Part shown: positions 1 through 45,268 of the stretch, in pieces
Numbering within the stretch: the first letter of the stretch is position 1
Layout of the letters: each line of letters opens with the position of its first letter
Translations under genes and position numbers: made by a program
Origin: a virus
IMG/VR virus record: IMGVR_UViG_3300045988_017036
Direction: 5' to 3' (one strand)
Length of the DNA stretch: 45,268 nucleotides
Notes under the pieces: generated by a model
Told to the model about the DNA's origin: nothing
The model's database searches: none
The model's input: only the letters and a program-made list of their open reading frames with translations

Positions 1-85
1 GCTTGATGTCAATAATGGGAGACAATATGTTGTTTCCAGACTTTGGTTCTACAACAGACACAATTACTCTAGACCCAAAAAAAAC
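1..85. repeat. 85-bp direct repeat, identical to 45184..45268. Either an assembly overlap of a circular or circularly permuted contig, or terminal redundancy.
   Basis: Exact 85-nt identity between window start and end. An ORF (3..392) runs across the junction. Confidence 0.9.
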
Positions 86-392
86 ATATACTGCTAATTC
101 TGATTGTATAGTATATTTCAAAAACAACTTCCCAGTTTATAGATTATTTGTAAATGGGAGTAGTCTTGTTAAAGACGACGCTGGTTATGAATTTATGCCA
201 GGTTCTAGTATTTTCTTAAAAGAGGGTTCTACTATATTAAATGATGCTAATAGTTCTTCATTTTTATTCTATGTAGTTCCCTTAGTAAAATCTGGGGGGG
301 GGTATAAGTTCCCTATAGTCTCCTTTTTGTCTTACCAATTGAATAATATGGTTTGTATCAATAACGAGATTAAGTTTAAGAAGAGAGCTTAA
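6..392 (+). CDS. hypothetical protein
   Basis: Long + strand ORF downstream of the tail-fiber module. No recognisable motif. Start codon uncertain (ATG at 6, 15 or 27). Confidence 0.4.
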   Translation: MSIMGDNMLFPDFGSTTDTITLDPKKTYTANSDCIVYFKNNFPVYRLFVNGSSLVKDDAGYEFMPGSSIFLKEGSTILNDANSSSFLFYVVPLVKSGGGYKFPIVSFLSYQLNNMVCINNEIKFKKRA

Positions 393-395
393 TAT

Positions 396-734
396 ATGTT
401 TGATAAAGACAGAATATTATTCTCATTGGTTGGACTTATAGGAGACGATGATATGGTAATTGTTCCTAATAAAAATTCTCTTTCTGCAATAAGCGGAAAG
501 AATACTCCTTATACGTTTAGTACCCCTATAATAGTAAAAAGGCTCACTAATATGGTGTTTCCCGATGTGGGTTTTATATATACTATAACATATCCTGATG
601 GTTCTTCTTTAACTGTTGATACTGATGAACTAAATCTTGAAGGTGTGTATTATCCCGCAGGTACAACAATTGAATTTGAGATTAAAGATGGCAATAGGAT
701 TCTACAATACATAGAATGCAAATATGTTAAGTAA
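396..734 (+). CDS. hypothetical protein
   Basis: 112-aa ORF tightly packed 4 nt after the previous gene. Confidence 0.45.
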   Translation: MFDKDRILFSLVGLIGDDDMVIVPNKNSLSAISGKNTPYTFSTPIIVKRLTNMVFPDVGFIYTITYPDGSSLTVDTDELNLEGVYYPAGTTIEFEIKDGNRILQYIECKYVK

Positions 735-984
735 TATGTAACGAACACTTGAAATTTTTACTTATAAGCCCCATATAGTCTATATAATAGAATACCCTAG
801 GACACTAACCTAGGAATAGACAGTTTTGTATAGATAACCTGTCTGACCTGAATGGAACAAACTATACACAACAATAAATGGATAAACTAAATGTATTCTT
901 TTGAACATAAAGATACAGAACATCCTATGAGAGACATGAGGACTGTCCTTGAGAAATACCGTGATACTGAAGAAGGAGTGACGA

Positions 985-2061
985 ATGAAGGTAATTAAAA
1001 GAGACGGACGAGAAGTAGAATACGATTGGGATAAAGTAGAGTCAGCTATTGGTAAAGCCTATGCTGCTGTAGGACGCAACATTGAGTTTCCTGATCTGAA
1101 TATGTTGTGTTGTCTTAAAGAGCTTGAAGCAGAACTTAAAGATATTTCTGTGTTCAACGAAAAGATAACCGTAGAAGAAATTCAGGATATGGTTGAAAGA
1201 TTCCTGAGTGGACATGATTGCTTTGAGACAGCTAAGGCTTTTATTCTTTATCGTGAACAACACAGAAAGCAACGTACAGCAGTCCAAGTCAAGGAAGCTA
1301 TAGAAGAATACATTGGCCATGCTGACTGGAGAATTAAGGCAAATAGTAATCAGGGGTATTCCCTTGGTGGTATGATTCTGAATACTGCCGGTAAGATCAC
1401 AGCAAACTATTGGCTCAATGAAGTTTATCCTAAAGAGATCGGAGAGAGACACAGAGATGGTTCCTATCATATTCACGACTTGGATATGCTCTCTGGTTAT
1501 TGCTGTGGACACAGCCTTAGGGCATTGCTTGAGGAAGGTTTTAATGGTATTGTAGGTAAGATTTCAAGCAATCCTCCTAAGCATTTCTCTACGGCCTGTG
1601 GTCAGATTGTGAATTTCCTTGGATGTCTTCAGAATGAATGGGCTGGGGCACAAGCATTCTCTAGCTTTGATACCTATATGGCTCCCTTTGTACGACTTGA
1701 TAACATGAGCCTTGAGGACATCAAGAGAGAACTTGAGTCTATGATCTTCAGTCTCAATGTAGGTAGCCGTTGGGGTTCTCAATGTCCCTTTACGAATCTC
1801 ACGTTTGACTGGGTATGCCCTGATGATTTGAAAGACAAGCACCCGATTATTGGTGGTGAAGAACAAGAGTTCACCTATGGTGACTTCCAAAAGGAAATGG
1901 ACATGATTAACAGAGCCTTTATGGAAGTGATGATTGAAGGTGATAAAGATGGTAGAGCCTTTACGTTCCCTATTCCTACCTATAATATCACAGATGCTTT
2001 TGACTGGGAGCATCCTAATTGTGAGTACCTGTTTAAGATGACAGCCAAGTATGGCAACCCT
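985..2061 (+). CDS. nrdD: anaerobic ribonucleoside-triphosphate reductase (class III RNR) NrdD, exon 1 (ATP-cone plus N-terminal part of the catalytic domain)
   Basis: N-terminal ATP-cone-like region (KVIKRDGREVEYDWDKVESAIGKAY), then NrdD-like sequence ending in KYGNP. This continues in frame as YFANY...SMCCRLRLD at 2829 after a 767-nt insertion. P1 pairing: exon AACCCT with intron GGGGTT (2073..2078). Confidence 0.85.
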
Positions 2062-2828
2062 TGACAACACTAGGGGTTGTAAAATCGTGTGAACTCAGGG
2101 AAACTCCCTCTGGGACAATCCTGAGCCAAGCTTTTCGTAAATAACAAAACAACACAAAACATATTTCTATAAGGATAGATTATGAGACCTATTACAAATA
2201 ACTACACTGAAATCGACACCTACTTTGATAAACCTGAATATTCGATACCTGACCTAACTAAAATGTTCGGTATAAGTACACAGAGTATTCATGGGCATTG
2301 GAGGACAAAGTATGGTAGAGACAAACTGAAAGAAAGAAACCGTATTGTCAAGCATTACAAGAATGCTGGAGAGAATCATCCTAACTACGGTAAACGTGGT
2401 GCTGATGCCCCTAAGTATAAAGGTGTTATCAATGCTGACAAGGGTTACTTTATGATTTATAAACCCTCATGGTACACCGGCAGAAAGAATTGTAAGCACG
2501 TCTATCTGCATCACGTGGTTGTCTGTGAGAGACTGGGTATTTCAAAGATACCTCAAGGATGGTGTGTCCATCATTGTGACAAAGATAAATCCAATAATTC
2601 CTTTGAGAATTTAGTGTTGTTGACTCAAGGGGATCATTCAAGGCTACACGATTATTTACGAAAAGAAGGTGCAACGACTATCTCGAAAGAGAGTACACTC
2701 AAGTGGGTGGAAGCGCACGGTAAAGTTTTCAACAAAGAAGACTTTAATGATATAGTCTGTTCTATTAGGTAACTAATAGCTGTGTAAATTCACGGGGGAG
2801 GATTAACGACCCTCCCTGAACATAAAAG
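2062..2828 (+). mobile_element. group I intron 1 in nrdD (767 nt), carrying an HNH homing endonuclease ORF
   Basis: Interrupts the conserved NrdD motif KYG(N/I)PYF. The 5' exon ends in U and the intron ends in G. IGS pairing is present. The 5' core (GGGAAACTCCCTCTGGGACAATCCTGAGC at 2098) is shared with the other four introns. R element CAACGACTAT (~2673) and S element GATATAGTCTG (2749..2760) plus hairpin CTATTAG/CTAATAG lie inside or at the ORF 3' end. Confidence 0.8.
2182..2772 (+). CDS. intron-encoded HNH homing endonuclease
   Basis: HNH motif ...HHCDKDKSNNSFENLVLLTQGDHSRLH. Own RBS (AAGGATAG). Lies wholly inside the nrdD interruption. Confidence 0.8.
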   Translation: MRPITNNYTEIDTYFDKPEYSIPDLTKMFGISTQSIHGHWRTKYGRDKLKERNRIVKHYKNAGENHPNYGKRGADAPKYKGVINADKGYFMIYKPSWYTGRKNCKHVYLHHVVVCERLGISKIPQGWCVHHCDKDKSNNSFENLVLLTQGDHSRLHDYLRKEGATTISKESTLKWVEAHGKVFNKEDFNDIVCSIR

Positions 2829-3740
2829 TATTTTGCTAACTACTGCAATAGTGAACTGAAGCCTACCGATATTCGTTCTATGTGTTGCAGACTTAGACTT
2901 GACCTTAGAGAATTGCTAAAGAGAGGCAATGGGTTGTTCGGTAGTGCAGAGCAAACCGGTAGTATCGGTGTTGTCACAATCAACATGGCTAGACTAGGGT
3001 ACAAGCATAAAGGTGACAAAGAAGGTCTTTTAGTTGAACTACAGGATTTGATGGAGCTTGCTAAAGACAGTCTTGAGATCAAGCGTAAGTTTATCACTAA
3101 GATGATGGGTGAGGGACTGTATCCGTACACTAAGCGTTACCTTGGTACTTTCAGGAACTTCTTTAGTACGATCGGTGTCAATGGTATGAACGAAATGGTT
3201 CGTAACTTTACGGATGACAAAGAGGACATTACGACTGACTTTGGTGAACAATGGTGTCTTGAAGTCTTGAACTACATCCGTAAAAAGATGATTGAATTCC
3301 AAGAAGAGACTGGAAACCTATACAATCTGGAAGCTACTCCTGCTGAAGGTACAACCTATAGATTTGCTAAAGAAGACTTGAAGAGATACCCTGATATTCT
3401 TCAGGCTGGCACTAAAGAGAATCCTTACTATACGAATAGCTCTCAGTTGCCTGTAGGATTCACGGATGACCCCTTTGAGGCTCTTCTGAGACAAGAAGAG
3501 ATGCAATGTATGTACACCGGTGGCACAGTATTGCACCTGTATATTGGTGAACAGATCAGCTCTTGGGAATCCTGTAGAAACCTTGTAAGAAAGGCAGTTA
3601 CTAACTTTAAGTTGCCTTATATTTCTGTTACACCTACATTCTCCATTTGTCCTAAACATGGATACCTTGCAGGTAAACATGACCATTGTCCTTTATGTGA
3701 TAAAGAAATCATTGAAAAATATAAAGCTAAGGAGTGTTGT
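2829..3740 (+). CDS. nrdD: NrdD exon 2 (catalytic core through the Zn-ribbon; the 3' boundary is approximate and the reading frame runs to a stop codon at 3744..3746)
   Basis: In-frame continuation YFANYCNSELKPTDIRSMCCRLRLD... upstream of the ORF-track start at 2880. C-terminal segment CPKHG..HCPLC is a Zn-ribbon-like region. The glycyl-radical motif is missing from this exon and is found downstream at 4551. Confidence 0.7.
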
Positions 3741-4550
3741 AAATGATAAGTGAAGTAGATATTGAACAAAAGATTCTTAAAGAACACGCTGAAGAAAGAC
3801 AGCCTTGTGAAGTATGGTCTCGTTAACCTACTAGCGTGACCTTTTAAAAACGATGCCTAAACGGGGAAACTCTCACTGAGACAATCCCGTGCTAAACACT
3901 ATATGAGAAACCCTTGGAGGTTGATATATGATGATTGAAATCTGGAAAGACATCCCTGAATGGGAAGGACTCTATCAAGTATCTAATATGGGTAGAGTCA
4001 AGAATACTAAAAGAAACAAAGTCAAAGTCCTTGATATGAACAATGCAGGTTATCTCAGAGTCCAGCTTTGTGATAACACCAGGCGCAAGAAATACTTTAT
4101 CCATCGTCTGGTAGCCCATGCGTTTGTTGATGGTTACTTCGATGGCGCTCAGATAAATCACATTGACATGGATAGGACTAACAACTGTGCTGACAATCTT
4201 GAATGGGTAACTCCTAGTGAAAACCAAAAGAAAGCTGTGGCTATCAAAGGGTTGCACAAAGGACACTTTAAAGACGTACCTTACAAGATCACTTTTAGTA
4301 ATGGAGCTACAATCTACTTCGATAATATGCCCCTTGTCGCTAGGTCTGTTGGTCTGTCCAAGAGTCTTCTCTATTACAGACTCAACGGTAAAGACAAGGT
4401 TTATCTTAAAGAAGTCGATGGGTATCTTTCCAAGTGTAATGCCTAGAGACTATCCGCACAGCGGAGTAAGTAGCATAATGCTATTGAAACGGTATCCATA
4501 GATGATATAGTCCGAACTCATAGGCGACTATGAGATTAACATAATTGGTG
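3741..4550 (+). mobile_element. group I intron 2 in nrdD (about 0.8 kb; the 5' boundary is uncertain), carrying a NUMOD4/HNH_3 endonuclease ORF
   Basis: 5' core element GGGGAAACTCTCACTGAGACAATCCCGTGC (3863) is homologous to intron 1. R-like element AGAGACTATCCG (~4449), S element GATATAGTCCGA (4504..4515) and hairpin CTCATAG/CTATGAG. The downstream frame encodes the NrdD glycyl-radical tail. The junction 3740|4551 satisfies the U / omega-G rules and reproduces the E. coli NrdD spacing of 15 residues between the last Cys and the radical Gly. P1 is only weak (GTGACC at 3836). Confidence 0.55.
3928..4446 (+). CDS. intron-encoded HNH homing endonuclease (NUMOD4 plus HNH_3 type)
   Basis: WKDIPEWEGLYQVSNMGRVKN (NUMOD4-like) and HRLVAHAFV...INHIDMDRTNNCADNLEWVTPSENQKKA (HNH_3). 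Strong RBS GGAGG. Confidence 0.85.
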   Translation: MMIEIWKDIPEWEGLYQVSNMGRVKNTKRNKVKVLDMNNAGYLRVQLCDNTRRKKYFIHRLVAHAFVDGYFDGAQINHIDMDRTNNCADNLEWVTPSENQKKAVAIKGLHKGHFKDVPYKITFSNGATIYFDNMPLVARSVGLSKSLLYYRLNGKDKVYLKEVDGYLSKCNA

Positions 4551-4655
4551 ATGGGTTACCTTAGACCTACCTCCGGCTACAATAAAGGTAAGATAGGAGA
4601 GTTTAATGAACGAAAGTTTTTTAAAGAACCAAAAGCTAAAGATATACAGTGCTGA
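4551..4655 (+). CDS. nrdD: NrdD exon 3 (34-codon micro-exon with the glycyl-radical motif)
   Basis: Translates to MGYLRPTSGYNKGKIGEFNERKFFKEPKAKDIQC*. Compare E. coli NrdD ...RVCGYLGSPDARPFNAGKQEEVKRR. Same absolute frame as exon 2. Overlaps the start of the next gene in another frame. Confidence 0.5.
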   Translation: MGYLRPTSGYNKGKIGEFNERKFFKEPKAKDIQC

Positions 4656-4848
4656 TTGGTGTATGAAGTGTAGGAGCCTCAAGAACACTTTGGATAGACT
4701 TGGAGTATCCTATGAAGTTATAGATGTATCTAAGTTATCAGAAGAAGAATATGCCTCAATTCGTGAGCTTCCTACTATTGAACTCAATAATAATAGACTT
4801 TCTGGTGAAATACATTTGAAAGCCCTAAAAGAATTCTTGGGTTTGTAA
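4606..4848 (+). CDS. glutaredoxin / NrdH-like small redoxin
   Basis: 80 aa with a thioredoxin-fold CxxC (YSADWCMKCRSL). Located next to nrdD. Confidence 0.6.
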   Translation: MNESFLKNQKLKIYSADWCMKCRSLKNTLDRLGVSYEVIDVSKLSEEEYASIRELPTIELNNNRLSGEIHLKALKEFLGL

Positions 4849-4851
4849 AAT

Positions 4852-5130
4852 ATGCTGGTATTAGATGACGAGGATGTCAAGAAGATTGCTGATGGTGTAT
4901 TGCAGTCTTCTCCTCCTGCTGTGGTCTCCTCATGTACTCTTCTTGGCTTCCCGTTATCTGATTGGGTTTATATAGCAACAATCATTTATACATTTGTTGG
5001 AATCCTTAGTATCATAAAGAGATATTGGGTTGACCCCTATCTTAGAGCTAAAAGAAGACTAAGAGAAATAGAAGCAAGGATTAAAAGAGAACATGAGCAA
5101 CAAGAAAAAGAAAACCACACAAGAACTTGA
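4852..5130 (+). CDS. type II holin (T7 gp17.5-like)
   Basis: A single central TM segment (WVYIATIIYTFVGILSII) with a charged C-terminal tail. Resembles T7 gp17.5 and lies immediately upstream of terS, as in T7. Confidence 0.6.
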   Translation: MLVLDDEDVKKIADGVLQSSPPAVVSSCTLLGFPLSDWVYIATIIYTFVGILSIIKRYWVDPYLRAKRRLREIEARIKREHEQQEKENHTRT

Positions 5131-5365
5131 AGAACTCCTAGGGTTAATCCAAGAGAAACTTTATGATGCTATGAGTAACGACTTGGATGATCCTCAAAAG
5201 CGTTCTCCACAGCTCTACAACGCTATTATTAAGGAGCTAGAACGTAATGGCATAGATTGTGTCCTTAAAGCAGGAGACGATGAAGGAAATGCTTTTAATA
5301 GCCTTCTGTTGAAGGTACAGAATACCTATAGTGAAGCAGGATATGACAATCAAGCAATCAACTAA
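5093..5365 (+). CDS. terminase small subunit (T7 gp18-like)
   Basis: 90 aa. The motif RSPQLYNAI is shared with T7 gp18. It overlaps both the holin and the large terminase gene, as in T7. Confidence 0.7.
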   Translation: MSNKKKKTTQELEELLGLIQEKLYDAMSNDLDDPQKRSPQLYNAIIKELERNGIDCVLKAGDDEGNAFNSLLLKVQNTYSEAGYDNQAIN

Positions 5366-6869
5366 TGAACTCCTTCTAGAGTATTATAATAACTTCCCAC
5401 TATTCTGTAACCTTGTATGGAAGCAAATTGGGCTACCTCAGTTGACACCTATACAAGATCAAATTGCTAAGACACTACAGAATCCTCCTAGTGACAGATA
5501 CATCATTGAAGGATTCCGTGGTGTGGCTAAGAGTTTCCTTACGTGTGCCTACTGTGTGTGGAGCTTATGGAGAGACCCACAGATTAAGGTAATGATTGTG
5601 TCAGCTAACAAAGAAAGAGCTGATGCTAATGCTATCTTCGTTAAGAAGATCATAGATGTACTGCCTTTCTTGTCTCACCTGAAGGCTAGAGAAGGACAGA
5701 GAGATACACAGAATCTCTTTGATGTTGGTCCTGCATTGCCTGACCATAGCCCTAGTGTCAAGTCTGTAGGTATCAAAGGGCAGCTTACCGGTAGTCGTGC
5801 TGATCTTCTGATCTCAGATGACGTTGAAGTTGTTCAGAATAGCTTCACTCAGGTACTCAGAGATCAACTATTCGAATATGTCAAGGAATATGATGCTGTG
5901 ATTAAGCCTAATGGTAAGATCATATATCTTGGTACTCCTCAAAATGAAATGTCTTTGTACAATGAGCTACAAGAAAGAGGCTACACCTGCATCATATTCC
6001 CTGCTAGATACCCCTATGATGACAAGTCTAGGAATAACTATGGGGATAAACTAGCTCCCTATATCGCTAAGAGATATGATAGTGATCCTAAGAAATACGC
6101 AGGGAGACCTACAGACCCCCTAAGATTCGATGAAGAAGACCTACAGAGACGTGAACTGTCTTATGGAAGAGCTGGTTTTGCTCTTCAGTTCATGCTCGAT
6201 ACAACACTCTCAGATGCCGATAGATACCCGCTCAGGCTTCAAGATTTCCTTGTGGGTATGTTTGATAGGGTAGAGGCTCCAATGAAGCTTACGTGGCTTC
6301 CTGAGGCCAGCAAAAGGCTGTCTAGCGATACTCCTACGATGGGACTTAAGGGTGACTACTTCTATTACTACAATACAGCCTCAGAAGAGATCAAAAAGTA
6401 TGACTATAAGATGATGGCAATCGATCCTTCGGGTAAGGGCAAAGATGAGTCTGCGTACTGTGTTTTGTATTATCTTAATGGTTATATTTATTTGATGGAA
6501 ACTGGAGGATTCTTAGGAGGTTATTCAGAGCCTGTCCTAAATAAACTAGCAAATATAGCTAAAAAGTATAATGTGAATGAGGTAGTCCTAGAAGGAAACT
6601 TCGGTTCAGGAATGTACACTAGACTTTTTGAACCAGTATTAAAAAAAGTATACCCTAACTGTGGCATCACAGAAGTAACTTCTAAAGGACAAAAAGAATT
6701 ACGCATCATAGATACTATAGAACCTATCTTAGGAAATCATAAACTATGTGTTACTCCCGAGTGCATACAAAAAGATTTTAATAGTGTACCGGAAGGAGAC
6801 TTTAAGTATTCATGCTTCTATCAGTTGACTAGAATCACACACGATAAGGGAGCATTGATACATGACGAT
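5331..6869 (+). CDS. terminase large subunit (T7 gp19-like), exon 1
   Basis: Strong similarity to T7 gp19 across the ATPase and nuclease domains (GFRGVAKSF..., SVKSVGIKGQLTGSRADLLISDDVEV, GALIHDD). The frame then breaks at HDD|. Confidence 0.9.
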
Positions 6870-7631
6870 AGAAGAATTTGTCGTCAATAAAACCCTTAAA
6901 TTCGGTGGAACTCTCTTTAGGAATCTAATGAGACAATACCGAGCCGAGCTTAATTGCAGGTGTAACGACTATCCGTAATGGAGTAGGTAGCAAGTGCTAT
7001 CGAAAAATGGGTGAAAAAGATATAGTCTGAACTTCATGGTGACATGAAGCATCTACATTTTACAATAGGAGAATTTCTATTATGAACAAAAATCAAAATT
7101 ATTACGAAGGTTATAATAATGTTGGTCTTCATCTGAAGGCTAATAGACTAAAAGGTAAAACTTGGCTGGTTACTTTTACAGATACAGGTAGCACACGCAA
7201 AGCAAATATAGACAACATTAAAAAAGGTAAAGTTAAAGACTTATATTATCCTTCAAGATATGGTATAGGCTATGACGGAGAATTTATCAGAGTACCTTAT
7301 TGGAGAAAAGCTAAAGATTTGTGGTCTAACATGCTAAAAAGATGTTACTTTGAAAATGATTCCAAAGGTTATTTTGGAAGATGTACAGTAGCTCCTAGAT
7401 GGCATTGCTTTGCTAACTTTTTAGAGGATATGAAAACCCTTCCTAATTTTGATAAATGGTTGAAAAACACTACCCCATACGAATTAGACAAGGACTCTAT
7501 TGTCCCTAATAATTCTGTTTACTCAAAAGACACCTGTATGTTTCTTGATAGACACACAAATAGGGCTAATGGTAAGGGTGGTAAGAAACTAGTAGATGGT
7601 TGCTGGGTAACGACCGGCAATTAACATATTG
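6870..7631 (+). mobile_element. group I intron in the large terminase gene (762 nt) with a 180-aa ORF placed 3' of the catalytic core
   Basis: Exon ...CATGACGAT ends in U. P1 is a perfect 6-bp pairing with GTCGTC (6880..6885). The core carries GGTGGAACTCTC...TGAGACAATACCGAGC, R element AACGACTATCCG (~6973) and S element GATATAGTCTGA (7019..7030) plus hairpin CTTCATG/CATGAAG. Omega G is at 7631. The spliced product reads HDD|RLDSLAIGCAYL, matching T7 HDDRLDALALGIEYL. Confidence 0.8.
7082..7624 (+). CDS. intron-encoded protein of unrecognised family (candidate homing endonuclease)
   Basis: 180-aa ORF with an RBS (AGGAGAA), located entirely inside the terminase intron, downstream of the S element. 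I see no HNH, GIY-YIG or LAGLIDADG motif. Confidence 0.55.
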   Translation: MNKNQNYYEGYNNVGLHLKANRLKGKTWLVTFTDTGSTRKANIDNIKKGKVKDLYYPSRYGIGYDGEFIRVPYWRKAKDLWSNMLKRCYFENDSKGYFGRCTVAPRWHCFANFLEDMKTLPNFDKWLKNTTPYELDKDSIVPNNSVYSKDTCMFLDRHTNRANGKGGKKLVDGCWVTTGN

Positions 7632-7841
7632 AGATTAGATAGTCTTGCTATAGGATGTGCATATCTAAAGGACTTTATGGGGATTGATGCTGATGAAGGT
7701 ATATCTGAGACTAGTGCCCAATGGTATGAAGACTCTATGGATGGCCTATTGAAGCATCTTACAACTAAAACCTATGGTAAATACCTTGTTGATACATACG
7801 ATGATGGTATGGACAATGTAGCTAATATCTCTATCTTTTGA
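7632..7841 (+). CDS. terminase large subunit, exon 2 (C-terminal 69 aa)
   Basis: RLDSLAIGCAYLKDFMGID...DGMDNVANISIF aligns with the T7 gp19 C-terminus. The spliced protein would be about 582 aa, against 586 aa for T7 gp19. Confidence 0.85.
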   Translation, partial: RLDSLAIGCAYLKDFMGIDADEGISETSAQWYEDSMDGLLKHLTTKTYGKYLVDTYDDGMDNVANISIF

Positions 7842-7913
7842 CACAAATCAATGTATATAAGGGTAATCCCTACTTGAATAATATAATCTTACTAATAGAA
7901 GTTAGACTAAAAA

Positions 7914-7935
7914 TAATAAAATCTGACTGTAGAAA
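7914..7935 (+). promoter_or_regulatory. phage-promoter-like motif, copy 1 (AATAAAATCTGACTGTAGAAAA)
   Basis: One member of a 7-copy conserved 22-mer family, all on the + strand in intergenic positions. Confidence 0.4.
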
Positions 7936-8139
7936 AACAAAAGTAGGGCTTTAGGTATATACAAGAGTATTGTAAAAAACTAAGGGTGTAACTTAAAGTT
8001 CCTTATAGAGGTGGTATCTTATTGTTTCCAATGTTCATTGATGATTACAATAAGGATAGTCTCTAGTAGGCTATAGAGACTTAAAGCTCCTTATAGGAGT
8101 GGTAACCTAAATGATGTAACAGATGGAGTAGGGAATAAT

Positions 8140-8289
8140 AATGATACAAAGACTCTTGTCTATCCTTAGGAATCCTAAGGTCGTACATTGGGTGAAACTT
8201 GTGGTAGTTGTGGTGTTGTTTGTGATTGCGTTGGTGAATAAAGATGTCGATCAATTACTGCAAGTTGTAACCCAAGTGCTATTACCTTG
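8140..8289 (+). CDS. possible small membrane protein (49 aa)
   Basis: ATG after GGGAATAATA. Translates to MIQRLLSILRNPKVVHWVKLVVVVVLFVIALV.... Sits alone in the non-coding region. Weak support. Confidence 0.2.
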
Positions 8290-8453
8290 AGGTACACCTA
8301 CCGGTACACCTATAGGTTTATACCTCGATTAAAAAAATTGAAAATAATTATAAGACCTCACTTAAATTTAATGAGGCGTTCATTACCCCCTGTGGGTGCC
8401 CTTGAGTATCACTAATAGATACACATGAGGGGACACTATAGGGTTTGTTCTAA

Positions 8454-8483
8454 TTGACATGTAGGGGAAGCTTATGGTATAAT
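8454..8483 (+). promoter_or_regulatory. candidate host sigma70 early promoter (TTGACA-18-TATAAT)
   Basis: Perfect -35 and -10 hexamers at 8454..8459 and 8478..8483. However, the -10 lies inside a long hairpin followed by T8 (8463..8500). Confidence 0.35.
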
Positions 8484-8647
8484 CATAGGTTTCCCCTTTT
8501 TTTTATCTAGGTATAGTGGTTAGACTCTAGGTTGATACTATAGGTTGTAGCTATAGGTGATATATCTGTACAACCTATAGTATTACCTACAAATAAGTAA
8601 TAGTATTACCTACAGTTGATTACAGGGTTATTCCTTAGCTACCGGTG

Positions 8648-8676
8648 TTGACATTGTGATTAACTTGTGGTATCAC
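8648..8676 (+). promoter_or_regulatory. candidate sigma70 promoter (TTGACA-17-TATCAC)
   Basis: Consensus -35 with a moderate -10. Confidence 0.3.
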
Positions 8677-8752
8677 ACGTGCGTACTGACATAAAGGAAA
8701 TAGGGACATCTATACGGTTACTTATGGTTTACAATTTTTTACACTCTAGGTC

Positions 8753-8781
8753 TTGACAATGGGGTTTTAGTGCTTTACTAT
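8753..8781 (+). promoter_or_regulatory. candidate sigma70 promoter (TTGACA-17-TACTAT)
   Basis: Consensus -35 with a 5/6 -10. Oriented toward the early genes. Confidence 0.3.
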
Positions 8782-17365: not shown

Positions 17366-18196
17366 TTGGTTAACCATACGATTAATGACACCACGACTAT
17401 TCAGGGTCAGTCTATCGCTACGGTGATTGCAGATACGGTTTATAAAGGTTCTCGTATCACGACTCTTGAATTGGTCTATCCTCGATACATTCATAGTGAG
17501 TTTATGACTCACCGAATGTTTAGCCGTAATGCTTCTTCTAGCCGTGCTATTCCTATCGAAAAGATAGTGAATGAGGTACTTACTGACCCTGTAGGTTTCG
17601 ACTATGTAGGATTCAATCAGTCTGGCATGGTGGCTGCTGAAGAACTCCCTGAAGATTTGAAAGAAGATTTTCTTGCTGAGTGGAAACTTTGGGGTATGCA
17701 GACGGCTCTTAAAGTCAAACTGTGGGCTAAGAAGTACAACATCCATAAGCAAACCTTGAATCGAGCTTTGGAACCTTGGAGTCGAATTAAGGTACTTGTA
17801 ACTGCAACTGAGTGGGACAATTTCTTTAAGCTTCGACTGGCACCGGATGCACAACCTGAGATTCAGAATTTAGCTAAGGCTATGAAGTCAGCTATGAATG
17901 CTTCTACACCGGTAGAGTCTAAGATGCACTTGCCCTATGTTGATCTGACAGATCGTGAGCCTGAGTATACTGACATGTATCACTCTGTAGCTCGTTGTGC
18001 CCGTGTGTCGTACAACAATAACGGGGGTACTACGAGTACGCTTGAAGAAGACAAGAAGCTGTTTGAACGTCTTCAAAATAATGGGCATTGGTCTCCCTTT
18101 GAGCATACTGCTGAGTTCGTAGGTGACAATGATATGCACGCTAATTTCTACAACTGGCGGTCTCTTCGAAAGGTCTATGAACTAGCCGGAGTATAA
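17366..18196 (+). CDS. thyX: flavin-dependent thymidylate synthase ThyX
   Basis: ThyX signature motif RHRxxSxNxxSxR is present (THRMFSRNASSSRAIP). TTG start with RBS GGAG. Confidence 0.85.
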   Translation: MVNHTINDTTTIQGQSIATVIADTVYKGSRITTLELVYPRYIHSEFMTHRMFSRNASSSRAIPIEKIVNEVLTDPVGFDYVGFNQSGMVAAEELPEDLKEDFLAEWKLWGMQTALKVKLWAKKYNIHKQTLNRALEPWSRIKVLVTATEWDNFFKLRLAPDAQPEIQNLAKAMKSAMNASTPVESKMHLPYVDLTDREPEYTDMYHSVARCARVSYNNNGGTTSTLEEDKKLFERLQNNGHWSPFEHTAEFVGDNDMHANFYNWRSLRKVYELAGV

Positions 18197-18204
18197 TAAC
18201 TGAT

Positions 18205-18278
18205 TGGGGTATAGCTCAATGGCAGAGCACTTGGCTTTGACCCAAGGGATGTAGGTTCAATTCCTGCTGCCCCTGCCA
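18205..18278 (+). tRNA. tRNA-Gln (anticodon UUG)
   Basis: Cloverleaf. D arm GCTC-AATGGCA-GAGC. Anticodon arm CTTGG-CTTTGAC-CCAAG. T arm GTAGG-TTCAATT-CCTGC. Unpaired 1:72 position, G73 and CCA, as in bacterial tRNA-Gln. Confidence 0.75.
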
Positions 18279-18290
18279 ACAGGAGACATT

Positions 18291-18485
18291 ATGCTACACA
18301 CTTACAGAGATGCAATTACCGGTAAAGTCTATCAGGTATACGATGATGAGCCTCCTGATCGTGATGATCCTGAAGAAGACGAGGAGGAATCAGACGAAGA
18401 CTTTGACCTTGACGATTCTGTATATCAGGCTTATGAACGAGAGCTAGAGCGTTATTACTCTTGGTTATACAGAGATAGATGGTGA
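18291..18485 (+). CDS. small highly acidic protein
   Basis: 64 aa, with a DDEPPDRDDPEEDEEESDEDFDLDD stretch. Confidence 0.5.
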   Translation: MLHTYRDAITGKVYQVYDDEPPDRDDPEEDEEESDEDFDLDDSVYQAYERELERYYSWLYRDRW

Positions 18486-18602
18486 AGAGTGTCCTAGTTA
18501 GTCCTGCTGAGTGTGTACAAACAAAGTAGGATAAAGAAGACTATATCGAAGGTCTGGACGGATATAGCGCACGAAGTTCTTCTGGGTTTTTCATTCGTGC
18601 AT

Positions 18603-18678
18603 TGTTTTCTCCTTGAAAACTTTGTTTTCTCCTTGAAAACTTTGTTTTCTCCTTGAAAACGTTGTTTTCTCCTTGACG
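18603..18678 (+). repeat. tandem direct repeats, 3.8 copies of a 20-bp unit (TTGTTTTCTCCTTGAAAACT)
   Basis: Directly visible at 18603, 18623 and 18643, with a partial copy at 18663. Followed by a strong hairpin. Confidence 0.9.
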
Positions 18679-18725
18679 TAGGGGCTATCTTAGAGTTATA
18701 CTCTAGGGTAGCCCCATTTTTTTAA
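18679..18725 (+). terminator. stem-loop plus U-tract (factor-independent terminator-like)
   Basis: GGGGCTATCTTAGAG...CTCTAGGGTAGCCCC forms a 15-bp stem (two G-U pairs), then ATTTTTTTTAAATTT. Confidence 0.55.
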
Positions 18726-18737
18726 ATTTGTAACAAT

Positions 18738-20381
18738 ATGAGAGCCAATCGTTTCATTAGTCATCTACCATGTCCTAATTGTGGTAGTCACGATGCACTA
18801 GCAGTATATTCTGATGGTCATGGTTATTGTTTTAGCTGTAATACATACTACAAAAATACAGACAAGGAGGAAATAGTGTCTGACAATACAAACACCTCAG
18901 AGTCTAAGTTTGAACTCGTAGAGATCGGAGTGTTGAACTATGAGGCTCTACCGGCTAGAAAGATCACAAAGGAAACCTGTCAGAAGTATGGTTATCTTTG
19001 TGGGGAATACAAAGGAAAACCTGTTCAGATTGCTTGCTATTATGATTCAAAGGGCAATTGTGTTGGTCAAAAGCTACGTTTTAAAGACAAAGGATTTGCT
19101 GTTAAGGGTAAGATTAGTAACATACTTTTTGGTTCTCAGCTTTGGAGCAGTGGTAAGAAGATCGTAATCACAGAAGGTGAGATTGATTGTCTTACTGTGA
19201 GTCAGCTACAGGGAAACAAATGGCCTACTGTAAGTATTCCTAATGGTGCCCAAGCAGCTAAGAAAGCTATTGAGGCTAACCTAGAGTATCTGAACAACTT
19301 CGAAGAGATCATCCTGATGTTTGACATGGATGAAGCTGGACGTAAAGCTATCGAAGAGTGTGTTGATGTGTTGCCTGTAGGTAAAGCCTATGTAGCTAAC
19401 CTACCAATGAAAGACCCTAATGAATGTCTTGTTAATGGTAAGGGTGATGCTGTCATTCAGGCAATCTGGAATGCTAAACCATACAGACCTGATGGAATTG
19501 TAGCAGGTACCGATCTTTATGAAAAGTGTGTAACTGATATAGATGACTTAAAGGATAGTGTACCGTATCCTTTTGAGGCATTGAACAACAAAACTAAAGG
19601 AGCTAGGCATGGCGAACTTTATGTCATCACGAGTGGAAGTGGTATGGGAAAATCTACTTTACTCAGGGAGCTTGAATTTTATTTTGGACAAACGGAAAAC
19701 TGCGGAATCGTTGCTCTTGAAGAAAGTAATAGAACGACTGGACTTGAACTCATGTCTCTCTATTGTAACAGAAGACTCCGACTGTACCCTGAGGCTGTCT
19801 CTGAATCGGAACGATCAGATGCTTTTAGTGCAACTATTGGGAATGGAAGGTATTTCTTGTACGACCACTTTGGCTCGCTTGATAGCAGCAATTTGTTGTC
19901 TAAGATTAGGTACCTGATTGTTGGCTTAGGTTGCAAACGAATCTTTCTGGATCACATTTCTATTGTTGTCTCTGGCATGGACAATGTGGATGATGGTGGG
20001 GAACGAAAGGCAATTGACAAACTGATGACTAACCTTCGTTCTCTGGTAGAAGAGACAGGTTGTACAATGTTTGTGGTGTCTCACCTGAAGAGACCTGAAG
20101 GTAAGGGACACGAAGAAGGAGGAAAAGTCTCTCTCAGTCAACTCAGAGGCTCTGGTGGTATTGCACAGTTAGCCGACATGGTGATTGGCTTAGAGAGAAA
20201 TCAACAAGGTAAGAATCCTAATGTTCTTACTATTCGCCTATTAAAAAATCGCTTTTCAGGCGAAACTGGTGTCTCTGGTTATATGTATTATGATTCAGAG
20301 ACTGGACGTTTAAGTGACTATAAAGGAGATATTGAAAGTGACTATGGATTCACTCAAGAGCAAGCTTCTGGAGATTTTTAA
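18738..20381 (+). CDS. DNA primase/helicase (T7 gp4-like)
   Basis: N-terminal Zn ribbon CPNCGSHDALAVYSDGHGYCFSC. TOPRIM region. Walker A GSGMGKST. Helicase motifs conserved with T7 gp4. Confidence 0.95.
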   Translation: MRANRFISHLPCPNCGSHDALAVYSDGHGYCFSCNTYYKNTDKEEIVSDNTNTSESKFELVEIGVLNYEALPARKITKETCQKYGYLCGEYKGKPVQIACYYDSKGNCVGQKLRFKDKGFAVKGKISNILFGSQLWSSGKKIVITEGEIDCLTVSQLQGNKWPTVSIPNGAQAAKKAIEANLEYLNNFEEIILMFDMDEAGRKAIEECVDVLPVGKAYVANLPMKDPNECLVNGKGDAVIQAIWNAKPYRPDGIVAGTDLYEKCVTDIDDLKDSVPYPFEALNNKTKGARHGELYVITSGSGMGKSTLLRELEFYFGQTENCGIVALEESNRTTGLELMSLYCNRRLRLYPEAVSESERSDAFSATIGNGRYFLYDHFGSLDSSNLLSKIRYLIVGLGCKRIFLDHISIVVSGMDNVDDGGERKAIDKLMTNLRSLVEETGCTMFVVSHLKRPEGKGHEEGGKVSLSQLRGSGGIAQLADMVIGLERNQQGKNPNVLTIRLLKNRFSGETGVSGYMYYDSETGRLSDYKGDIESDYGFTQEQASGDF

Positions 20382-20532
20382 GATTATCATCAACGCACCT
20401 GTATTGGGAATTCTCTGGGCTACTGACACCTGTCCTCCTGAAGAAGAGGGGAATAAGAAGTTGTTTGCCTACGTTGGTAATCTTCTGGTTCTCTGGGTGT
20501 TTATCATTGCTTGTATTGTAGGGTTGTGGTAA
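20338..20532 (+). CDS. small membrane protein (hypothetical)
   Basis: GTG or ATG start after AAAGGAG. C-terminal TM segment LLVLWVFIIACIVGLW. Overlaps the end of the helicase gene. Confidence 0.35.
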   Translation: MTMDSLKSKLLEIFKIIINAPVLGILWATDTCPPEEEGNKKLFAYVGNLLVLWVFIIACIVGLW

Positions 20533-20567
20533 CATAACATAGGCAAAACTATAGGAGGGTATAGGAA

Positions 20568-22346
20568 ATGCTGAACGACAGTGAAAAACTGATTGATTAC
20601 ACAACAAAGAAATACTTAATCACAGACATTGAGACGAATGGTTTGTTAGATACTGTCTCAAAGTTCTGGTGTGCTTGGTGCTATGACTATGAGCGTAAGT
20701 CATACATTGGATTCAAAGACATTGATCTTTATGTTGCCTATCTGGAAGATGCTGTAGATAAAGGTTATCGTCTGGTCTATCACAATGGAATTAAATATGA
20801 CATACCTGCATTAAAGAAGATCATGGGTAGAGACTTGAAGTTCAACCCAAGGGAATGTGTCGTTGATACTCTTGTCTTAGCTAGGCTCATCTACACACAG
20901 ATTAAGGACATTGATATTGGCTTGATTAAGTCCGGCAGACTCCCTAAGAAACTCTATGGCTCTCACTCATTGAAAGCTTGGGGTTATCGTCTGGGAATCT
21001 TGAAGGGAACTTACGGTGAACAAGAAGAAGCTTGGAATCAATTCTCAGAAGAGATGTACGAATACTGTAAGCAGGACGTTGCAGTTACTCTAGAACTCTT
21101 CTCTTTGTTGTTTAAGAAGCAATATCCTGTATCCTCCATTGAGCTTGAGCATAGCATTGCTTGGGTGATGGCTAAACAGGAACGCAACGGGTTTGTCTTT
21201 GACTATGATAAAGCGGTTACTCTTTATGCTACTCTTAGTGCTAAACGTAGTGAGATTGAAGATAAACTTGTGAAGACTTTTGGCTCATGGGAGAAATACA
21301 TTGGAGACAAAATCTACAAAAGAGACAACGCTAAACGAGGGATTGTTGCTGGCGTACCTTACCCACAGTATGAAACGGTGGTTTTCAACCCTAGCAGCCG
21401 TGAGCATATTGCTAAAGTCCTTATGGAAAGGGGGTGGACTCCGACAGTATTCACAGAAACAGGAAAACCTAAAGTAGACGAAGAGACTCTACAGTCTGCT
21501 ATGGATATACCGGAAACAAAGCTAATCCTTGAATACTTGTTGATACAGAAGCGTATCTCTCAGTTAGCTGAGGGTGATTTTGCTTGGCTGAAGATGGAGA
21601 AGAAAGATGGTGATGGTATCCATAGAATTCACGGTAGCGTTAATCCTAACGGGACTGTTACTGGTCGTGCATCTCATAGCTTCCCTAATGTTGCACAAGT
21701 TCCTGCGGGACATTCAGAATATGGAAAGGAATGCAGGGAGCTTTTTAGAGTACCTGAAGGATGGTACGAATGTGGCATTGACGCTTGTGGACTTGAGTTG
21801 CGTTGCCTTGCTCATTTCCTTTATCCATATGATAAGGGTGAGTACGGTGATATTATCTTAAATGGTGACATCCATACGCATAACCAACAGCTTGCTGGGT
21901 TACCTACTCGTGACATGGCGAAGACATTTTGTTATGGACTTTTGTACGGAGCTGGCAATGAGAAGATCGGTTCAATCATTGGTGGTAGTGCTGCTGAAGG
22001 TAAAGCTTTGAAAGACAAGTTTATGAAGGGACTACCGGCATACAAGAAGTTAACTAAAGCTATCCACAATGCCTTGGTAGAAGATGAGAGGTTTATAGGT
22101 GGTAAAAACATTGTTAAATGGCGTAAGAGATTCCATCGTGATAATCCTAGTCTTGATATTACTCATAGTCTCATTGGTCTTGATGGTCGCATTCTTTATT
22201 GTCGCTCTCCCCATAGCGCTCTTAATCTACTGCTTCAGTCCGCAGGTGCGCTCGTCTGTAAGCAGTGGGTGGTCTTCTGGGAAGAAGGAATGAGAGCTAG
22301 AGGTTTCGATCATCACAACGACTTTAGGTTGCAAGCTTGGGTGCAT
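20568..22346 (+). CDS. DNA polymerase (T7 gp5 family), exon 1
   Basis: Exonuclease and polymerase motifs collinear with T7 gp5 (ITDIETNGL, KQERNGF, RIHGSVNPNGTVTGRASHSFPNVAQ, LELRCLAHF, KTFCYGLLYGAG, SPHSALNLLLQSAGAL). The frame breaks after ...QAWVH. Confidence 0.9.
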
Positions 22347-22973
22347 AACCTTTCACATTGTGCACGTTAAACTAGGTTAATTCGGTGAAGCCCCACGAGG
22401 GTAATACCGAGCTAAACATGGAGGAAACTATGCGTGGTAAACCGTTAATCTTTACTACCACTAAAGACGGTTGCATAGTTTCTACCTCACACAGACTCAA
22501 TCAAGATGGGTATCTCAGAGTGAGAGACCCTAGTTATAGAGGCTCTGGTCGTGCTCCACTTGTCATGTATCATCGTTACGTTTGGGAATACTTGAAAGGT
22601 TCTATTCCTGAATGTAAGGAGATACATCATAAGTGTCACAATCGAGCCTGCTGTAACATAGATCATCTGGAATTGATTGATATTGTCGAACATAAGTGTG
22701 AACATAATCACACTAGGTATAAGAATAGAAAAGATGAAGCTTATGCCTATTGGTTAGACAATAAAGATATTTCCGGTACTGATCTAGGTGAGCTGTTCGG
22801 AGTCTCTTTTTCTACTGGTTGTAGGTGGATAAGAGAATGGAAGTGTAGAGACTAGGAATATTCCGTAGGGGCTATGGGTGAAACTCCCATAGTCTCGAAA
22901 TGCCTAGCACAGCTAATACCAATAGGCTGTGAAGATATAGTCCGACACCCGTAGTAATATGGGAAACAGTAGG
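22347..22973 (+). mobile_element. group I intron in the DNA polymerase gene (627 nt), carrying an HNH endonuclease
   Basis: The exon ends TGGGTGCAT, with a perfect 6-bp P1 to GTGCAC (22361..22366). R-like element AGAGACTAGG (~22845). S element GATATAGTCCGA (22934..22945) plus hairpin CCCGTA/TATGGG. Omega G at 22973. The spliced product reads ...AWVH|DEIQVACRTKEIA, matching T7 AWVHDEIQVGCRTEEIA. Confidence 0.8.
22418..22855 (+). CDS. intron-encoded HNH homing endonuclease
   Basis: HHKCHNRACCNIDHLEL HNH motif. ATG at 22418, within track ORF 22385..22855. Confidence 0.8.
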   Translation: MEETMRGKPLIFTTTKDGCIVSTSHRLNQDGYLRVRDPSYRGSGRAPLVMYHRYVWEYLKGSIPECKEIHHKCHNRACCNIDHLELIDIVEHKCEHNHTRYKNRKDEAYAYWLDNKDISGTDLGELFGVSFSTGCRWIREWKCRD

Positions 22974-23129
22974 GATGAAATTCAGGTTGCTTGTCGCACT
23001 AAAGAGATTGCTGATGCTTGTGTAGAGATTGCACAGGAAGCTATGAGAAAGACTCAGGAACACTTTAAGTTTAACTGTCAGTTGGATACCGAAGGAAAGA
23101 TCGGGCATAACTGGATGGAATGTCACTAA
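22974..23129 (+). CDS. DNA polymerase exon 2 (C-terminal 51 aa)
   Basis: DEIQVACRTKEIADACVEIAQEAMRKTQEHFKFNCQLDTEGKIGHNWMECH aligns with the C-terminus of T7 gp5. Not in the ORF track, presumably because the stand-alone ORF falls below the size cut-off. Confidence 0.85.
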   Translation, partial: DEIQVACRTKEIADACVEIAQEAMRKTQEHFKFNCQLDTEGKIGHNWMECH

Positions 23130-23139
23130 GGAGAAAACT

Positions 23140-23376
23140 TTGAGTACAGAACCTAGATATATTCACATTGAATTTAATCATAATAACGATGGCCGTATTG
23201 GAGCTACAGTAAAGAAACTCCTAAAGGATGGAACTAAAGAGATACTGTTATTTCCTGACCAAGATATTACTATAGAAGAAATGTACTTTGATGTCTTTAT
23301 GAACCTATTTCCTAAAATTGAATTTATGATTGATGAGGTTTACGAAGAAGAAAAGGAGGAGGACACCAATGAATAA
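23140..23376 (+). CDS. hypothetical protein
   Basis: TTG start after AAGGAGAAAAC. 78 aa. Confidence 0.45.
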   Translation: MSTEPRYIHIEFNHNNDGRIGATVKKLLKDGTKEILLFPDQDITIEEMYFDVFMNLFPKIEFMIDEVYEEEKEEDTNE

Positions 23377-23602
23377 TCTTGTAGAAATTCTTTTGTATAT
23401 CCAAGAGTTTTCTCCTAAGCTTCAGAGTGATTTCGCTAGAGAAGAAGCTAAGGTTGTAGCTGAAGCAGCATCTAGAGGGTTGATCTCTTCTCTGGACTTC
23501 TGTGGGTTTGCTACGAATCGTTGGCACTTGACATCTAAGGGTGTTAAGCTTCTTCAACTATTCCAACATGAAGGGAATACAAATGAAAAGAATCTTGATT
23601 GA
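23369..23602 (+). CDS. hypothetical protein
   Basis: ATG after AAAAGGAGGAGG. 77 aa. Confidence 0.45.
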   Translation: MNNLVEILLYIQEFSPKLQSDFAREEAKVVAEAASRGLISSLDFCGFATNRWHLTSKGVKLLQLFQHEGNTNEKNLD

Positions 23603-24395
23603 TGCTGATATTCTGTGCTACAGATCAGCTTCAGCAGTACAAAGAGATATTGATTGGGGGGATGGCCTATATACTTGTCATGCCTATTTGTCTGATGCTG
23701 AAGATCAATTATATAGTACCCTTCAAGATATTGAAGATAAACTACATGGATATGGTTATGATATAAATAAAGACTATAAGTGGATATTCTGTTTCTCTGG
23801 TAAGAATACCTTTAGAAAGAATATAAACTCTGAATATAAATCTAATAGAGTTAATCATCGTAAACCAACTTGTTATTATGCTTTGGTTGAATCTCTAAAG
23901 TCTTCTTTAACTGGTGATCGTTGTACCTGGATGGAAGAAGATAGTTTAGAGGGTGATGATCTTATAGGTATCCTTGGTACTTTAAACGACAATGATTATA
24001 GTATTATAGTCTCTATGGATAAAGACTTTAAGACTATTCCTTGTAGTTATTTAAACTTCTCTAATGGTGAACTATACGTTAATGATTGGAAGTATGTAAA
24101 TGCTTTCAATAATATTATGTATCAAACCATGAAGGGAGACGTAGTGGATGGCTATAAGGGAGCTAAAGGTTATGGAGACAAGAAAGCTATGTCTCTTATT
24201 AAGAAGTATGAAAATAAACCTTTAGAACTCTGGAATGCTGTAGTTAAAGAAGCTTTTAAGGATAATCTAGAGGAAGCTCTTATGAACTACCGTATGGCTC
24301 ACCTGTTGTGGAATGGAGAGTATGACTTTGAGAAACACACAGTCATCTTTAAGACACCTGAAGAGCTTACCAATAGTTTCTATGGTCAACATTAA
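23583..24395 (+). CDS. 5'-3' exonuclease (T7 gp6-like)
   Basis: MKRILIDADIL..., CDKDFKTIP and GDVVDGYKG motifs match T7 gene 6 exonuclease. Confidence 0.85.
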   Translation: MKRILIDADILCYRSASAVQRDIDWGDGLYTCHAYLSDAEDQLYSTLQDIEDKLHGYGYDINKDYKWIFCFSGKNTFRKNINSEYKSNRVNHRKPTCYYALVESLKSSLTGDRCTWMEEDSLEGDDLIGILGTLNDNDYSIIVSMDKDFKTIPCSYLNFSNGELYVNDWKYVNAFNNIMYQTMKGDVVDGYKGAKGYGDKKAMSLIKKYENKPLELWNAVVKEAFKDNLEEALMNYRMAHLLWNGEYDFEKHTVIFKTPEELTNSFYGQH

Positions 24396-24416
24396 TAATA
24401 AAATCTTACAATAGAG
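24394..24416 (+). promoter_or_regulatory. phage-promoter-like motif, variant copy 6a (AATAATAAAATCTTACAATAGAG)
   Basis: Variant with TTAC in place of TGACTG. Overlaps the exonuclease stop codon. Confidence 0.35.
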
Positions 24417-24428
24417 TAATGACTAAAA

Positions 24429-24450
24429 ATAATAAAATCTTACAGAAGAT
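24429..24450 (+). promoter_or_regulatory. phage-promoter-like motif, variant copy 6b (AATAATAAAATCTTACAGAAGA)
   Basis: Tandem with copy 6a, directly upstream of RBS AAAAGGAGG. Confidence 0.35.
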
Positions 24451-24469
24451 AAAAGGAGGACTTTAGGTT

Positions 24470-24721
24470 ATGACAATGTATTTTGATGAAGAAGAACCTA
24501 AGAGTATCATTGGGGCTGACTCTGAGGATTCTCTAGAGAAAACTATGGAAGAACCTAAAGTCTCTCCTAAGTTTTCTAAAAGTTTCCTAGAGTTCATGGA
24601 GAATACCTTTGATATTCGTAAGAGTATTCACTACGAAGATTCTATTGAGAAACTTAAAGGAATCCAAGAAGTGATCTCTTATATGAGATATTTATATAAT
24701 AATGATTATAAACTTAATTAA
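24470..24721 (+). CDS. hypothetical protein
   Basis: 83-aa acidic ORF. Confidence 0.5.
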   Translation: MTMYFDEEEPKSIIGADSEDSLEKTMEEPKVSPKFSKSFLEFMENTFDIRKSIHYEDSIEKLKGIQEVISYMRYLYNNDYKLN

Positions 24722-24735
24722 AGGAACCTATAGAT

Positions 24736-24972
24736 ATGGGTGGTGTAGTTAAAAGTATTGCAAAGGTATTTGGTATAGCCGAACAAGAAGCTCCAGACGT
24801 AAAGGTTGAACAAGCAGCTCCTGCTATAGATACTCCTCCAGAAGAACCTAAAGAAGTCGATGTAGGTACTCAGACTACCGCTGAACAAAGAAAGCGTAGA
24901 GGGAAGTCTGGTCTTCGTATTGACTTGTCTTCTGCCGCAGGTGGCTCTCGTGGTGGACTTAACATTACCTAA
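24736..24972 (+). CDS. small virion protein (T7 gp6.7-like, putative)
   Basis: 78 aa with an extended, low-complexity C-terminus (RKRRGKSGLRIDLSSAAGGSRGG). Position upstream of the portal gene matches gp6.7. Confidence 0.4.
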   Translation: MGGVVKSIAKVFGIAEQEAPDVKVEQAAPAIDTPPEEPKEVDVGTQTTAEQRKRRGKSGLRIDLSSAAGGSRGGLNIT

Positions 24973-24983
24973 GGAATACCTTA

Positions 24984-25505
24984 ATGCCCCATAGTGAAGA
25001 AAAGAATTCAGTATTGATTGGTCTTGTAGAAACCAATGAAGAAGTAAACTATATTGTGGACAATGGCCGTAAGTATTTTGAAGATACTAGTGCATTGTCT
25101 ATCTTTAAGATGACTGACTTTGAGTATATCAAAGAGTTCTTTAAGTCAATCATTAAGAAGGATGCAAATACTCCTTATTTTCTTTGTAAGTTTACTGATT
25201 CTAAGACCAATGAAATTGTAGGTTTTGTATTGTTCTCTATTGGTAGTCCTTGGTATAATCCTAAGCTGACTGCTATTAGTGAAGAGCTTACTGTTTCACT
25301 TAAGAAAGGCTATGGTATAGCTAGAAGTGTCGCTGCTTATATGGCCTATTTTGTAAAGGAAGGAAAAGCAGATATTGCTTCTGGTGCTAGTGCGCAGACT
25401 AATTGTGCCCCTGAAGTAGCGAATAGTTATGCTAAACTTGGCTATGATCGTTATCCTACGTACTACCTTGTGAGTGACACAATAAAAACCTTTGGTAAAG
25501 AATAA
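24984..25505 (+). CDS. hypothetical protein, possibly a GNAT-like acetyltransferase
   Basis: KKGYGIARSVAAYMAYF resembles the GNAT acetyl-CoA-binding motif A. Weak. Confidence 0.35.
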   Translation: MPHSEEKNSVLIGLVETNEEVNYIVDNGRKYFEDTSALSIFKMTDFEYIKEFFKSIIKKDANTPYFLCKFTDSKTNEIVGFVLFSIGSPWYNPKLTAISEELTVSLKKGYGIARSVAAYMAYFVKEGKADIASGASAQTNCAPEVANSYAKLGYDRYPTYYLVSDTIKTFGKE

Positions 25506-25520
25506 CAAAAAATAATAAAC

Positions 25521-27098
25521 ATGGAAAAACAAACTGATGTAGCTTATGGTAGAGCTAAAGCAGTTTATGACAAGTTAACCCAAGACCGAGAGGATTACAC
25601 ACGGAGAGCCGAAGAGTGTGCAAAGTACACCATTCCTCGTCTATTCCCTAGAGAATATGACGATAGTGGTACTGATTATGCAACACCTTACAACTCAGTG
25701 GGTGCAAGAGGGGTAAACAATCTGGCATCTAAATTGTTGCTTGCATTGTTGCCTCCCAATCAGCCTTTCTTTAGGTTTGGTCTAGATGAAGAATCAATGG
25801 CGATGCTTCAGGAGTCCAATAACGAGCAAATGAAGGATGCCATTGAACTTGGTTTGTCTATGCTTGAAAACTCTGTAGTCAAGTATATGGAAGCTAATTC
25901 TCTTAGACCGACTTTAAGTGAGGCCATAAAACAGCTCATTGTAGCTGGTAATGCCTTATTGTTCCTTCCTCCAAAAGAAGGCGGTGTCAAATGTTACAAA
26001 CTCAGAAACTATGTTGTTCAGAGGGATGGGACTGGTAATGTCCTTCAAATTGTAGCTAAAGATACTATGAGTAGAGCTTCGTTGCCGGACTATGTTTCTA
26101 AGTTCCTGACCGATCACAGACCTGTCTCCAACGAAGACTCTAAGCCTTCTGATGAAAAAGTAGATATTTATACGCATACCTACTTGGATGGCAATAGATG
26201 GGTGTCTTACCAAGAGATAGATGGCTTTAAGGTACCAAAGAGTGAACAAACGTATCCTAAAGACAAGCTTCCGTGGATGCCTATAAGATTCTCTAAGATT
26301 GACGGAGAGAACTATGGTCGCTCCTTTGTGGAAGACTTTCTAGGAGACTTGAGAAGCCTTGAAGTTCTTTCTCAGTCGATTGTTGATTTGTCGAAGATTG
26401 CTGCTAAAGTAGTCTATCTGGTTAGTCCTTCTTGTCAGACGAATATACAGGCTTTAGCTAAAGCTAGAAATGGTGCTTATGTCAAGGGACGTGTGGATGA
26501 TGTTGTCCCTGTACAGTTAAACAAATCTGCTGACATGCAGGTTACTATGAGTACCGCTTCTAACATTGAACAAAGATTGTCTTTCTGTTTCCTTCTGAAT
26601 AGTGCAGTACAAACAGGTGCCCAAGGAAGAGACAGAGTGACTGCTGAAGAAATCCGATATGTTGCAGGTGAACTTGAAGACACTTTGGGTGGTACCTATT
26701 CTCTGTTGTCTAATGAGCTGCAAATGCCTTTGGTAAAGTGCATCTTCAATCAGATGCAATCCAACGGTCAACTGCCTGACTTCGGAGAGTTTGATTCTAA
26801 GATTGAACCTACGATTGTTACCGGTGTTGATGCTCTTGGACGTGGACATGATCTTGCTAACTTGACTCAGGCTATGACAATTCTATCACAGTTCCCTGAT
26901 GTTATGCAAAGTGTCAACCAAAGTAATCTTGCATTGCGAGTCTTTACGAGTGCACATATTGATCCTACAGGATTGATTAAGACACCTGAACAGATTGAAC
27001 AAGAAAGACAAGCTCAGATGCAAATGTATCAACAACAGGTTGCTACGGATACAGCAGGACAAGTTGTAGCAGATCAAGCTAGAGCACAAGCACAATAA
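25521..27098 (+). CDS. portal (head-tail connector) protein (T7 gp8-like)
   Basis: Collinear with T7 gp8: QDREDYTRRAEECAKYTIP, VGARGVNNLASKLLLAL, GDLRSLE and VTAEEIRYVAGELEDTLGG. Confidence 0.95.
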   Translation: MEKQTDVAYGRAKAVYDKLTQDREDYTRRAEECAKYTIPRLFPREYDDSGTDYATPYNSVGARGVNNLASKLLLALLPPNQPFFRFGLDEESMAMLQESNNEQMKDAIELGLSMLENSVVKYMEANSLRPTLSEAIKQLIVAGNALLFLPPKEGGVKCYKLRNYVVQRDGTGNVLQIVAKDTMSRASLPDYVSKFLTDHRPVSNEDSKPSDEKVDIYTHTYLDGNRWVSYQEIDGFKVPKSEQTYPKDKLPWMPIRFSKIDGENYGRSFVEDFLGDLRSLEVLSQSIVDLSKIAAKVVYLVSPSCQTNIQALAKARNGAYVKGRVDDVVPVQLNKSADMQVTMSTASNIEQRLSFCFLLNSAVQTGAQGRDRVTAEEIRYVAGELEDTLGGTYSLLSNELQMPLVKCIFNQMQSNGQLPDFGEFDSKIEPTIVTGVDALGRGHDLANLTQAMTILSQFPDVMQSVNQSNLALRVFTSAHIDPTGLIKTPEQIEQERQAQMQMYQQQVATDTAGQVVADQARAQAQ

Positions 27099-27117
27099 TA
27101 CAAAGGATGAATACTAA

Positions 27118-27897
27118 ATGAGTGGTGAAGCCCCTAACGATACCGGTGCAGTTGTAGATACCGGTAACATTGACGTACAAGTTGGAGCTGAGACTGGTAC
27201 CGTTCAGTTTGATACCAATGCAGGTAACGGACAGTCTATTATGGCTCCTGAAGGTGAACCTGATGCTCCGAACTATGATTCTGGTAGTAATGACAGTGGT
27301 GACAACAACAATCCTCCTTCTGGAGATACTACCCTAGCGGATGATGTAGCAAAGCATCAGGATACCCTTAAGGCTCTTGAAAAAGATCTCCGTAATAAAG
27401 GAGTGGACTTTAAGCAGGCCATTAAGGAATACGAAGAATCTGGTAATATTTCCAGTCGTACTTTGGCTAACCTTGTAAATGCAGGTTATCCGAAGGAAGT
27501 CATCGAGTCTTTCATTGAAGGAAGACACGCAATTGAAGAACGTTTCACTAAGGCTGTTTATGATACTGCCGGTGGTGAACAAGAATACTTTAAGATGACT
27601 CAATGGGCGGCCAATAACCTTCCTCAGAGTACCCTTAAAGCGTTCAACAAAGCTCTCGATAGTAATGACTTGGATTTGATCTCAATGATGGTTGCAGGGA
27701 TTCAATCCAAGATGAACGCTACGAGAGGTACATCTAATCCTACTCTTCTGGGCAGTACCCAAGGTGTAGGTGGAGGAGAACCTAAAGGGTTTGCATCAAA
27801 GCAGGACATGATTAAAGCTATGTCTGACCCTAGATATGCGAGAGACCCTGCATATACCCGTTCTGTTGAACAAAAGATGCTCTATACTGTATTTTAA
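27118..27897 (+). CDS. scaffolding protein (T7 gp9-like)
   Basis: Acidic, low-complexity N-terminus with a helical C-terminus, between the portal and capsid genes. Confidence 0.75.
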   Translation: MSGEAPNDTGAVVDTGNIDVQVGAETGTVQFDTNAGNGQSIMAPEGEPDAPNYDSGSNDSGDNNNPPSGDTTLADDVAKHQDTLKALEKDLRNKGVDFKQAIKEYEESGNISSRTLANLVNAGYPKEVIESFIEGRHAIEERFTKAVYDTAGGEQEYFKMTQWAANNLPQSTLKAFNKALDSNDLDLISMMVAGIQSKMNATRGTSNPTLLGSTQGVGGGEPKGFASKQDMIKAMSDPRYARDPAYTRSVEQKMLYTVF

Positions 27898-27956
27898 AAA
27901 ATAAATAAACCGATAATAATATAATAAAAATAATAACATAATAAGAGGTTATTTAA

Positions 27957-28121
27957 ATGGCAGCTCTTAATGATAATTCTATTTCCAATCCTGGTCAACA
28001 ACTGAGTACTGGTGATCGCCGTGCGTTGTTCCTGAAGATTTTTGCAGGTGAAGTTCTGACGGCTTTTGCTCGTACCACGGTTATGATGGACAAGCATATT
28101 GTCCGAACCATTAACTACGGT
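27957..28121 (+). CDS. major capsid protein (T7 gp10-like), exon 1 (55 aa)
   Basis: MAALNDN...RRALFLKIFAGEVLTAFARTTVMMDKHIVRTINYG matches T7 gp10A residues ~20-75 (KLALFLKVFGGEVLTAFARTSV...HMVRSISSG). Confidence 0.85.
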
Positions 28122-28762
28122 AATTGATTTGCTGTAGTAAAACTCTTTTAATTGCTGGGAACTCCTATAGATAGGACAATCAGCAGCTAAGACTAACCGA
28201 AAGGTAGTAAAGTTCAACGACTAGTTTTTATAACGTAGGTATCAAGTGATACCGAAATGGAGAGATATATTATTATGAGCGAAAGCACCGAGATGGGCTT
28301 TAAGGAGTGCAAACTCTGCAAACAGGTTAAACCTTTGTCAGAGTTCTACTATAGAAAAGATAGCAAAGACTATCGTGCTGAGTGCAAGCAATGCAGGAAA
28401 AACTATGAACGTCTTAAAAAGACTGGATGGTCTCCTGAAGCTTATGAGTATGCTTGGTATCATCAGAATGGTAAGTGTGCTATATGTGGTTGTGAGTTAG
28501 GCTCTAGTAGATATACTAAACCTGCCGCAGATCACGATCATAAGACGGGTAAACTTAGAGGTATTCTCTGTACTCAATGCAATACAGCTTTAGGTCTTAT
28601 GAAAGATTCTCCTTATAGGCTTGAGTCCGCGATTCGTTATTTAGAAGAACACGGAAATAATATATAAGATATAGTCTGATCTCATAGGTAACTATGAGCC
28701 GTCTAGGGTGGGAACCTAGATGGAGCTACGGGGTAACGCCTGTAGTGAAACATGAGGCAACG
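28122..28762 (+). mobile_element. group I intron in the major capsid gene (641 nt), carrying an EndoVII-type HNH endonuclease
   Basis: The exon ends ACTACGGT, with P1 to GCTGTA (28131..28136). Core carries GGGAACTCC...GGACAATCAGCAGC, classic R element GTTCAACGACTAG (~28214) and S element GATATAGTCTGA (28668..28679) plus hairpin CTCATAG/CTATGAG. Omega G at 28762. The spliced product reads TINYG|KSASFPVMGRT, matching T7 SISSGKSAQFPVLGRT. Confidence 0.85.
28257..28667 (+). CDS. intron-encoded HNH endonuclease (His-Me finger with Zn-binding Cys pairs)
   Basis: CKLC...CKQC...CAIC...DHDHKTGKLRGILCTQCNTALG. The start is probably ATG at 28275 after GGAGAG. Confidence 0.85.
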   Translation: MERYIIMSESTEMGFKECKLCKQVKPLSEFYYRKDSKDYRAECKQCRKNYERLKKTGWSPEAYEYAWYHQNGKCAICGCELGSSRYTKPAADHDHKTGKLRGILCTQCNTALGLMKDSPYRLESAIRYLEEHGNNI

Positions 28763-29572
28763 AAATCCGCCTCGTTCCCTGTTATGGGTCGTACTCATGC
28801 TAAGTACCTTGAACCCGGCAATAGCTTGGACGATCAACGTAAGAAGATGGAACACACCGAGAAGGTCATCGAGATCGATGGTCTTCTTACGGCTGACTGC
28901 TTGATTACTGATATTGACGAAGCAATGAACCACTATGATGTGCGTTCTGAATACTCTCGTCAACTTGGTGAAGCTCTTGCTCAGGCTGCTGACTGTGCTG
29001 TTATCAATGAACTTGCTAATCTGGCAGCTAAGAAGACTGCTGGTATGCAAGAAAATATTCCTGCAAACTCTACTCTTAAAAACCCCGGTACGGGTAAGGC
29101 TTTTGAATTTGTTACCGGTATGGACGAAGCTCAATCCGCAGCTTATGGCAATAAGTTGCTTGAAGGTCTGATTGCTGCTCGTGCTGCATTTACCCGTAAC
29201 TATGTGCCTCAGGCTGATCGTTACTTCTTGACGACTCCTGAAGGTTACTCTGCTATTCTCCGTGCGTTGATGCCTGATGCGGCTAACTATGCGGCTCTCT
29301 TTGACCCGTCTAGCGGTCGCTTGATGAATGTTGCTGGCTTCCAAATTATCGAAGTTCCGCACTTCATTAACGATGGTGTTGACAGCAAGCACACCCTCAA
29401 GGCACAACTTACGACTGCTGTGTTGCAAGGTATTGTCTTCCATCGTTCCGCTGTGGGTACTGTGAAGCTCCGTGATCTTGCTATGGAACAAGCACGTAGA
29501 GCTGAATATCAGGCAGATCAAATCATTGCCAAGTACGCGATAAACAAAACCTGTCGCGTTAATCTTTTCTAA
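28763..29572 (+). CDS. major capsid protein, exon 2
   Basis: KSASFPVMGRTHAKYLEPGNSLDDQRK...HRSAVGTVKLRDLAMEQARRAEYQADQIIAKYA is collinear with T7 gp10A. The spliced protein would be about 324 aa. Confidence 0.9.
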   Translation, partial: KSASFPVMGRTHAKYLEPGNSLDDQRKKMEHTEKVIEIDGLLTADCLITDIDEAMNHYDVRSEYSRQLGEALAQAADCAVINELANLAAKKTAGMQENIPANSTLKNPGTGKAFEFVTGMDEAQSAAYGNKLLEGLIAARAAFTRNYVPQADRYFLTTPEGYSAILRALMPDAANYAALFDPSSGRLMNVAGFQIIEVPHFINDGVDSKHTLKAQLTTAVLQGIVFHRSAVGTVKLRDLAMEQARRAEYQADQIIAKYAINKTCRVNLF

Positions 29573-29641
29573 ATAACGGGAAAGCATAAGCTAACCCGAT
29601 TGAAGCTATATAACTCAAAAACAGTATAGGAGATATACAAA

Positions 29642-30403
29642 GTGAGTAAGTATAACGAAACTCTTAATAAATATCTTGCAGGGTTTATTGATGCAGATGG
29701 AACCCTTGCATTTCACTTTAATAAAACTGTAGATGGATATTTTAGAATAGGTTTACAGTTTGGTATTACACAGATAGACAACAGAGGCAGAGGCTTTAAG
29801 CTTCTGGAATTCCTTAAAGAATCCTATTGTGTAGGAAGTCTGTCTGATGTGCCAAGTAAAAAACAAAAGTATTGGAAGGTAGCAAATAAAGATGAACTCG
29901 AAAAGTTCTTACCTCATGTAATCAAACACATGGTTATTAAAGGTAAGCATTTTCAAAGAATGCTAGAGAAACGAAGAGAACTAGCAGGAGTTAATCTTAC
30001 GCAAGAACAAGTAGATGCCTTGAGACAATTTGCTAAAGAATCAAGGAAAGATACCGGTGCTATCCGATACAAAAAGAATGCTAGCCCTGCATGGTTAGCT
30101 GGATATATAGATGGTGATGGATACCTAAGACATTCTGATAAAGAACATTGGCTTAAAATCCATGTACAAACTTCTGATGTTGTTGCTGTAGAATTAATAC
30201 AGAACACTTATGGTGGTAAGATATACCCGACAACAAAAGAAAACATAAAAGAGTTTCGATTAAACTTTGGAGCATCGTTCTACGGAACTGCTAACAAAGT
30301 ATTGAAGGCTATCATTCCGCATCTAAGAATAAAAAGACATGATGCTGAAATGATTCTTCATTGGCACAAGCAACGACTAAGTGAAAAGAACTCTACGGAG
30401 TAA
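29642..30403 (+). CDS. free-standing LAGLIDADG homing endonuclease (double-motif)
   Basis: Two LAGLIDADG motifs (LAGFIDADG and LAGYIDGDG). GTG start after RBS TAGGAGA. Lies between the capsid gene and the tail genes. Confidence 0.85.
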   Translation: MSKYNETLNKYLAGFIDADGTLAFHFNKTVDGYFRIGLQFGITQIDNRGRGFKLLEFLKESYCVGSLSDVPSKKQKYWKVANKDELEKFLPHVIKHMVIKGKHFQRMLEKRRELAGVNLTQEQVDALRQFAKESRKDTGAIRYKKNASPAWLAGYIDGDGYLRHSDKEHWLKIHVQTSDVVAVELIQNTYGGKIYPTTKENIKEFRLNFGASFYGTANKVLKAIIPHLRIKRHDAEMILHWHKQRLSEKNSTE

Positions 30404-30516
30404 GCGATAGTCTAAGGGACGAAAGTCCTATTGGGGCCACGGTGGTCTTAGACCTGAAGCTGTTGGTGTCTTTGTGAAGACTGCTCAGACTGGCTCTGAT
30501 GACTAAGGAGTAGTCT

Positions 30517-30705
30517 ATGCCCGCTGATCTTACTAAGTATGCAAACACCTACGATATTACAGCTAAGAAGTGGGTGAAAGACATGACGGATTCTGAGCTT
30601 GAAACTTATGGCTACAAAGAAAAGGCAGAAGAAGGTGATGAAGAAGAAACATTGTCTGTCCAGACTGTAGCTTCTAAGACGAGAGCTAAGAAAACAGTAG
30701 CTTAA
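30517..30705 (+). CDS. hypothetical small protein
   Basis: 62-aa ORF with RBS AAGGAG. Confidence 0.45.
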   Translation: MPADLTKYANTYDITAKKWVKDMTDSELETYGYKEKAEEGDEEETLSVQTVASKTRAKKTVA

Positions 30706-30722
30706 CAATTAATAAACTATAA

Positions 30723-30763
30723 GCCCTAGAGTGTACTATATGTATGCCCTAGGGCTATTTTTT
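30723..30763 (+). terminator. stem-loop plus U-tract (Tphi-like terminator candidate)
   Basis: 7-bp stem GCCCTAG...CTAGGGC followed by TATTTTTTC, positioned between the capsid module and the tail genes. Confidence 0.5.
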
Positions 30764-30810
30764 CGACATTAGATAGTGTAAACTATCTTCGATATTTTAG
30801 GAGATTAGCT

Positions 30811-31425
30811 TTGATTATAACTCCGCAAAATGAATTAGATGCAGTCAATGAAATCCTAAGTGCTATAGGCTCTTCTCCTGTTTCTAGCCTTGAAGACGAA
30901 AACAATGTTGATGTCATCAATGCTAAAAGAATTCTTAAAGGTGTATCTAAAGAAATACAAGCAAGAGGCTGGTTCTTTAATACTCTTGAAATGATACATC
31001 TTGACCCTGAAGATAACCGGTATGGAAAACTCAATGTTCCTTGTCCTAATAGTTATCTCAGGTTTGAAGCTCCAACCTATAAGTTAATTCGAAGAGACGG
31101 ATATTTCTTTGATGTCTTTAGTCAAACCAACATATTTCCTGAAGGTTTGGACATTAAGATACTCGTTAAAGAACTTCCGTTCAATGAGCTTCCAGAACAA
31201 TTTAGAAAATATATTACAGTTCGTTCTTCTAGAATATTCCAAATGAGATATCTAGGAGACGATGGGTTAGACCTTCATCTTCAAACTGAAGAGACTGCTG
31301 CCTATGCAGATGTGATTGACTATGATTTGACTACAGGTGACTACAATGTCTTTGAGGATGGAGACTTTATCCAGATAGCACGACACAGAGGAGTACCGTA
31401 TGCCCCTTATTTCCCAAAGCATTAG
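30811..31425 (+). CDS. tail tubular protein A (T7 gp11-like)
   Basis: LDAVNEILSAIGSSPVSSLEDENNVDVINAKRILKGVSKEIQARGWFFN matches the T7 gp11 N-terminus. Confidence 0.9.
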   Translation: MIITPQNELDAVNEILSAIGSSPVSSLEDENNVDVINAKRILKGVSKEIQARGWFFNTLEMIHLDPEDNRYGKLNVPCPNSYLRFEAPTYKLIRRDGYFFDVFSQTNIFPEGLDIKILVKELPFNELPEQFRKYITVRSSRIFQMRYLGDDGLDLHLQTEETAAYADVIDYDLTTGDYNVFEDGDFIQIARHRGVPYAPYFPKH

Positions 31426-33907
31426 TTCCTTTAAGGGTGGCGTATCCCAACAGCCTGATATTATACGGTTCCCTGACCAAGTAGAAGAGCTTATTAATGG
31501 ATTCCCTAGTGAAGTAGAAGGTCTTCAGAAGAGACCTCCGACTATTCACATAGCTAGACTTGGGGACTCTATGGGTAACAACAAAGTGAGATACCATGTT
31601 ATCAATAGAGATGAGAAGGAGCAATACATTCTAGAGATGCGCTCAGGCAGTCTTAGAGTATGGGATTTGAAAGGTAACGCTAAGACTGTCAACATTAAGG
31701 AAGACTCCAGCTATCTGACTGTAACTGATCCTATAAAAGAATTCAGAGCTGTAACTGTAGCTGACTATACGTTTATTCTTAACAACACCATTAAGACTGC
31801 TATGACTGATGATCTCAGTCCAGACACTAATGATGGCAAGGTGTTGTTTGATGTCAGAGGTACTGCCTATGGTAAGACCTATGAGATATGGCTTAATGAT
31901 GAGTTCTGTGCCGGTGTAAGACTTCCTTCAGGTAACTCTGCATGGCACGCTAGATATGCCAATACTCAGAAGGTTGCAGAGTGTCTTTACTATGCTTTGA
32001 TTGGCACTAAGCCTACTGAAGGTTACTGGGAAGGTGTAGCATGGAAGACTGGGTTTAGTCAACTGGCATCTTCAGGTGACGAAGATGTATGCTCTATTGC
32101 TACGTCTGATGATGGTTGGAATAATGTAGGTATCACAGATACTTTTGAAGCAGCACAGATAAACAACAGTTCTACATTGTCTGTCCGTAAGAAAGATGGA
32201 AGTGGCTTTGAGTATAATATTGAAGATGGTTATGCCGGTGGTAACTTCTATTCTGCTAAGGACTGGGTGTCTTCAGAAAATAAGCTACCCAATGATGCAC
32301 CTGATGGTTTTGTCTTGAGAATTAAAGGTTACACTTCAGGTGATACTTCGGATGACTACTATGTCAAGTGGAATGCTAGTGAAAAGACTTGGCAAGAAAC
32401 TCTAGCTAGAGGTATCCCCTATAAGATTGACGCTAAGACAATGCCTCATGCACTTGTCAGAGAAGCTGATGGAACTTTTAGTTTCAAGAGATTGGAATGG
32501 ATAGATAGACAAACAGGTGACGAAGACAGTAACCCTGAGCCTACCTTTATCACACGTACAATCAATGACATCTTCTTCTATCGTAATAGACTAGGGTTTA
32601 TTGCAGATGAGAATATTATCTTGAGTGCTAGTGCAGACTTCTTTAACTTCTGGTTTGAGACTGCTACGAGTGTCCTTGATACGGATGCTATAGACGTAGC
32701 TGTGAGTTCCAATAAGGTATCCATTCTGACTCATGCTGTGCCATTCTCTAGGGAACTTATGTTGTTTGCTAGGGAAGGACAATTTGTATTAGGCTCTGAT
32801 GGTGTCTTAACTCCTAAGTCAGTTAAGGTAGACCAAGTGTCTAGCTTTGTGTACAATCCTAATGTTCAACCTATCAATATTGGTAACAGCATTTACTTTA
32901 TTAACGATAGAGTGAACTATTGCTCTCTTATGCGTTTCTATACGATTCAAGATGTAGCAGACTTAAGAGATGCTGAGGATTGTTCTAGTCACGTACCTCG
33001 ATATATTCCTACAGGAATCACTAGACTCTCGGGTAACTCTACAGAAAACGTTATTACGTGTCTTTCTGATAGTACCCCTAATACTGTATATACTTATAAG
33101 TTCATTCTTGTCAACGATAATACAATCCAGCAATCATGGTTTAAATGGACTTTTGGTACTGATGACAGTCGTGTCTTATTGGCTGACTTTATCAATGCTA
33201 ATATATACATGATTATAAGTACACCATCAGGTTTATTCCTAGAGAAAGCTGAATTGACTGGTAATACTCTAGATTATCCTGATGAGCCTGTAAGACTATT
33301 CATGGACAGAAAGACAGAGTACACGATACCTCAAGGAAACAAGTATAGTGATTTCAATAATTATACAGAGGTGTCACTTAAAGATGTCTATGGTACGACT
33401 CCTACAGAAGGCTATACGTATTTCCTTGTCACTCCTGAAGGTTATCTTTATAAGACAAGCGAATGGGATGATAATGGTGTATTCAGACTTACAGGAGACC
33501 TTAGAGGCAAGAAAGTATTTGTAGGCAGACAATATGTTCTTGATGTTACTTTGTCTAGACCTTTGATTAAACAGAATAATAGTCAAGGTGCTGTTGTATC
33601 TGAAGACGAAGGGAGACTGATGCTTAGATACTTCTGGTTTAACTATTCTGATTCTGGTGTATTTAATACGAAGGTAATCAATAGTTTGAAACACAAAGAA
33701 TATACTTATACTTGTACATCTAAGAATCTTGGTGTCTCTGACTTGTTACTTGGTGTCAATAAGGTATTCGGTGGACGCTTTAAGTTCCCTGTGCATGAGC
33801 TGAATAATGAGGTAGCTATTAAACTCTATAGTGACAATATGCTCCCTGTGAATATTGTTTCTGGTGGTTGGGGAGGTATGTATGTTAGAAGAACTCAGAA
33901 GGTGTAA
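31400..33907 (+). CDS. tail tubular protein B (T7 gp12-like)
   Basis: MPLISQSISSFKGGVSQQPDIIRFPDQ, NDIFFYRNRLGF and AVPFSRELML are collinear with T7 gp12. Confidence 0.95.
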   Translation: MPLISQSISSFKGGVSQQPDIIRFPDQVEELINGFPSEVEGLQKRPPTIHIARLGDSMGNNKVRYHVINRDEKEQYILEMRSGSLRVWDLKGNAKTVNIKEDSSYLTVTDPIKEFRAVTVADYTFILNNTIKTAMTDDLSPDTNDGKVLFDVRGTAYGKTYEIWLNDEFCAGVRLPSGNSAWHARYANTQKVAECLYYALIGTKPTEGYWEGVAWKTGFSQLASSGDEDVCSIATSDDGWNNVGITDTFEAAQINNSSTLSVRKKDGSGFEYNIEDGYAGGNFYSAKDWVSSENKLPNDAPDGFVLRIKGYTSGDTSDDYYVKWNASEKTWQETLARGIPYKIDAKTMPHALVREADGTFSFKRLEWIDRQTGDEDSNPEPTFITRTINDIFFYRNRLGFIADENIILSASADFFNFWFETATSVLDTDAIDVAVSSNKVSILTHAVPFSRELMLFAREGQFVLGSDGVLTPKSVKVDQVSSFVYNPNVQPINIGNSIYFINDRVNYCSLMRFYTIQDVADLRDAEDCSSHVPRYIPTGITRLSGNSTENVITCLSDSTPNTVYTYKFILVNDNTIQQSWFKWTFGTDDSRVLLADFINANIYMIISTPSGLFLEKAELTGNTLDYPDEPVRLFMDRKTEYTIPQGNKYSDFNNYTEVSLKDVYGTTPTEGYTYFLVTPEGYLYKTSEWDDNGVFRLTGDLRGKKVFVGRQYVLDVTLSRPLIKQNNSQGAVVSEDEGRLMLRYFWFNYSDSGVFNTKVINSLKHKEYTYTCTSKNLGVSDLLLGVNKVFGGRFKFPVHELNNEVAIKLYSDNMLPVNIVSGGWGGMYVRRTQKV

Positions 33908-33909
33908 CA

Positions 33910-34824
33910 ATGGCAGGTAATTTTGTTGGGGGTATTATTGGTGCGGCTATAGGTACAACTGTTGGTTTAGTTGGCTCTATTAAGGGTATAAGAGACACAC
34001 AGAAAGCAATGAAGGAAGCCTATCTTAGACAGATGGAAACACTCATGCTTAACTACAACTATAACCAAAATTCCCTAAATGAAGAACAAAGATATACACT
34101 AGCTGCTACCAAACAAAACCTATTCAATCTAGCGTTAAATAGCACACAGAACAATGCTCAGATATTTGCAGCTCAAGGTGAGACAGGTTATGAAGGACGT
34201 ACTGCCGGGCAAATAACTAGAGCTGTAGAAGGTCAAGTAGAAAGAAGAAGAACTAGCGTTATAGATAGCTACGAACAACAGATAAAGCAGATTAAAGATC
34301 AGCGTGATGCTCTGTACATACAGACTAAGAGAACTGTAGAACAAGCTGAAGATAACTTCAACAATATGCAGACTTCTGATCTTGAGAATTTGTTCAATGT
34401 TATGCACACTTCTGCTATGGCAGGTTACCAAGGATTTATGATTGGCTCTGGTATCGGTGGAGGCTTTGGTGGAGGTGCTGGTGCAAGTGGTGCTTCCGGT
34501 GCTTCTGGTTCTAGTATGCTTAGTGGCTCCTTCCAAGGTGTTGGACAGGCAGGTGGTTCTAGTATGCTTAGTGGCTCCTTCCAAGGTGTTGGCCAATCAG
34601 GTGGCTCTAGTATGCTTAGTGGCTCCTTCCTTAACTACTCCGGTATGTCTTCAGGAGGTGGCGGGGGAGGTTGGAGTTGGGATAGAGCAATACAGTCCTT
34701 TAATCAGGTTTACTCAAAGTACAGCTCTATACAGAATATGTTCTCTCAGTTTGGAGCTTTGGGGGAATCCATGGGTGCCTTGTTTGGTAACACTAGAAGC
34801 AATAGATATAACTTTATTTACTAA
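33910..34824 (+). CDS. internal virion protein (gp14-like) with a Gly/Ser-rich tandem-repeat region
   Basis: Hydrophobic N-terminus followed by a helical region, in a layout like T7 gp14. Contains three copies of SSMLSGSFQGVGQ. Confidence 0.5.
   Translation: MAGNFVGGIIGAAIGTTVGLVGSIKGIRDTQKAMKEAYLRQMETLMLNYNYNQNSLNEEQRYTLAATKQNLFNLALNSTQNNAQIFAAQGETGYEGRTAGQITRAVEGQVERRRTSVIDSYEQQIKQIKDQRDALYIQTKRTVEQAEDNFNNMQTSDLENLFNVMHTSAMAGYQGFMIGSGIGGGFGGGAGASGASGASGSSMLSGSFQGVGQAGGSSMLSGSFQGVGQSGGSSMLSGSFLNYSGMSSGGGGGGWSWDRAIQSFNQVYSKYSSIQNMFSQFGALGESMGALFGNTRSNRYNFIY
34507..34630 (+). repeat. 48-bp in-frame tandem repeat (2.6 copies) inside the gp14-like gene
   Basis: GGTTCTAGTATGCTTAGTGGCTCCTTCCAAGGTGTTGG(A/C)CA(G/A)(G/T)CAGGT repeated from 34507 and 34555, with a partial copy from 34603. 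Confidence 0.85.
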
Positions 34825-34833
34825 GGAGACTAG

Positions 34834-37029
34834 ATGCCTACATATCAAAATAGTGCGGGTAATACCGGCATAGCTAGACAGTATGGCGAGTGGAGATACT
34901 TTAATTCAAGTCTCCAAAGATTGGGTGAATACAAGGGGGCTAGACTCAATGTAAGAGTTTCCCCCTCAATGGCTCAAGCTAAAACAAACTATTGGCAAGC
35001 ATTGACTGGGCTTCTAGGTACTGTAGGAAAAACCTTTGAAGCATACAGAGATTATTCTTATCAACTGGCAGATAAGTATGTAGACAAGCATGGCATTGAT
35101 TCCTACAACAAGGCTATGGTTGACAATCAGGTTCCTATTCAGAATAACCCCTTGGCGATGGAAAGAATTAAGGAACGCCAAGGCCAAATTCTTTCAGGTA
35201 TTGTTAATAGTGACTTCAACAGTAGAATTGAAAATGGGGAGTTTGTAGGTAAATCTCCGTTTGCTGTTGAAGCGGCTATGATTGAGACTAAGTCACAGGC
35301 TCCTGAAGAACTGTCTAAGTATTTACCATTTGATATAGCTAATGACTATGCTTTCAATGAAGGTTACTGGGGAGGCTCACAAAAGCAAAGAGACCAAGCA
35401 AACCTAAAGAATGTTTCAGTCACTAGTGATAGAATCAAGCAACAAGCTCTCATAAATATATCTGGTGTCATCAACGGTATGGTTGACCAAGGATATTCTA
35501 TTGAAGATGTTTTTGCCAAGATAAAGGAATTTGAAGAGACAGAGGGTATTTACTTTGATCCTTCAGAGAAAACCAAACTGTATTCTTCGATTTTTGAAAG
35601 GGGTTCTTTGAGAGCTGATGGCAAAGAGTTCCTTGACTACATTGCTAACCAAAAGGTTCCCGGTACTACTGGCACTTTTAGAGATTTGTATGGAGATGAG
35701 TTCTTTCAAACTCTAAAGGTAAAAGCCGACAATGCTAAACTTGTAGAGAATGCGTCAAACTACTATAATTTCCTTGATACTCTGTGGGATTTAACAAACA
35801 AACCTGATGGAAACATAAAGCTGACTCAGATGTTAGATCAGGAGATTAGGAATAATGGTGGCATAAAGACTAAGAGAACTGAAGCAATTTATGATTCTAT
35901 AGAGAAATGGAAGAGCAACCAAAAGACTCTTCTTAAATCAGCAGAATCAGAAAACAAAAGAACATTAAATCTTGCGTCTTATATTGATTATTATAGAGAT
36001 AAAGCTTTAGGAAATACTTCTGAAACTGAAGAATCTGCTATATTCAGACTTAAAGGGGATGCTAACACTAGAAAACTTGCACAACAATTTGTTGTAGGTG
36101 AAGTATTAAACTCTGGTGATACTGTCAGAATTAACACTATGCTTAATAATATAGTTGCTAATGGCGCCCCTTCTGAACTTAGGACATTTACGGCTGAACA
36201 GTTTAAGAATGCCTTTACAAAAACAACTTCTGCTGTAGAAAAGTTTGTCAATAAGGGTGTTCTACCAACAAGTGCAGATCCGGATATGGTTCCTTTTACT
36301 GATGCTAAAGGAAATAATCTAGGGTATGTTCCTAAGAATCTGGCTAGTTTTGTTGAAGTCTATAACATGAATCCTTCTGCTGTAGCTGATCTTGTTAGTA
36401 ATGACAAGGGATTCAAAGATGATATGGATTTGATTAATATGGGGATGGATATGGGATATAACCCCATAGAAATCTTAGGACGTAAGCAAGCATTTATAGC
36501 CAATAATGAATCTATGAAGGATGCCACCGGTACTCCTGAGCAACAGTTTAATACACTTGTCAGAATGTCTGAAATTAGAGGCTTTGAAGAAGACAGAATA
36601 CCTAAAGCGCAGTTTGCTAGAGTAAACGCAGCACTTGATGGTATTGTTTTAGCTAGAGCGCATAAGCTGAGTCTTGTGACAAATGAAAGAATGGGTAAGT
36701 GTGTCTCTGCCGCTAAAGAACAAGTTGAAGCAGAACTTGCAGGTATTAATACCTTCGTTGTTCCCCGTAGTCTTCTTTTAAAAGATTTCGCAGGAATAAC
36801 TGTAGATTCAGACACCGTTGTAGATATAGCAAATGAAGTCTTTGTAGATATTGCTAAGACAGCACCGGGGGTTAAACTTCCTAAGGATTATGATGCTTCT
36901 TATTATGATGCAGCAAACAATACAATTCATGTGATTGATATTAGTGGTAATCCTAGAGGTGATATACCTATTAATGTCTTCACCAAGAAGATTAGAGAAG
37001 CTTTTGATAAAAGAAATATTGAGAGATAA
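34834..37029 (+). CDS. internal virion (core) protein (gp15-like)
   Basis: 731 aa. Position and size match T7 gp15. Confidence 0.65.
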   Translation: MPTYQNSAGNTGIARQYGEWRYFNSSLQRLGEYKGARLNVRVSPSMAQAKTNYWQALTGLLGTVGKTFEAYRDYSYQLADKYVDKHGIDSYNKAMVDNQVPIQNNPLAMERIKERQGQILSGIVNSDFNSRIENGEFVGKSPFAVEAAMIETKSQAPEELSKYLPFDIANDYAFNEGYWGGSQKQRDQANLKNVSVTSDRIKQQALINISGVINGMVDQGYSIEDVFAKIKEFEETEGIYFDPSEKTKLYSSIFERGSLRADGKEFLDYIANQKVPGTTGTFRDLYGDEFFQTLKVKADNAKLVENASNYYNFLDTLWDLTNKPDGNIKLTQMLDQEIRNNGGIKTKRTEAIYDSIEKWKSNQKTLLKSAESENKRTLNLASYIDYYRDKALGNTSETEESAIFRLKGDANTRKLAQQFVVGEVLNSGDTVRINTMLNNIVANGAPSELRTFTAEQFKNAFTKTTSAVEKFVNKGVLPTSADPDMVPFTDAKGNNLGYVPKNLASFVEVYNMNPSAVADLVSNDKGFKDDMDLINMGMDMGYNPIEILGRKQAFIANNESMKDATGTPEQQFNTLVRMSEIRGFEEDRIPKAQFARVNAALDGIVLARAHKLSLVTNERMGKCVSAAKEQVEAELAGINTFVVPRSLLLKDFAGITVDSDTVVDIANEVFVDIAKTAPGVKLPKDYDASYYDAANNTIHVIDISGNPRGDIPINVFTKKIREAFDKRNIER

Positions 37030-37031
37030 CA

Positions 37032-40000
37032 ATGCCTGATAATAAACCTATTGTTGCTACTACAGGAAGTATGCAACTATTTAGTGGTAATTCCACTTCT
37101 GTATCCTCAGCAACAAATAGTGGTATTCCTATATTGGGCTTGGATACAATCAATGAACAAGAACCTAGAGTAAACAATGAGTTACCTCAAGGAACACCTA
37201 ACGATATAGAATATAAACCTTATGGTTGGGATGAGCTTGGGAGACTTACTCAGGATTCCTATTCTATTTCTCCATTCGGTATGTTCTATAGACAAGCTAA
37301 GAATGGTACCGGTGACTTCTGGGAGAGTTACAAACCTTCCATTGCAGAACTTGATAAAATCTACAAACAGGTAGGTACTGATGAAGATGTCCTTGACGTT
37401 GTATTACGTGGTGCTGATACCTACGAAGAAGTAGAGAAAAACATAGCTCTCTATAAGCAGAACCTAGAGATTGAACGAAGGATTGCTAATAGTCCTTGGT
37501 ACTGGCAATTATATAGTGGTATCATAGGGGCTTTTGGTAATCCTGTTGATCTCGGTACGATGGCTTTGACTGCTGTAGTTCCTCCTGCCGGTGCTGTTTT
37601 AGGTGCATCTGCTAAGGCAGCTAAAGCTATAGATATAGGTGGTCGTATAGCTGCTAATGTTGTTTCTGGTGTAGCCGCTAATCAGGTTGCAGGTGAAGTG
37701 AGTGGTCTTGAAACAAATGCGTGGAGAGACGTAGCGGCTATCACTACTTTGTCTGGTGCTATGGAAGTAGCAGGGTATGCCGCAGCTAAACTTAAAGCCT
37801 CTAAGATTAAGGGTGTTCTGGCACATGACAAATATGTGACTAATGGTGAGAAACCTAAAGCTATCGGTGACTTTGCACCTGAGATTGAAAAAGTAACAAA
37901 GTCTAAGGGTTTTACTACGAAACTCAATGACATGAGAGAGCAACTAACTTCTGGTCTTCCTTCTGTCGAAGTAAAGCAAAGACTTCTTGATTATGATAAA
38001 GAAGGTCTTGATAGTGTCAGCTACCTTATAAGAAACACCACTCATTGGGAACAAGGTGCTAGACACGTAAGGACTGAATCAGATCAATCTAAGATTTATC
38101 TTAATGATCCTAAGGAAACTCTTCCTGTAGACGTTATGCCTTATGATAGAAGTGATAGGCTTGGTACTACTCGCTTTGGTTCCGGTAAGGCTACTCTTTA
38201 TGAAGAGACTGCAAAGCTTAAAGTGGATGATGATAAATACCTGAGAAGCTTTAGAAATGACATAGGTATTGTCTCTAAGATGTATGGAGACGAAGATGTA
38301 AGAAACTATTTGTTTCTAAAGGGTGAAGGCTATGATATTCCTCCTGAGTTAGCTAAACTGGATAAAGACCCAAGAATGCAGAGAGCTATTAAGAACTATA
38401 TAGCTTCCTACAAAAAGAAGGGGGAACAACTTACTCAGGTTGATGCTATATCTGATATTTGGGGATACTTGAATTATATTCCAATGAGAATAGACAGAAG
38501 AGCATACACAGCATATAGTAAGCAATTCGCTAATACAGAGCTTGCTAGAAAGAATCTTATGCGTTATCTGATGGAAGGTGTGTACAATAGCCCTAAGCAT
38601 CTTGAATGGTTCAAAGAAAGATTCGAACAAGAGCTTAAAGAAAGAGTAGCTAAAGAAAAAGAAGAAGCTGCTGCTAGAGGAATTGAGTACAAAGAAAAGA
38701 AGTTGTCTCAAGAAGACTATGATGCAGAACTGAATGACTTTATTGCTGGTAAAGCTGAAGCGGCATCTAAAGGTTATTCAGATCAGGGTGTCTCTTTAGA
38801 AAAACACTCTGATGATTATAGTGATTTCAGTACAGGGTTTTCTTTTACAAAGGAGAGAATGCCTTGGAATGCAGCATACGTTGATCGAAATGGTTTCTCT
38901 TTGAATAGTATTAGAGCTGATCCTGTTGATACTATAGAGAGATACAACAGACGTGCTAATGGTTTGATTGCTACTAAGCGTGTGTTTGGGAAGACCTTTG
39001 ATGAACTTGATGCTGATATTGTGTCTTCAGCTAATGAGCTGTTTGATAAGCATCATAAGGATACCAAGATAAGACAACAATACCTTAGAGATATGAGGGC
39101 TATGATTAGAAGAGCCTACGGCATGAATGTCTCAGAGAGAAAATCCTATGATGCTGTAGATGCTTTTATGGCTCTCTTCAAAAATGGAATGTTCTCTACT
39201 GTAGGTACTTTTATGGGTGCTTTGAACTCTGGTGAGATCGGTATGCTTGTTAATTCCTATGGTGCAGGCAGTCTTATTAGAAGCATACCGGGTGTTGGAA
39301 ATATCTACTCTAAGTTGGCTAAGTCTGGACACTTAGACAAAGCTAGTATTGAGTCTATCAAGAAGCATATAGTTGGATATGAGTTCAATGAAAGATTGAA
39401 TCTTAGGGCGGCTATCAAAGAAGCCACAGACAACTTTGAAGACATGAATCCTTATCTAGCTAAGGCTGTTGGGGCTTCTAGATTCATGGCTGAACATTCT
39501 CCTGCTAGTTTTGTGATGCGTGGTTTTCAAGGACACATTAATGATGTGATTACGGATGCTGTAACGTCTGAACTCATAACAAGAGCTTTAAGCACTAAAG
39601 GTGGTATCAAGGGGATGTTTAAAGACCCTAAAGCATTTGAACGATTAGGCATCACTAAGGACGACATTAAATATCTTAATAGAGTCTTGAGACGCTATAC
39701 TACTACCAACAAGGACGGTTCATATTCCCTGAAAGAAGGCTTTGAATCTCTGGCAGATGATGATATGTTCAGAGACATCTTTGGTAGACTCCATAAGTAT
39801 GCTTTTGAAGAATGCTTGCAGAGAAGAAATCCTGATGACATCTTTACGTGGCAGTTGGGAGACAAGAGTATAATGCTTGATCTGGCTATGCAGTTTAAGA
39901 CGTTTGCTATACAGTCTTACAACAAGAGATTCGTAAAGATGCTTAACCGTATTGAGGATGGGGATAGTTTGGCAATGTTTAACTTTGCTGTGACTACTAC

Positions 40001-40538
40001 TGCATTGTCTGGTACTGTCAATATGCTTGTCTCTTATACTCGTTCTCTTGGTATGGAAGAAGAGGCACGAAATGACTATCTTGATAGAACTATAGGATTC
40101 CATGATTTCAAAGACCTAGATAATCCTGAAGTTCTCGCTCAGGCATTGTTCTATAATATGGTTAACCGTAATCCTATTATAGCTGCCTTCGCACTCGGAT
40201 GGAATACTTTCGGTATTGGTACCGGTGGTAAAACAACAGCCTCGATTACAGACGACTATGCTGATAGTGCAACAATAGGTAACTTTAATGTTGGCAAGCA
40301 AATTACCGATATGATTCCTGCTACTAGACTTATAGATTCAACAGCGGACTTTGGTATTGGTCTATACAATTCAGGTATTATAGCTATGGATGATGAAGAA
40401 GATACCTATGAGAATAGATCAAAGACTTCCAAACAATTACTTAAAGGTCTTAATCTCTTACCTCAGTTGCCCTATTTGTCTCCTGTATTAAGAGACCACG
40501 TAAAAGACAGCCTCGAAGAATATAAATATGGATATTAA
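37032..40538 (+). CDS. internal virion (core) protein (gp16-like)
   Basis: 1168 aa. Position and size match T7 gp16. Confidence 0.7.
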   Translation: MPDNKPIVATTGSMQLFSGNSTSVSSATNSGIPILGLDTINEQEPRVNNELPQGTPNDIEYKPYGWDELGRLTQDSYSISPFGMFYRQAKNGTGDFWESYKPSIAELDKIYKQVGTDEDVLDVVLRGADTYEEVEKNIALYKQNLEIERRIANSPWYWQLYSGIIGAFGNPVDLGTMALTAVVPPAGAVLGASAKAAKAIDIGGRIAANVVSGVAANQVAGEVSGLETNAWRDVAAITTLSGAMEVAGYAAAKLKASKIKGVLAHDKYVTNGEKPKAIGDFAPEIEKVTKSKGFTTKLNDMREQLTSGLPSVEVKQRLLDYDKEGLDSVSYLIRNTTHWEQGARHVRTESDQSKIYLNDPKETLPVDVMPYDRSDRLGTTRFGSGKATLYEETAKLKVDDDKYLRSFRNDIGIVSKMYGDEDVRNYLFLKGEGYDIPPELAKLDKDPRMQRAIKNYIASYKKKGEQLTQVDAISDIWGYLNYIPMRIDRRAYTAYSKQFANTELARKNLMRYLMEGVYNSPKHLEWFKERFEQELKERVAKEKEEAAARGIEYKEKKLSQEDYDAELNDFIAGKAEAASKGYSDQGVSLEKHSDDYSDFSTGFSFTKERMPWNAAYVDRNGFSLNSIRADPVDTIERYNRRANGLIATKRVFGKTFDELDADIVSSANELFDKHHKDTKIRQQYLRDMRAMIRRAYGMNVSERKSYDAVDAFMALFKNGMFSTVGTFMGALNSGEIGMLVNSYGAGSLIRSIPGVGNIYSKLAKSGHLDKASIESIKKHIVGYEFNERLNLRAAIKEATDNFEDMNPYLAKAVGASRFMAEHSPASFVMRGFQGHINDVITDAVTSELITRALSTKGGIKGMFKDPKAFERLGITKDDIKYLNRVLRRYTTTNKDGSYSLKEGFESLADDDMFRDIFGRLHKYAFEECLQRRNPDDIFTWQLGDKSIMLDLAMQFKTFAIQSYNKRFVKMLNRIEDGDSLAMFNFAVTTTALSGTVNMLVSYTRSLGMEEEARNDYLDRTIGFHDFKDLDNPEVLAQALFYNMVNRNPIIAAFALGWNTFGIGTGGKTTASITDDYADSATIGNFNVGKQITDMIPATRLIDSTADFGIGLYNSGIIAMDDEEDTYENRSKTSKQLLKGLNLLPQLPYLSPVLRDHVKDSLEEYKYGY

Positions 40539-40543
40539 ACAAC

Positions 40544-43453
40544 ATGGCAGATACTATTGCTAATTATACAGGTAATGGTACTCAGACTGACTTTGTAGTT
40601 CCTTTTGACTACCTTAAGAAGAGCTTTGTACATGTCTATGTGGACAATGGCCTTACTCTTCTTACAGGTGGTGACTATGGAGATACCGGTGCTGACTATT
40701 ATTTCCTAGATGATACTACGATACGCCTTAAGACTGCCCCTGCTGAAGGTGAAGGTATTGTAGTCAGACGTTATACTTCAGCTACAGAACGAATAGTCTC
40801 CTTTGAGGATGCTTCTATTCTCAAAGCTACAGACCTTGATACGTCTCAGCTTCAAGCATTCCATATTGCTGAAGAAGCTAGAGATAACGTTAAGGATGCT
40901 ATGTTAAGAGACGATGAGGGTAACTGGGATGCTCAGAATGCCCGTATTGTCAATGTAGCTGACCCTGTAGATGACCAAGATGCTATGACTCTTGGTTACT
41001 ACTTGAACGATAAACAATCCGTCATAGACTTAAAGAATGAAACTAAAGGGTATCGAGACGAAGCTTTAGGTTTCAGAAATGAAGCTGAAGAATTTAAAGA
41101 TACCACTAAAGGTTACAAAGATGATGCTGAAGAGTCCAAGAATCTAGCTAAAGACTGGGCTATCAAGATGGATGGTAAGGTAGTCGAAGAAGGTGAAGAG
41201 ATAGACTACTCTGCCAAATATTGGGCACAGTCTGTAGCAGAGATGGGTGAAGCAGCTAAGGTTGTAGCTGACAACATTGAAGATGTTAATACTGTAGCAG
41301 ACAATATTGATGATGTCAATACTGTTGCAGGTGATCTTGAAGGTTCCTTTAAGCCTCCTCAATTTACCGATATGGGTAGAGTAGGCACAGGTGAAACTGA
41401 AGAGATCGAAGTAACCGGTGGTAACATTAAGACTGTAGCAGATAACATTGAAGATGTCAATAGTGTAGCTGGTGCTATCGAAGATGGTTCCCTTCAGACA
41501 GCTATAGATTCCGTACCTGTTACTGTTGAAAATGTCCGATTGTCCAATGAGGCTAAAGATGATGCTGTAGCAGCTTCTAACAAAGCTAAAGATTGGGCTA
41601 TCAAGATGGACGGCAAGGTAACTGATGATGAAGGTCTAGAAGTAGATTATAGCTCTAAATACTATGCTGACCAAGCAAAGGCTTCTGCTGAAGAGGCTAA
41701 TGTCTCTGCTGATGTTGTGACTGAAGCTGTGACTGAAGGTGTTTCTCAGATCAACGCTTTGTCTCAGCAAAAGGTAACTGAGATAACCAATGCAGGTACG
41801 ACACAAGTAAACAATGTGAATACTGCCGGTACAACTCAGGTTGAAGCTGTGAATACCACAGGTTCAACTCAGGTGTCTGCTGTAGAAGATGAAGGTGCTT
41901 CTCAGGTATCCGCTGTGACTGCTGAGGGTACTAAGCAAAGTGGCCTTGTTACTGCTAAAGGTACAGAACAAATTACCTTGGTAGGACAAAAGGGTGACTC
42001 TGTAATTGCCATCATTGATTCTTCTAAAGATGGCCTGATTGAAGAACTTCAGACTGAAGGTGAGACTCAGATTGGTCTTATAGAGACAGCAGGTACAACT
42101 CAGGTTGGCAATGTTAATACTGCCGGTACGACTCAGGTAGGCAATGTGAATGATGCAGGTGACACACAGGTTCAAGCTGTGAATACTGCTGGTACTAATC
42201 AGATTGCTGCTATAGGTACTGCTGCTGAAGAAGCTATAGCTGATCTTGAGCCTTACGTAGAGAAAGCTCAGGCATGGGCAGAGAAGACCGATGGCCCTGT
42301 TGAAGGTGGTTCTTATAGTGCCAAGTATTGGGCTAATCAAGCATCGAGTGGTCAACTTAATGCTGACTGGAATGAGACAGATTCTAGTAATAAAGGTTAT
42401 ATTAAGAATAAACCTGATCTTTCTGTTTATGCTGAAAAGACCTATGTCAATAGTGCTTTAAGTAGTGCTTTGGTTTATAAGGGTTCTGTCAATACGTATG
42501 CTAATCTTCCTGTAGCTTCACAGAAAGTAGGCGATATGTATAACGTAGCTCAGGCTGATAGTTCTCATAATATTAAAGCAGGAGACAATGTAGCTTGGAA
42601 TGGTAGTGCTTGGGATGTACTAGCGGGTGCTGTTGACTTGTCTGCTTACTTGACTAAATCGAGTGCTTCTTCTACGTATGCTACAATAGATGATCTTGAT
42701 GCTACGAATAACAGCCTTGATACCCTTGAGACAACTGTAGGAACTAAAGCTAATGATTCTGCTGTAGTTAAACTTACAGGAAACCAAACGATTGCCGGTA
42801 CTAAGACCTTTAGTTCTACCATTGCAGGTAATATCAATGGTACTGCTAAGAATGTTACTGAAAAGTTCTCTTTGTCAGCTAGAGGTGACATAGCGTATGG
42901 TACTAACAATGGTTATGTCATTGATAAAACTGCACTAGCTTATTGGAATGGTAGATATAATAAGAACTCAAGTAACCTTGAGTATTGCAAAAATGGTTCT
43001 ATTGTTGGTACTACAGGTAACCAAACCATTGGTGGTACTAAGACATTCTCTTCAACGATAGTTGGTAGTATCAATGGTAATGCTGCTACGGCAAATACCT
43101 TAAAGACAGCTAGAACAATCAATGGTACTTCCTTTAATGGCTCTGCGAATATCAACATTAATAATATTGTCTCCAGAGGGCTAGTAACTGCACTTACTGG
43201 TTCTACTAGAGGTTCAATTAAAGGTATTCAGCTTTATGAAGCTTATAAGAATGGGTATCCTTATCAATATGGTAATGTCATCCACATGAGAGGTTCTAGA
43301 GAAGAGTATGGTGGTGACAATGAAATCATGTTTACTTGGAAGGGTACAGATAGGGTATTCATTAGAAGTCTTAAAGATACTGCTAGTTCTGAGTGGACTG
43401 AGTGGAGTGAACTACAGGTAGTTAGAACTGATTATGGGAGAGTAGGTAGTTAA
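40544..43453 (+). CDS. tail fiber protein (T7 gp17-like N-terminal adaptor domain plus repeat-rich distal region)
   Basis: The N-terminal ~150 aa resemble the gp17 tail-attachment domain. Repeated KDWAIKMDGKV...DYSAKYWA fiber repeats. C-terminal NGTxxN-type repeats. Confidence 0.85.
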   Translation: MADTIANYTGNGTQTDFVVPFDYLKKSFVHVYVDNGLTLLTGGDYGDTGADYYFLDDTTIRLKTAPAEGEGIVVRRYTSATERIVSFEDASILKATDLDTSQLQAFHIAEEARDNVKDAMLRDDEGNWDAQNARIVNVADPVDDQDAMTLGYYLNDKQSVIDLKNETKGYRDEALGFRNEAEEFKDTTKGYKDDAEESKNLAKDWAIKMDGKVVEEGEEIDYSAKYWAQSVAEMGEAAKVVADNIEDVNTVADNIDDVNTVAGDLEGSFKPPQFTDMGRVGTGETEEIEVTGGNIKTVADNIEDVNSVAGAIEDGSLQTAIDSVPVTVENVRLSNEAKDDAVAASNKAKDWAIKMDGKVTDDEGLEVDYSSKYYADQAKASAEEANVSADVVTEAVTEGVSQINALSQQKVTEITNAGTTQVNNVNTAGTTQVEAVNTTGSTQVSAVEDEGASQVSAVTAEGTKQSGLVTAKGTEQITLVGQKGDSVIAIIDSSKDGLIEELQTEGETQIGLIETAGTTQVGNVNTAGTTQVGNVNDAGDTQVQAVNTAGTNQIAAIGTAAEEAIADLEPYVEKAQAWAEKTDGPVEGGSYSAKYWANQASSGQLNADWNETDSSNKGYIKNKPDLSVYAEKTYVNSALSSALVYKGSVNTYANLPVASQKVGDMYNVAQADSSHNIKAGDNVAWNGSAWDVLAGAVDLSAYLTKSSASSTYATIDDLDATNNSLDTLETTVGTKANDSAVVKLTGNQTIAGTKTFSSTIAGNINGTAKNVTEKFSLSARGDIAYGTNNGYVIDKTALAYWNGRYNKNSSNLEYCKNGSIVGTTGNQTIGGTKTFSSTIVGSINGNAATANTLKTARTINGTSFNGSANININNIVSRGLVTALTGSTRGSIKGIQLYEAYKNGYPYQYGNVIHMRGSREEYGGDNEIMFTWKGTDRVFIRSLKDTASSEWTEWSELQVVRTDYGRVGS

Positions 43454-43474
43454 TATGAAATCAGGGGATTTTAG

Positions 43475-44350
43475 ATGGCTGTAAATTTAACTAACTTAGA
43501 CATATCCACAAGATATGCTCTACAAGAAGACTTTGATAATGGATTTGTTGGTAGAGACAGACAAATCGTTATACAAACGGATGATGCTAAAGGGTATCGT
43601 CCAATTATCATGGATGGTAAGACTTCGGGTGGCAAGAACAAGGTTGCTCTTATGGATGACCTTGAAGATTGGAAACCTGCAAGAGCAACTAGTGCAGACA
43701 GGTTGCAAACTGCAAGAACAATCAGAACGAATCTTGCTTCTACTTCTACTGCATCCTTTAATGGTACTGCTAATGTAACACCGGGTGTTCAAGGTATCCT
43801 TGGTATTGCTAATGGTGGTACAGGCAATGATGAGGGTACTGTTGCTAAATTGACTACAGCTCGTACCTTTATTTGCAACCTAGAGTCAACTACTGCTGGT
43901 TCCTTCAATGGTTCTGCTAATGTGACTCTTGGTGTCTCTGGGGAATTGCCTATTGCAAGAGGAGGTACAGGTAGAAATGATGGTCATGCACCTAAAGACA
44001 TCCTTATGTCTGGCAATAGAGGAAACCTTAACGGATATGAGAACTCTAGCAATGTAACTTCAGCTAGTATGACTGTAAATAATAGTTCGAGAGATTCTAT
44101 TTGTTGGACTTATTCAGGAACTATGGCTTTGACTATCAGTAACGGTGCTGCTAATCAATCGTGGACTAAGGTTATTGTTATGAACAATGCGAATAGTGCT
44201 GGTAAATTAAATGTAACTGCTGATTCGTCTAAGTTTACTTGGATAACCGATAATGCTACTAGTCTTCCTACTAAAGCTTTTGTTGGCATTATGGTTGTTC
44301 ACTGGTCTAATACTCATGGGTTTATTTCTCTGATGTTTAAGGAGTCTTAA
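43475..44350 (+). CDS. second tail fiber / receptor-binding-like protein
   Basis: 291 aa with repeats ARTIRTNLASTSTASFNGTANVT and ARTFICNLESTTAGSFNGSANVT, similar to the distal repeats of the fiber. Confidence 0.55.
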   Translation: MAVNLTNLDISTRYALQEDFDNGFVGRDRQIVIQTDDAKGYRPIIMDGKTSGGKNKVALMDDLEDWKPARATSADRLQTARTIRTNLASTSTASFNGTANVTPGVQGILGIANGGTGNDEGTVAKLTTARTFICNLESTTAGSFNGSANVTLGVSGELPIARGGTGRNDGHAPKDILMSGNRGNLNGYENSSNVTSASMTVNNSSRDSICWTYSGTMALTISNGAANQSWTKVIVMNNANSAGKLNVTADSSKFTWITDNATSLPTKAFVGIMVVHWSNTHGFISLMFKES

Positions 44351-44354
44351 TGCC

Positions 44355-44918
44355 ATGATTAAGAAATATATTTATAAAGGAAAAGAATACACGTCTGTTT
44401 ACCAATTGAAGAAAGACATTTGGGCACAAGACGGTAAAGCCTTTTCTACTCCTAATGATGCTGCTGGATGGGCAATATATGGGGTTGTCTATCAAGAACT
44501 CCCTGACCCTGAACCGGTAGAACCTTCTTTGGAGGAAGTAAAGAAAATCAAACTAAATGAACTTGAAAAGAAGTTCCTTAGTTGGTATGAAGATGACGCT
44601 AAGATGATCTCTAGCTTAGGATATGAGTGTGACTCTGATGCTAGAGCTATGATGGACGTTAATGGTCTGGTTATAGCAGCTGAGTCTGGAGCTATGACTT
44701 ATAGTTCTATCTTCATGGATGCTAATAATCAGCCCCATACGGTATCCTTGGAACAACTCAAGACAATACAGCTTGAGATCATTACAGCAGGACACTCTGC
44801 ATATAATGAAAAGTGGGCTTATAGAACAGCTATTGAATCTGCTGCATCCGCAGAGGAAGTCAATGGTATCACTATAAGTTTCACTAAGTGTGACTTTAGT
44901 AGCAATGAGGCATCCTGA
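44355..44918 (+). CDS. hypothetical protein, possibly a tail-fiber assembly/chaperone protein
   Basis: Called only on position downstream of the fiber genes. Confidence 0.3.
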   Translation: MIKKYIYKGKEYTSVYQLKKDIWAQDGKAFSTPNDAAGWAIYGVVYQELPDPEPVEPSLEEVKKIKLNELEKKFLSWYEDDAKMISSLGYECDSDARAMMDVNGLVIAAESGAMTYSSIFMDANNQPHTVSLEQLKTIQLEIITAGHSAYNEKWAYRTAIESAASAEEVNGITISFTKCDFSSNEAS

Positions 44919-45153
44919 TTACTTTCAGGTACTTGTTGCATTAGACCAATTAGTGAATACACTTTTTGGTGGTTATGCAGATGAAACGGTGTCTAGTCGA
45001 TCACATAGAGCTTACATTACAGGTAAGCGAAAGTGGACTAGAAATTTAATTAACCTATTATTCTTTTGGCAAGACGATCATTGTAAGGAGGCGTATGAAA
45101 GTGAACTTAATAGGTTACAATACCCTCCTGAATTTAGAGAGGATGCTAATTAA
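44905..45153 (+). CDS. hypothetical protein
   Basis: ATG at 44905 within track ORF 44890..45153. 82 aa. Confidence 0.4.
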   Translation: MRHPDYFQVLVALDQLVNTLFGGYADETVSSRSHRAYITGKRKWTRNLINLLFFWQDDHCKEAYESELNRLQYPPEFREDAN

Positions 45154-45183
45154 TAGATATGCTAAATAAAGACTTAATATTTA

Positions 45184-45268
45184 GCTTGATGTCAATAATG
45201 GGAGACAATATGTTGTTTCCAGACTTTGGTTCTACAACAGACACAATTACTCTAGACCCAAAAAAAAC
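45184..45268. repeat. 85-bp direct repeat, second copy of 1..85
   Basis: Exact identity to the window start. Confidence 0.9.

Follow-up and report, generated by a model that had tools for sequence, protein, structure and literature searches.

Six predicted group I introns, each with its own endonuclease gene, interrupt essential genes of a T7-like phage from a human gut metagenome

The stretch of DNA analysed here (the window, 45,268 nucleotides, IMG/VR record IMGVR_UViG_3300045988_017036) is the 45-kb genome of a T7-like phage, assembled from a human gut metagenome. Six insertions assigned to group I introns (I1 to I6) interrupt nrdD (two), terL (one), the DNA polymerase gene (one) and the major capsid gene (two). 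They add up to 4413 nt or 9.7% of the 45 kb, which is one intron per 7.5 kb. The interrupted genes, the insertions and the reading frames carried by them are arranged as follows.

985..2061, + strand, nrdD large ORF exon 1 (from the ORF list), ends ...KYGNP
2062..2828, + strand, intron I1, 767 nt, group IA2, precisely missing from L088/L089
2182..2772, + strand, I1 homing endonuclease ORF, 196 aa, HNH_3 (Pfam PF13392 8.9e-10; PHROG 7545 3e-34)
2829..3746, + strand, nrdD large ORF exon 2, YFANY...KAKECCK and stop
3743..3823, + strand, nrdD small ORF exon 1 (62-aa glycyl-radical subunit), ATG overlaps the large-ORF stop (ATGA)
3824..4547, + strand, intron I2, 724 nt, sunY-like IA2, precisely missing from L088/L089
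3928..4446, + strand, I2 homing endonuclease ORF, 172 aa, NUMOD4 and HNH_3
4548..4655, + strand, nrdD small ORF exon 2, VMGYLRPTSGYNKGK...
5331..6869, + strand, terL exon 1, ends ...ALIHDD
6870..7631, + strand, intron I3, 762 nt, sunY-like IA2, missing from L088/L089
7082..7624, + strand, I3 ORF, 180 aa, probable HNH-type endonuclease (PHROG 2081 'HNH endonuclease' 3e-37)
7632..7841, + strand, terL exon 2, RLDSLAIG...
20568..22346, + strand, DNA polymerase exon 1, ends ...QAWVH
22347..22973, + strand, intron I4, 627 nt, IA2, missing from L081
22430..22855, + strand, I4 homing endonuclease ORF, HNH_3 and HTH
22974..23129, + strand, DNA polymerase exon 2, DEIQVACRT...MECH and stop
27957..28121, + strand, major capsid exon 1, ends ...RTINYG
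28122..28762, + strand, intron I5, 641 nt, IA2, precisely missing from L001-L003
28257..28667, + strand, I5 homing endonuclease ORF, 136 aa, Endonuclease VII motif, DHHRN type (Pfam PF02945 2.8e-21)
28763..29541, + strand, major capsid exon 2, KSASFPV...AKYA plus AT
29542..30433, + strand, intron I6, 892 nt, at the capsid 3' end, precisely missing from L001-L003
29642..30403, + strand, I6 ORF, 253 aa, double-motif LAGLIDADG homing endonuclease (Pfam PF00961 1.3e-10, PF14528)
30434..30506, + strand, major capsid exon 3, G plus GHGGLRPEAVGVFVKTAQTGSDD and stop

The limits of the insertions were obtained by comparison with relatives (L numbers denote loci in other contigs and phages). All six are precisely missing from near-identical intron-less IMG/VR contigs (blastn, 83-97% DNA identity), which run uninterrupted across 2061/2829, 3823/4548, 6869/7632, 22346/22974, 28121/28763 and 29541/30434, and one relative contig (ending in _017162) has none of the six. 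That close relatives differ in whether the introns are present is thus directly seen. The genome, being a metagenome assembly, is presumed viable in exactly this form. I5 is missing from all 80 capsid loci examined, I1 and I3 recur in independent assemblies at 90-94% identity, and I6 is found at the identical site in nine relatives. Upon removal of the introns the products align collinearly, across every junction, with NrdD and with the T7 proteins DNA polymerase, gp10A and gp19. Exon 1 of the large nrdD ORF joins position 2829 directly in L088, L089 and L180, the spliced product aligns with the NrdD of T. maritima and T4, and T7 gp10A aligns AKYAMGHGGLRPEA across the junction of capsid exons 2 and 3.

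An initial annotation of the window had described five introns, in genes broken at KYGNP/YF, HDD/RLD, AWVH/DEIQV and TINYG/KSASFPV, and these peptides do flank the breaks. Four of its five boundary pairs (2061/2829, 6869/7632, 22346/22974 and 28121/28763) proved exact by blastn. The second nrdD insertion, which it had placed at 3741..4550, spans 3824..4547 when compared with the intron-less relatives, because a genuine split of the nrdD reading frame had been taken for the 5' end of the intron. In this phage nrdD natively consists of two ORFs, of 664 aa and 62 aa, with a stop/start overlap at 3743-3746; the shorter is the glycyl-radical ORF. The ATGA overlap is kept in L088/L089, a ribosome binding site (AAGGAG) lies 7 nt upstream of the ATG of the small ORF, and stand-alone homologs of the latter occur (P0001-P0014). 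The segment 3741-3823 was rejected as intron; it is coding and forms the start of the 62-aa ORF, so that I2 interrupts the small ORF and not the large one. I6 had been missed altogether, the former end point 29572 being only the stop codon met on reading into it.

In all six introns a uridine at the 5' splice site is paired to a guanosine of the internal guide 10-20 nt downstream and the last nucleotide is a guanosine, which bears out the P1 pairing and 3' G proposed before. The P1 helices are CAACCCU/GGGGUUG in I1, GGUCUCGU/GCGUGACC with a U-U mismatch in I2, GACGAU/GUCGUC in I3, GUGCAU/GUGCAC in I4, CUACGGU/GCUGUAG in I5 and ACGCGAU/GUCGCGU in I6. Genome-wide, 6.6% of U positions show a P1-like pairing (six or more contiguous pairs, the last one U.G), as compared to five of the six junctions. 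P10 is weak in I1 and I2. P3-P7 and P9 are present in all six. I1-I5 have P7.1/P7.2 joined by GUA and no P2 and belong to the phage IA2 class, I5 having in addition both P9.1 and P9.2; I6 is a compact group I intron lacking P2 and P7.1/P7.2. The shared core and the R and S motifs noticed earlier (GGAAACTC...GACAAT(A/C)C, (A/G)ACGACTA / AGAGACTA, and GATATAGTC(C/T)GA) occur on the plus strand only inside the insertions. In all helices together 330 of 332 positions are paired. Sliding the 3' strands lowers the proportion to 34-40%, a control biased in favour of the helix table since the helices were chosen by eye. Between introns the sequences of P1, P3, P6a, P7.1, P7.2, P8 and P9 vary while complementarity is kept. 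Among the nine I6 homologs compensatory changes are found in P8 and P9, with 99.6% of cells paired (34-44% when slid) and four pairs changed on both sides.

Covariance model R1, for which only the T4 sunY intron and four introns of other phages were used as training set, yielded nine matches in the window, all within I1-I5, in both halves of each and with zero elsewhere: 66.7 + 43 bits for I1, 34.5 + 33.5 for I2, 143.5 (E 1e-37, P8 positions deleted) for I3, 36.9 + 34.8 for I4 and 63.1 + 20.5 for I5. With filters off it also matched the 5' half of I6 (20.8 bits). In the search with Rfam RF00028, which the initial annotation had put forward as a check, I5 alone passed the gathering threshold (62.5 bits against 50). 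I1 (36.1 + 21.8 bits), I2 (24.4 bits) and I4 (36.2 bits) gave partial matches below it, I3 itself was not detected, and I6 was unmatched. The low scores are attributed to reading frames inserted in P6 or P8 and to loss of P8; judged by Rfam on its own, four of the introns would have counted as 'refuted'. The reading frame is placed in P6a in I1, where it extends through P7-P9, and likewise in P6a in I2 and I4; it lies in P8 in I5, begins in the P6 loop and extends through P7, P3' and P8 in I6, and is found 3' of P9 in I3, leaving the core (6870-7050) unbroken.

Helix P8 is usually counted among the conserved elements of the group I core. None was found for I2 and I3 in the helix table; these are sunY-like introns that lost P8. 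Their segment between P3' and P7' measures 10-11 nt, compared to a 15-nt hairpin in T4 sunY and 12-13-nt hairpins in the close relatives from L180 and the Edwardsiella phage, and they may therefore splice poorly or need a helper. This shortness and the failure of RF00028 to detect I3 would fit decay of some insertions, above all of these two, in a genome that is either defective or dependent on a protein or another intron acting in trans. We consider this reading rather unlikely. The terL gene is essential, and four or more assemblies carry the P8-less terL intron (window/L177, L179, L181 and L125). The ortholog in L125 is matched by RF00028 with 64.4 bits and all 59 P8 positions deleted; though 30% diverged, it retains P3, P5a, P7.1, P7.2 and P9 by compensatory changes, which indicates that the fold stayed under selection once P8 had gone. 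The minimum free energy fold of I3 has a z-score of -4.4.

Each intron carries in a peripheral loop a free-standing endonuclease gene with its own ribosome binding site, as had been described, while the earlier typing as four HNH and one unknown had to be revised: among I1-I5, HNH_3 is found in I1, I2 and I4, Endonuclease_7/DHHRN, a family described in PMC6083498, in I5, and the HNH family PHROG 2081 in I3. The I3 ORF had no match in Pfam or NCBIfam, but its DNA has a homolog in Pseudomonas phage KIL1 annotated as HNH endonuclease, and it is a probable HNH-type endonuclease. The I4 ORF likely starts at the ATG at 22430, which follows GGAGG, rather than at the listed GTG at 22385. The two motifs of the I6 protein read LAGFIDADG and LAGYIDGDG. 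The phage also encodes a separate T7-type endonuclease I at 13851-14306.

Split phage genes adjoining endonuclease genes are on record (for example PMC2677866), and the nrdD stop/start overlap is a real split in the window, conserved and recurrent elsewhere. That all the genes are fractured by free-standing endonuclease genes, with the two or three pieces made as separate, assembling polypeptides and no splicing, is nevertheless very improbable. At the other junctions the downstream pieces have neither start codon nor ribosome binding site and open mid-codon or mid-motif (DEIQV..., RLDSL..., KSASF..., GHGGL...). The polymerase break splits the motif VHDE, capsid fragments of 55 and 24 aa are unlikely to fold alone, and covariance models detect a ribozyme core in every insertion. 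An intein does interrupt nrdD in the unrelated contig L174, and this gene family is therefore not foreign to protein splicing; that the insertions here are inteins, group II introns or assembly chimeras can nonetheless be regarded as refuted, with a negligible residual probability, by in-frame stops and out-of-frame reading frames in all of them, by the absence of Hint/intein domains in Pfam and of group II or other Rfam matches, and by the recurrence of the same insertions in independent assemblies and samples.

The view, also taken in the initial annotation, that essential genes of a T7-like phage are interrupted by related group I introns with endonuclease genes is supported by the precise absence in relatives, the T7-collinear proteins, the U.G and omega-G rules, covariance-model matches and covariation. 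To the whole explanation, a T7-like genome with six mobile group I introns for which splicing and homing are predicted, we assign a probability of about 0.9. Each intron would be transcribed within its host mRNA, P1 would form from the last 6-8 exon nucleotides and the internal guide with the U.G pair at the cleavage site, and the core would then fold as P3-P9 with the conserved GACUA/UAGUC P7 as guanosine-binding helix. Two guanosine-initiated transesterifications would remove the intron, rejoin the exons and restore the frame. Self-splicing of the six introns is predicted here from sequence, and so are endonuclease activity and homing, in which, during a mixed infection, the enzyme would cleave a related phage's allele that lacks the intron and repair would copy the intron in. 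Close relatives of I1 and I3 occur at sites that are not homologous and have only the guide-complementary 6-7 nt of exon in common, which suggests that the ability to form P1 decides where an intron can gain or hold a new site. Intron-less alleles at the I1 and I3 sites carry synonymous variants that mismatch the guide. The cause might be either reverse splicing or illegitimate insertion followed by selection for splicing.

Among the closest known systems is the group IA2 intron in the polymerase gene of T7-group phages PhiI, W31 and 13a with its endonuclease I-TslI (Bonocora & Shub 2004, as cited in PMC3428280). It resembles I4 in the AWVH/DEIQV boundary, the guide GUGCAC, the lack of P2, P7.1/P7.2, the location of the ORF in P6a and an HNH protein starting MRGK. 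Introns of phage 13a, Yersinia WX1 and others, likewise at MAWVH/DEIQV, are 66-72% identical to I4 over its whole length; gene 5 of phage 13a, annotated as a joined CDS, has the same intron site and guide. I4 is the ortholog of this already known intron, which is the sole one there and one of six here. The nrdD (sunY) intron of T4 with I-TevII shares the host gene with I1 and I2, is near-identical to the cores of I2 and I3 in P4-P6 (GGGAAACUCUCACUGAGACAAUCC) and P9 (CUxCAUGGUGACAUGxAG), and like I3 has its ORF 3' of P9. Its site differs, lying after ...QAYE (about residue 181), whereas I1 follows KYGNP (residue 359) and I2 is in the glycyl-radical loop (SR/VMGYLRP). Its endonuclease is of the GIY-YIG type and those compared here HNH, and it has the P8 (CAACUC-UAA-GAGUUG) that I2 and I3 lack.

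I1 has the architecture and HNH ORF of the polymerase introns of Pectobacterium phage PPWS1, Escherichia phage ECO104 and Acinetobacter Friunavirus-type phages. The 52-54-nt P7-P7.1-P7.2-P3' stretch is 100% identical to the PPWS1-type intron, and guide (GGGGUUG) and 5' exon heptamer (CAACCCU) are shared, but the host gene is nrdD (YGNP/YF) instead of polymerase (SSNP/NLQ) and the exon sequence past the heptamer is unrelated. The terL introns of Edwardsiella phages (vB_EtA_WCT72P1 etc.) and of the gut relative L180 match the I3 core at 68-74% identity and have the guide GUCGUC, the exon hexamer GACGAU and an ORF 3' of P9 in common with it. Those of WCT72P1 and L180 are inserted at DD/ in Walker B, about 350 codons before the HDD/ site of I3, and unlike I3 keep P8.

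The host phage itself is only about 60% related to any isolate at the capsid-protein level. Phage T4 with three introns and Staphylococcus phage Twort are known multi-intron phages. For the Bastillevirinae 45 introns in 37 genes have been described across the subfamily (PMC11878797), and Cluster J mycobacteriophages have capsid and tail introns (PMC3706429). Introns in capsid and terL, earlier called unusual targets, have precedents in the latter and in the terL introns of T7-like phages from Edwardsiella and Klebsiella (for the Klebsiella phages RCIP0053 and vB_Kp_Z1 judged by similar DNA). As in the window, multi-intron phages carry group I introns with homing endonucleases in replication, nucleotide-metabolism, packaging and structural genes, and this kind of element is well known. 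Their genomes, however, are of 110-170 kb or siphoviral; the window has six introns in 45 kb, two of them within one 1-kb T7-type capsid gene, so that the word exceptional used before is justified for density and not for kind.

The three closest relatives of the phage (83-97% DNA identity in blastn comparisons) carry the window sequence uninterrupted across six junctions, and all six insertions are missing from one relative, contig 3300045988_017162. Alleles with and without the intron occur among the relatives at all six sites. As these intron-less alleles exist, the boundaries are fixed independently of any RNA model.

The six insertions with their junctions (slash) and P1 helices (exon strand/guide strand)
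2062-2828, I1, in the large nrdD ORF; junction 2061/2829; P1 CAACCCU/GGGGUUG
3824-4547, I2, in the small nrdD ORF; junction 3823/4548; P1 GGUCUCGU/GCGUGACC
6870-7631, I3, in terL; junction 6869/7632; P1 GACGAU/GUCGUC
22347-22973, I4, in the DNA polymerase gene; junction 22346/22974; P1 GUGCAU/GUGCAC
28122-28762, I5, in the major capsid gene; junction 28121/28763; P1 CUACGGU/GCUGUAG
29542-30433, I6, in the major capsid gene; junction 29541/30434; P1 ACGCGAU/GUCGCGU

After removal of the insertions the products align without gaps across every junction: with T7 DNA polymerase as MAWVHDEIQVGC, with T7 gp10A across the two capsid junctions as RSISSGKSAQFPV and AKYAMGHGGLRPEA, and with T7 gp19 across the terL junction as AHDDRIDAIALG; spliced NrdD likewise aligns with NrdD homologs. 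The initial annotation had described five group I introns, an interpretation which is supported with one coordinate correction and one addition. The flanking peptides and the positions at which the genes break are as it quoted them, judged by the ORF map and the sequence. Four of its boundary pairs coincide with the intron-less alleles, whereas the fifth had to be shifted from 3741-4550 to 3824-4547. What had been read as the end of the capsid gene is an insertion, 29542-30433, which lies within the last 24 capsid codons and holds a LAGLIDADG ORF (29642-30403); the five elements claimed are upheld, and a sixth was revealed by the intron-less alleles.

In all six introns the exon ends in a U at position -1 which is paired to the G of a guide located 10-20 nt inside the intron. 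The P1 helices comprise 6-8 pairs closing with U.G, with one U-U mismatch in I2; genome-wide, six or more contiguous P1-like pairs are found at 6.6% of U positions. At the 3' end, set independently by the intron-less alleles, each intron has a terminal omega-G. P3, P4, P5, P6, P7, and P9 occur in canonical order in all of them. The sequence of P3 differs among all six with complementarity always kept. The P4-P5 block reads GGAAACUC…GACAAU(A/C)C, J6/7 is (A/G)AC or AGA, P7 is GACUA/UAGUC, J8/7 is (A)AGAUA, and P9 forms a hairpin. In the helix table of the six introns 330 of 332 positions are paired, as compared to 34-40% in slid controls. P10 can be drawn with 4-5 pairs in I3-I5, with 3 pairs in I6, and with only 2-3 pairs in I1 and I2. 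Introns of subgroup IA2, such as those of PhiI, W31, and Pf-WMP3, have P7.1 and P7.2 between P7 and P3' joined by G-U-A, and no P2 (PMC3428280). I1-I4 contain P7.1 and P7.2 joined by AGUA or CGUA and lack P2, I5 has GUA and P7.2 only, and I6 has neither P7.1 nor P7.2 and hence is not IA2.

The curated gathering score of the Rfam model Intron_gpI (RF00028) is 50 bits, and at this threshold a single group I intron is reported in the window, I5 (28075-28698, 62.5 bits). Relaxed thresholds yielded partial matches in I1 (36.1 and 21.8 bits), I2 (24.4 bits), and I4 (36.2 bits), the cores of which are split by ORFs, and no match in the terL insertion I3; the I6 region alone gave no match at E<=10. 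For the five elements initially annotated this Rfam check, proposed in the initial annotation itself, thus looks half negative, because in P6 or P8 the cores are interrupted by endonuclease ORFs and P8 is missing from two introns. A covariance model, R1, was built from five introns of other phages only, namely T4 sunY, the Edwardsiella phage terL intron, and three gut-relative introns. It gave nine matches at E<=3e-4 in the window (1e-37 to 3e-4), all within I1-I5: I3 was matched at full length (143.5 bits, E 1e-37), and I1, I2, I4, and I5 each as a 5' half and a 3' half on either side of the ORF. With filters off the 5' half of I6 aligned at 20.8 bits. A minimum free energy fold of the contiguous I3 core recovered P1, P3, P4, P5, P5a, P7.2, and P9 (z = -4.4). 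A motif scan of the window for further introns yielded a single match, at 18547 on the minus strand, attributable to chance.

Taken together, the insertions are precise and polymorphic, have the architecture of group I introns, and contain endonuclease genes; taking them out restores conserved proteins. One gene of the window, nrdD, is truly split into two polypeptides at one point, a finding the initial annotation had named as one that would speak against the introns; this split is unrelated to them. Genes that stay fractured without splicing fit the data poorly. So do dead introns, which would have lost splicing. Inteins, which would be removed from the protein, also fit poorly, with in-frame stops directly after the 5' junction in all insertions and no Hint or intein Pfam match, and the same holds for group II introns, as no group II Rfam family matched in the window at E<=1 and the insertion ORFs are nucleases. 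Assembly artefacts are likewise a poor fit. We estimate a probability of about 90% that all six are group I introns that get spliced out. GTP-dependent self-splicing in the phage mRNAs would yield frames collinear with T7 and NrdD and identical in arrangement to the intron-less alleles.

P8 is normally counted in the conserved P3-P8 domain. It is present in I1, I4, I5, and I6, and absent in I2 and I3, where only 11 nt (CAUAGAUGAUA) and 10 nt (GAAAAAGAUA), respectively, lie between P3' and P7'. T4 sunY, the intron of locus L180 from a related contig, and the Edwardsiella intron have a hairpin of 12-15 nt at the place where I2 and I3 have none. The ortholog of I3 in locus L125, located at the same site and 70% identical, scores 64.4 bits with RF00028, which is above threshold, even though all 59 P8 positions are deleted in the alignment; between it and I3, P3, P5a, P7.1, P7.2, and P9 show compensatory changes. 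In the R1 alignment of I3 the P8 positions are deleted, too. For lack of P8, I2 and I3 are classed as P8-less variants and not as canonical members. The P7.2 hairpin of I2 and I3 was considered as a displaced P8 and rejected, as no P3' partner occurs between P7 and the hairpin and homology to T4 sunY puts P3' after the hairpin. The literature searched contained no precedent for a group I intron without P8, which is no proof of novelty. An exact-pattern scan of IMG/VR for the P7.1-P7.2 motif of I2 and I3 returned nothing, and a search for close homologs of the I2 endonuclease, carried out to find I2 orthologs and covariation, yielded only proteins of at most 51% identity in unrelated contexts. 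Autonomous self-splicing of the P8-less I2 and I3 appears likely, if somewhat less so than splicing of the six introns as a set.

I6-like introns, 77-82% identical, are found at the same capsid site in nine of 80 relatives. In an alignment of their ORF-less parts 99.6% of positions are paired, as against 34-44% when the partners are slid. In four pairs both sides have changed; P8 occurs as CUC/GAG, CAC/GUG, and CCC/GGG, and P9 also varies. Some of these homologs have the P4-P5 sequence GGGAAACUCUUUAUAGACAACCCG, the same block as in I1-I5. The GenBank phage collection contained no match to I6. In I1, a stretch of 52-54 nt (window 2666-2720), which extends from P6' to P3' and lies inside the HNH ORF, is 100% identical across phage records. 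It occurs in Acinetobacter, Pectobacterium, Klebsiella, and N4-like coliphage records within annotated HNH (homing) endonuclease genes and is far more conserved than the remainder of these introns, which suggests strong dual constraint on RNA and protein or recent exchange.

The second nrdD intron had been misplaced in the initial annotation because of a genuine stop and start at 3743-3746. The large frame, a body of 664 amino acids, ends after the CPLC zinc-finger cysteines with …KAKECCK and a stop codon, which is overlapped by the ATG of the next frame (ATGA, 3743-3746), 7 nt after AAGGAG. The next ORF, of 62 amino acids, has the fourth cysteine and encodes …QPCEVWSR/VMGYLRPTSGYNKGK…, the glycyl-radical loop, and it is this small ORF which is interrupted by I2.

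Split nrdD region
3731-3823 and 4548-4655, window
4120-4320, loci L088 and L089
loci L174-L176

The ATGA overlap is identical in two intron-less relatives. Stand-alone small homologs of 54-74 amino acids with the same motif and a PF13597 match are found on unrelated contigs of 45-83 kb, with another ORF between the two parts; on the 83-kb contig the small ORF follows an intein-containing nrdD and an ORF of 84 amino acids. An assembly or sequencing error at 3743 is unlikely, since two independent relatives have the same overlap and ribosome binding site, and small ORFs standing alone recur elsewhere. A programmed +1 frameshift at 3743 in place of two ORFs is possible. No description of a two-ORF NrdD arrangement was found in the literature searched. 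The large ORF on the 83-kb contig (L174, 43-3600) encodes 1185 amino acids with an intein carrying a LAGLIDADG domain, so nrdD is invaded elsewhere by protein-splicing elements as well. In loci L179 and L181 (1724-2540), from close relatives, the small nrdD ORF is interrupted by another LAGLIDADG intron, which resembles I6, at VMG/YLRP, three codons downstream of the I2 site; the last exon base before it appears to be C, not U. Gut contigs with a LAGLIDADG intron near the I2 site also carry I1 and I3. With two different occupants so close together the glycyl-radical loop is a hot spot for introns.

According to the ORF map the T7-type genes are all on one strand of the window. Besides the two genes listed below they include SSB, lysozyme, primase-helicase, DNA polymerase, exonuclease, portal, scaffold, capsid, tail and core proteins, and terS/terL, and nrdD, glutaredoxin, thyX, and tRNAs occur as well.

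T7-type genes located on the ORF map
10415-13069, RNA polymerase gene
13851-14306, endonuclease I

In addition to nrdD, glutaredoxin (4606-4848) and thyX (17366-18196) are present, and nrdG, the radical-SAM activase, was not recognised among the scanned window ORFs. Directly upstream of nrdD, L088 and L089 have an extra 1.18 kb with genes of unknown kind. A human gut metagenome (ERR414245, PRJEB5224) contains a 45.3-kb contig with an identical intron ORF. In GenBank the closest records are "Bacteriophage sp." contigs from human faeces that bear no annotation (74-79% DNA identity to the window), and the closest isolates are Delftia and Ralstonia phages with a capsid protein about 60% identical. 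With conceptually spliced proteins (capsid, polymerase, and terL) as queries, hundreds of related contigs were retrieved from IMG/VR. A tRNA-like element at 17223-17344 combines a 7-bp acceptor stem with a T arm, an anticodon arm (UAU), and an encoded CCA, and has a 46-nt insertion at the variable-loop position. It scores 37.6 bits with the Rfam tRNA and 21.7 bits with the tmRNA model without an ARAGORN call, and its minimum free energy fold retains both the acceptor and the T arm, with two hairpins in addition (z = -2.5). A seventh intron in thyX was suspected from this upstream element and from a Pfam match starting at profile position 60, and was rejected as the ORF has its own ribosome binding site and N-terminal ThyX motifs. 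A tRNA-Arg(UCU) at 15797-15889 is class II-like in its extra arm of 18 nt, which arginine tRNAs do not usually have. In the capsid motif GGLRPEA the AGA is aligned to R in T7 gp10A, and at least this codon thus seems to be read in the normal way.

The six introns total 4413 nt, 9.7% of the window, with two of them within the 1-kb capsid gene. Their ORFs belong to HNH_3 (three ORFs), Endonuclease_7, LAGLIDADG_1, and PHROG-HNH (one each), and every one is preceded by a Shine-Dalgarno sequence; an NCBIfam scan of the six was uninformative. The ORF lies within P6a in I1, where the loop is closed by a perfect 14-bp P6a, and in I2 and I4, within P8 in I5, and 3' of P9 in I3, like the T4 sunY ORF. 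In I6 it begins in the P6 loop and extends through P7, P3', and P8. The I5 ORF is of the EndoVII-motif (DHHRN) family, which includes endonucleases encoded by introns of T7-like polymerase genes (PMC6083498). At a second terL site (near window 6605), relatives have one and the same intron in several forms, a natural series of endonuclease-gene decay or gain.

Forms of the second-site terL intron
6262-6445, L134, ORF-less, 185 nt
6262-6540 (L135), 6262-6585 (L133), and 6269-6954 (L132, L136, L137), P8 remnants of 95-140 nt or full ORF

A survey of 160 related loci with R1 detected IA2 introns at three terL sites and also in further genes upstream. One IA2 intron 1.4-2 kb upstream of the capsid gene should, by the map of the window, reside in the portal gene; the window has this gene without an interruption (25521-27098).

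IA2 intron upstream of the capsid gene in 10 of 80 capsid loci
about 900-1660, two-part match; L006, L009, L012, L017, L018, L021, L036, L071, L074, L075

The survey found no IA2 intron in the capsid gene of 80 relatives, and I5 was seen only in the window. In the closest relative (contig ..._042751; L083, 3847-4529) the polymerase gene is interrupted at a second site, …MAKTF/…YGLLYG, near window 21930, by an IA2 intron of 681 nt which contains an EndoVII-motif ORF and is absent from the window. Across hundreds of gut contigs the introns occur in varied combinations, at no fewer than three terL, two polymerase, and three nrdD sites, at two capsid sites, and, by position, apparently in the portal gene.

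Close relatives of I1 and I3 reside at unrelated sites which have only the P1 exon strand in common. I1 (nrdD …GGCAACCCU/UAUUUU) shows homology over its whole length to the polymerase intron found in Pectobacterium phage PPWS1 and Escherichia phage ECO104 (in PPWS1 …UUCCAACCCU/AACCUA), and I3 (terL …CAUGACGAU/AGA) has its counterparts in the L180 and Edwardsiella introns (terL Walker B, …CAGACGAU/). In intron-less alleles the corresponding exon strands are synonymous variants that would not pair with the guide, GGUAAUCCG and GAUGAC, the latter also being the Walker-B sequence of the window itself. These exon sequences fit the idea that P1 may govern the choice or retention of intron sites. P1-matched sites could have been reached by reverse splicing or by selection for splicing after illegitimate insertion, and flanking exon sequence was possibly co-converted during intron acquisition. 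Endonuclease-driven homing into intron-less relatives would take place during co-infection, and the introns may confer a competitive benefit (compare PMC11620839). A more far-reaching reading combines three proposals: that I2, I3, and the L125 ortholog are natural, still self-splicing ribozymes without P8, the role of which is perhaps taken by P7.1/P7.2, that introns of this clade colonise new genes and sites via guide-directed reverse splicing rather than endonuclease homing, and that the six endonucleases serve as a weapon against co-infecting intron-less relatives. The second of these draws on close relatives sharing only a 6-7-nt P1 exon strand at unrelated sites (SSNP/ in polymerase versus YGNP/ in nrdD, DD/ in the terL Walker B versus HDD/ in the nuclease). 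As a whole this combination is doubtful.

This phage illustrates how heavily selfish introns can burden a small lytic genome, occupying the genes a podovirus can least lose, the capsid gene twice. Its clade is a natural series in which the gain and loss of introns and the decay of their ORFs can be studied, and bears on interference competition between co-circulating phages via intron endonucleases, which was demonstrated experimentally for PhiPA3 (PMC11620839). The P8-less sunY-type introns are candidates for minimal ribozymes, and P1 exon strands common to unrelated sites make the long-discussed route of transposition by reverse splicing testable in a phage system. Since gene callers break up intron-bearing genes and Rfam thresholds miss five of the six introns, the intron load of metagenomic phage genomes is probably under-counted.

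The elements belong to a well-known kind, and one of them is the ortholog of a described intron: I4 is the known polymerase intron of the T7 group, which in phage 13a has the same site (MAWVH/DEIQV), guide (GUGCAC), and ORF start (MRGK…) within a joined gene-5 CDS. The cores of I2 and I3 are very close to T4 sunY (nrdD) in P4-P6 and P9; the T4 nrdD intron sits after QAYE (about residue 181), a site different from those of I1 and I2. Terminase introns are found in Edwardsiella T7-like phages, with similar DNA matching Klebsiella T7-like phages, and capsid introns in Cluster J mycobacteriophages (PMC3706429). What makes this a good system rather than a new principle is the intron density, together with new sites in capsid and nrdD, variants without P8, and ectopic sites that match the guide.

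Follow-up and report, generated by a model that had tools for sequence, protein, structure and literature searches.

The locus raises the question of how a phage could encode a class III ribonucleotide reductase (RNR) when its nrdD gene ends before the glycyl radical. In the window, that is, the whole 45,268-nucleotide stretch of viral DNA analysed, the long nrdD ORF is closed by a TGA (3744-3746) just past the cysteine cluster CPKH...CPLC, and its translation, read to the end, contains no glycyl-radical motif (RxxGY or R-[VI]-x-G-Y), as the original prediction had noted. It had further described an HNH gene downstream, group I core elements behind it and an ORF (4545-4655) encoding (V)MGYLRPTSGYNKGKIGEFNERK, all of which we recover (Pfam for the HNH gene; P7, P7' and P9 for the core; Table 1), and had joined this ORF to nrdD across a second nrdD intron. 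A second intron is indeed present at the locus, but it sits in a separate small gene rather than in the long nrdD ORF. From sequence comparison, we conclude that this T7-like phage very probably encodes a two-chain class III RNR and that a td-like group I intron (intron 2) interrupts the gene of the small chain.

The large chain is encoded by two exons, whose junction (2061 to 2829) is set by the allele of an intron-less relative, L005. The spliced chain (985-2061 plus 2829-3746) has 664 aa and comprises an ATP-cone, the catalytic barrel and a C/H/C/C zinc ribbon, stopping directly before the point where the glycyl-radical loop is expected. Barrel and ATP-cone assign it to class III NrdD by family cut-off (Pfam PF13597, NCBIfam NF006126), and the intron-less 664-aa orthologue of L005 matches NF006126 with 1088 bits (cut-off 548) over positions 4-658 of 684. 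Large chains of bacterial two-gene nrdD loci share about 70% identity with that of the phage. Pfam detected no nrdG or radical-SAM domain in the 28 window ORFs of at least 110 aa, nor in two shorter ORFs; the scan took in all long plus-strand ORFs except the three largest of the structural region (34834-43453).

Positions 3743-3823, previously counted as intron, are on comparative grounds a conserved coding ORF, the 5' exon of the separate small gene. Its start codon overlaps the nrdD stop as ATGA, in a frame different from that of nrdD, and the AAGGAG motif that precedes it also stands ahead of the non-overlapping small ORF in relatives L003 and L011. Among the variable columns of this exon, 13 of 25 fall at codon position 3, and the Ser and Arg of EVWSR are kept through synonymous switches (TCT/AGT/TCG and CGT/CGC/AGG, respectively). 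Together with the second exon (4548-4655) it forms a gene of 189 nt and 62 codons, with the predicted spliced product MISEVDIEQKILKEHAEERQPCEVWSR followed by VMGYLRPTSGYNKGK. This product carries RVMGY and the loop ...ERQPCEVWSRVMGYLRP..YNKGK.GEFNERK, the radical glycine codon being GGT 4554-4556. On its own, ORF 4545-4655 matches Pfam NRDD at positions 539-562 of 562 with 18.1 bits, under the 26.2-bit cut-off, and its identification as a glycyl-radical segment holds; with the first exon added, the score rises to 33.1 bits over positions 530-562. The small product also matches NCBIfam NF006126 and TIGR02487 at their C-terminal ends, and it shares 97% identity with P0121, a 62-aa ORF that many contigs carry without interruption. 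In a profile search its motif fell, albeit weakly (E ~0.5-1), on the Gly-radical loop of NrdD from T. maritima and from P. copri, while phmmer against the PDB gave no match. The overlap with a glutaredoxin-like gene in another frame, predicted for the micro-exon, amounts to 50 nt at the 3' end of the small gene, and the pair is common to all related phage loci.

The boundaries of intron 2 were determined by comparison with L005. In the blastn alignment, window position 3823 corresponds to reference position 2182 and window position 4548 to 2183; this placement is unique, and joining the two positions gives exactly the intron-less allele. The uninterrupted site reads GGTCTCGT followed by GTGATGGG, so that in the small gene the insertion has codon 27 on its 5' side and codon 28 on its 3' side, and two codons separate it from the one for the radical glycine (Gly30). 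Alleles with the AGT-CGT variant may be resistant to the HNH enzyme. The predicted spliced junction of the window, CCTTGTGAAGTATGGTCTCGT followed by GTGATGGGTTACCTTAGACCTACCTCC, carries window-specific SNPs. The guide GCGTGACC at 3834-3841 pairs with 3816-3823 (GGTCTCGT), with a U3823.G3834 wobble at the 5' splice site, after U3823, and this P1 pairing is invariant in six copies of the intron. Intron 2 ends in its terminal guanosine, G4547 (omega-G); a convincing P10 pairing could not be identified.

Table 1. Features of the nrdD locus in window coordinates.
Feature	Position	Strand	Basis and remarks
nrdD large-chain exon 1	985..2061	+	ATP-cone and N-terminal half of catalytic barrel, 359 codons; Pfam ATP-cone, NRDD positions 2-238
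Intron 1, td-like group I, 767 nt	2062..2828	+	Rfam RF00028 sub-threshold (36.1 and 21.8 bits)
nrdD large-chain exon 2	2829..3746	+	Pfam NRDD positions 262-535; ends ...CPLCDKEIIEKYKAKECCK, TGA 3744-3746
Shine-Dalgarno AAGGAG of small gene	3729..3734	+	Read from sequence; 8 nt upstream of ATG 3743
Small gene exon 1, 27 codons, MISEVDIEQKILKEHAEERQPCEVWSR	3743..3823	+	Contiguous with VMGY... in intron-less alleles
P1, exon GGUCUCGU (3816-3823) with internal guide GCGUGACC (3834-3841)	3816..3841	+	7/8 pairs; MFE fold of ORF-less core
Intron 2, td-like group I, 724 nt (205-nt core without ORF)	3824..4547	+	Boundaries from intron-less alleles; T4 td homology
Intron 2 P3	3852-3857/4491-4496	+	
Intron 2 P4	3861-3866/3885-3890	+	
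Intron 2 P5	3871-3874/3878-3881	+	
Intron 2 P6/P6a	3891-3899/4434-4442	+	
HNH/NUMOD4 homing endonuclease, 172 aa, in P6a loop	3928..4446	+	Pfam NUMOD4 2.8e-15, HNH_3 8.8e-10
Intron 2 P7	4448-4453/4507-4512	+	
Intron 2 P7.1	4454-4464	+	Subgroup IA signature, between P7 and P3'
Intron 2 P7.2	4469-4485	+	Subgroup IA signature, between P7 and P3'
Intron 2 P9	4517-4534	+	
Small gene exon 2, 35 codons and TGA 4653-4655, VMGYLRPTSGYNKGKIGEFNERKFFKEPKAKDIQC	4548..4655	+	Pfam NRDD match; intron-less alleles
Glutaredoxin-like gene, 80 aa	4606..4848	+	Pfam Glutaredoxin 2.1e-8; NCBIfam mycoredoxin/YruB/NrdH-like matches

The same division of the coding sequence is found in relatives of the phage and in bacteria. 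Intron-less L005 has a 664-aa ORF and a 62-aa ORF with an ATGA overlap; L003 and L011 show TAA-G-ATG at the end of the large ORF, and their small ORF is thereby in another relative frame (+1, versus -1 in the window and L005). Among the best bacterial loci examined, at least 74 of 80 are split into two genes, in all three relative frames, with spacers of -4 to about +300 nt and own start codons; locus L004, for example, has a 71-aa homologue after a 100-nt spacer and a ribosome-binding site. Of 99 close NrdD homologues whose C-terminus is visible, about 98 stop after CPxCD... and have no glycine motif, and among 1329 cluster representatives (E <= 1e-10) the best 150 are without exception stand-alone proteins of 54-128 aa. 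At least 598 species genomes were matched, and the split form occurs in facultative/denitrifying Proteobacteria (Cupriavidus, Paracoccus, Bradyrhizobium, Ralstonia, Thauera and Sutterella). A fused form also exists, at one locus (L036), and the single-chain homologue P0076 reads ...CPTCGSECEVWTRVMGY.

The genetically studied pHG1 locus of C. necator H16 (H16_RS32680/32675/32670) is split at the same point as the phage locus, its small ORF (a 66-aa 'nrdD') lying between the gene of the 676-aa reductase and nrdG. The small proteins of phage and bacteria share ERQPCE(V/I)W(S/T)RVMGY..P...(F/Y)N.GK.GE..ER. In contrast to the phage locus, which has two introns and no nrdG, the bacterial loci have no intron, usually an intergenic spacer, and nrdG directly downstream. 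RefSeq annotates ORFs of 58-69 aa as separate proteins (an exact look-up of bacterial P0068 gave no record), and a full-text literature search for split or two-gene NrdD, or for a two-chain class III reductase, found no description. Because the small gene is separate in intron-less relatives and in bacteria, the predicted products of the phage locus are a catalytic chain of 664 aa and a glycyl-radical chain of 62 aa.

Intron 2 is homologous to the T4 td intron, reportedly placed in subgroup IA2 by Michel and Westhof, in J3/4-P4-P5-P6, P7, P7.1, P7.2, P3', J8/7-P7' and P9. As in td, the ORF occupies the P6a loop, and the 3' strand of P6 is made up of the ORF's final codons (AAUGCCUAA/G). The strands of P3-P4-P5-P6 and P7, with the P3/P7 pseudoknot, are complementary at the expected places, and the MFE fold recovers P1, P3, P4, P6, P7.1, P7.2 and P9. 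Across six copies of intron 2, 99.7% of the helix cells are paired, including all of those in P3-P4-P5-P6 and P7, the exception being a single cell in P7.2; P7.1 shows one compensatory pair (C-G to U-A). Covariation support is thin, because these copies are 95% identical. Helix mapping against td found no P2, P9.1 or P9.2 in intron 2, and the 20-nt P8 stem-loop of td is replaced by 4 nt: all seven copies have just CATA or CAGA between P3' and J8/7. P8 is, to our knowledge, normally a universal group I helix, and a literature search for P8-less group I introns found no description. Since the core is without P8 and P9.1/P9.2, the self-splicing competence of intron 2 is uncertain.

In Rfam searches, intron 2 scored 24.9 bits against RF00028 (E = 0.0015; gathering score 50), with an alignment running partly into the ORF. 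At the gathering threshold neither intron of the nrdD locus is detected, and one intron is, at 28075-28698. The T4 td intron itself reaches 40.3 bits in the same kind of search, also under the gathering score, and the gathering test is therefore weak for ORF-bearing phage introns. A pattern scan for the intron 2 core gave no matches in viral_contigs, and a metagenome scan added three copies, none of which differed in host gene or insertion site.

Intron 2 shows the pattern of an HNH homing element, with HNH_3 and NUMOD4 domains inside the intron and presence/absence polymorphism among alleles. Its endonuclease ORF has its own Shine-Dalgarno sequence (GGAGG, 3916-3920) and shares about 40% identity with proteins annotated as HNH homing endonucleases in Enterococcus phages, whereas td carries a GIY-YIG endonuclease (I-TevI). 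The host genes differ as well: thymidylate synthase for td, a 189-nt glycyl-radical gene for intron 2. Intron 1 has an HNH ORF (2182-2772) that extends into the ribozyme core, a P1 in which CAACCCU pairs with GGGGUUG, and G2828 as omega-G; it aligns with the 3' core of td, P8 and P9.2 included, and is missing in L005 and L011. Among relatives, alleles with no intron, with intron 1 only, with intron 2 only and with both were all seen. Sister phages carry a different insertion immediately after the radical glycine codon. The LAGLIDADG insertion of L001 had no Rfam match at E <= 1. When the locus was compared by megablast with 50,697 phage records, no relative emerged, only short matches in the intron 1 core. 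An intein reading was rejected on account of in-frame stops and missing intein motifs.

The T4 nrdD intron interrupts a single-chain NrdD that has its own glycine loop, whereas the gene interrupted in the window is a separate 62-codon ORF. Like the introns of T4 nrdD (sunY), Twort nrdE and SPbeta nrdE/F (PMC3653736), intron 2 is a mobile group I element with a homing endonuclease beside highly conserved RNR codons. The original prediction had seen a precedent for a two-intron nrdD only in principle, but according to Dwivedi et al. 2013 (PMC3653736) no other RNR gene of phages is split as often as nrdD.

Two alternatives would yield a single NrdD polypeptide. The original prediction placed the intron at 3741-4550, splicing 3740 to 4551 into a 697-aa NrdD that ends in ...AKECC joined to MGYLRP...; U3740 and G4550 satisfy the U/omega-G rule, the third exon shares the absolute frame of nrdD, the 15-residue Cys-to-Gly spacing is like that of E. 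coli, and the joined C-terminus scores 103 bits with Pfam NRDD. Plain concatenation of the two chains scores more (108.7 bits), and both frame and spacing are coincidences. Intron-less alleles retain 3741-3823, a stretch whose removal would take away a conserved coding ORF from 3743 onwards and the invariant residues E-R-x-x-C-E-V-W-S-R, and they join 3823 to 4548. GTGACC at 3836 had rightly been taken as the guide, but it pairs with 3816-3823 (7/8) and not with 3733-3740. We consider this model hardly credible; the comparative data point to a separately encoded small glycyl-radical peptide, which the original prediction had itself named as one finding that would count against it. Fusion after splicing, by programmed frameshifting or readthrough at the ATGA, is suggested by the 4-nt ORF overlap and by the single-chain homologues P0076 and L036. 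However, no slippery heptamer is present at TGTTGTAAATGA, a Shine-Dalgarno sequence precedes the small ORF, and the relative frame varies among phages, as it does among bacterial homologues with their variable spacers and own starts, which makes fusion of this kind very improbable.

Other readings accept the small gene but doubt its expression from spliced RNA. Intron 2 might have decayed to a splicing-defective state, with the small gene inactivated as a result; any use of the phage large chain would then call for a small glycyl-radical protein borrowed from the host. The missing P8 and P9.1/P9.2 and the low Rfam score would fit such decay, and likely hosts may have the same split system, as Sutterella and other Burkholderiales do. 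Against it, seven independent copies have both exons intact with all invariant residues kept, as well as an intact 172-aa endonuclease ORF; the helices are maintained bar the one unpaired P7.2 cell, with the compensatory change in P7.1, and the changes by which the window copy differs from the others include none that is disabling. We judge decay unlikely. It is also very hard to see the insertion as an endonuclease cassette that broke the small gene into halves translated apart (27 aa, and 34 aa from ATG 4551). This ATG is in frame, and nrdA of Aeromonas phage Aeh1 is split by a free-standing endonuclease yet functional (PMC3653736), but ATG 4551 lacks an upstream Shine-Dalgarno sequence, the ORF is enclosed in a complete td-like ribozyme scaffold with P1 and omega-G exactly at the junction, and the break would fall within the invariant RVMGY motif, 3 residues before the radical glycine.

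For the two-chain reading, we infer the following course of splicing in vivo, assembly and activation. Guanosine-initiated self-splicing would remove intron 2, with P1 formed by GGUCUCGU and GCGUGACC, a U.G pair at 3823 and omega-G4547, and ligation of the exons would restore the 189-nt ORF. The small protein would presumably dock into the barrel of the large chain, its RVMGY loop being expected to enter beside the CC finger loop. The activase that places the radical on the small-chain glycine is proposed to be the host's, because the phage has no nrdG. Without a glycine loop of its own, the large chain would depend on the small one, which would be obligatory and no spare. The endonuclease, in turn, would carry intron 2 into intron-less alleles.

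Small stand-alone glycyl-radical-loop proteins that complement a large catalytic chain are represented by GrcA/YfiD of E. coli and Y06I of T4. These are spare parts of the pyruvate formate-lyase (PFL) type, and PFL keeps its own radical domain, whereas the phage small protein is of the NrdD type (Pfam NRDD only; Gly_radical PF01228, the PFL C-terminal domain, is not matched). According to a 2026 review (PMC13450708), formate lyases are the only enzymes with known spare-part proteins, and whether others have them is still open. NrdJa and NrdJb of P. aeruginosa and Thermus phage YS40 likewise have a C-terminal RNR module in a separate adjacent gene (PMC5704485, PMC9669993), but there the RNR is of class II and the separated module is a Cys-rich zinc-finger reductant shuttle, not a radical loop.

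Our analysis corrects the gene model of this locus, with exon junctions at 2061 to 2829 and 3823 to 4548 and two chains rather than one. A 724-nt mobile intron in a 189-nt gene, near the radical glycine, is an extreme case of homing elements hitting the most conserved codons, and its P8-less core, if it splices, would be of interest to ribozyme structural biology. A class III RNR with its glycyl-radical loop as a separate product appears to be a largely unnoticed architecture of hundreds of bacterial species, the small ORF being already annotated in databases and no paper describing it having been found. With a two-chain system, both subunit exchange and the installation of the radical in trans could be tested directly. 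Possibly, although we hold this only tentatively, the 62-aa protein acts as a dissociable, replaceable "radical cartridge" that NrdG loads with the radical and that plugs into the 664-aa chain; the phage cartridge gene could then be additionally gated by a self-splicing ribozyme working without P8. If so, after O2 cleavage of the glycine loop a 7-kDa peptide would have to be remade and not a 75-kDa enzyme; class III RNR would thereby possess its own inbuilt counterpart of GrcA/PFL repair, and the phage would have captured the split form, which is widespread in the Proteobacteria named above.

The original prediction had a second intron in nrdD, spliced at 3740|4551 to give a joined 697-aa NrdD with a 34-codon glycyl-radical micro-exon. 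As an observation it was partly confirmed: ORF listing and the register of the pieces on the Pfam class III RNR profile NRDD bear out an nrdD reading frame ending in TGA, an HNH gene and a downstream glycyl-radical ORF, which reads LVMGYLRPTSGYNKGKIGEFNERKFFKEPKAKDIQC (table) and by itself scores 18.1 bits (E = 0.0011), below the cut-off of 26.2 bits. As an interpretation it was partly supported, since the second intron exists and the glycyl-radical exon is real, but junction, gene and product had all been mis-assigned.

Features of the nrdD locus and of the intron 2 ribozyme (genes from ORF listing and sequence reading; profile positions from Pfam NRDD)
Feature	Window position	NRDD profile positions
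nrdD exon 1	985-2061	2-238
nrdD exon 2 (second part)	2829 to TGA 3744-3746	262-535
HNH gene	3928-4446	
Short ORF, 36 codons	4545-4655	539-562
Glutaredoxin-like gene, overlapping the short ORF	4606-4848	
P1	3816-3823 / 3834-3841	
P2	none	
P3	3852-3857 / 4491-4496	
P4	3861-3866 / 3885-3890	
P5	3871-3874 / 3878-3881	
P6 + P6a	3891-3899 / 4434-4442	
P7	4448-4453 / 4507-4512	
P7.1	4454-4464	
P7.2	4469-4485	
P9	4517-4534	
omega-G	4547	

A 27-codon ORF in another frame than nrdD (3743-3826, reading MISEVDIEQKILKEHAEERQPCEVWSR and a stop) begins at the nrdD stop, its ATG overlapping the TGA as ATGA. Joining its end, ...EVWSR, to VMGYLRP... reproduces the canonical NrdD glycine loop. Its last eight bases up to 3823, GGTCTCGT, pair at 7 of 8 positions with GCGTGACC as P1, with a U.G wobble at 3823, and G4547 directly precedes GTGATGGG; these features fit a splice site at 3823. 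Sister phages from human-gut metagenomes were found by a homologue search with exon 2, and the 62-aa product predicted from splicing, used as query, recovered an uninterrupted 62-aa ORF (P0121) 97% identical to it. One of the contigs with this protein, L005, has no intron at all: its 664-aa NrdD (3010-5004) and 62-aa gene (5001-5189) overlap as ATGA. Blastn of the window against L005 gave three collinear blocks; window 3823 aligns with reference 2182 at the end of the second, and window 4548 with reference 2183 at the start of the third. Because this intron-less relative joins 3823 to 4548 and the flanking bases permit no alternative placement, the junction 3740|4551 is wrong, by 83 nt on the 5' side and 3 nt on the 3' side, and the 81 nt it had assigned to the intron are exon. 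Sequence comparison shows the exon boundaries, that of intron 1 (2061|2829) being fixed by the same alignment.

At the level of sequence, large and small ORFs are shown to be two separate conserved ORFs, and the small one is a separate gene rather than the tail of nrdD. The spliced 62-aa product alone passes the Pfam NRDD cut-off (33.1 bits, positions 530-562) and aligns to the very C-terminal end of NCBIfam NF006126 (positions 649-682 of 684), on which the large chain covers positions 4-658. Aligned to T. maritima NrdD, the break falls between the zinc ribbon (C/H/C/C), which is on the large chain, and the glycine loop. In exon 1 of the small ORF, 12 phage alleles vary at 25 columns, 13 of them third positions of codons when read in the small-ORF frame, and EVWSR is kept despite synonymous codon switches (TCT/AGT/TCG for Ser, CGT/CGC/AGG for Arg). 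Among the best 120 homologues of exon 2, the C-terminus is visible in about 99, and all but one end 15-40 residues past CPxCD without the glycine motif; the sole exception, the protein P0076, is fused and reads ...CPTCGSECEVWTRVMGY... In the high-GC bacterial contig L004, the large chain terminates after CPICDEE..., and about 100 nt with a ribosome-binding site precede a 71-aa gene, MVNRNELTSTGTIVDGVELSNEERQPCEVWTRVMGYYRPVAFYNTGKKGEFHERVEF... A scan of one bacterial genome per species matched at least 600 stretches, of which at least 598 were confirmed; the best 80 of these comprise 74 split loci, one fused and five with no large chain in the fetched stretch. In RefSeq, the ORFs of 58-69 aa are entered as proteins in their own right, under the name "anaerobic ribonucleoside-triphosphate reductase". 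When 1.84 billion cluster representatives were searched exhaustively with a profile, 1329 matched at E <= 1e-10, and every one of the best 150 is 54-128 aa long.

A programmed frameshift joining the two ORFs is argued against by relative frames and spacers that vary among loci and by the absence of a slippery site. In L005 the ORFs are in different frames even without introns. In two other related phages, L003 and L011, a single G separates the end of the large ORF, ...KEN-TAA, from the small-ORF ATG, so that the relative frame is +1, not -1; the AAGGAG found upstream of the small ORF in the window is present there too. All three relative frames are present in the best 80 bacterial loci, with spacing from -4 to about +300 nt. 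Separate genes are also the arrangement on Cupriavidus necator H16 pHG1, where a 676-aa reductase is followed by a 66-aa "nrdD" and nrdG.

The small gene lies between the large reductase gene and nrdG in bacterial loci (L012-L091; C. necator, L097, locus 780-3856). L036 (Massilia sp. H-1) is the only one of the best 80 in which a single open frame runs through both ORFs, across a region that is spacer in relatives, as the result of either natural re-fusion or faulty assembly. Many bacterial small chains have Cys-rich tails (…GCCA, …KCC, …CGCSK) and many of the large chains terminate in …CC, features reminiscent of the redox-shuttle cysteines at the C-terminus of class I and II RNRs.

The ribozyme scaffold of intron 2 (3824-4547, 724 nt) is shown by alignment to be homologous to that of the T4 td intron (comparison sequence L092, 100% identical to T4 records), and its HNH ORF occupies exactly the place of I-TevI in td, the P6a loop. 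Folded without the ORF, the 205-nt core gave an MFE structure with all helices outside the pseudoknot. Seven copies were obtained (window, L003, L011, L093-L096), all in the same gene at the same site. In the six alignable over their whole length, standard pairs fill 99.7% of pair cells (26-44% for slid partners), with one compensatory change in P7.1 (C-G to U-A) and five one-sided changes that retain pairing; since the six share 95% identity and one of them served to draw the structure, this conservation is support rather than proof. Whereas td has a P8 hairpin, CAACTTGCTTTAACAAGTTG, every copy of intron 2 has CATA or CAGA alone between P3' and J8/7, and P9.1/P9.2 are also absent; intron 1 keeps both P8 and P9.1/P9.2. 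Neither nrdD-locus intron was found by Rfam at the curated threshold. A permissive group I search scored intron 1 at 36.1 and 21.8 bits and intron 2 at 24.9 bits, values normal for ORF-bearing phage introns, since the experimentally established td intron itself reaches no more than 40.3 bits when searched in this way.

All combinations of the two introns occur among relatives: neither (L005), intron 1 only (L006, L007, L009, L010), intron 2 only (L011) and both (window, L003). The insertion polymorphism is shown by sequence comparison. Intron-less alleles carry synonymous differences at the target site (TGG-AGT-CGT vs TGG-TCT-CGT), a pattern expected around a homing site, and the HNH protein is an ordinary family member. 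Two further relatives, L001 and L002, carry intron 1 and a different 795-nt insertion (L001 6954-7748, L002 differing by 1 nt) with a 222-aa LAGLIDADG ORF, 9 nt downstream of the intron-2 site and immediately after the radical glycine codon. Its inferred junction in L001, ...ATGGGC|...GATTG|TAT, has a C instead of a U at position -1, facing an A of ACCCAT. The insertion shows a P7'-like ATAGTC, a hairpin AATC-GAAA-GATT and a terminal G, and had no Rfam match at E <= 1.

Inside the intron-1 HNH ORF, 54 nt (2667-2720) recur with 100% identity in T7-like phages of Acinetobacter, Pectobacterium and Klebsiella, where the annotation reads "HNH homing endonuclease". This shared stretch is the td-like ribozyme core (P7-P7.2-P3'), which lies within the 3' end of the endonuclease ORF, and it points to one intron family across distant podophages. 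A third group I intron (28075-28698; 62.5 bits, the only one in the window above the Rfam threshold) contains an Endonuclease_7-family ORF (28257-28667) and sits directly upstream of the Gp10A-like major capsid ORF (28694-29572), itself followed by a LAGLIDADG ORF (29642-30403); the capsid gene is apparently broken up at one or two points. A family A DNA polymerase ORF (20568-22370) is immediately followed by an HNH_3 endonuclease ORF (22385-22855); the polymerase gene is probably another one split by an intron or endonuclease, a situation found in other T7-like phages. Three tRNA matches (15797-15886, 17223-17341, 18205-18275) flank a ThyX-like ORF (17366-18196); the first two have insertions of 18 and 46 nt after the anticodon stem, the latter scoring only 37.6 bits, and could be intron-containing or unusual long-arm tRNAs.

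In the mechanism we propose, intron 2 would self-splice in vivo, which its missing P8 makes uncertain, the small ORF would be translated from its own Shine-Dalgarno sequence, the 62-aa chain would dock into the 664-aa barrel and host NrdG would install the radical. Scanned with Pfam, 28 ORFs of 110 aa or more, chosen outside the three largest ORFs of the structural region (34834-43453), and a further two below that length yielded no radical-SAM gene or nrdG. The phage presumably relies on host NrdG, which suggests a host with the same split NrdD type, e.g. gut Burkholderiales such as Sutterella. The reductase is putatively thiol-dependent, not formate-dependent, as suggested by the neighbouring glutaredoxin-like gene and by its CC finger-loop motif, MCCRL. 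Both NrdD chains and the glutaredoxin-like protein are encoded in this T7-like genome of ~45 kb, in whose scanned ORFs no nrdG was found.

Group I introns with homing endonucleases are classical in phage RNR genes (T4 nrdD, nrdB and td; Twort nrdE). nrdD is the most frequently split of these genes (Dwivedi et al. 2013, PMC3653736), and split RNRs are known in class II as NrdJa+b (PMC5704485, PMC9669993). Pyruvate formate-lyase has known stand-alone glycyl-radical partners (GrcA/YfiD, T4 Y06I), and a 2026 review describes such spare parts for formate lyases only, leaving the existence of others open (PMC13450708). We found no description of a class III RNR with its glycine loop as a separate gene product in the literature searched. 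The two-chain enzyme is in databases and apparently uncharacterised; because the small ORF is annotated in RefSeq and that literature did not take in Siedow et al. (1999), which deals with the locus in C. necator, we do not claim the architecture as proven new. What is new in the window is a td-like mobile intron that occupies a new host gene, the one for the smallest subunit of a split NrdD, and whose core is atypical in lacking P8. Resolving this locus exposes a widespread two-chain class III RNR, and intron 2 is possibly a P8-independent ribozyme.

Follow-up and report, generated by a model that had tools for sequence, protein, structure and literature searches.

A group I intron carrying an HNH endonuclease gene splits the catalytic HDE motif of the DNA polymerase gene in an uncultured T7-like phage

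The DNA polymerase gene in the window, by which we mean the whole 45,268-nucleotide stretch of viral DNA analyzed here (IMG/VR record IMGVR_UViG_3300045988_017036), is interrupted close to its 3' end. We consider it highly probable (about 95%) that the interrupting segment is a mobile group I intron of subgroup IA2, lying between the His and Asp codons of the HDE motif, and that splicing restores the polymerase. The original prediction, made from the sequence alone, had proposed a polymerase gene split 51 codons before its end by an HNH-carrying group I intron, and this is borne out by what we observe: exact exon boundaries, ribozyme helices with covariation, an Rfam match, an intact HNH motif, homologous introns at the same site, and an intronless allele that reveals a presence/absence polymorphism. 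Its coordinates and numbers (627 nt, 51 codons, 644 amino acids, and a 56-amino-acid open reading frame [ORF]) were all correct; it was silent on the fact that the intron family and its insertion site had already been published.

In the ORF list, the polymerase is a 600-amino-acid ORF, 20568..22370, whose start codon was taken by assumption to be the first ATG. As had been suspected, this ORF ends in junk: it overruns the true exon end at 22346 by 8 codons, and its tail reads ...QAWVHNLSHCAR before the stop. The last codon of exon 1, CAT, encodes the His of the catalytic HDE motif (motif C), and the first codon of exon 2, GAT, encodes the catalytic Asp (T7 D654, E. coli Pol I D882). The continuation had been placed 627 nt downstream, where automated annotation would leave an orphan 56-amino-acid ORF, and that ORF is indeed listed, at 22959..23129. 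It reads MGNSRDEIQVACRTKEIA...HNWMECH before its stop; from 22974 it reads DEIQVACRTKEIA...HNWMECH, which is in frame and matches the C terminus of T7 gp5. Joined, the two exons encode an in-frame protein of 644 amino acids. Exon 1 matches positions 29-334 of the 381-position Pfam model DNA_pol_A and the 56-amino-acid ORF matches positions 335-381, exactly contiguous, so that the C-terminal fragment aligns with the end of family A polymerases. Comparison of the joined protein with T7 gp5 (PDB 6n7w), a check that had been set beforehand, gave a full match through the last residue, 704 (E 8.6e-183), free of gaps across the junction (awvh/deiqvacrtkeia versus awvhdeiqvgcrteeia, the slash marking the insertion point). 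The insertion point VH/DE aligns to T7 H653/D654. T7 D654 (704 - 51 + 1) is the motif C catalytic aspartate, and E. coli Pol I H881-D882-E883 is the motif C HDE, which corresponds to the junction in the window. Contiguous Pfam matches together with a gap-free match to T7 gp5 across the junction are far beyond chance.

At 644 amino acids, the window polymerase is shorter than T7 gp5 (704 amino acids), and T7 residues ~269-317 are without a counterpart in the alignment, their place in the window being 21300..21340 (residues ~245-257). These T7 residues are part of the thioredoxin-binding loop. Judging from this alignment, host thioredoxin may not be the processivity factor of this phage's polymerase.

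Table 1. Features of the interrupted polymerase gene, its intron, and the intron-encoded gene (coordinates of the window)
Feature	Position	Strand	Strands or remarks	Evidence
DNA polymerase exon 1 (T7 gp5-like, family A)	20568..22346	+		ORF list, Pfam, joined-product alignment to T7 gp5
Group I intron, subgroup IA2, 627 nt	22347..22973	+		Rfam, helices, covariation, intronless allele
P1 hairpin	22341..22365	+	exon GUGCAU 22341-46 / internal guide sequence GUGCAC 22360-65	
P10 (possible), 5 bp	22351-55 / 22976-80	+	P1 loop UUUCA / exon 2 UGAAA	
P3	22372-22377 / 22902-22907	+	CUAGGU / GCCUAG	
P4	22381-86 / 22406-11	+	UUCGGU / ACCGAG; P4-P5 domain 22381..22411	
P5	22391-93 / 22399-401	+	CCC / GGG	
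P6	22412-22413 / 22842-22843	+	CU / AG; P6a loop beyond houses the endonuclease gene	
Shine-Dalgarno sequence	22420..22425	+	GGAGGA, 4 nt upstream of ATG 22430	
HNH homing endonuclease gene, 141 amino acids, I-TslI-like	22430..22855	+		Pfam HNH_3, homolog alignment
R element	22845..22854	+	GUAGAGACUA	Rfam and helix comparison
P7	22850-54 / 22938-42	+	GACUA / UAGUC	
P7.1 hairpin	22855-64	+	followed by GUA linker 22865-67	
P7.2 hairpin	22868-96	+		11-bp stem by inspection
P8 hairpin	22908..22931	+	CACAGC...GCUGUG	homolog comparison, MFE fold
S element	22932..22943	+	AAGATATAGTCC / AAGAUAUAGUCC, J8/7 plus P7 3' strand	Rfam
P9 hairpin	22948..22963	+	CCCGUA-GUAA-UAUGGG	homolog comparison, MFE fold
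DNA polymerase exon 2	22974..23129	+	51 codons plus stop	Pfam, T7 gp5 alignment, intronless allele

The noncoding parts of the insert have the architecture of a group I ribozyme (Table 1). The 5' splice site lies after U22346, and the terminal (omega) G, 22973, directly precedes the GAT codon that opens exon 2. All core helices from P3 to P9 form, and with them the P3/P7 pseudoknot; P2 is absent, and P1 and P3 are separated by the spacer GUUAAA. P1 consists of 6 bp, among them a U22346·G22360 wobble at the splice site, and on inspection only it could be extended by 2 bp (AA/UU). Both hallmarks of group I splice sites, the U·G wobble in P1 and the omega G at the 3' end, are thus present. The pairing that had been proposed for P1 needs a correction: the partner GTGCAC stands, and of the cited string TGGGTGCAT GTGCAT alone pairs, in 6 bp of which one is the wobble. 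The S element, also predicted, is found at 22932-22943. P7.1 and P7.2 lie between P7 and the 3' strand of P3 and are joined by GUA, the arrangement given for subgroup IA2 in PMC3428280; peripheral helices of this kind are typical of subgroup IA. An unconstrained minimum free energy (MFE) fold of the ORF-deleted intron recovered P1, P3, P4, P5, P7.1, P7.2, P8, and P9, at -68.4 kcal/mol (z = -2.7).

Covariation was assessed on introns inserted at the same site, gathered from GenBank (phages 13a, VSG32, K1F, PT2, Vp_R1, and PE006) and, with a core-motif scan, from IMG/VR contigs, of which 32 (L135-L165 and L043) contain the window-type motif. All helices can be formed in 16 of 16 sequences (the window and 15 homologous introns). 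Among these 16, P3 occurs as 7 distinct strand pairs: CUAGGU/GCCUAG, UCUGGU/GCCAGA, CUUUGU/GCAAAG, CUCAUU/GGUGAG, GUUGGU/GCCAAC, GUAGGU/GCCUAC, and UCAGGU/GCCUGA. In a plain MAFFT alignment of the ORF-deleted introns (A1), P7.2 and P8 were out of structural register; the strands were therefore extracted sequence by sequence, and a gapless, equal-length helix skeleton of 12 sequences (A2) was built for pair counting. In A2, 99.1% of cells are paired, a percentage inflated for P1, P8, and P9, whose strands were chosen partly on the basis of pairing or MFE folding, and 23 of 45 base pairs show compensatory changes on both sides. For P3, P4, P5, P6, P7.1, and P7.2, the strands were set solely by where they lie with respect to invariant anchors, and P7 is uninformative for covariation because it is invariant. 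None of 500 shuffles of A2 reached any of the observed measures, and controls in which the partners were slid by 1-3 columns left only 30-48% of cells paired. The introns also track their exons. The guide is GUGCAC with GTGCAT exons, GUGCAU with ATGCAT exons, and GUGG with TCCAT, and the P10 partner follows exon 2 (AUCUCAU/AUGAGAU in 13a, AUUUCAU/AUGAAAU in VSG32, and UUUCA/UGAAA in the window).

A default Rfam scan of the window, at gathering thresholds, found the capsid intron described below and gave no match at the polymerase intron. In a lax scan, the model Intron_gpI (RF00028) matched there with 36.6 bits (E 1.3e-7), short of the 50-bit gathering threshold, which is a database criterion and not a biological one. 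The lax alignment places the R element with P7, the 3' strand of P3, P8, J8/7 with the 3' strand of P7 (AAGAUAUAGUCC), and P9 at high posterior probability. Its 5' half (P1-P6) is misaligned into the ORF because the model cannot place the 430-nt insert in P6a, and those helices were therefore located by comparison with homologs. The RefSeq-annotated introns score alike (37.9 bits in 13a and 35.7 bits in K1F), and three natural copies of the window-type intron lacking most of the homing endonuclease gene (HEG-deleted copies) score 43.8, 48.5, and 51.6 bits, one of the three passing the cutoff. These scores agree with the view that a large share of the shortfall comes from the 430-nt ORF in P6a. 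Scoring below the Rfam threshold characterizes the ORF-bearing intron family as a whole.

The start of the endonuclease gene at ATG 22430 (MRGKPLIF...) is supported by N-terminal alignment with homologs. The ORF list begins the gene at GTG 22385, giving 156 amino acids (22385..22855), and that GTG lies inside P4. Pfam finds an N-terminal HNH_3 match of 47.4 bits (1.5e-12; cutoff, 24.8) and a weak C-terminal helix-turn-helix match. Residues H48, N71, N76, H79, C69, C74, and C75 are invariant with homologs, and every residue invariant among six aligned homologs (five intron-encoded proteins and the free-standing T3 gp5.3) is kept in the window endonuclease. Amino acid identity to these six is 43-55%, the intron proteins of 13a, K1F, and PT2 being at 54-55% and T3 gp5.3 at 43%. 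A tblastn search finds near-full-length homologs encoded in 74 phage records; in the PDB, no sequence-detectable relative of the endonuclease was found.

Gene and ribozyme overlap. The ORF lies between the two strands of P6, in P6a, and its last codons overlap the 3' strand of P6, the R element, and the 5' strand of P7; the stop codon, TAG, spans the junction of P7 and P7.1, taking its TA from the end of the former and its G from the start of the latter. The window shares with one homologous copy, L043, the loss of a single base ahead of the R element; this puts the TAG normally used, inside GUAGAGACUA, out of frame, so that the stop comes 2 codons later. The P7.1 stem is inverted in the same two copies (GGA/UCC in the window and GGU/ACC in L043, versus UCC/GGA elsewhere). 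The 1-nt deletion (window 22842..22857) thus co-occurs with the inverted P7.1 in both, which may, as far as the sequences go, reflect co-adaptation of ORF and ribozyme.

Uninterrupted matches to the joined protein were found in the IMG/VR contigs L127 (IMGVR_UViG_3300045988_031653; 95% amino acid identity) and L128 (86%). By blastn, window 20593-22346 corresponds to L127 3011-4764 and window 22974-23125 to L127 4765-4916, at 91-92% nucleotide identity. L127 reads TGGGTGCAT/GATGAAAT without interruption (in the longer stretch, ...GCATGGGTGCAT/GATGAAATCC...; sequence at the insertion site, GCATGGGTGCATGATGAAATCCAAG), and L128 is likewise intronless. L127 is contiguous at the very junction deduced from the protein, and 22347..22973 is therefore an insertion relative to a near-identical intronless allele; L127 is a natural empty site. 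IMG/VR has no exact occurrence of a 31-mer taken from the window intron, and the nearest intron copies there are ~76% identical at the nucleotide level.

Other contigs show the polymerase gene interrupted in different ways. In L129 (IMGVR_UViG_3300045988_042751), whose polymerase gene is 90-93% identical to that of the window at the nucleotide level, a different, 681-nt insertion (4348..5028) sits in polymerase motif B (AKTF/CYG), equivalent to window ~21930; it has a subthreshold Rfam group I match (32.3 bits, E 2.9e-6) and a 168-amino-acid Endonuclease_7 ORF, and the contig ends before the H/DE site. We read this insertion, from its sequence, as a second intron site in the same gene of the same phage population. 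L136, L143, L146, and L124 hold copies of the window-type polymerase intron in which most of the endonuclease gene is deleted, such that positions ~10-190 and ~430-625 of the window intron are adjacent; the L124 intron is 419 nt long, and in both L136 and L124 a further group I intron match lies some hundreds of bases upstream. The HEG-deleted copies look like different stages of a cycle of homing endonuclease gain and loss.

Group I introns were first described in the T7-like phages ΦI and W31 in 2004, as recounted in PMC3428280. By that account, the polymerase introns of these phages are inserted at site 881 (E. coli numbering), carry the HNH endonuclease I-TslI in P6a, and serve as models for IA2 structure, with P7.1 and P7.2 joined by G-U-A and P2 absent; going by its title as cited there, Bonocora & Shub 2004 presents the intron as self-splicing. 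The review PMC3984707 does not mention the T7-like polymerase intron, and in PMC3073962 it is present as a reference entry only. Compared by this published description, the ΦI/W31 intron and that of the window share the host gene, Pol I site 881 (His/Asp of HDE), the group I IA2 architecture (no P2, P7.1/P7.2), the position of the endonuclease gene in P6a, and the HNH family. Sequences were compared through the close kin of ΦI and W31, Escherichia phages 13a (NC_011045, gene 5 join) and K1F (NC_007456, gene 5.0 join), in which RefSeq annotates the polymerase as a joined coding sequence. Their splice context, TGGGTGCAT/...G/GATGA, is identical to that of the window, the helices are the same, and the endonuclease is homologous (54-55% amino acid identity), at 65-72% nucleotide identity over the intron. 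The introns of 13a and K1F are 598-601 nt long, versus 627 nt in the window, and the window intron differs from them in its inverted P7.1 (GGA/UCC), in a P7.2 that forms a continuous 11-bp helix, and in the 1-nt deletion that puts the endonuclease stop 2 codons downstream, in P7/P7.1.

Intron and endonuclease are also present at H/DE in PT2, VSG32, Vp_R1, and PE006. That automated annotation would miscall a truncated polymerase had been anticipated, and GenBank holds such calls for all four: a truncated polymerase plus a small "polymerase" ORF in Aeromonas phage PT2 and Escherichia phage PE006, and a truncated polymerase only in Klebsiella phage VSG32 and Vibrio phage Vp_R1. Two of the four, Vp_R1 (Grimontviridae) and PE006, fall outside the T7-like phages; the intron family therefore spans more than one phage family, with the H/DE site kept. 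The Pf-WMP3 cyanophage intron with I-PfoP3I resembles that of the window in being IA2, in having its ORF in P6a, and in lacking P2 (PMC3428280). Like it, the introns of SPO1, SP82, and Bastille (I-HmuI, I-HmuII, and I-BasI) are group I introns with HNH endonucleases in phage family A polymerase genes; all of these differ from the window in their insertion at Pol I position 674, not 881, and their endonucleases are nicking enzymes. T3 gene 5.3 has an HNH catalytic domain homologous to the one in the window (43% identity over about 100 amino acids), but it is free-standing beside an intronless polymerase gene and is without the C-terminal helix-turn-helix extension. The T3 gene 5.3 endonuclease is reported, in work by Bonocora and Shub in 2009, to cut the same polymerase target. 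Searched by megablast, a set of 50,697 phage records gave no match to the region, and only a sensitive blastn mode found the GenBank intron relatives at 65-72% nucleotide identity. The window polymerase is 63-67% identical to those of two unannotated "Bacteriophage sp." records from human feces and at most 50% identical to those of cultured phages. We therefore take the window intron, on these identities, as a divergent new copy of a known family (65-76% nucleotide identity) in an uncultured T7-like phage and not as a new kind of element.

By analogy with these relatives, the window copy would be expected both to splice and to encode an active endonuclease. After transcription, the RNA would fold into the ribozyme (P1, P3-P9, and P7.1/P7.2). 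An exogenous guanosine bound in P7 would attack after U22346, which the U·G wobble fixes in P1; the 3'-OH released on exon 1 would then attack after the terminal G22973 and the exons would be joined, with the predicted RNA junction GGGUGCAU/GAUGAAAU (also written ...GCUUGGGUGCAU/GAUGAAAUUCAG...). The ligated exons would read ...AWVH-DEIQV..., restoring a full-length, 644-amino-acid T7-type DNA polymerase. The gene in P6a would be translated separately, via its own Shine-Dalgarno sequence, into an HNH endonuclease with a C-terminal helix-turn-helix. If it behaves like I-TslI of phage ΦI, this enzyme would make its cut close to the insertion site in the intronless alleles of relatives infecting the same cell; with the intron-bearing copy as repair template, the intron would spread by homing, for example into alleles like that of L127. 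The presence of the intron in the window and its absence from the 92%-identical L127 suggest homing, as indirect support.

A different account would make the insert a free-standing endonuclease gene with no functional ribozyme; either the polymerase would consist of two polypeptides (a "fractured gene") or its gene would be dead. The automated gene calls show exactly this split-gene picture, the exon 2 ORF has an in-frame ATG at 22959, the Rfam score is under the gathering threshold, and free-standing relatives of the endonuclease adjoin an intact polymerase gene in T3. However, the noncoding parts of the insert amount to a complete group I core with 23 compensatory pairs, it is bounded by canonical U/ and G/ splice sites, and the exon supplies one strand of P1; ATG 22959, by inspection, lies inside P9 and is without a Shine-Dalgarno sequence. 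The break falls between the catalytic His and Asp, where the enzyme would hardly tolerate a noncovalent split. RefSeq gives the homologs as spliced, and the ΦI/W31 intron is published as self-splicing (Bonocora & Shub 2004, title in PMC3428280). On balance, we regard this account as very improbable.

Removal at the protein level, of an intein or another in-frame insertion after translation, has almost no probability. It is general knowledge that inteins with HNH or LAGLIDADG domains occur in phage polymerase genes at conserved motifs, but here the exon 1 frame reaches a TAA after 8 codons (22368-70), which excludes an intein; the endonuclease has its own Shine-Dalgarno sequence and ATG, Pfam finds no Hint or intein motifs, and RNA structure with covariation accounts for the noncoding flanks. 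Somewhat less remote, though still unlikely, is a decaying intron, in which the ribozyme or the endonuclease of the window copy is nonfunctional. Decay does occur in this intron family, as the HEG-deleted or shortened copies in L136, L143, L146, and L124 attest. Against it, all helices are intact in the window and the endonuclease ORF is full length with all invariant residues, and in an essential polymerase a nonsplicing intron in an active-site motif would presumably be lethal.

The window contains further elements of this sort. A second group I intron, with an above-threshold Rfam match of 62.5 bits at 28075..28698, splits the T7-gp10-like major capsid gene, 27957..29572, the downstream exon of which matches Pfam Gp10A-like (3e-60); this intron carries a 136-amino-acid Endonuclease_7-family ORF, 28257..28667 (2.8e-21). 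Directly downstream of the capsid gene is a free-standing LAGLIDADG endonuclease ORF, 29642..30403 (253 amino acids; Pfam LAGLIDADG_1, 1.3e-10), which makes a third homing endonuclease family in the 45-kb window. In a tRNA-like gene of 119 nt, 17223..17341, the anticodon loop is CUUAUAA (anticodon UAU), and 46 nt are inserted at the place of the variable arm; the gene was found by the Rfam tRNA model above threshold (37.6 bits) and not called by ARAGORN, and the 46-nt insert may be a long variable arm or an intervening sequence. The tRNA-Arg(UCU) gene, 15797..15889 (93 nt), has an 18-nt insertion in its variable region, unusual for an Arg tRNA, and tRNA-Gln(UUG), 18205..18278, is ordinary.

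The polymerase intron itself opens no new question, and the finding, while correct, is ordinary because an intron family at this site was described in T7-like phages in 2004. Its immediate value lies in annotation: with the intron unrecognized, an essential polymerase is called a truncated 600-amino-acid protein plus an orphan 56-amino-acid ORF. It also shows that a mobile intron family known from cultured enterobacterial T7-like phages reaches into a divergent, uncultured lineage. A broader reading, to which we give slightly less than even odds, is that the polymerase gene is an active arena for several independent mobile introns and that ribozyme and endonuclease gene have co-adapted in the sublineage of the window. 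Its basis is that contigs more than 90% identical at the nucleotide level, from IMG/VR data set 3300045988, are intronless (L127) or carry the motif B intron (L129), and that other contigs have HEG-deleted copies or what may be two polymerase introns. If it is true, these phages would display the complete homing cycle as it occurs in nature (gain, fixation, and endonuclease decay) together with coevolution of ORF and ribozyme. The intronless and differently interrupted relatives are, in any case, material for the study of intron homing dynamics in natural phage populations.
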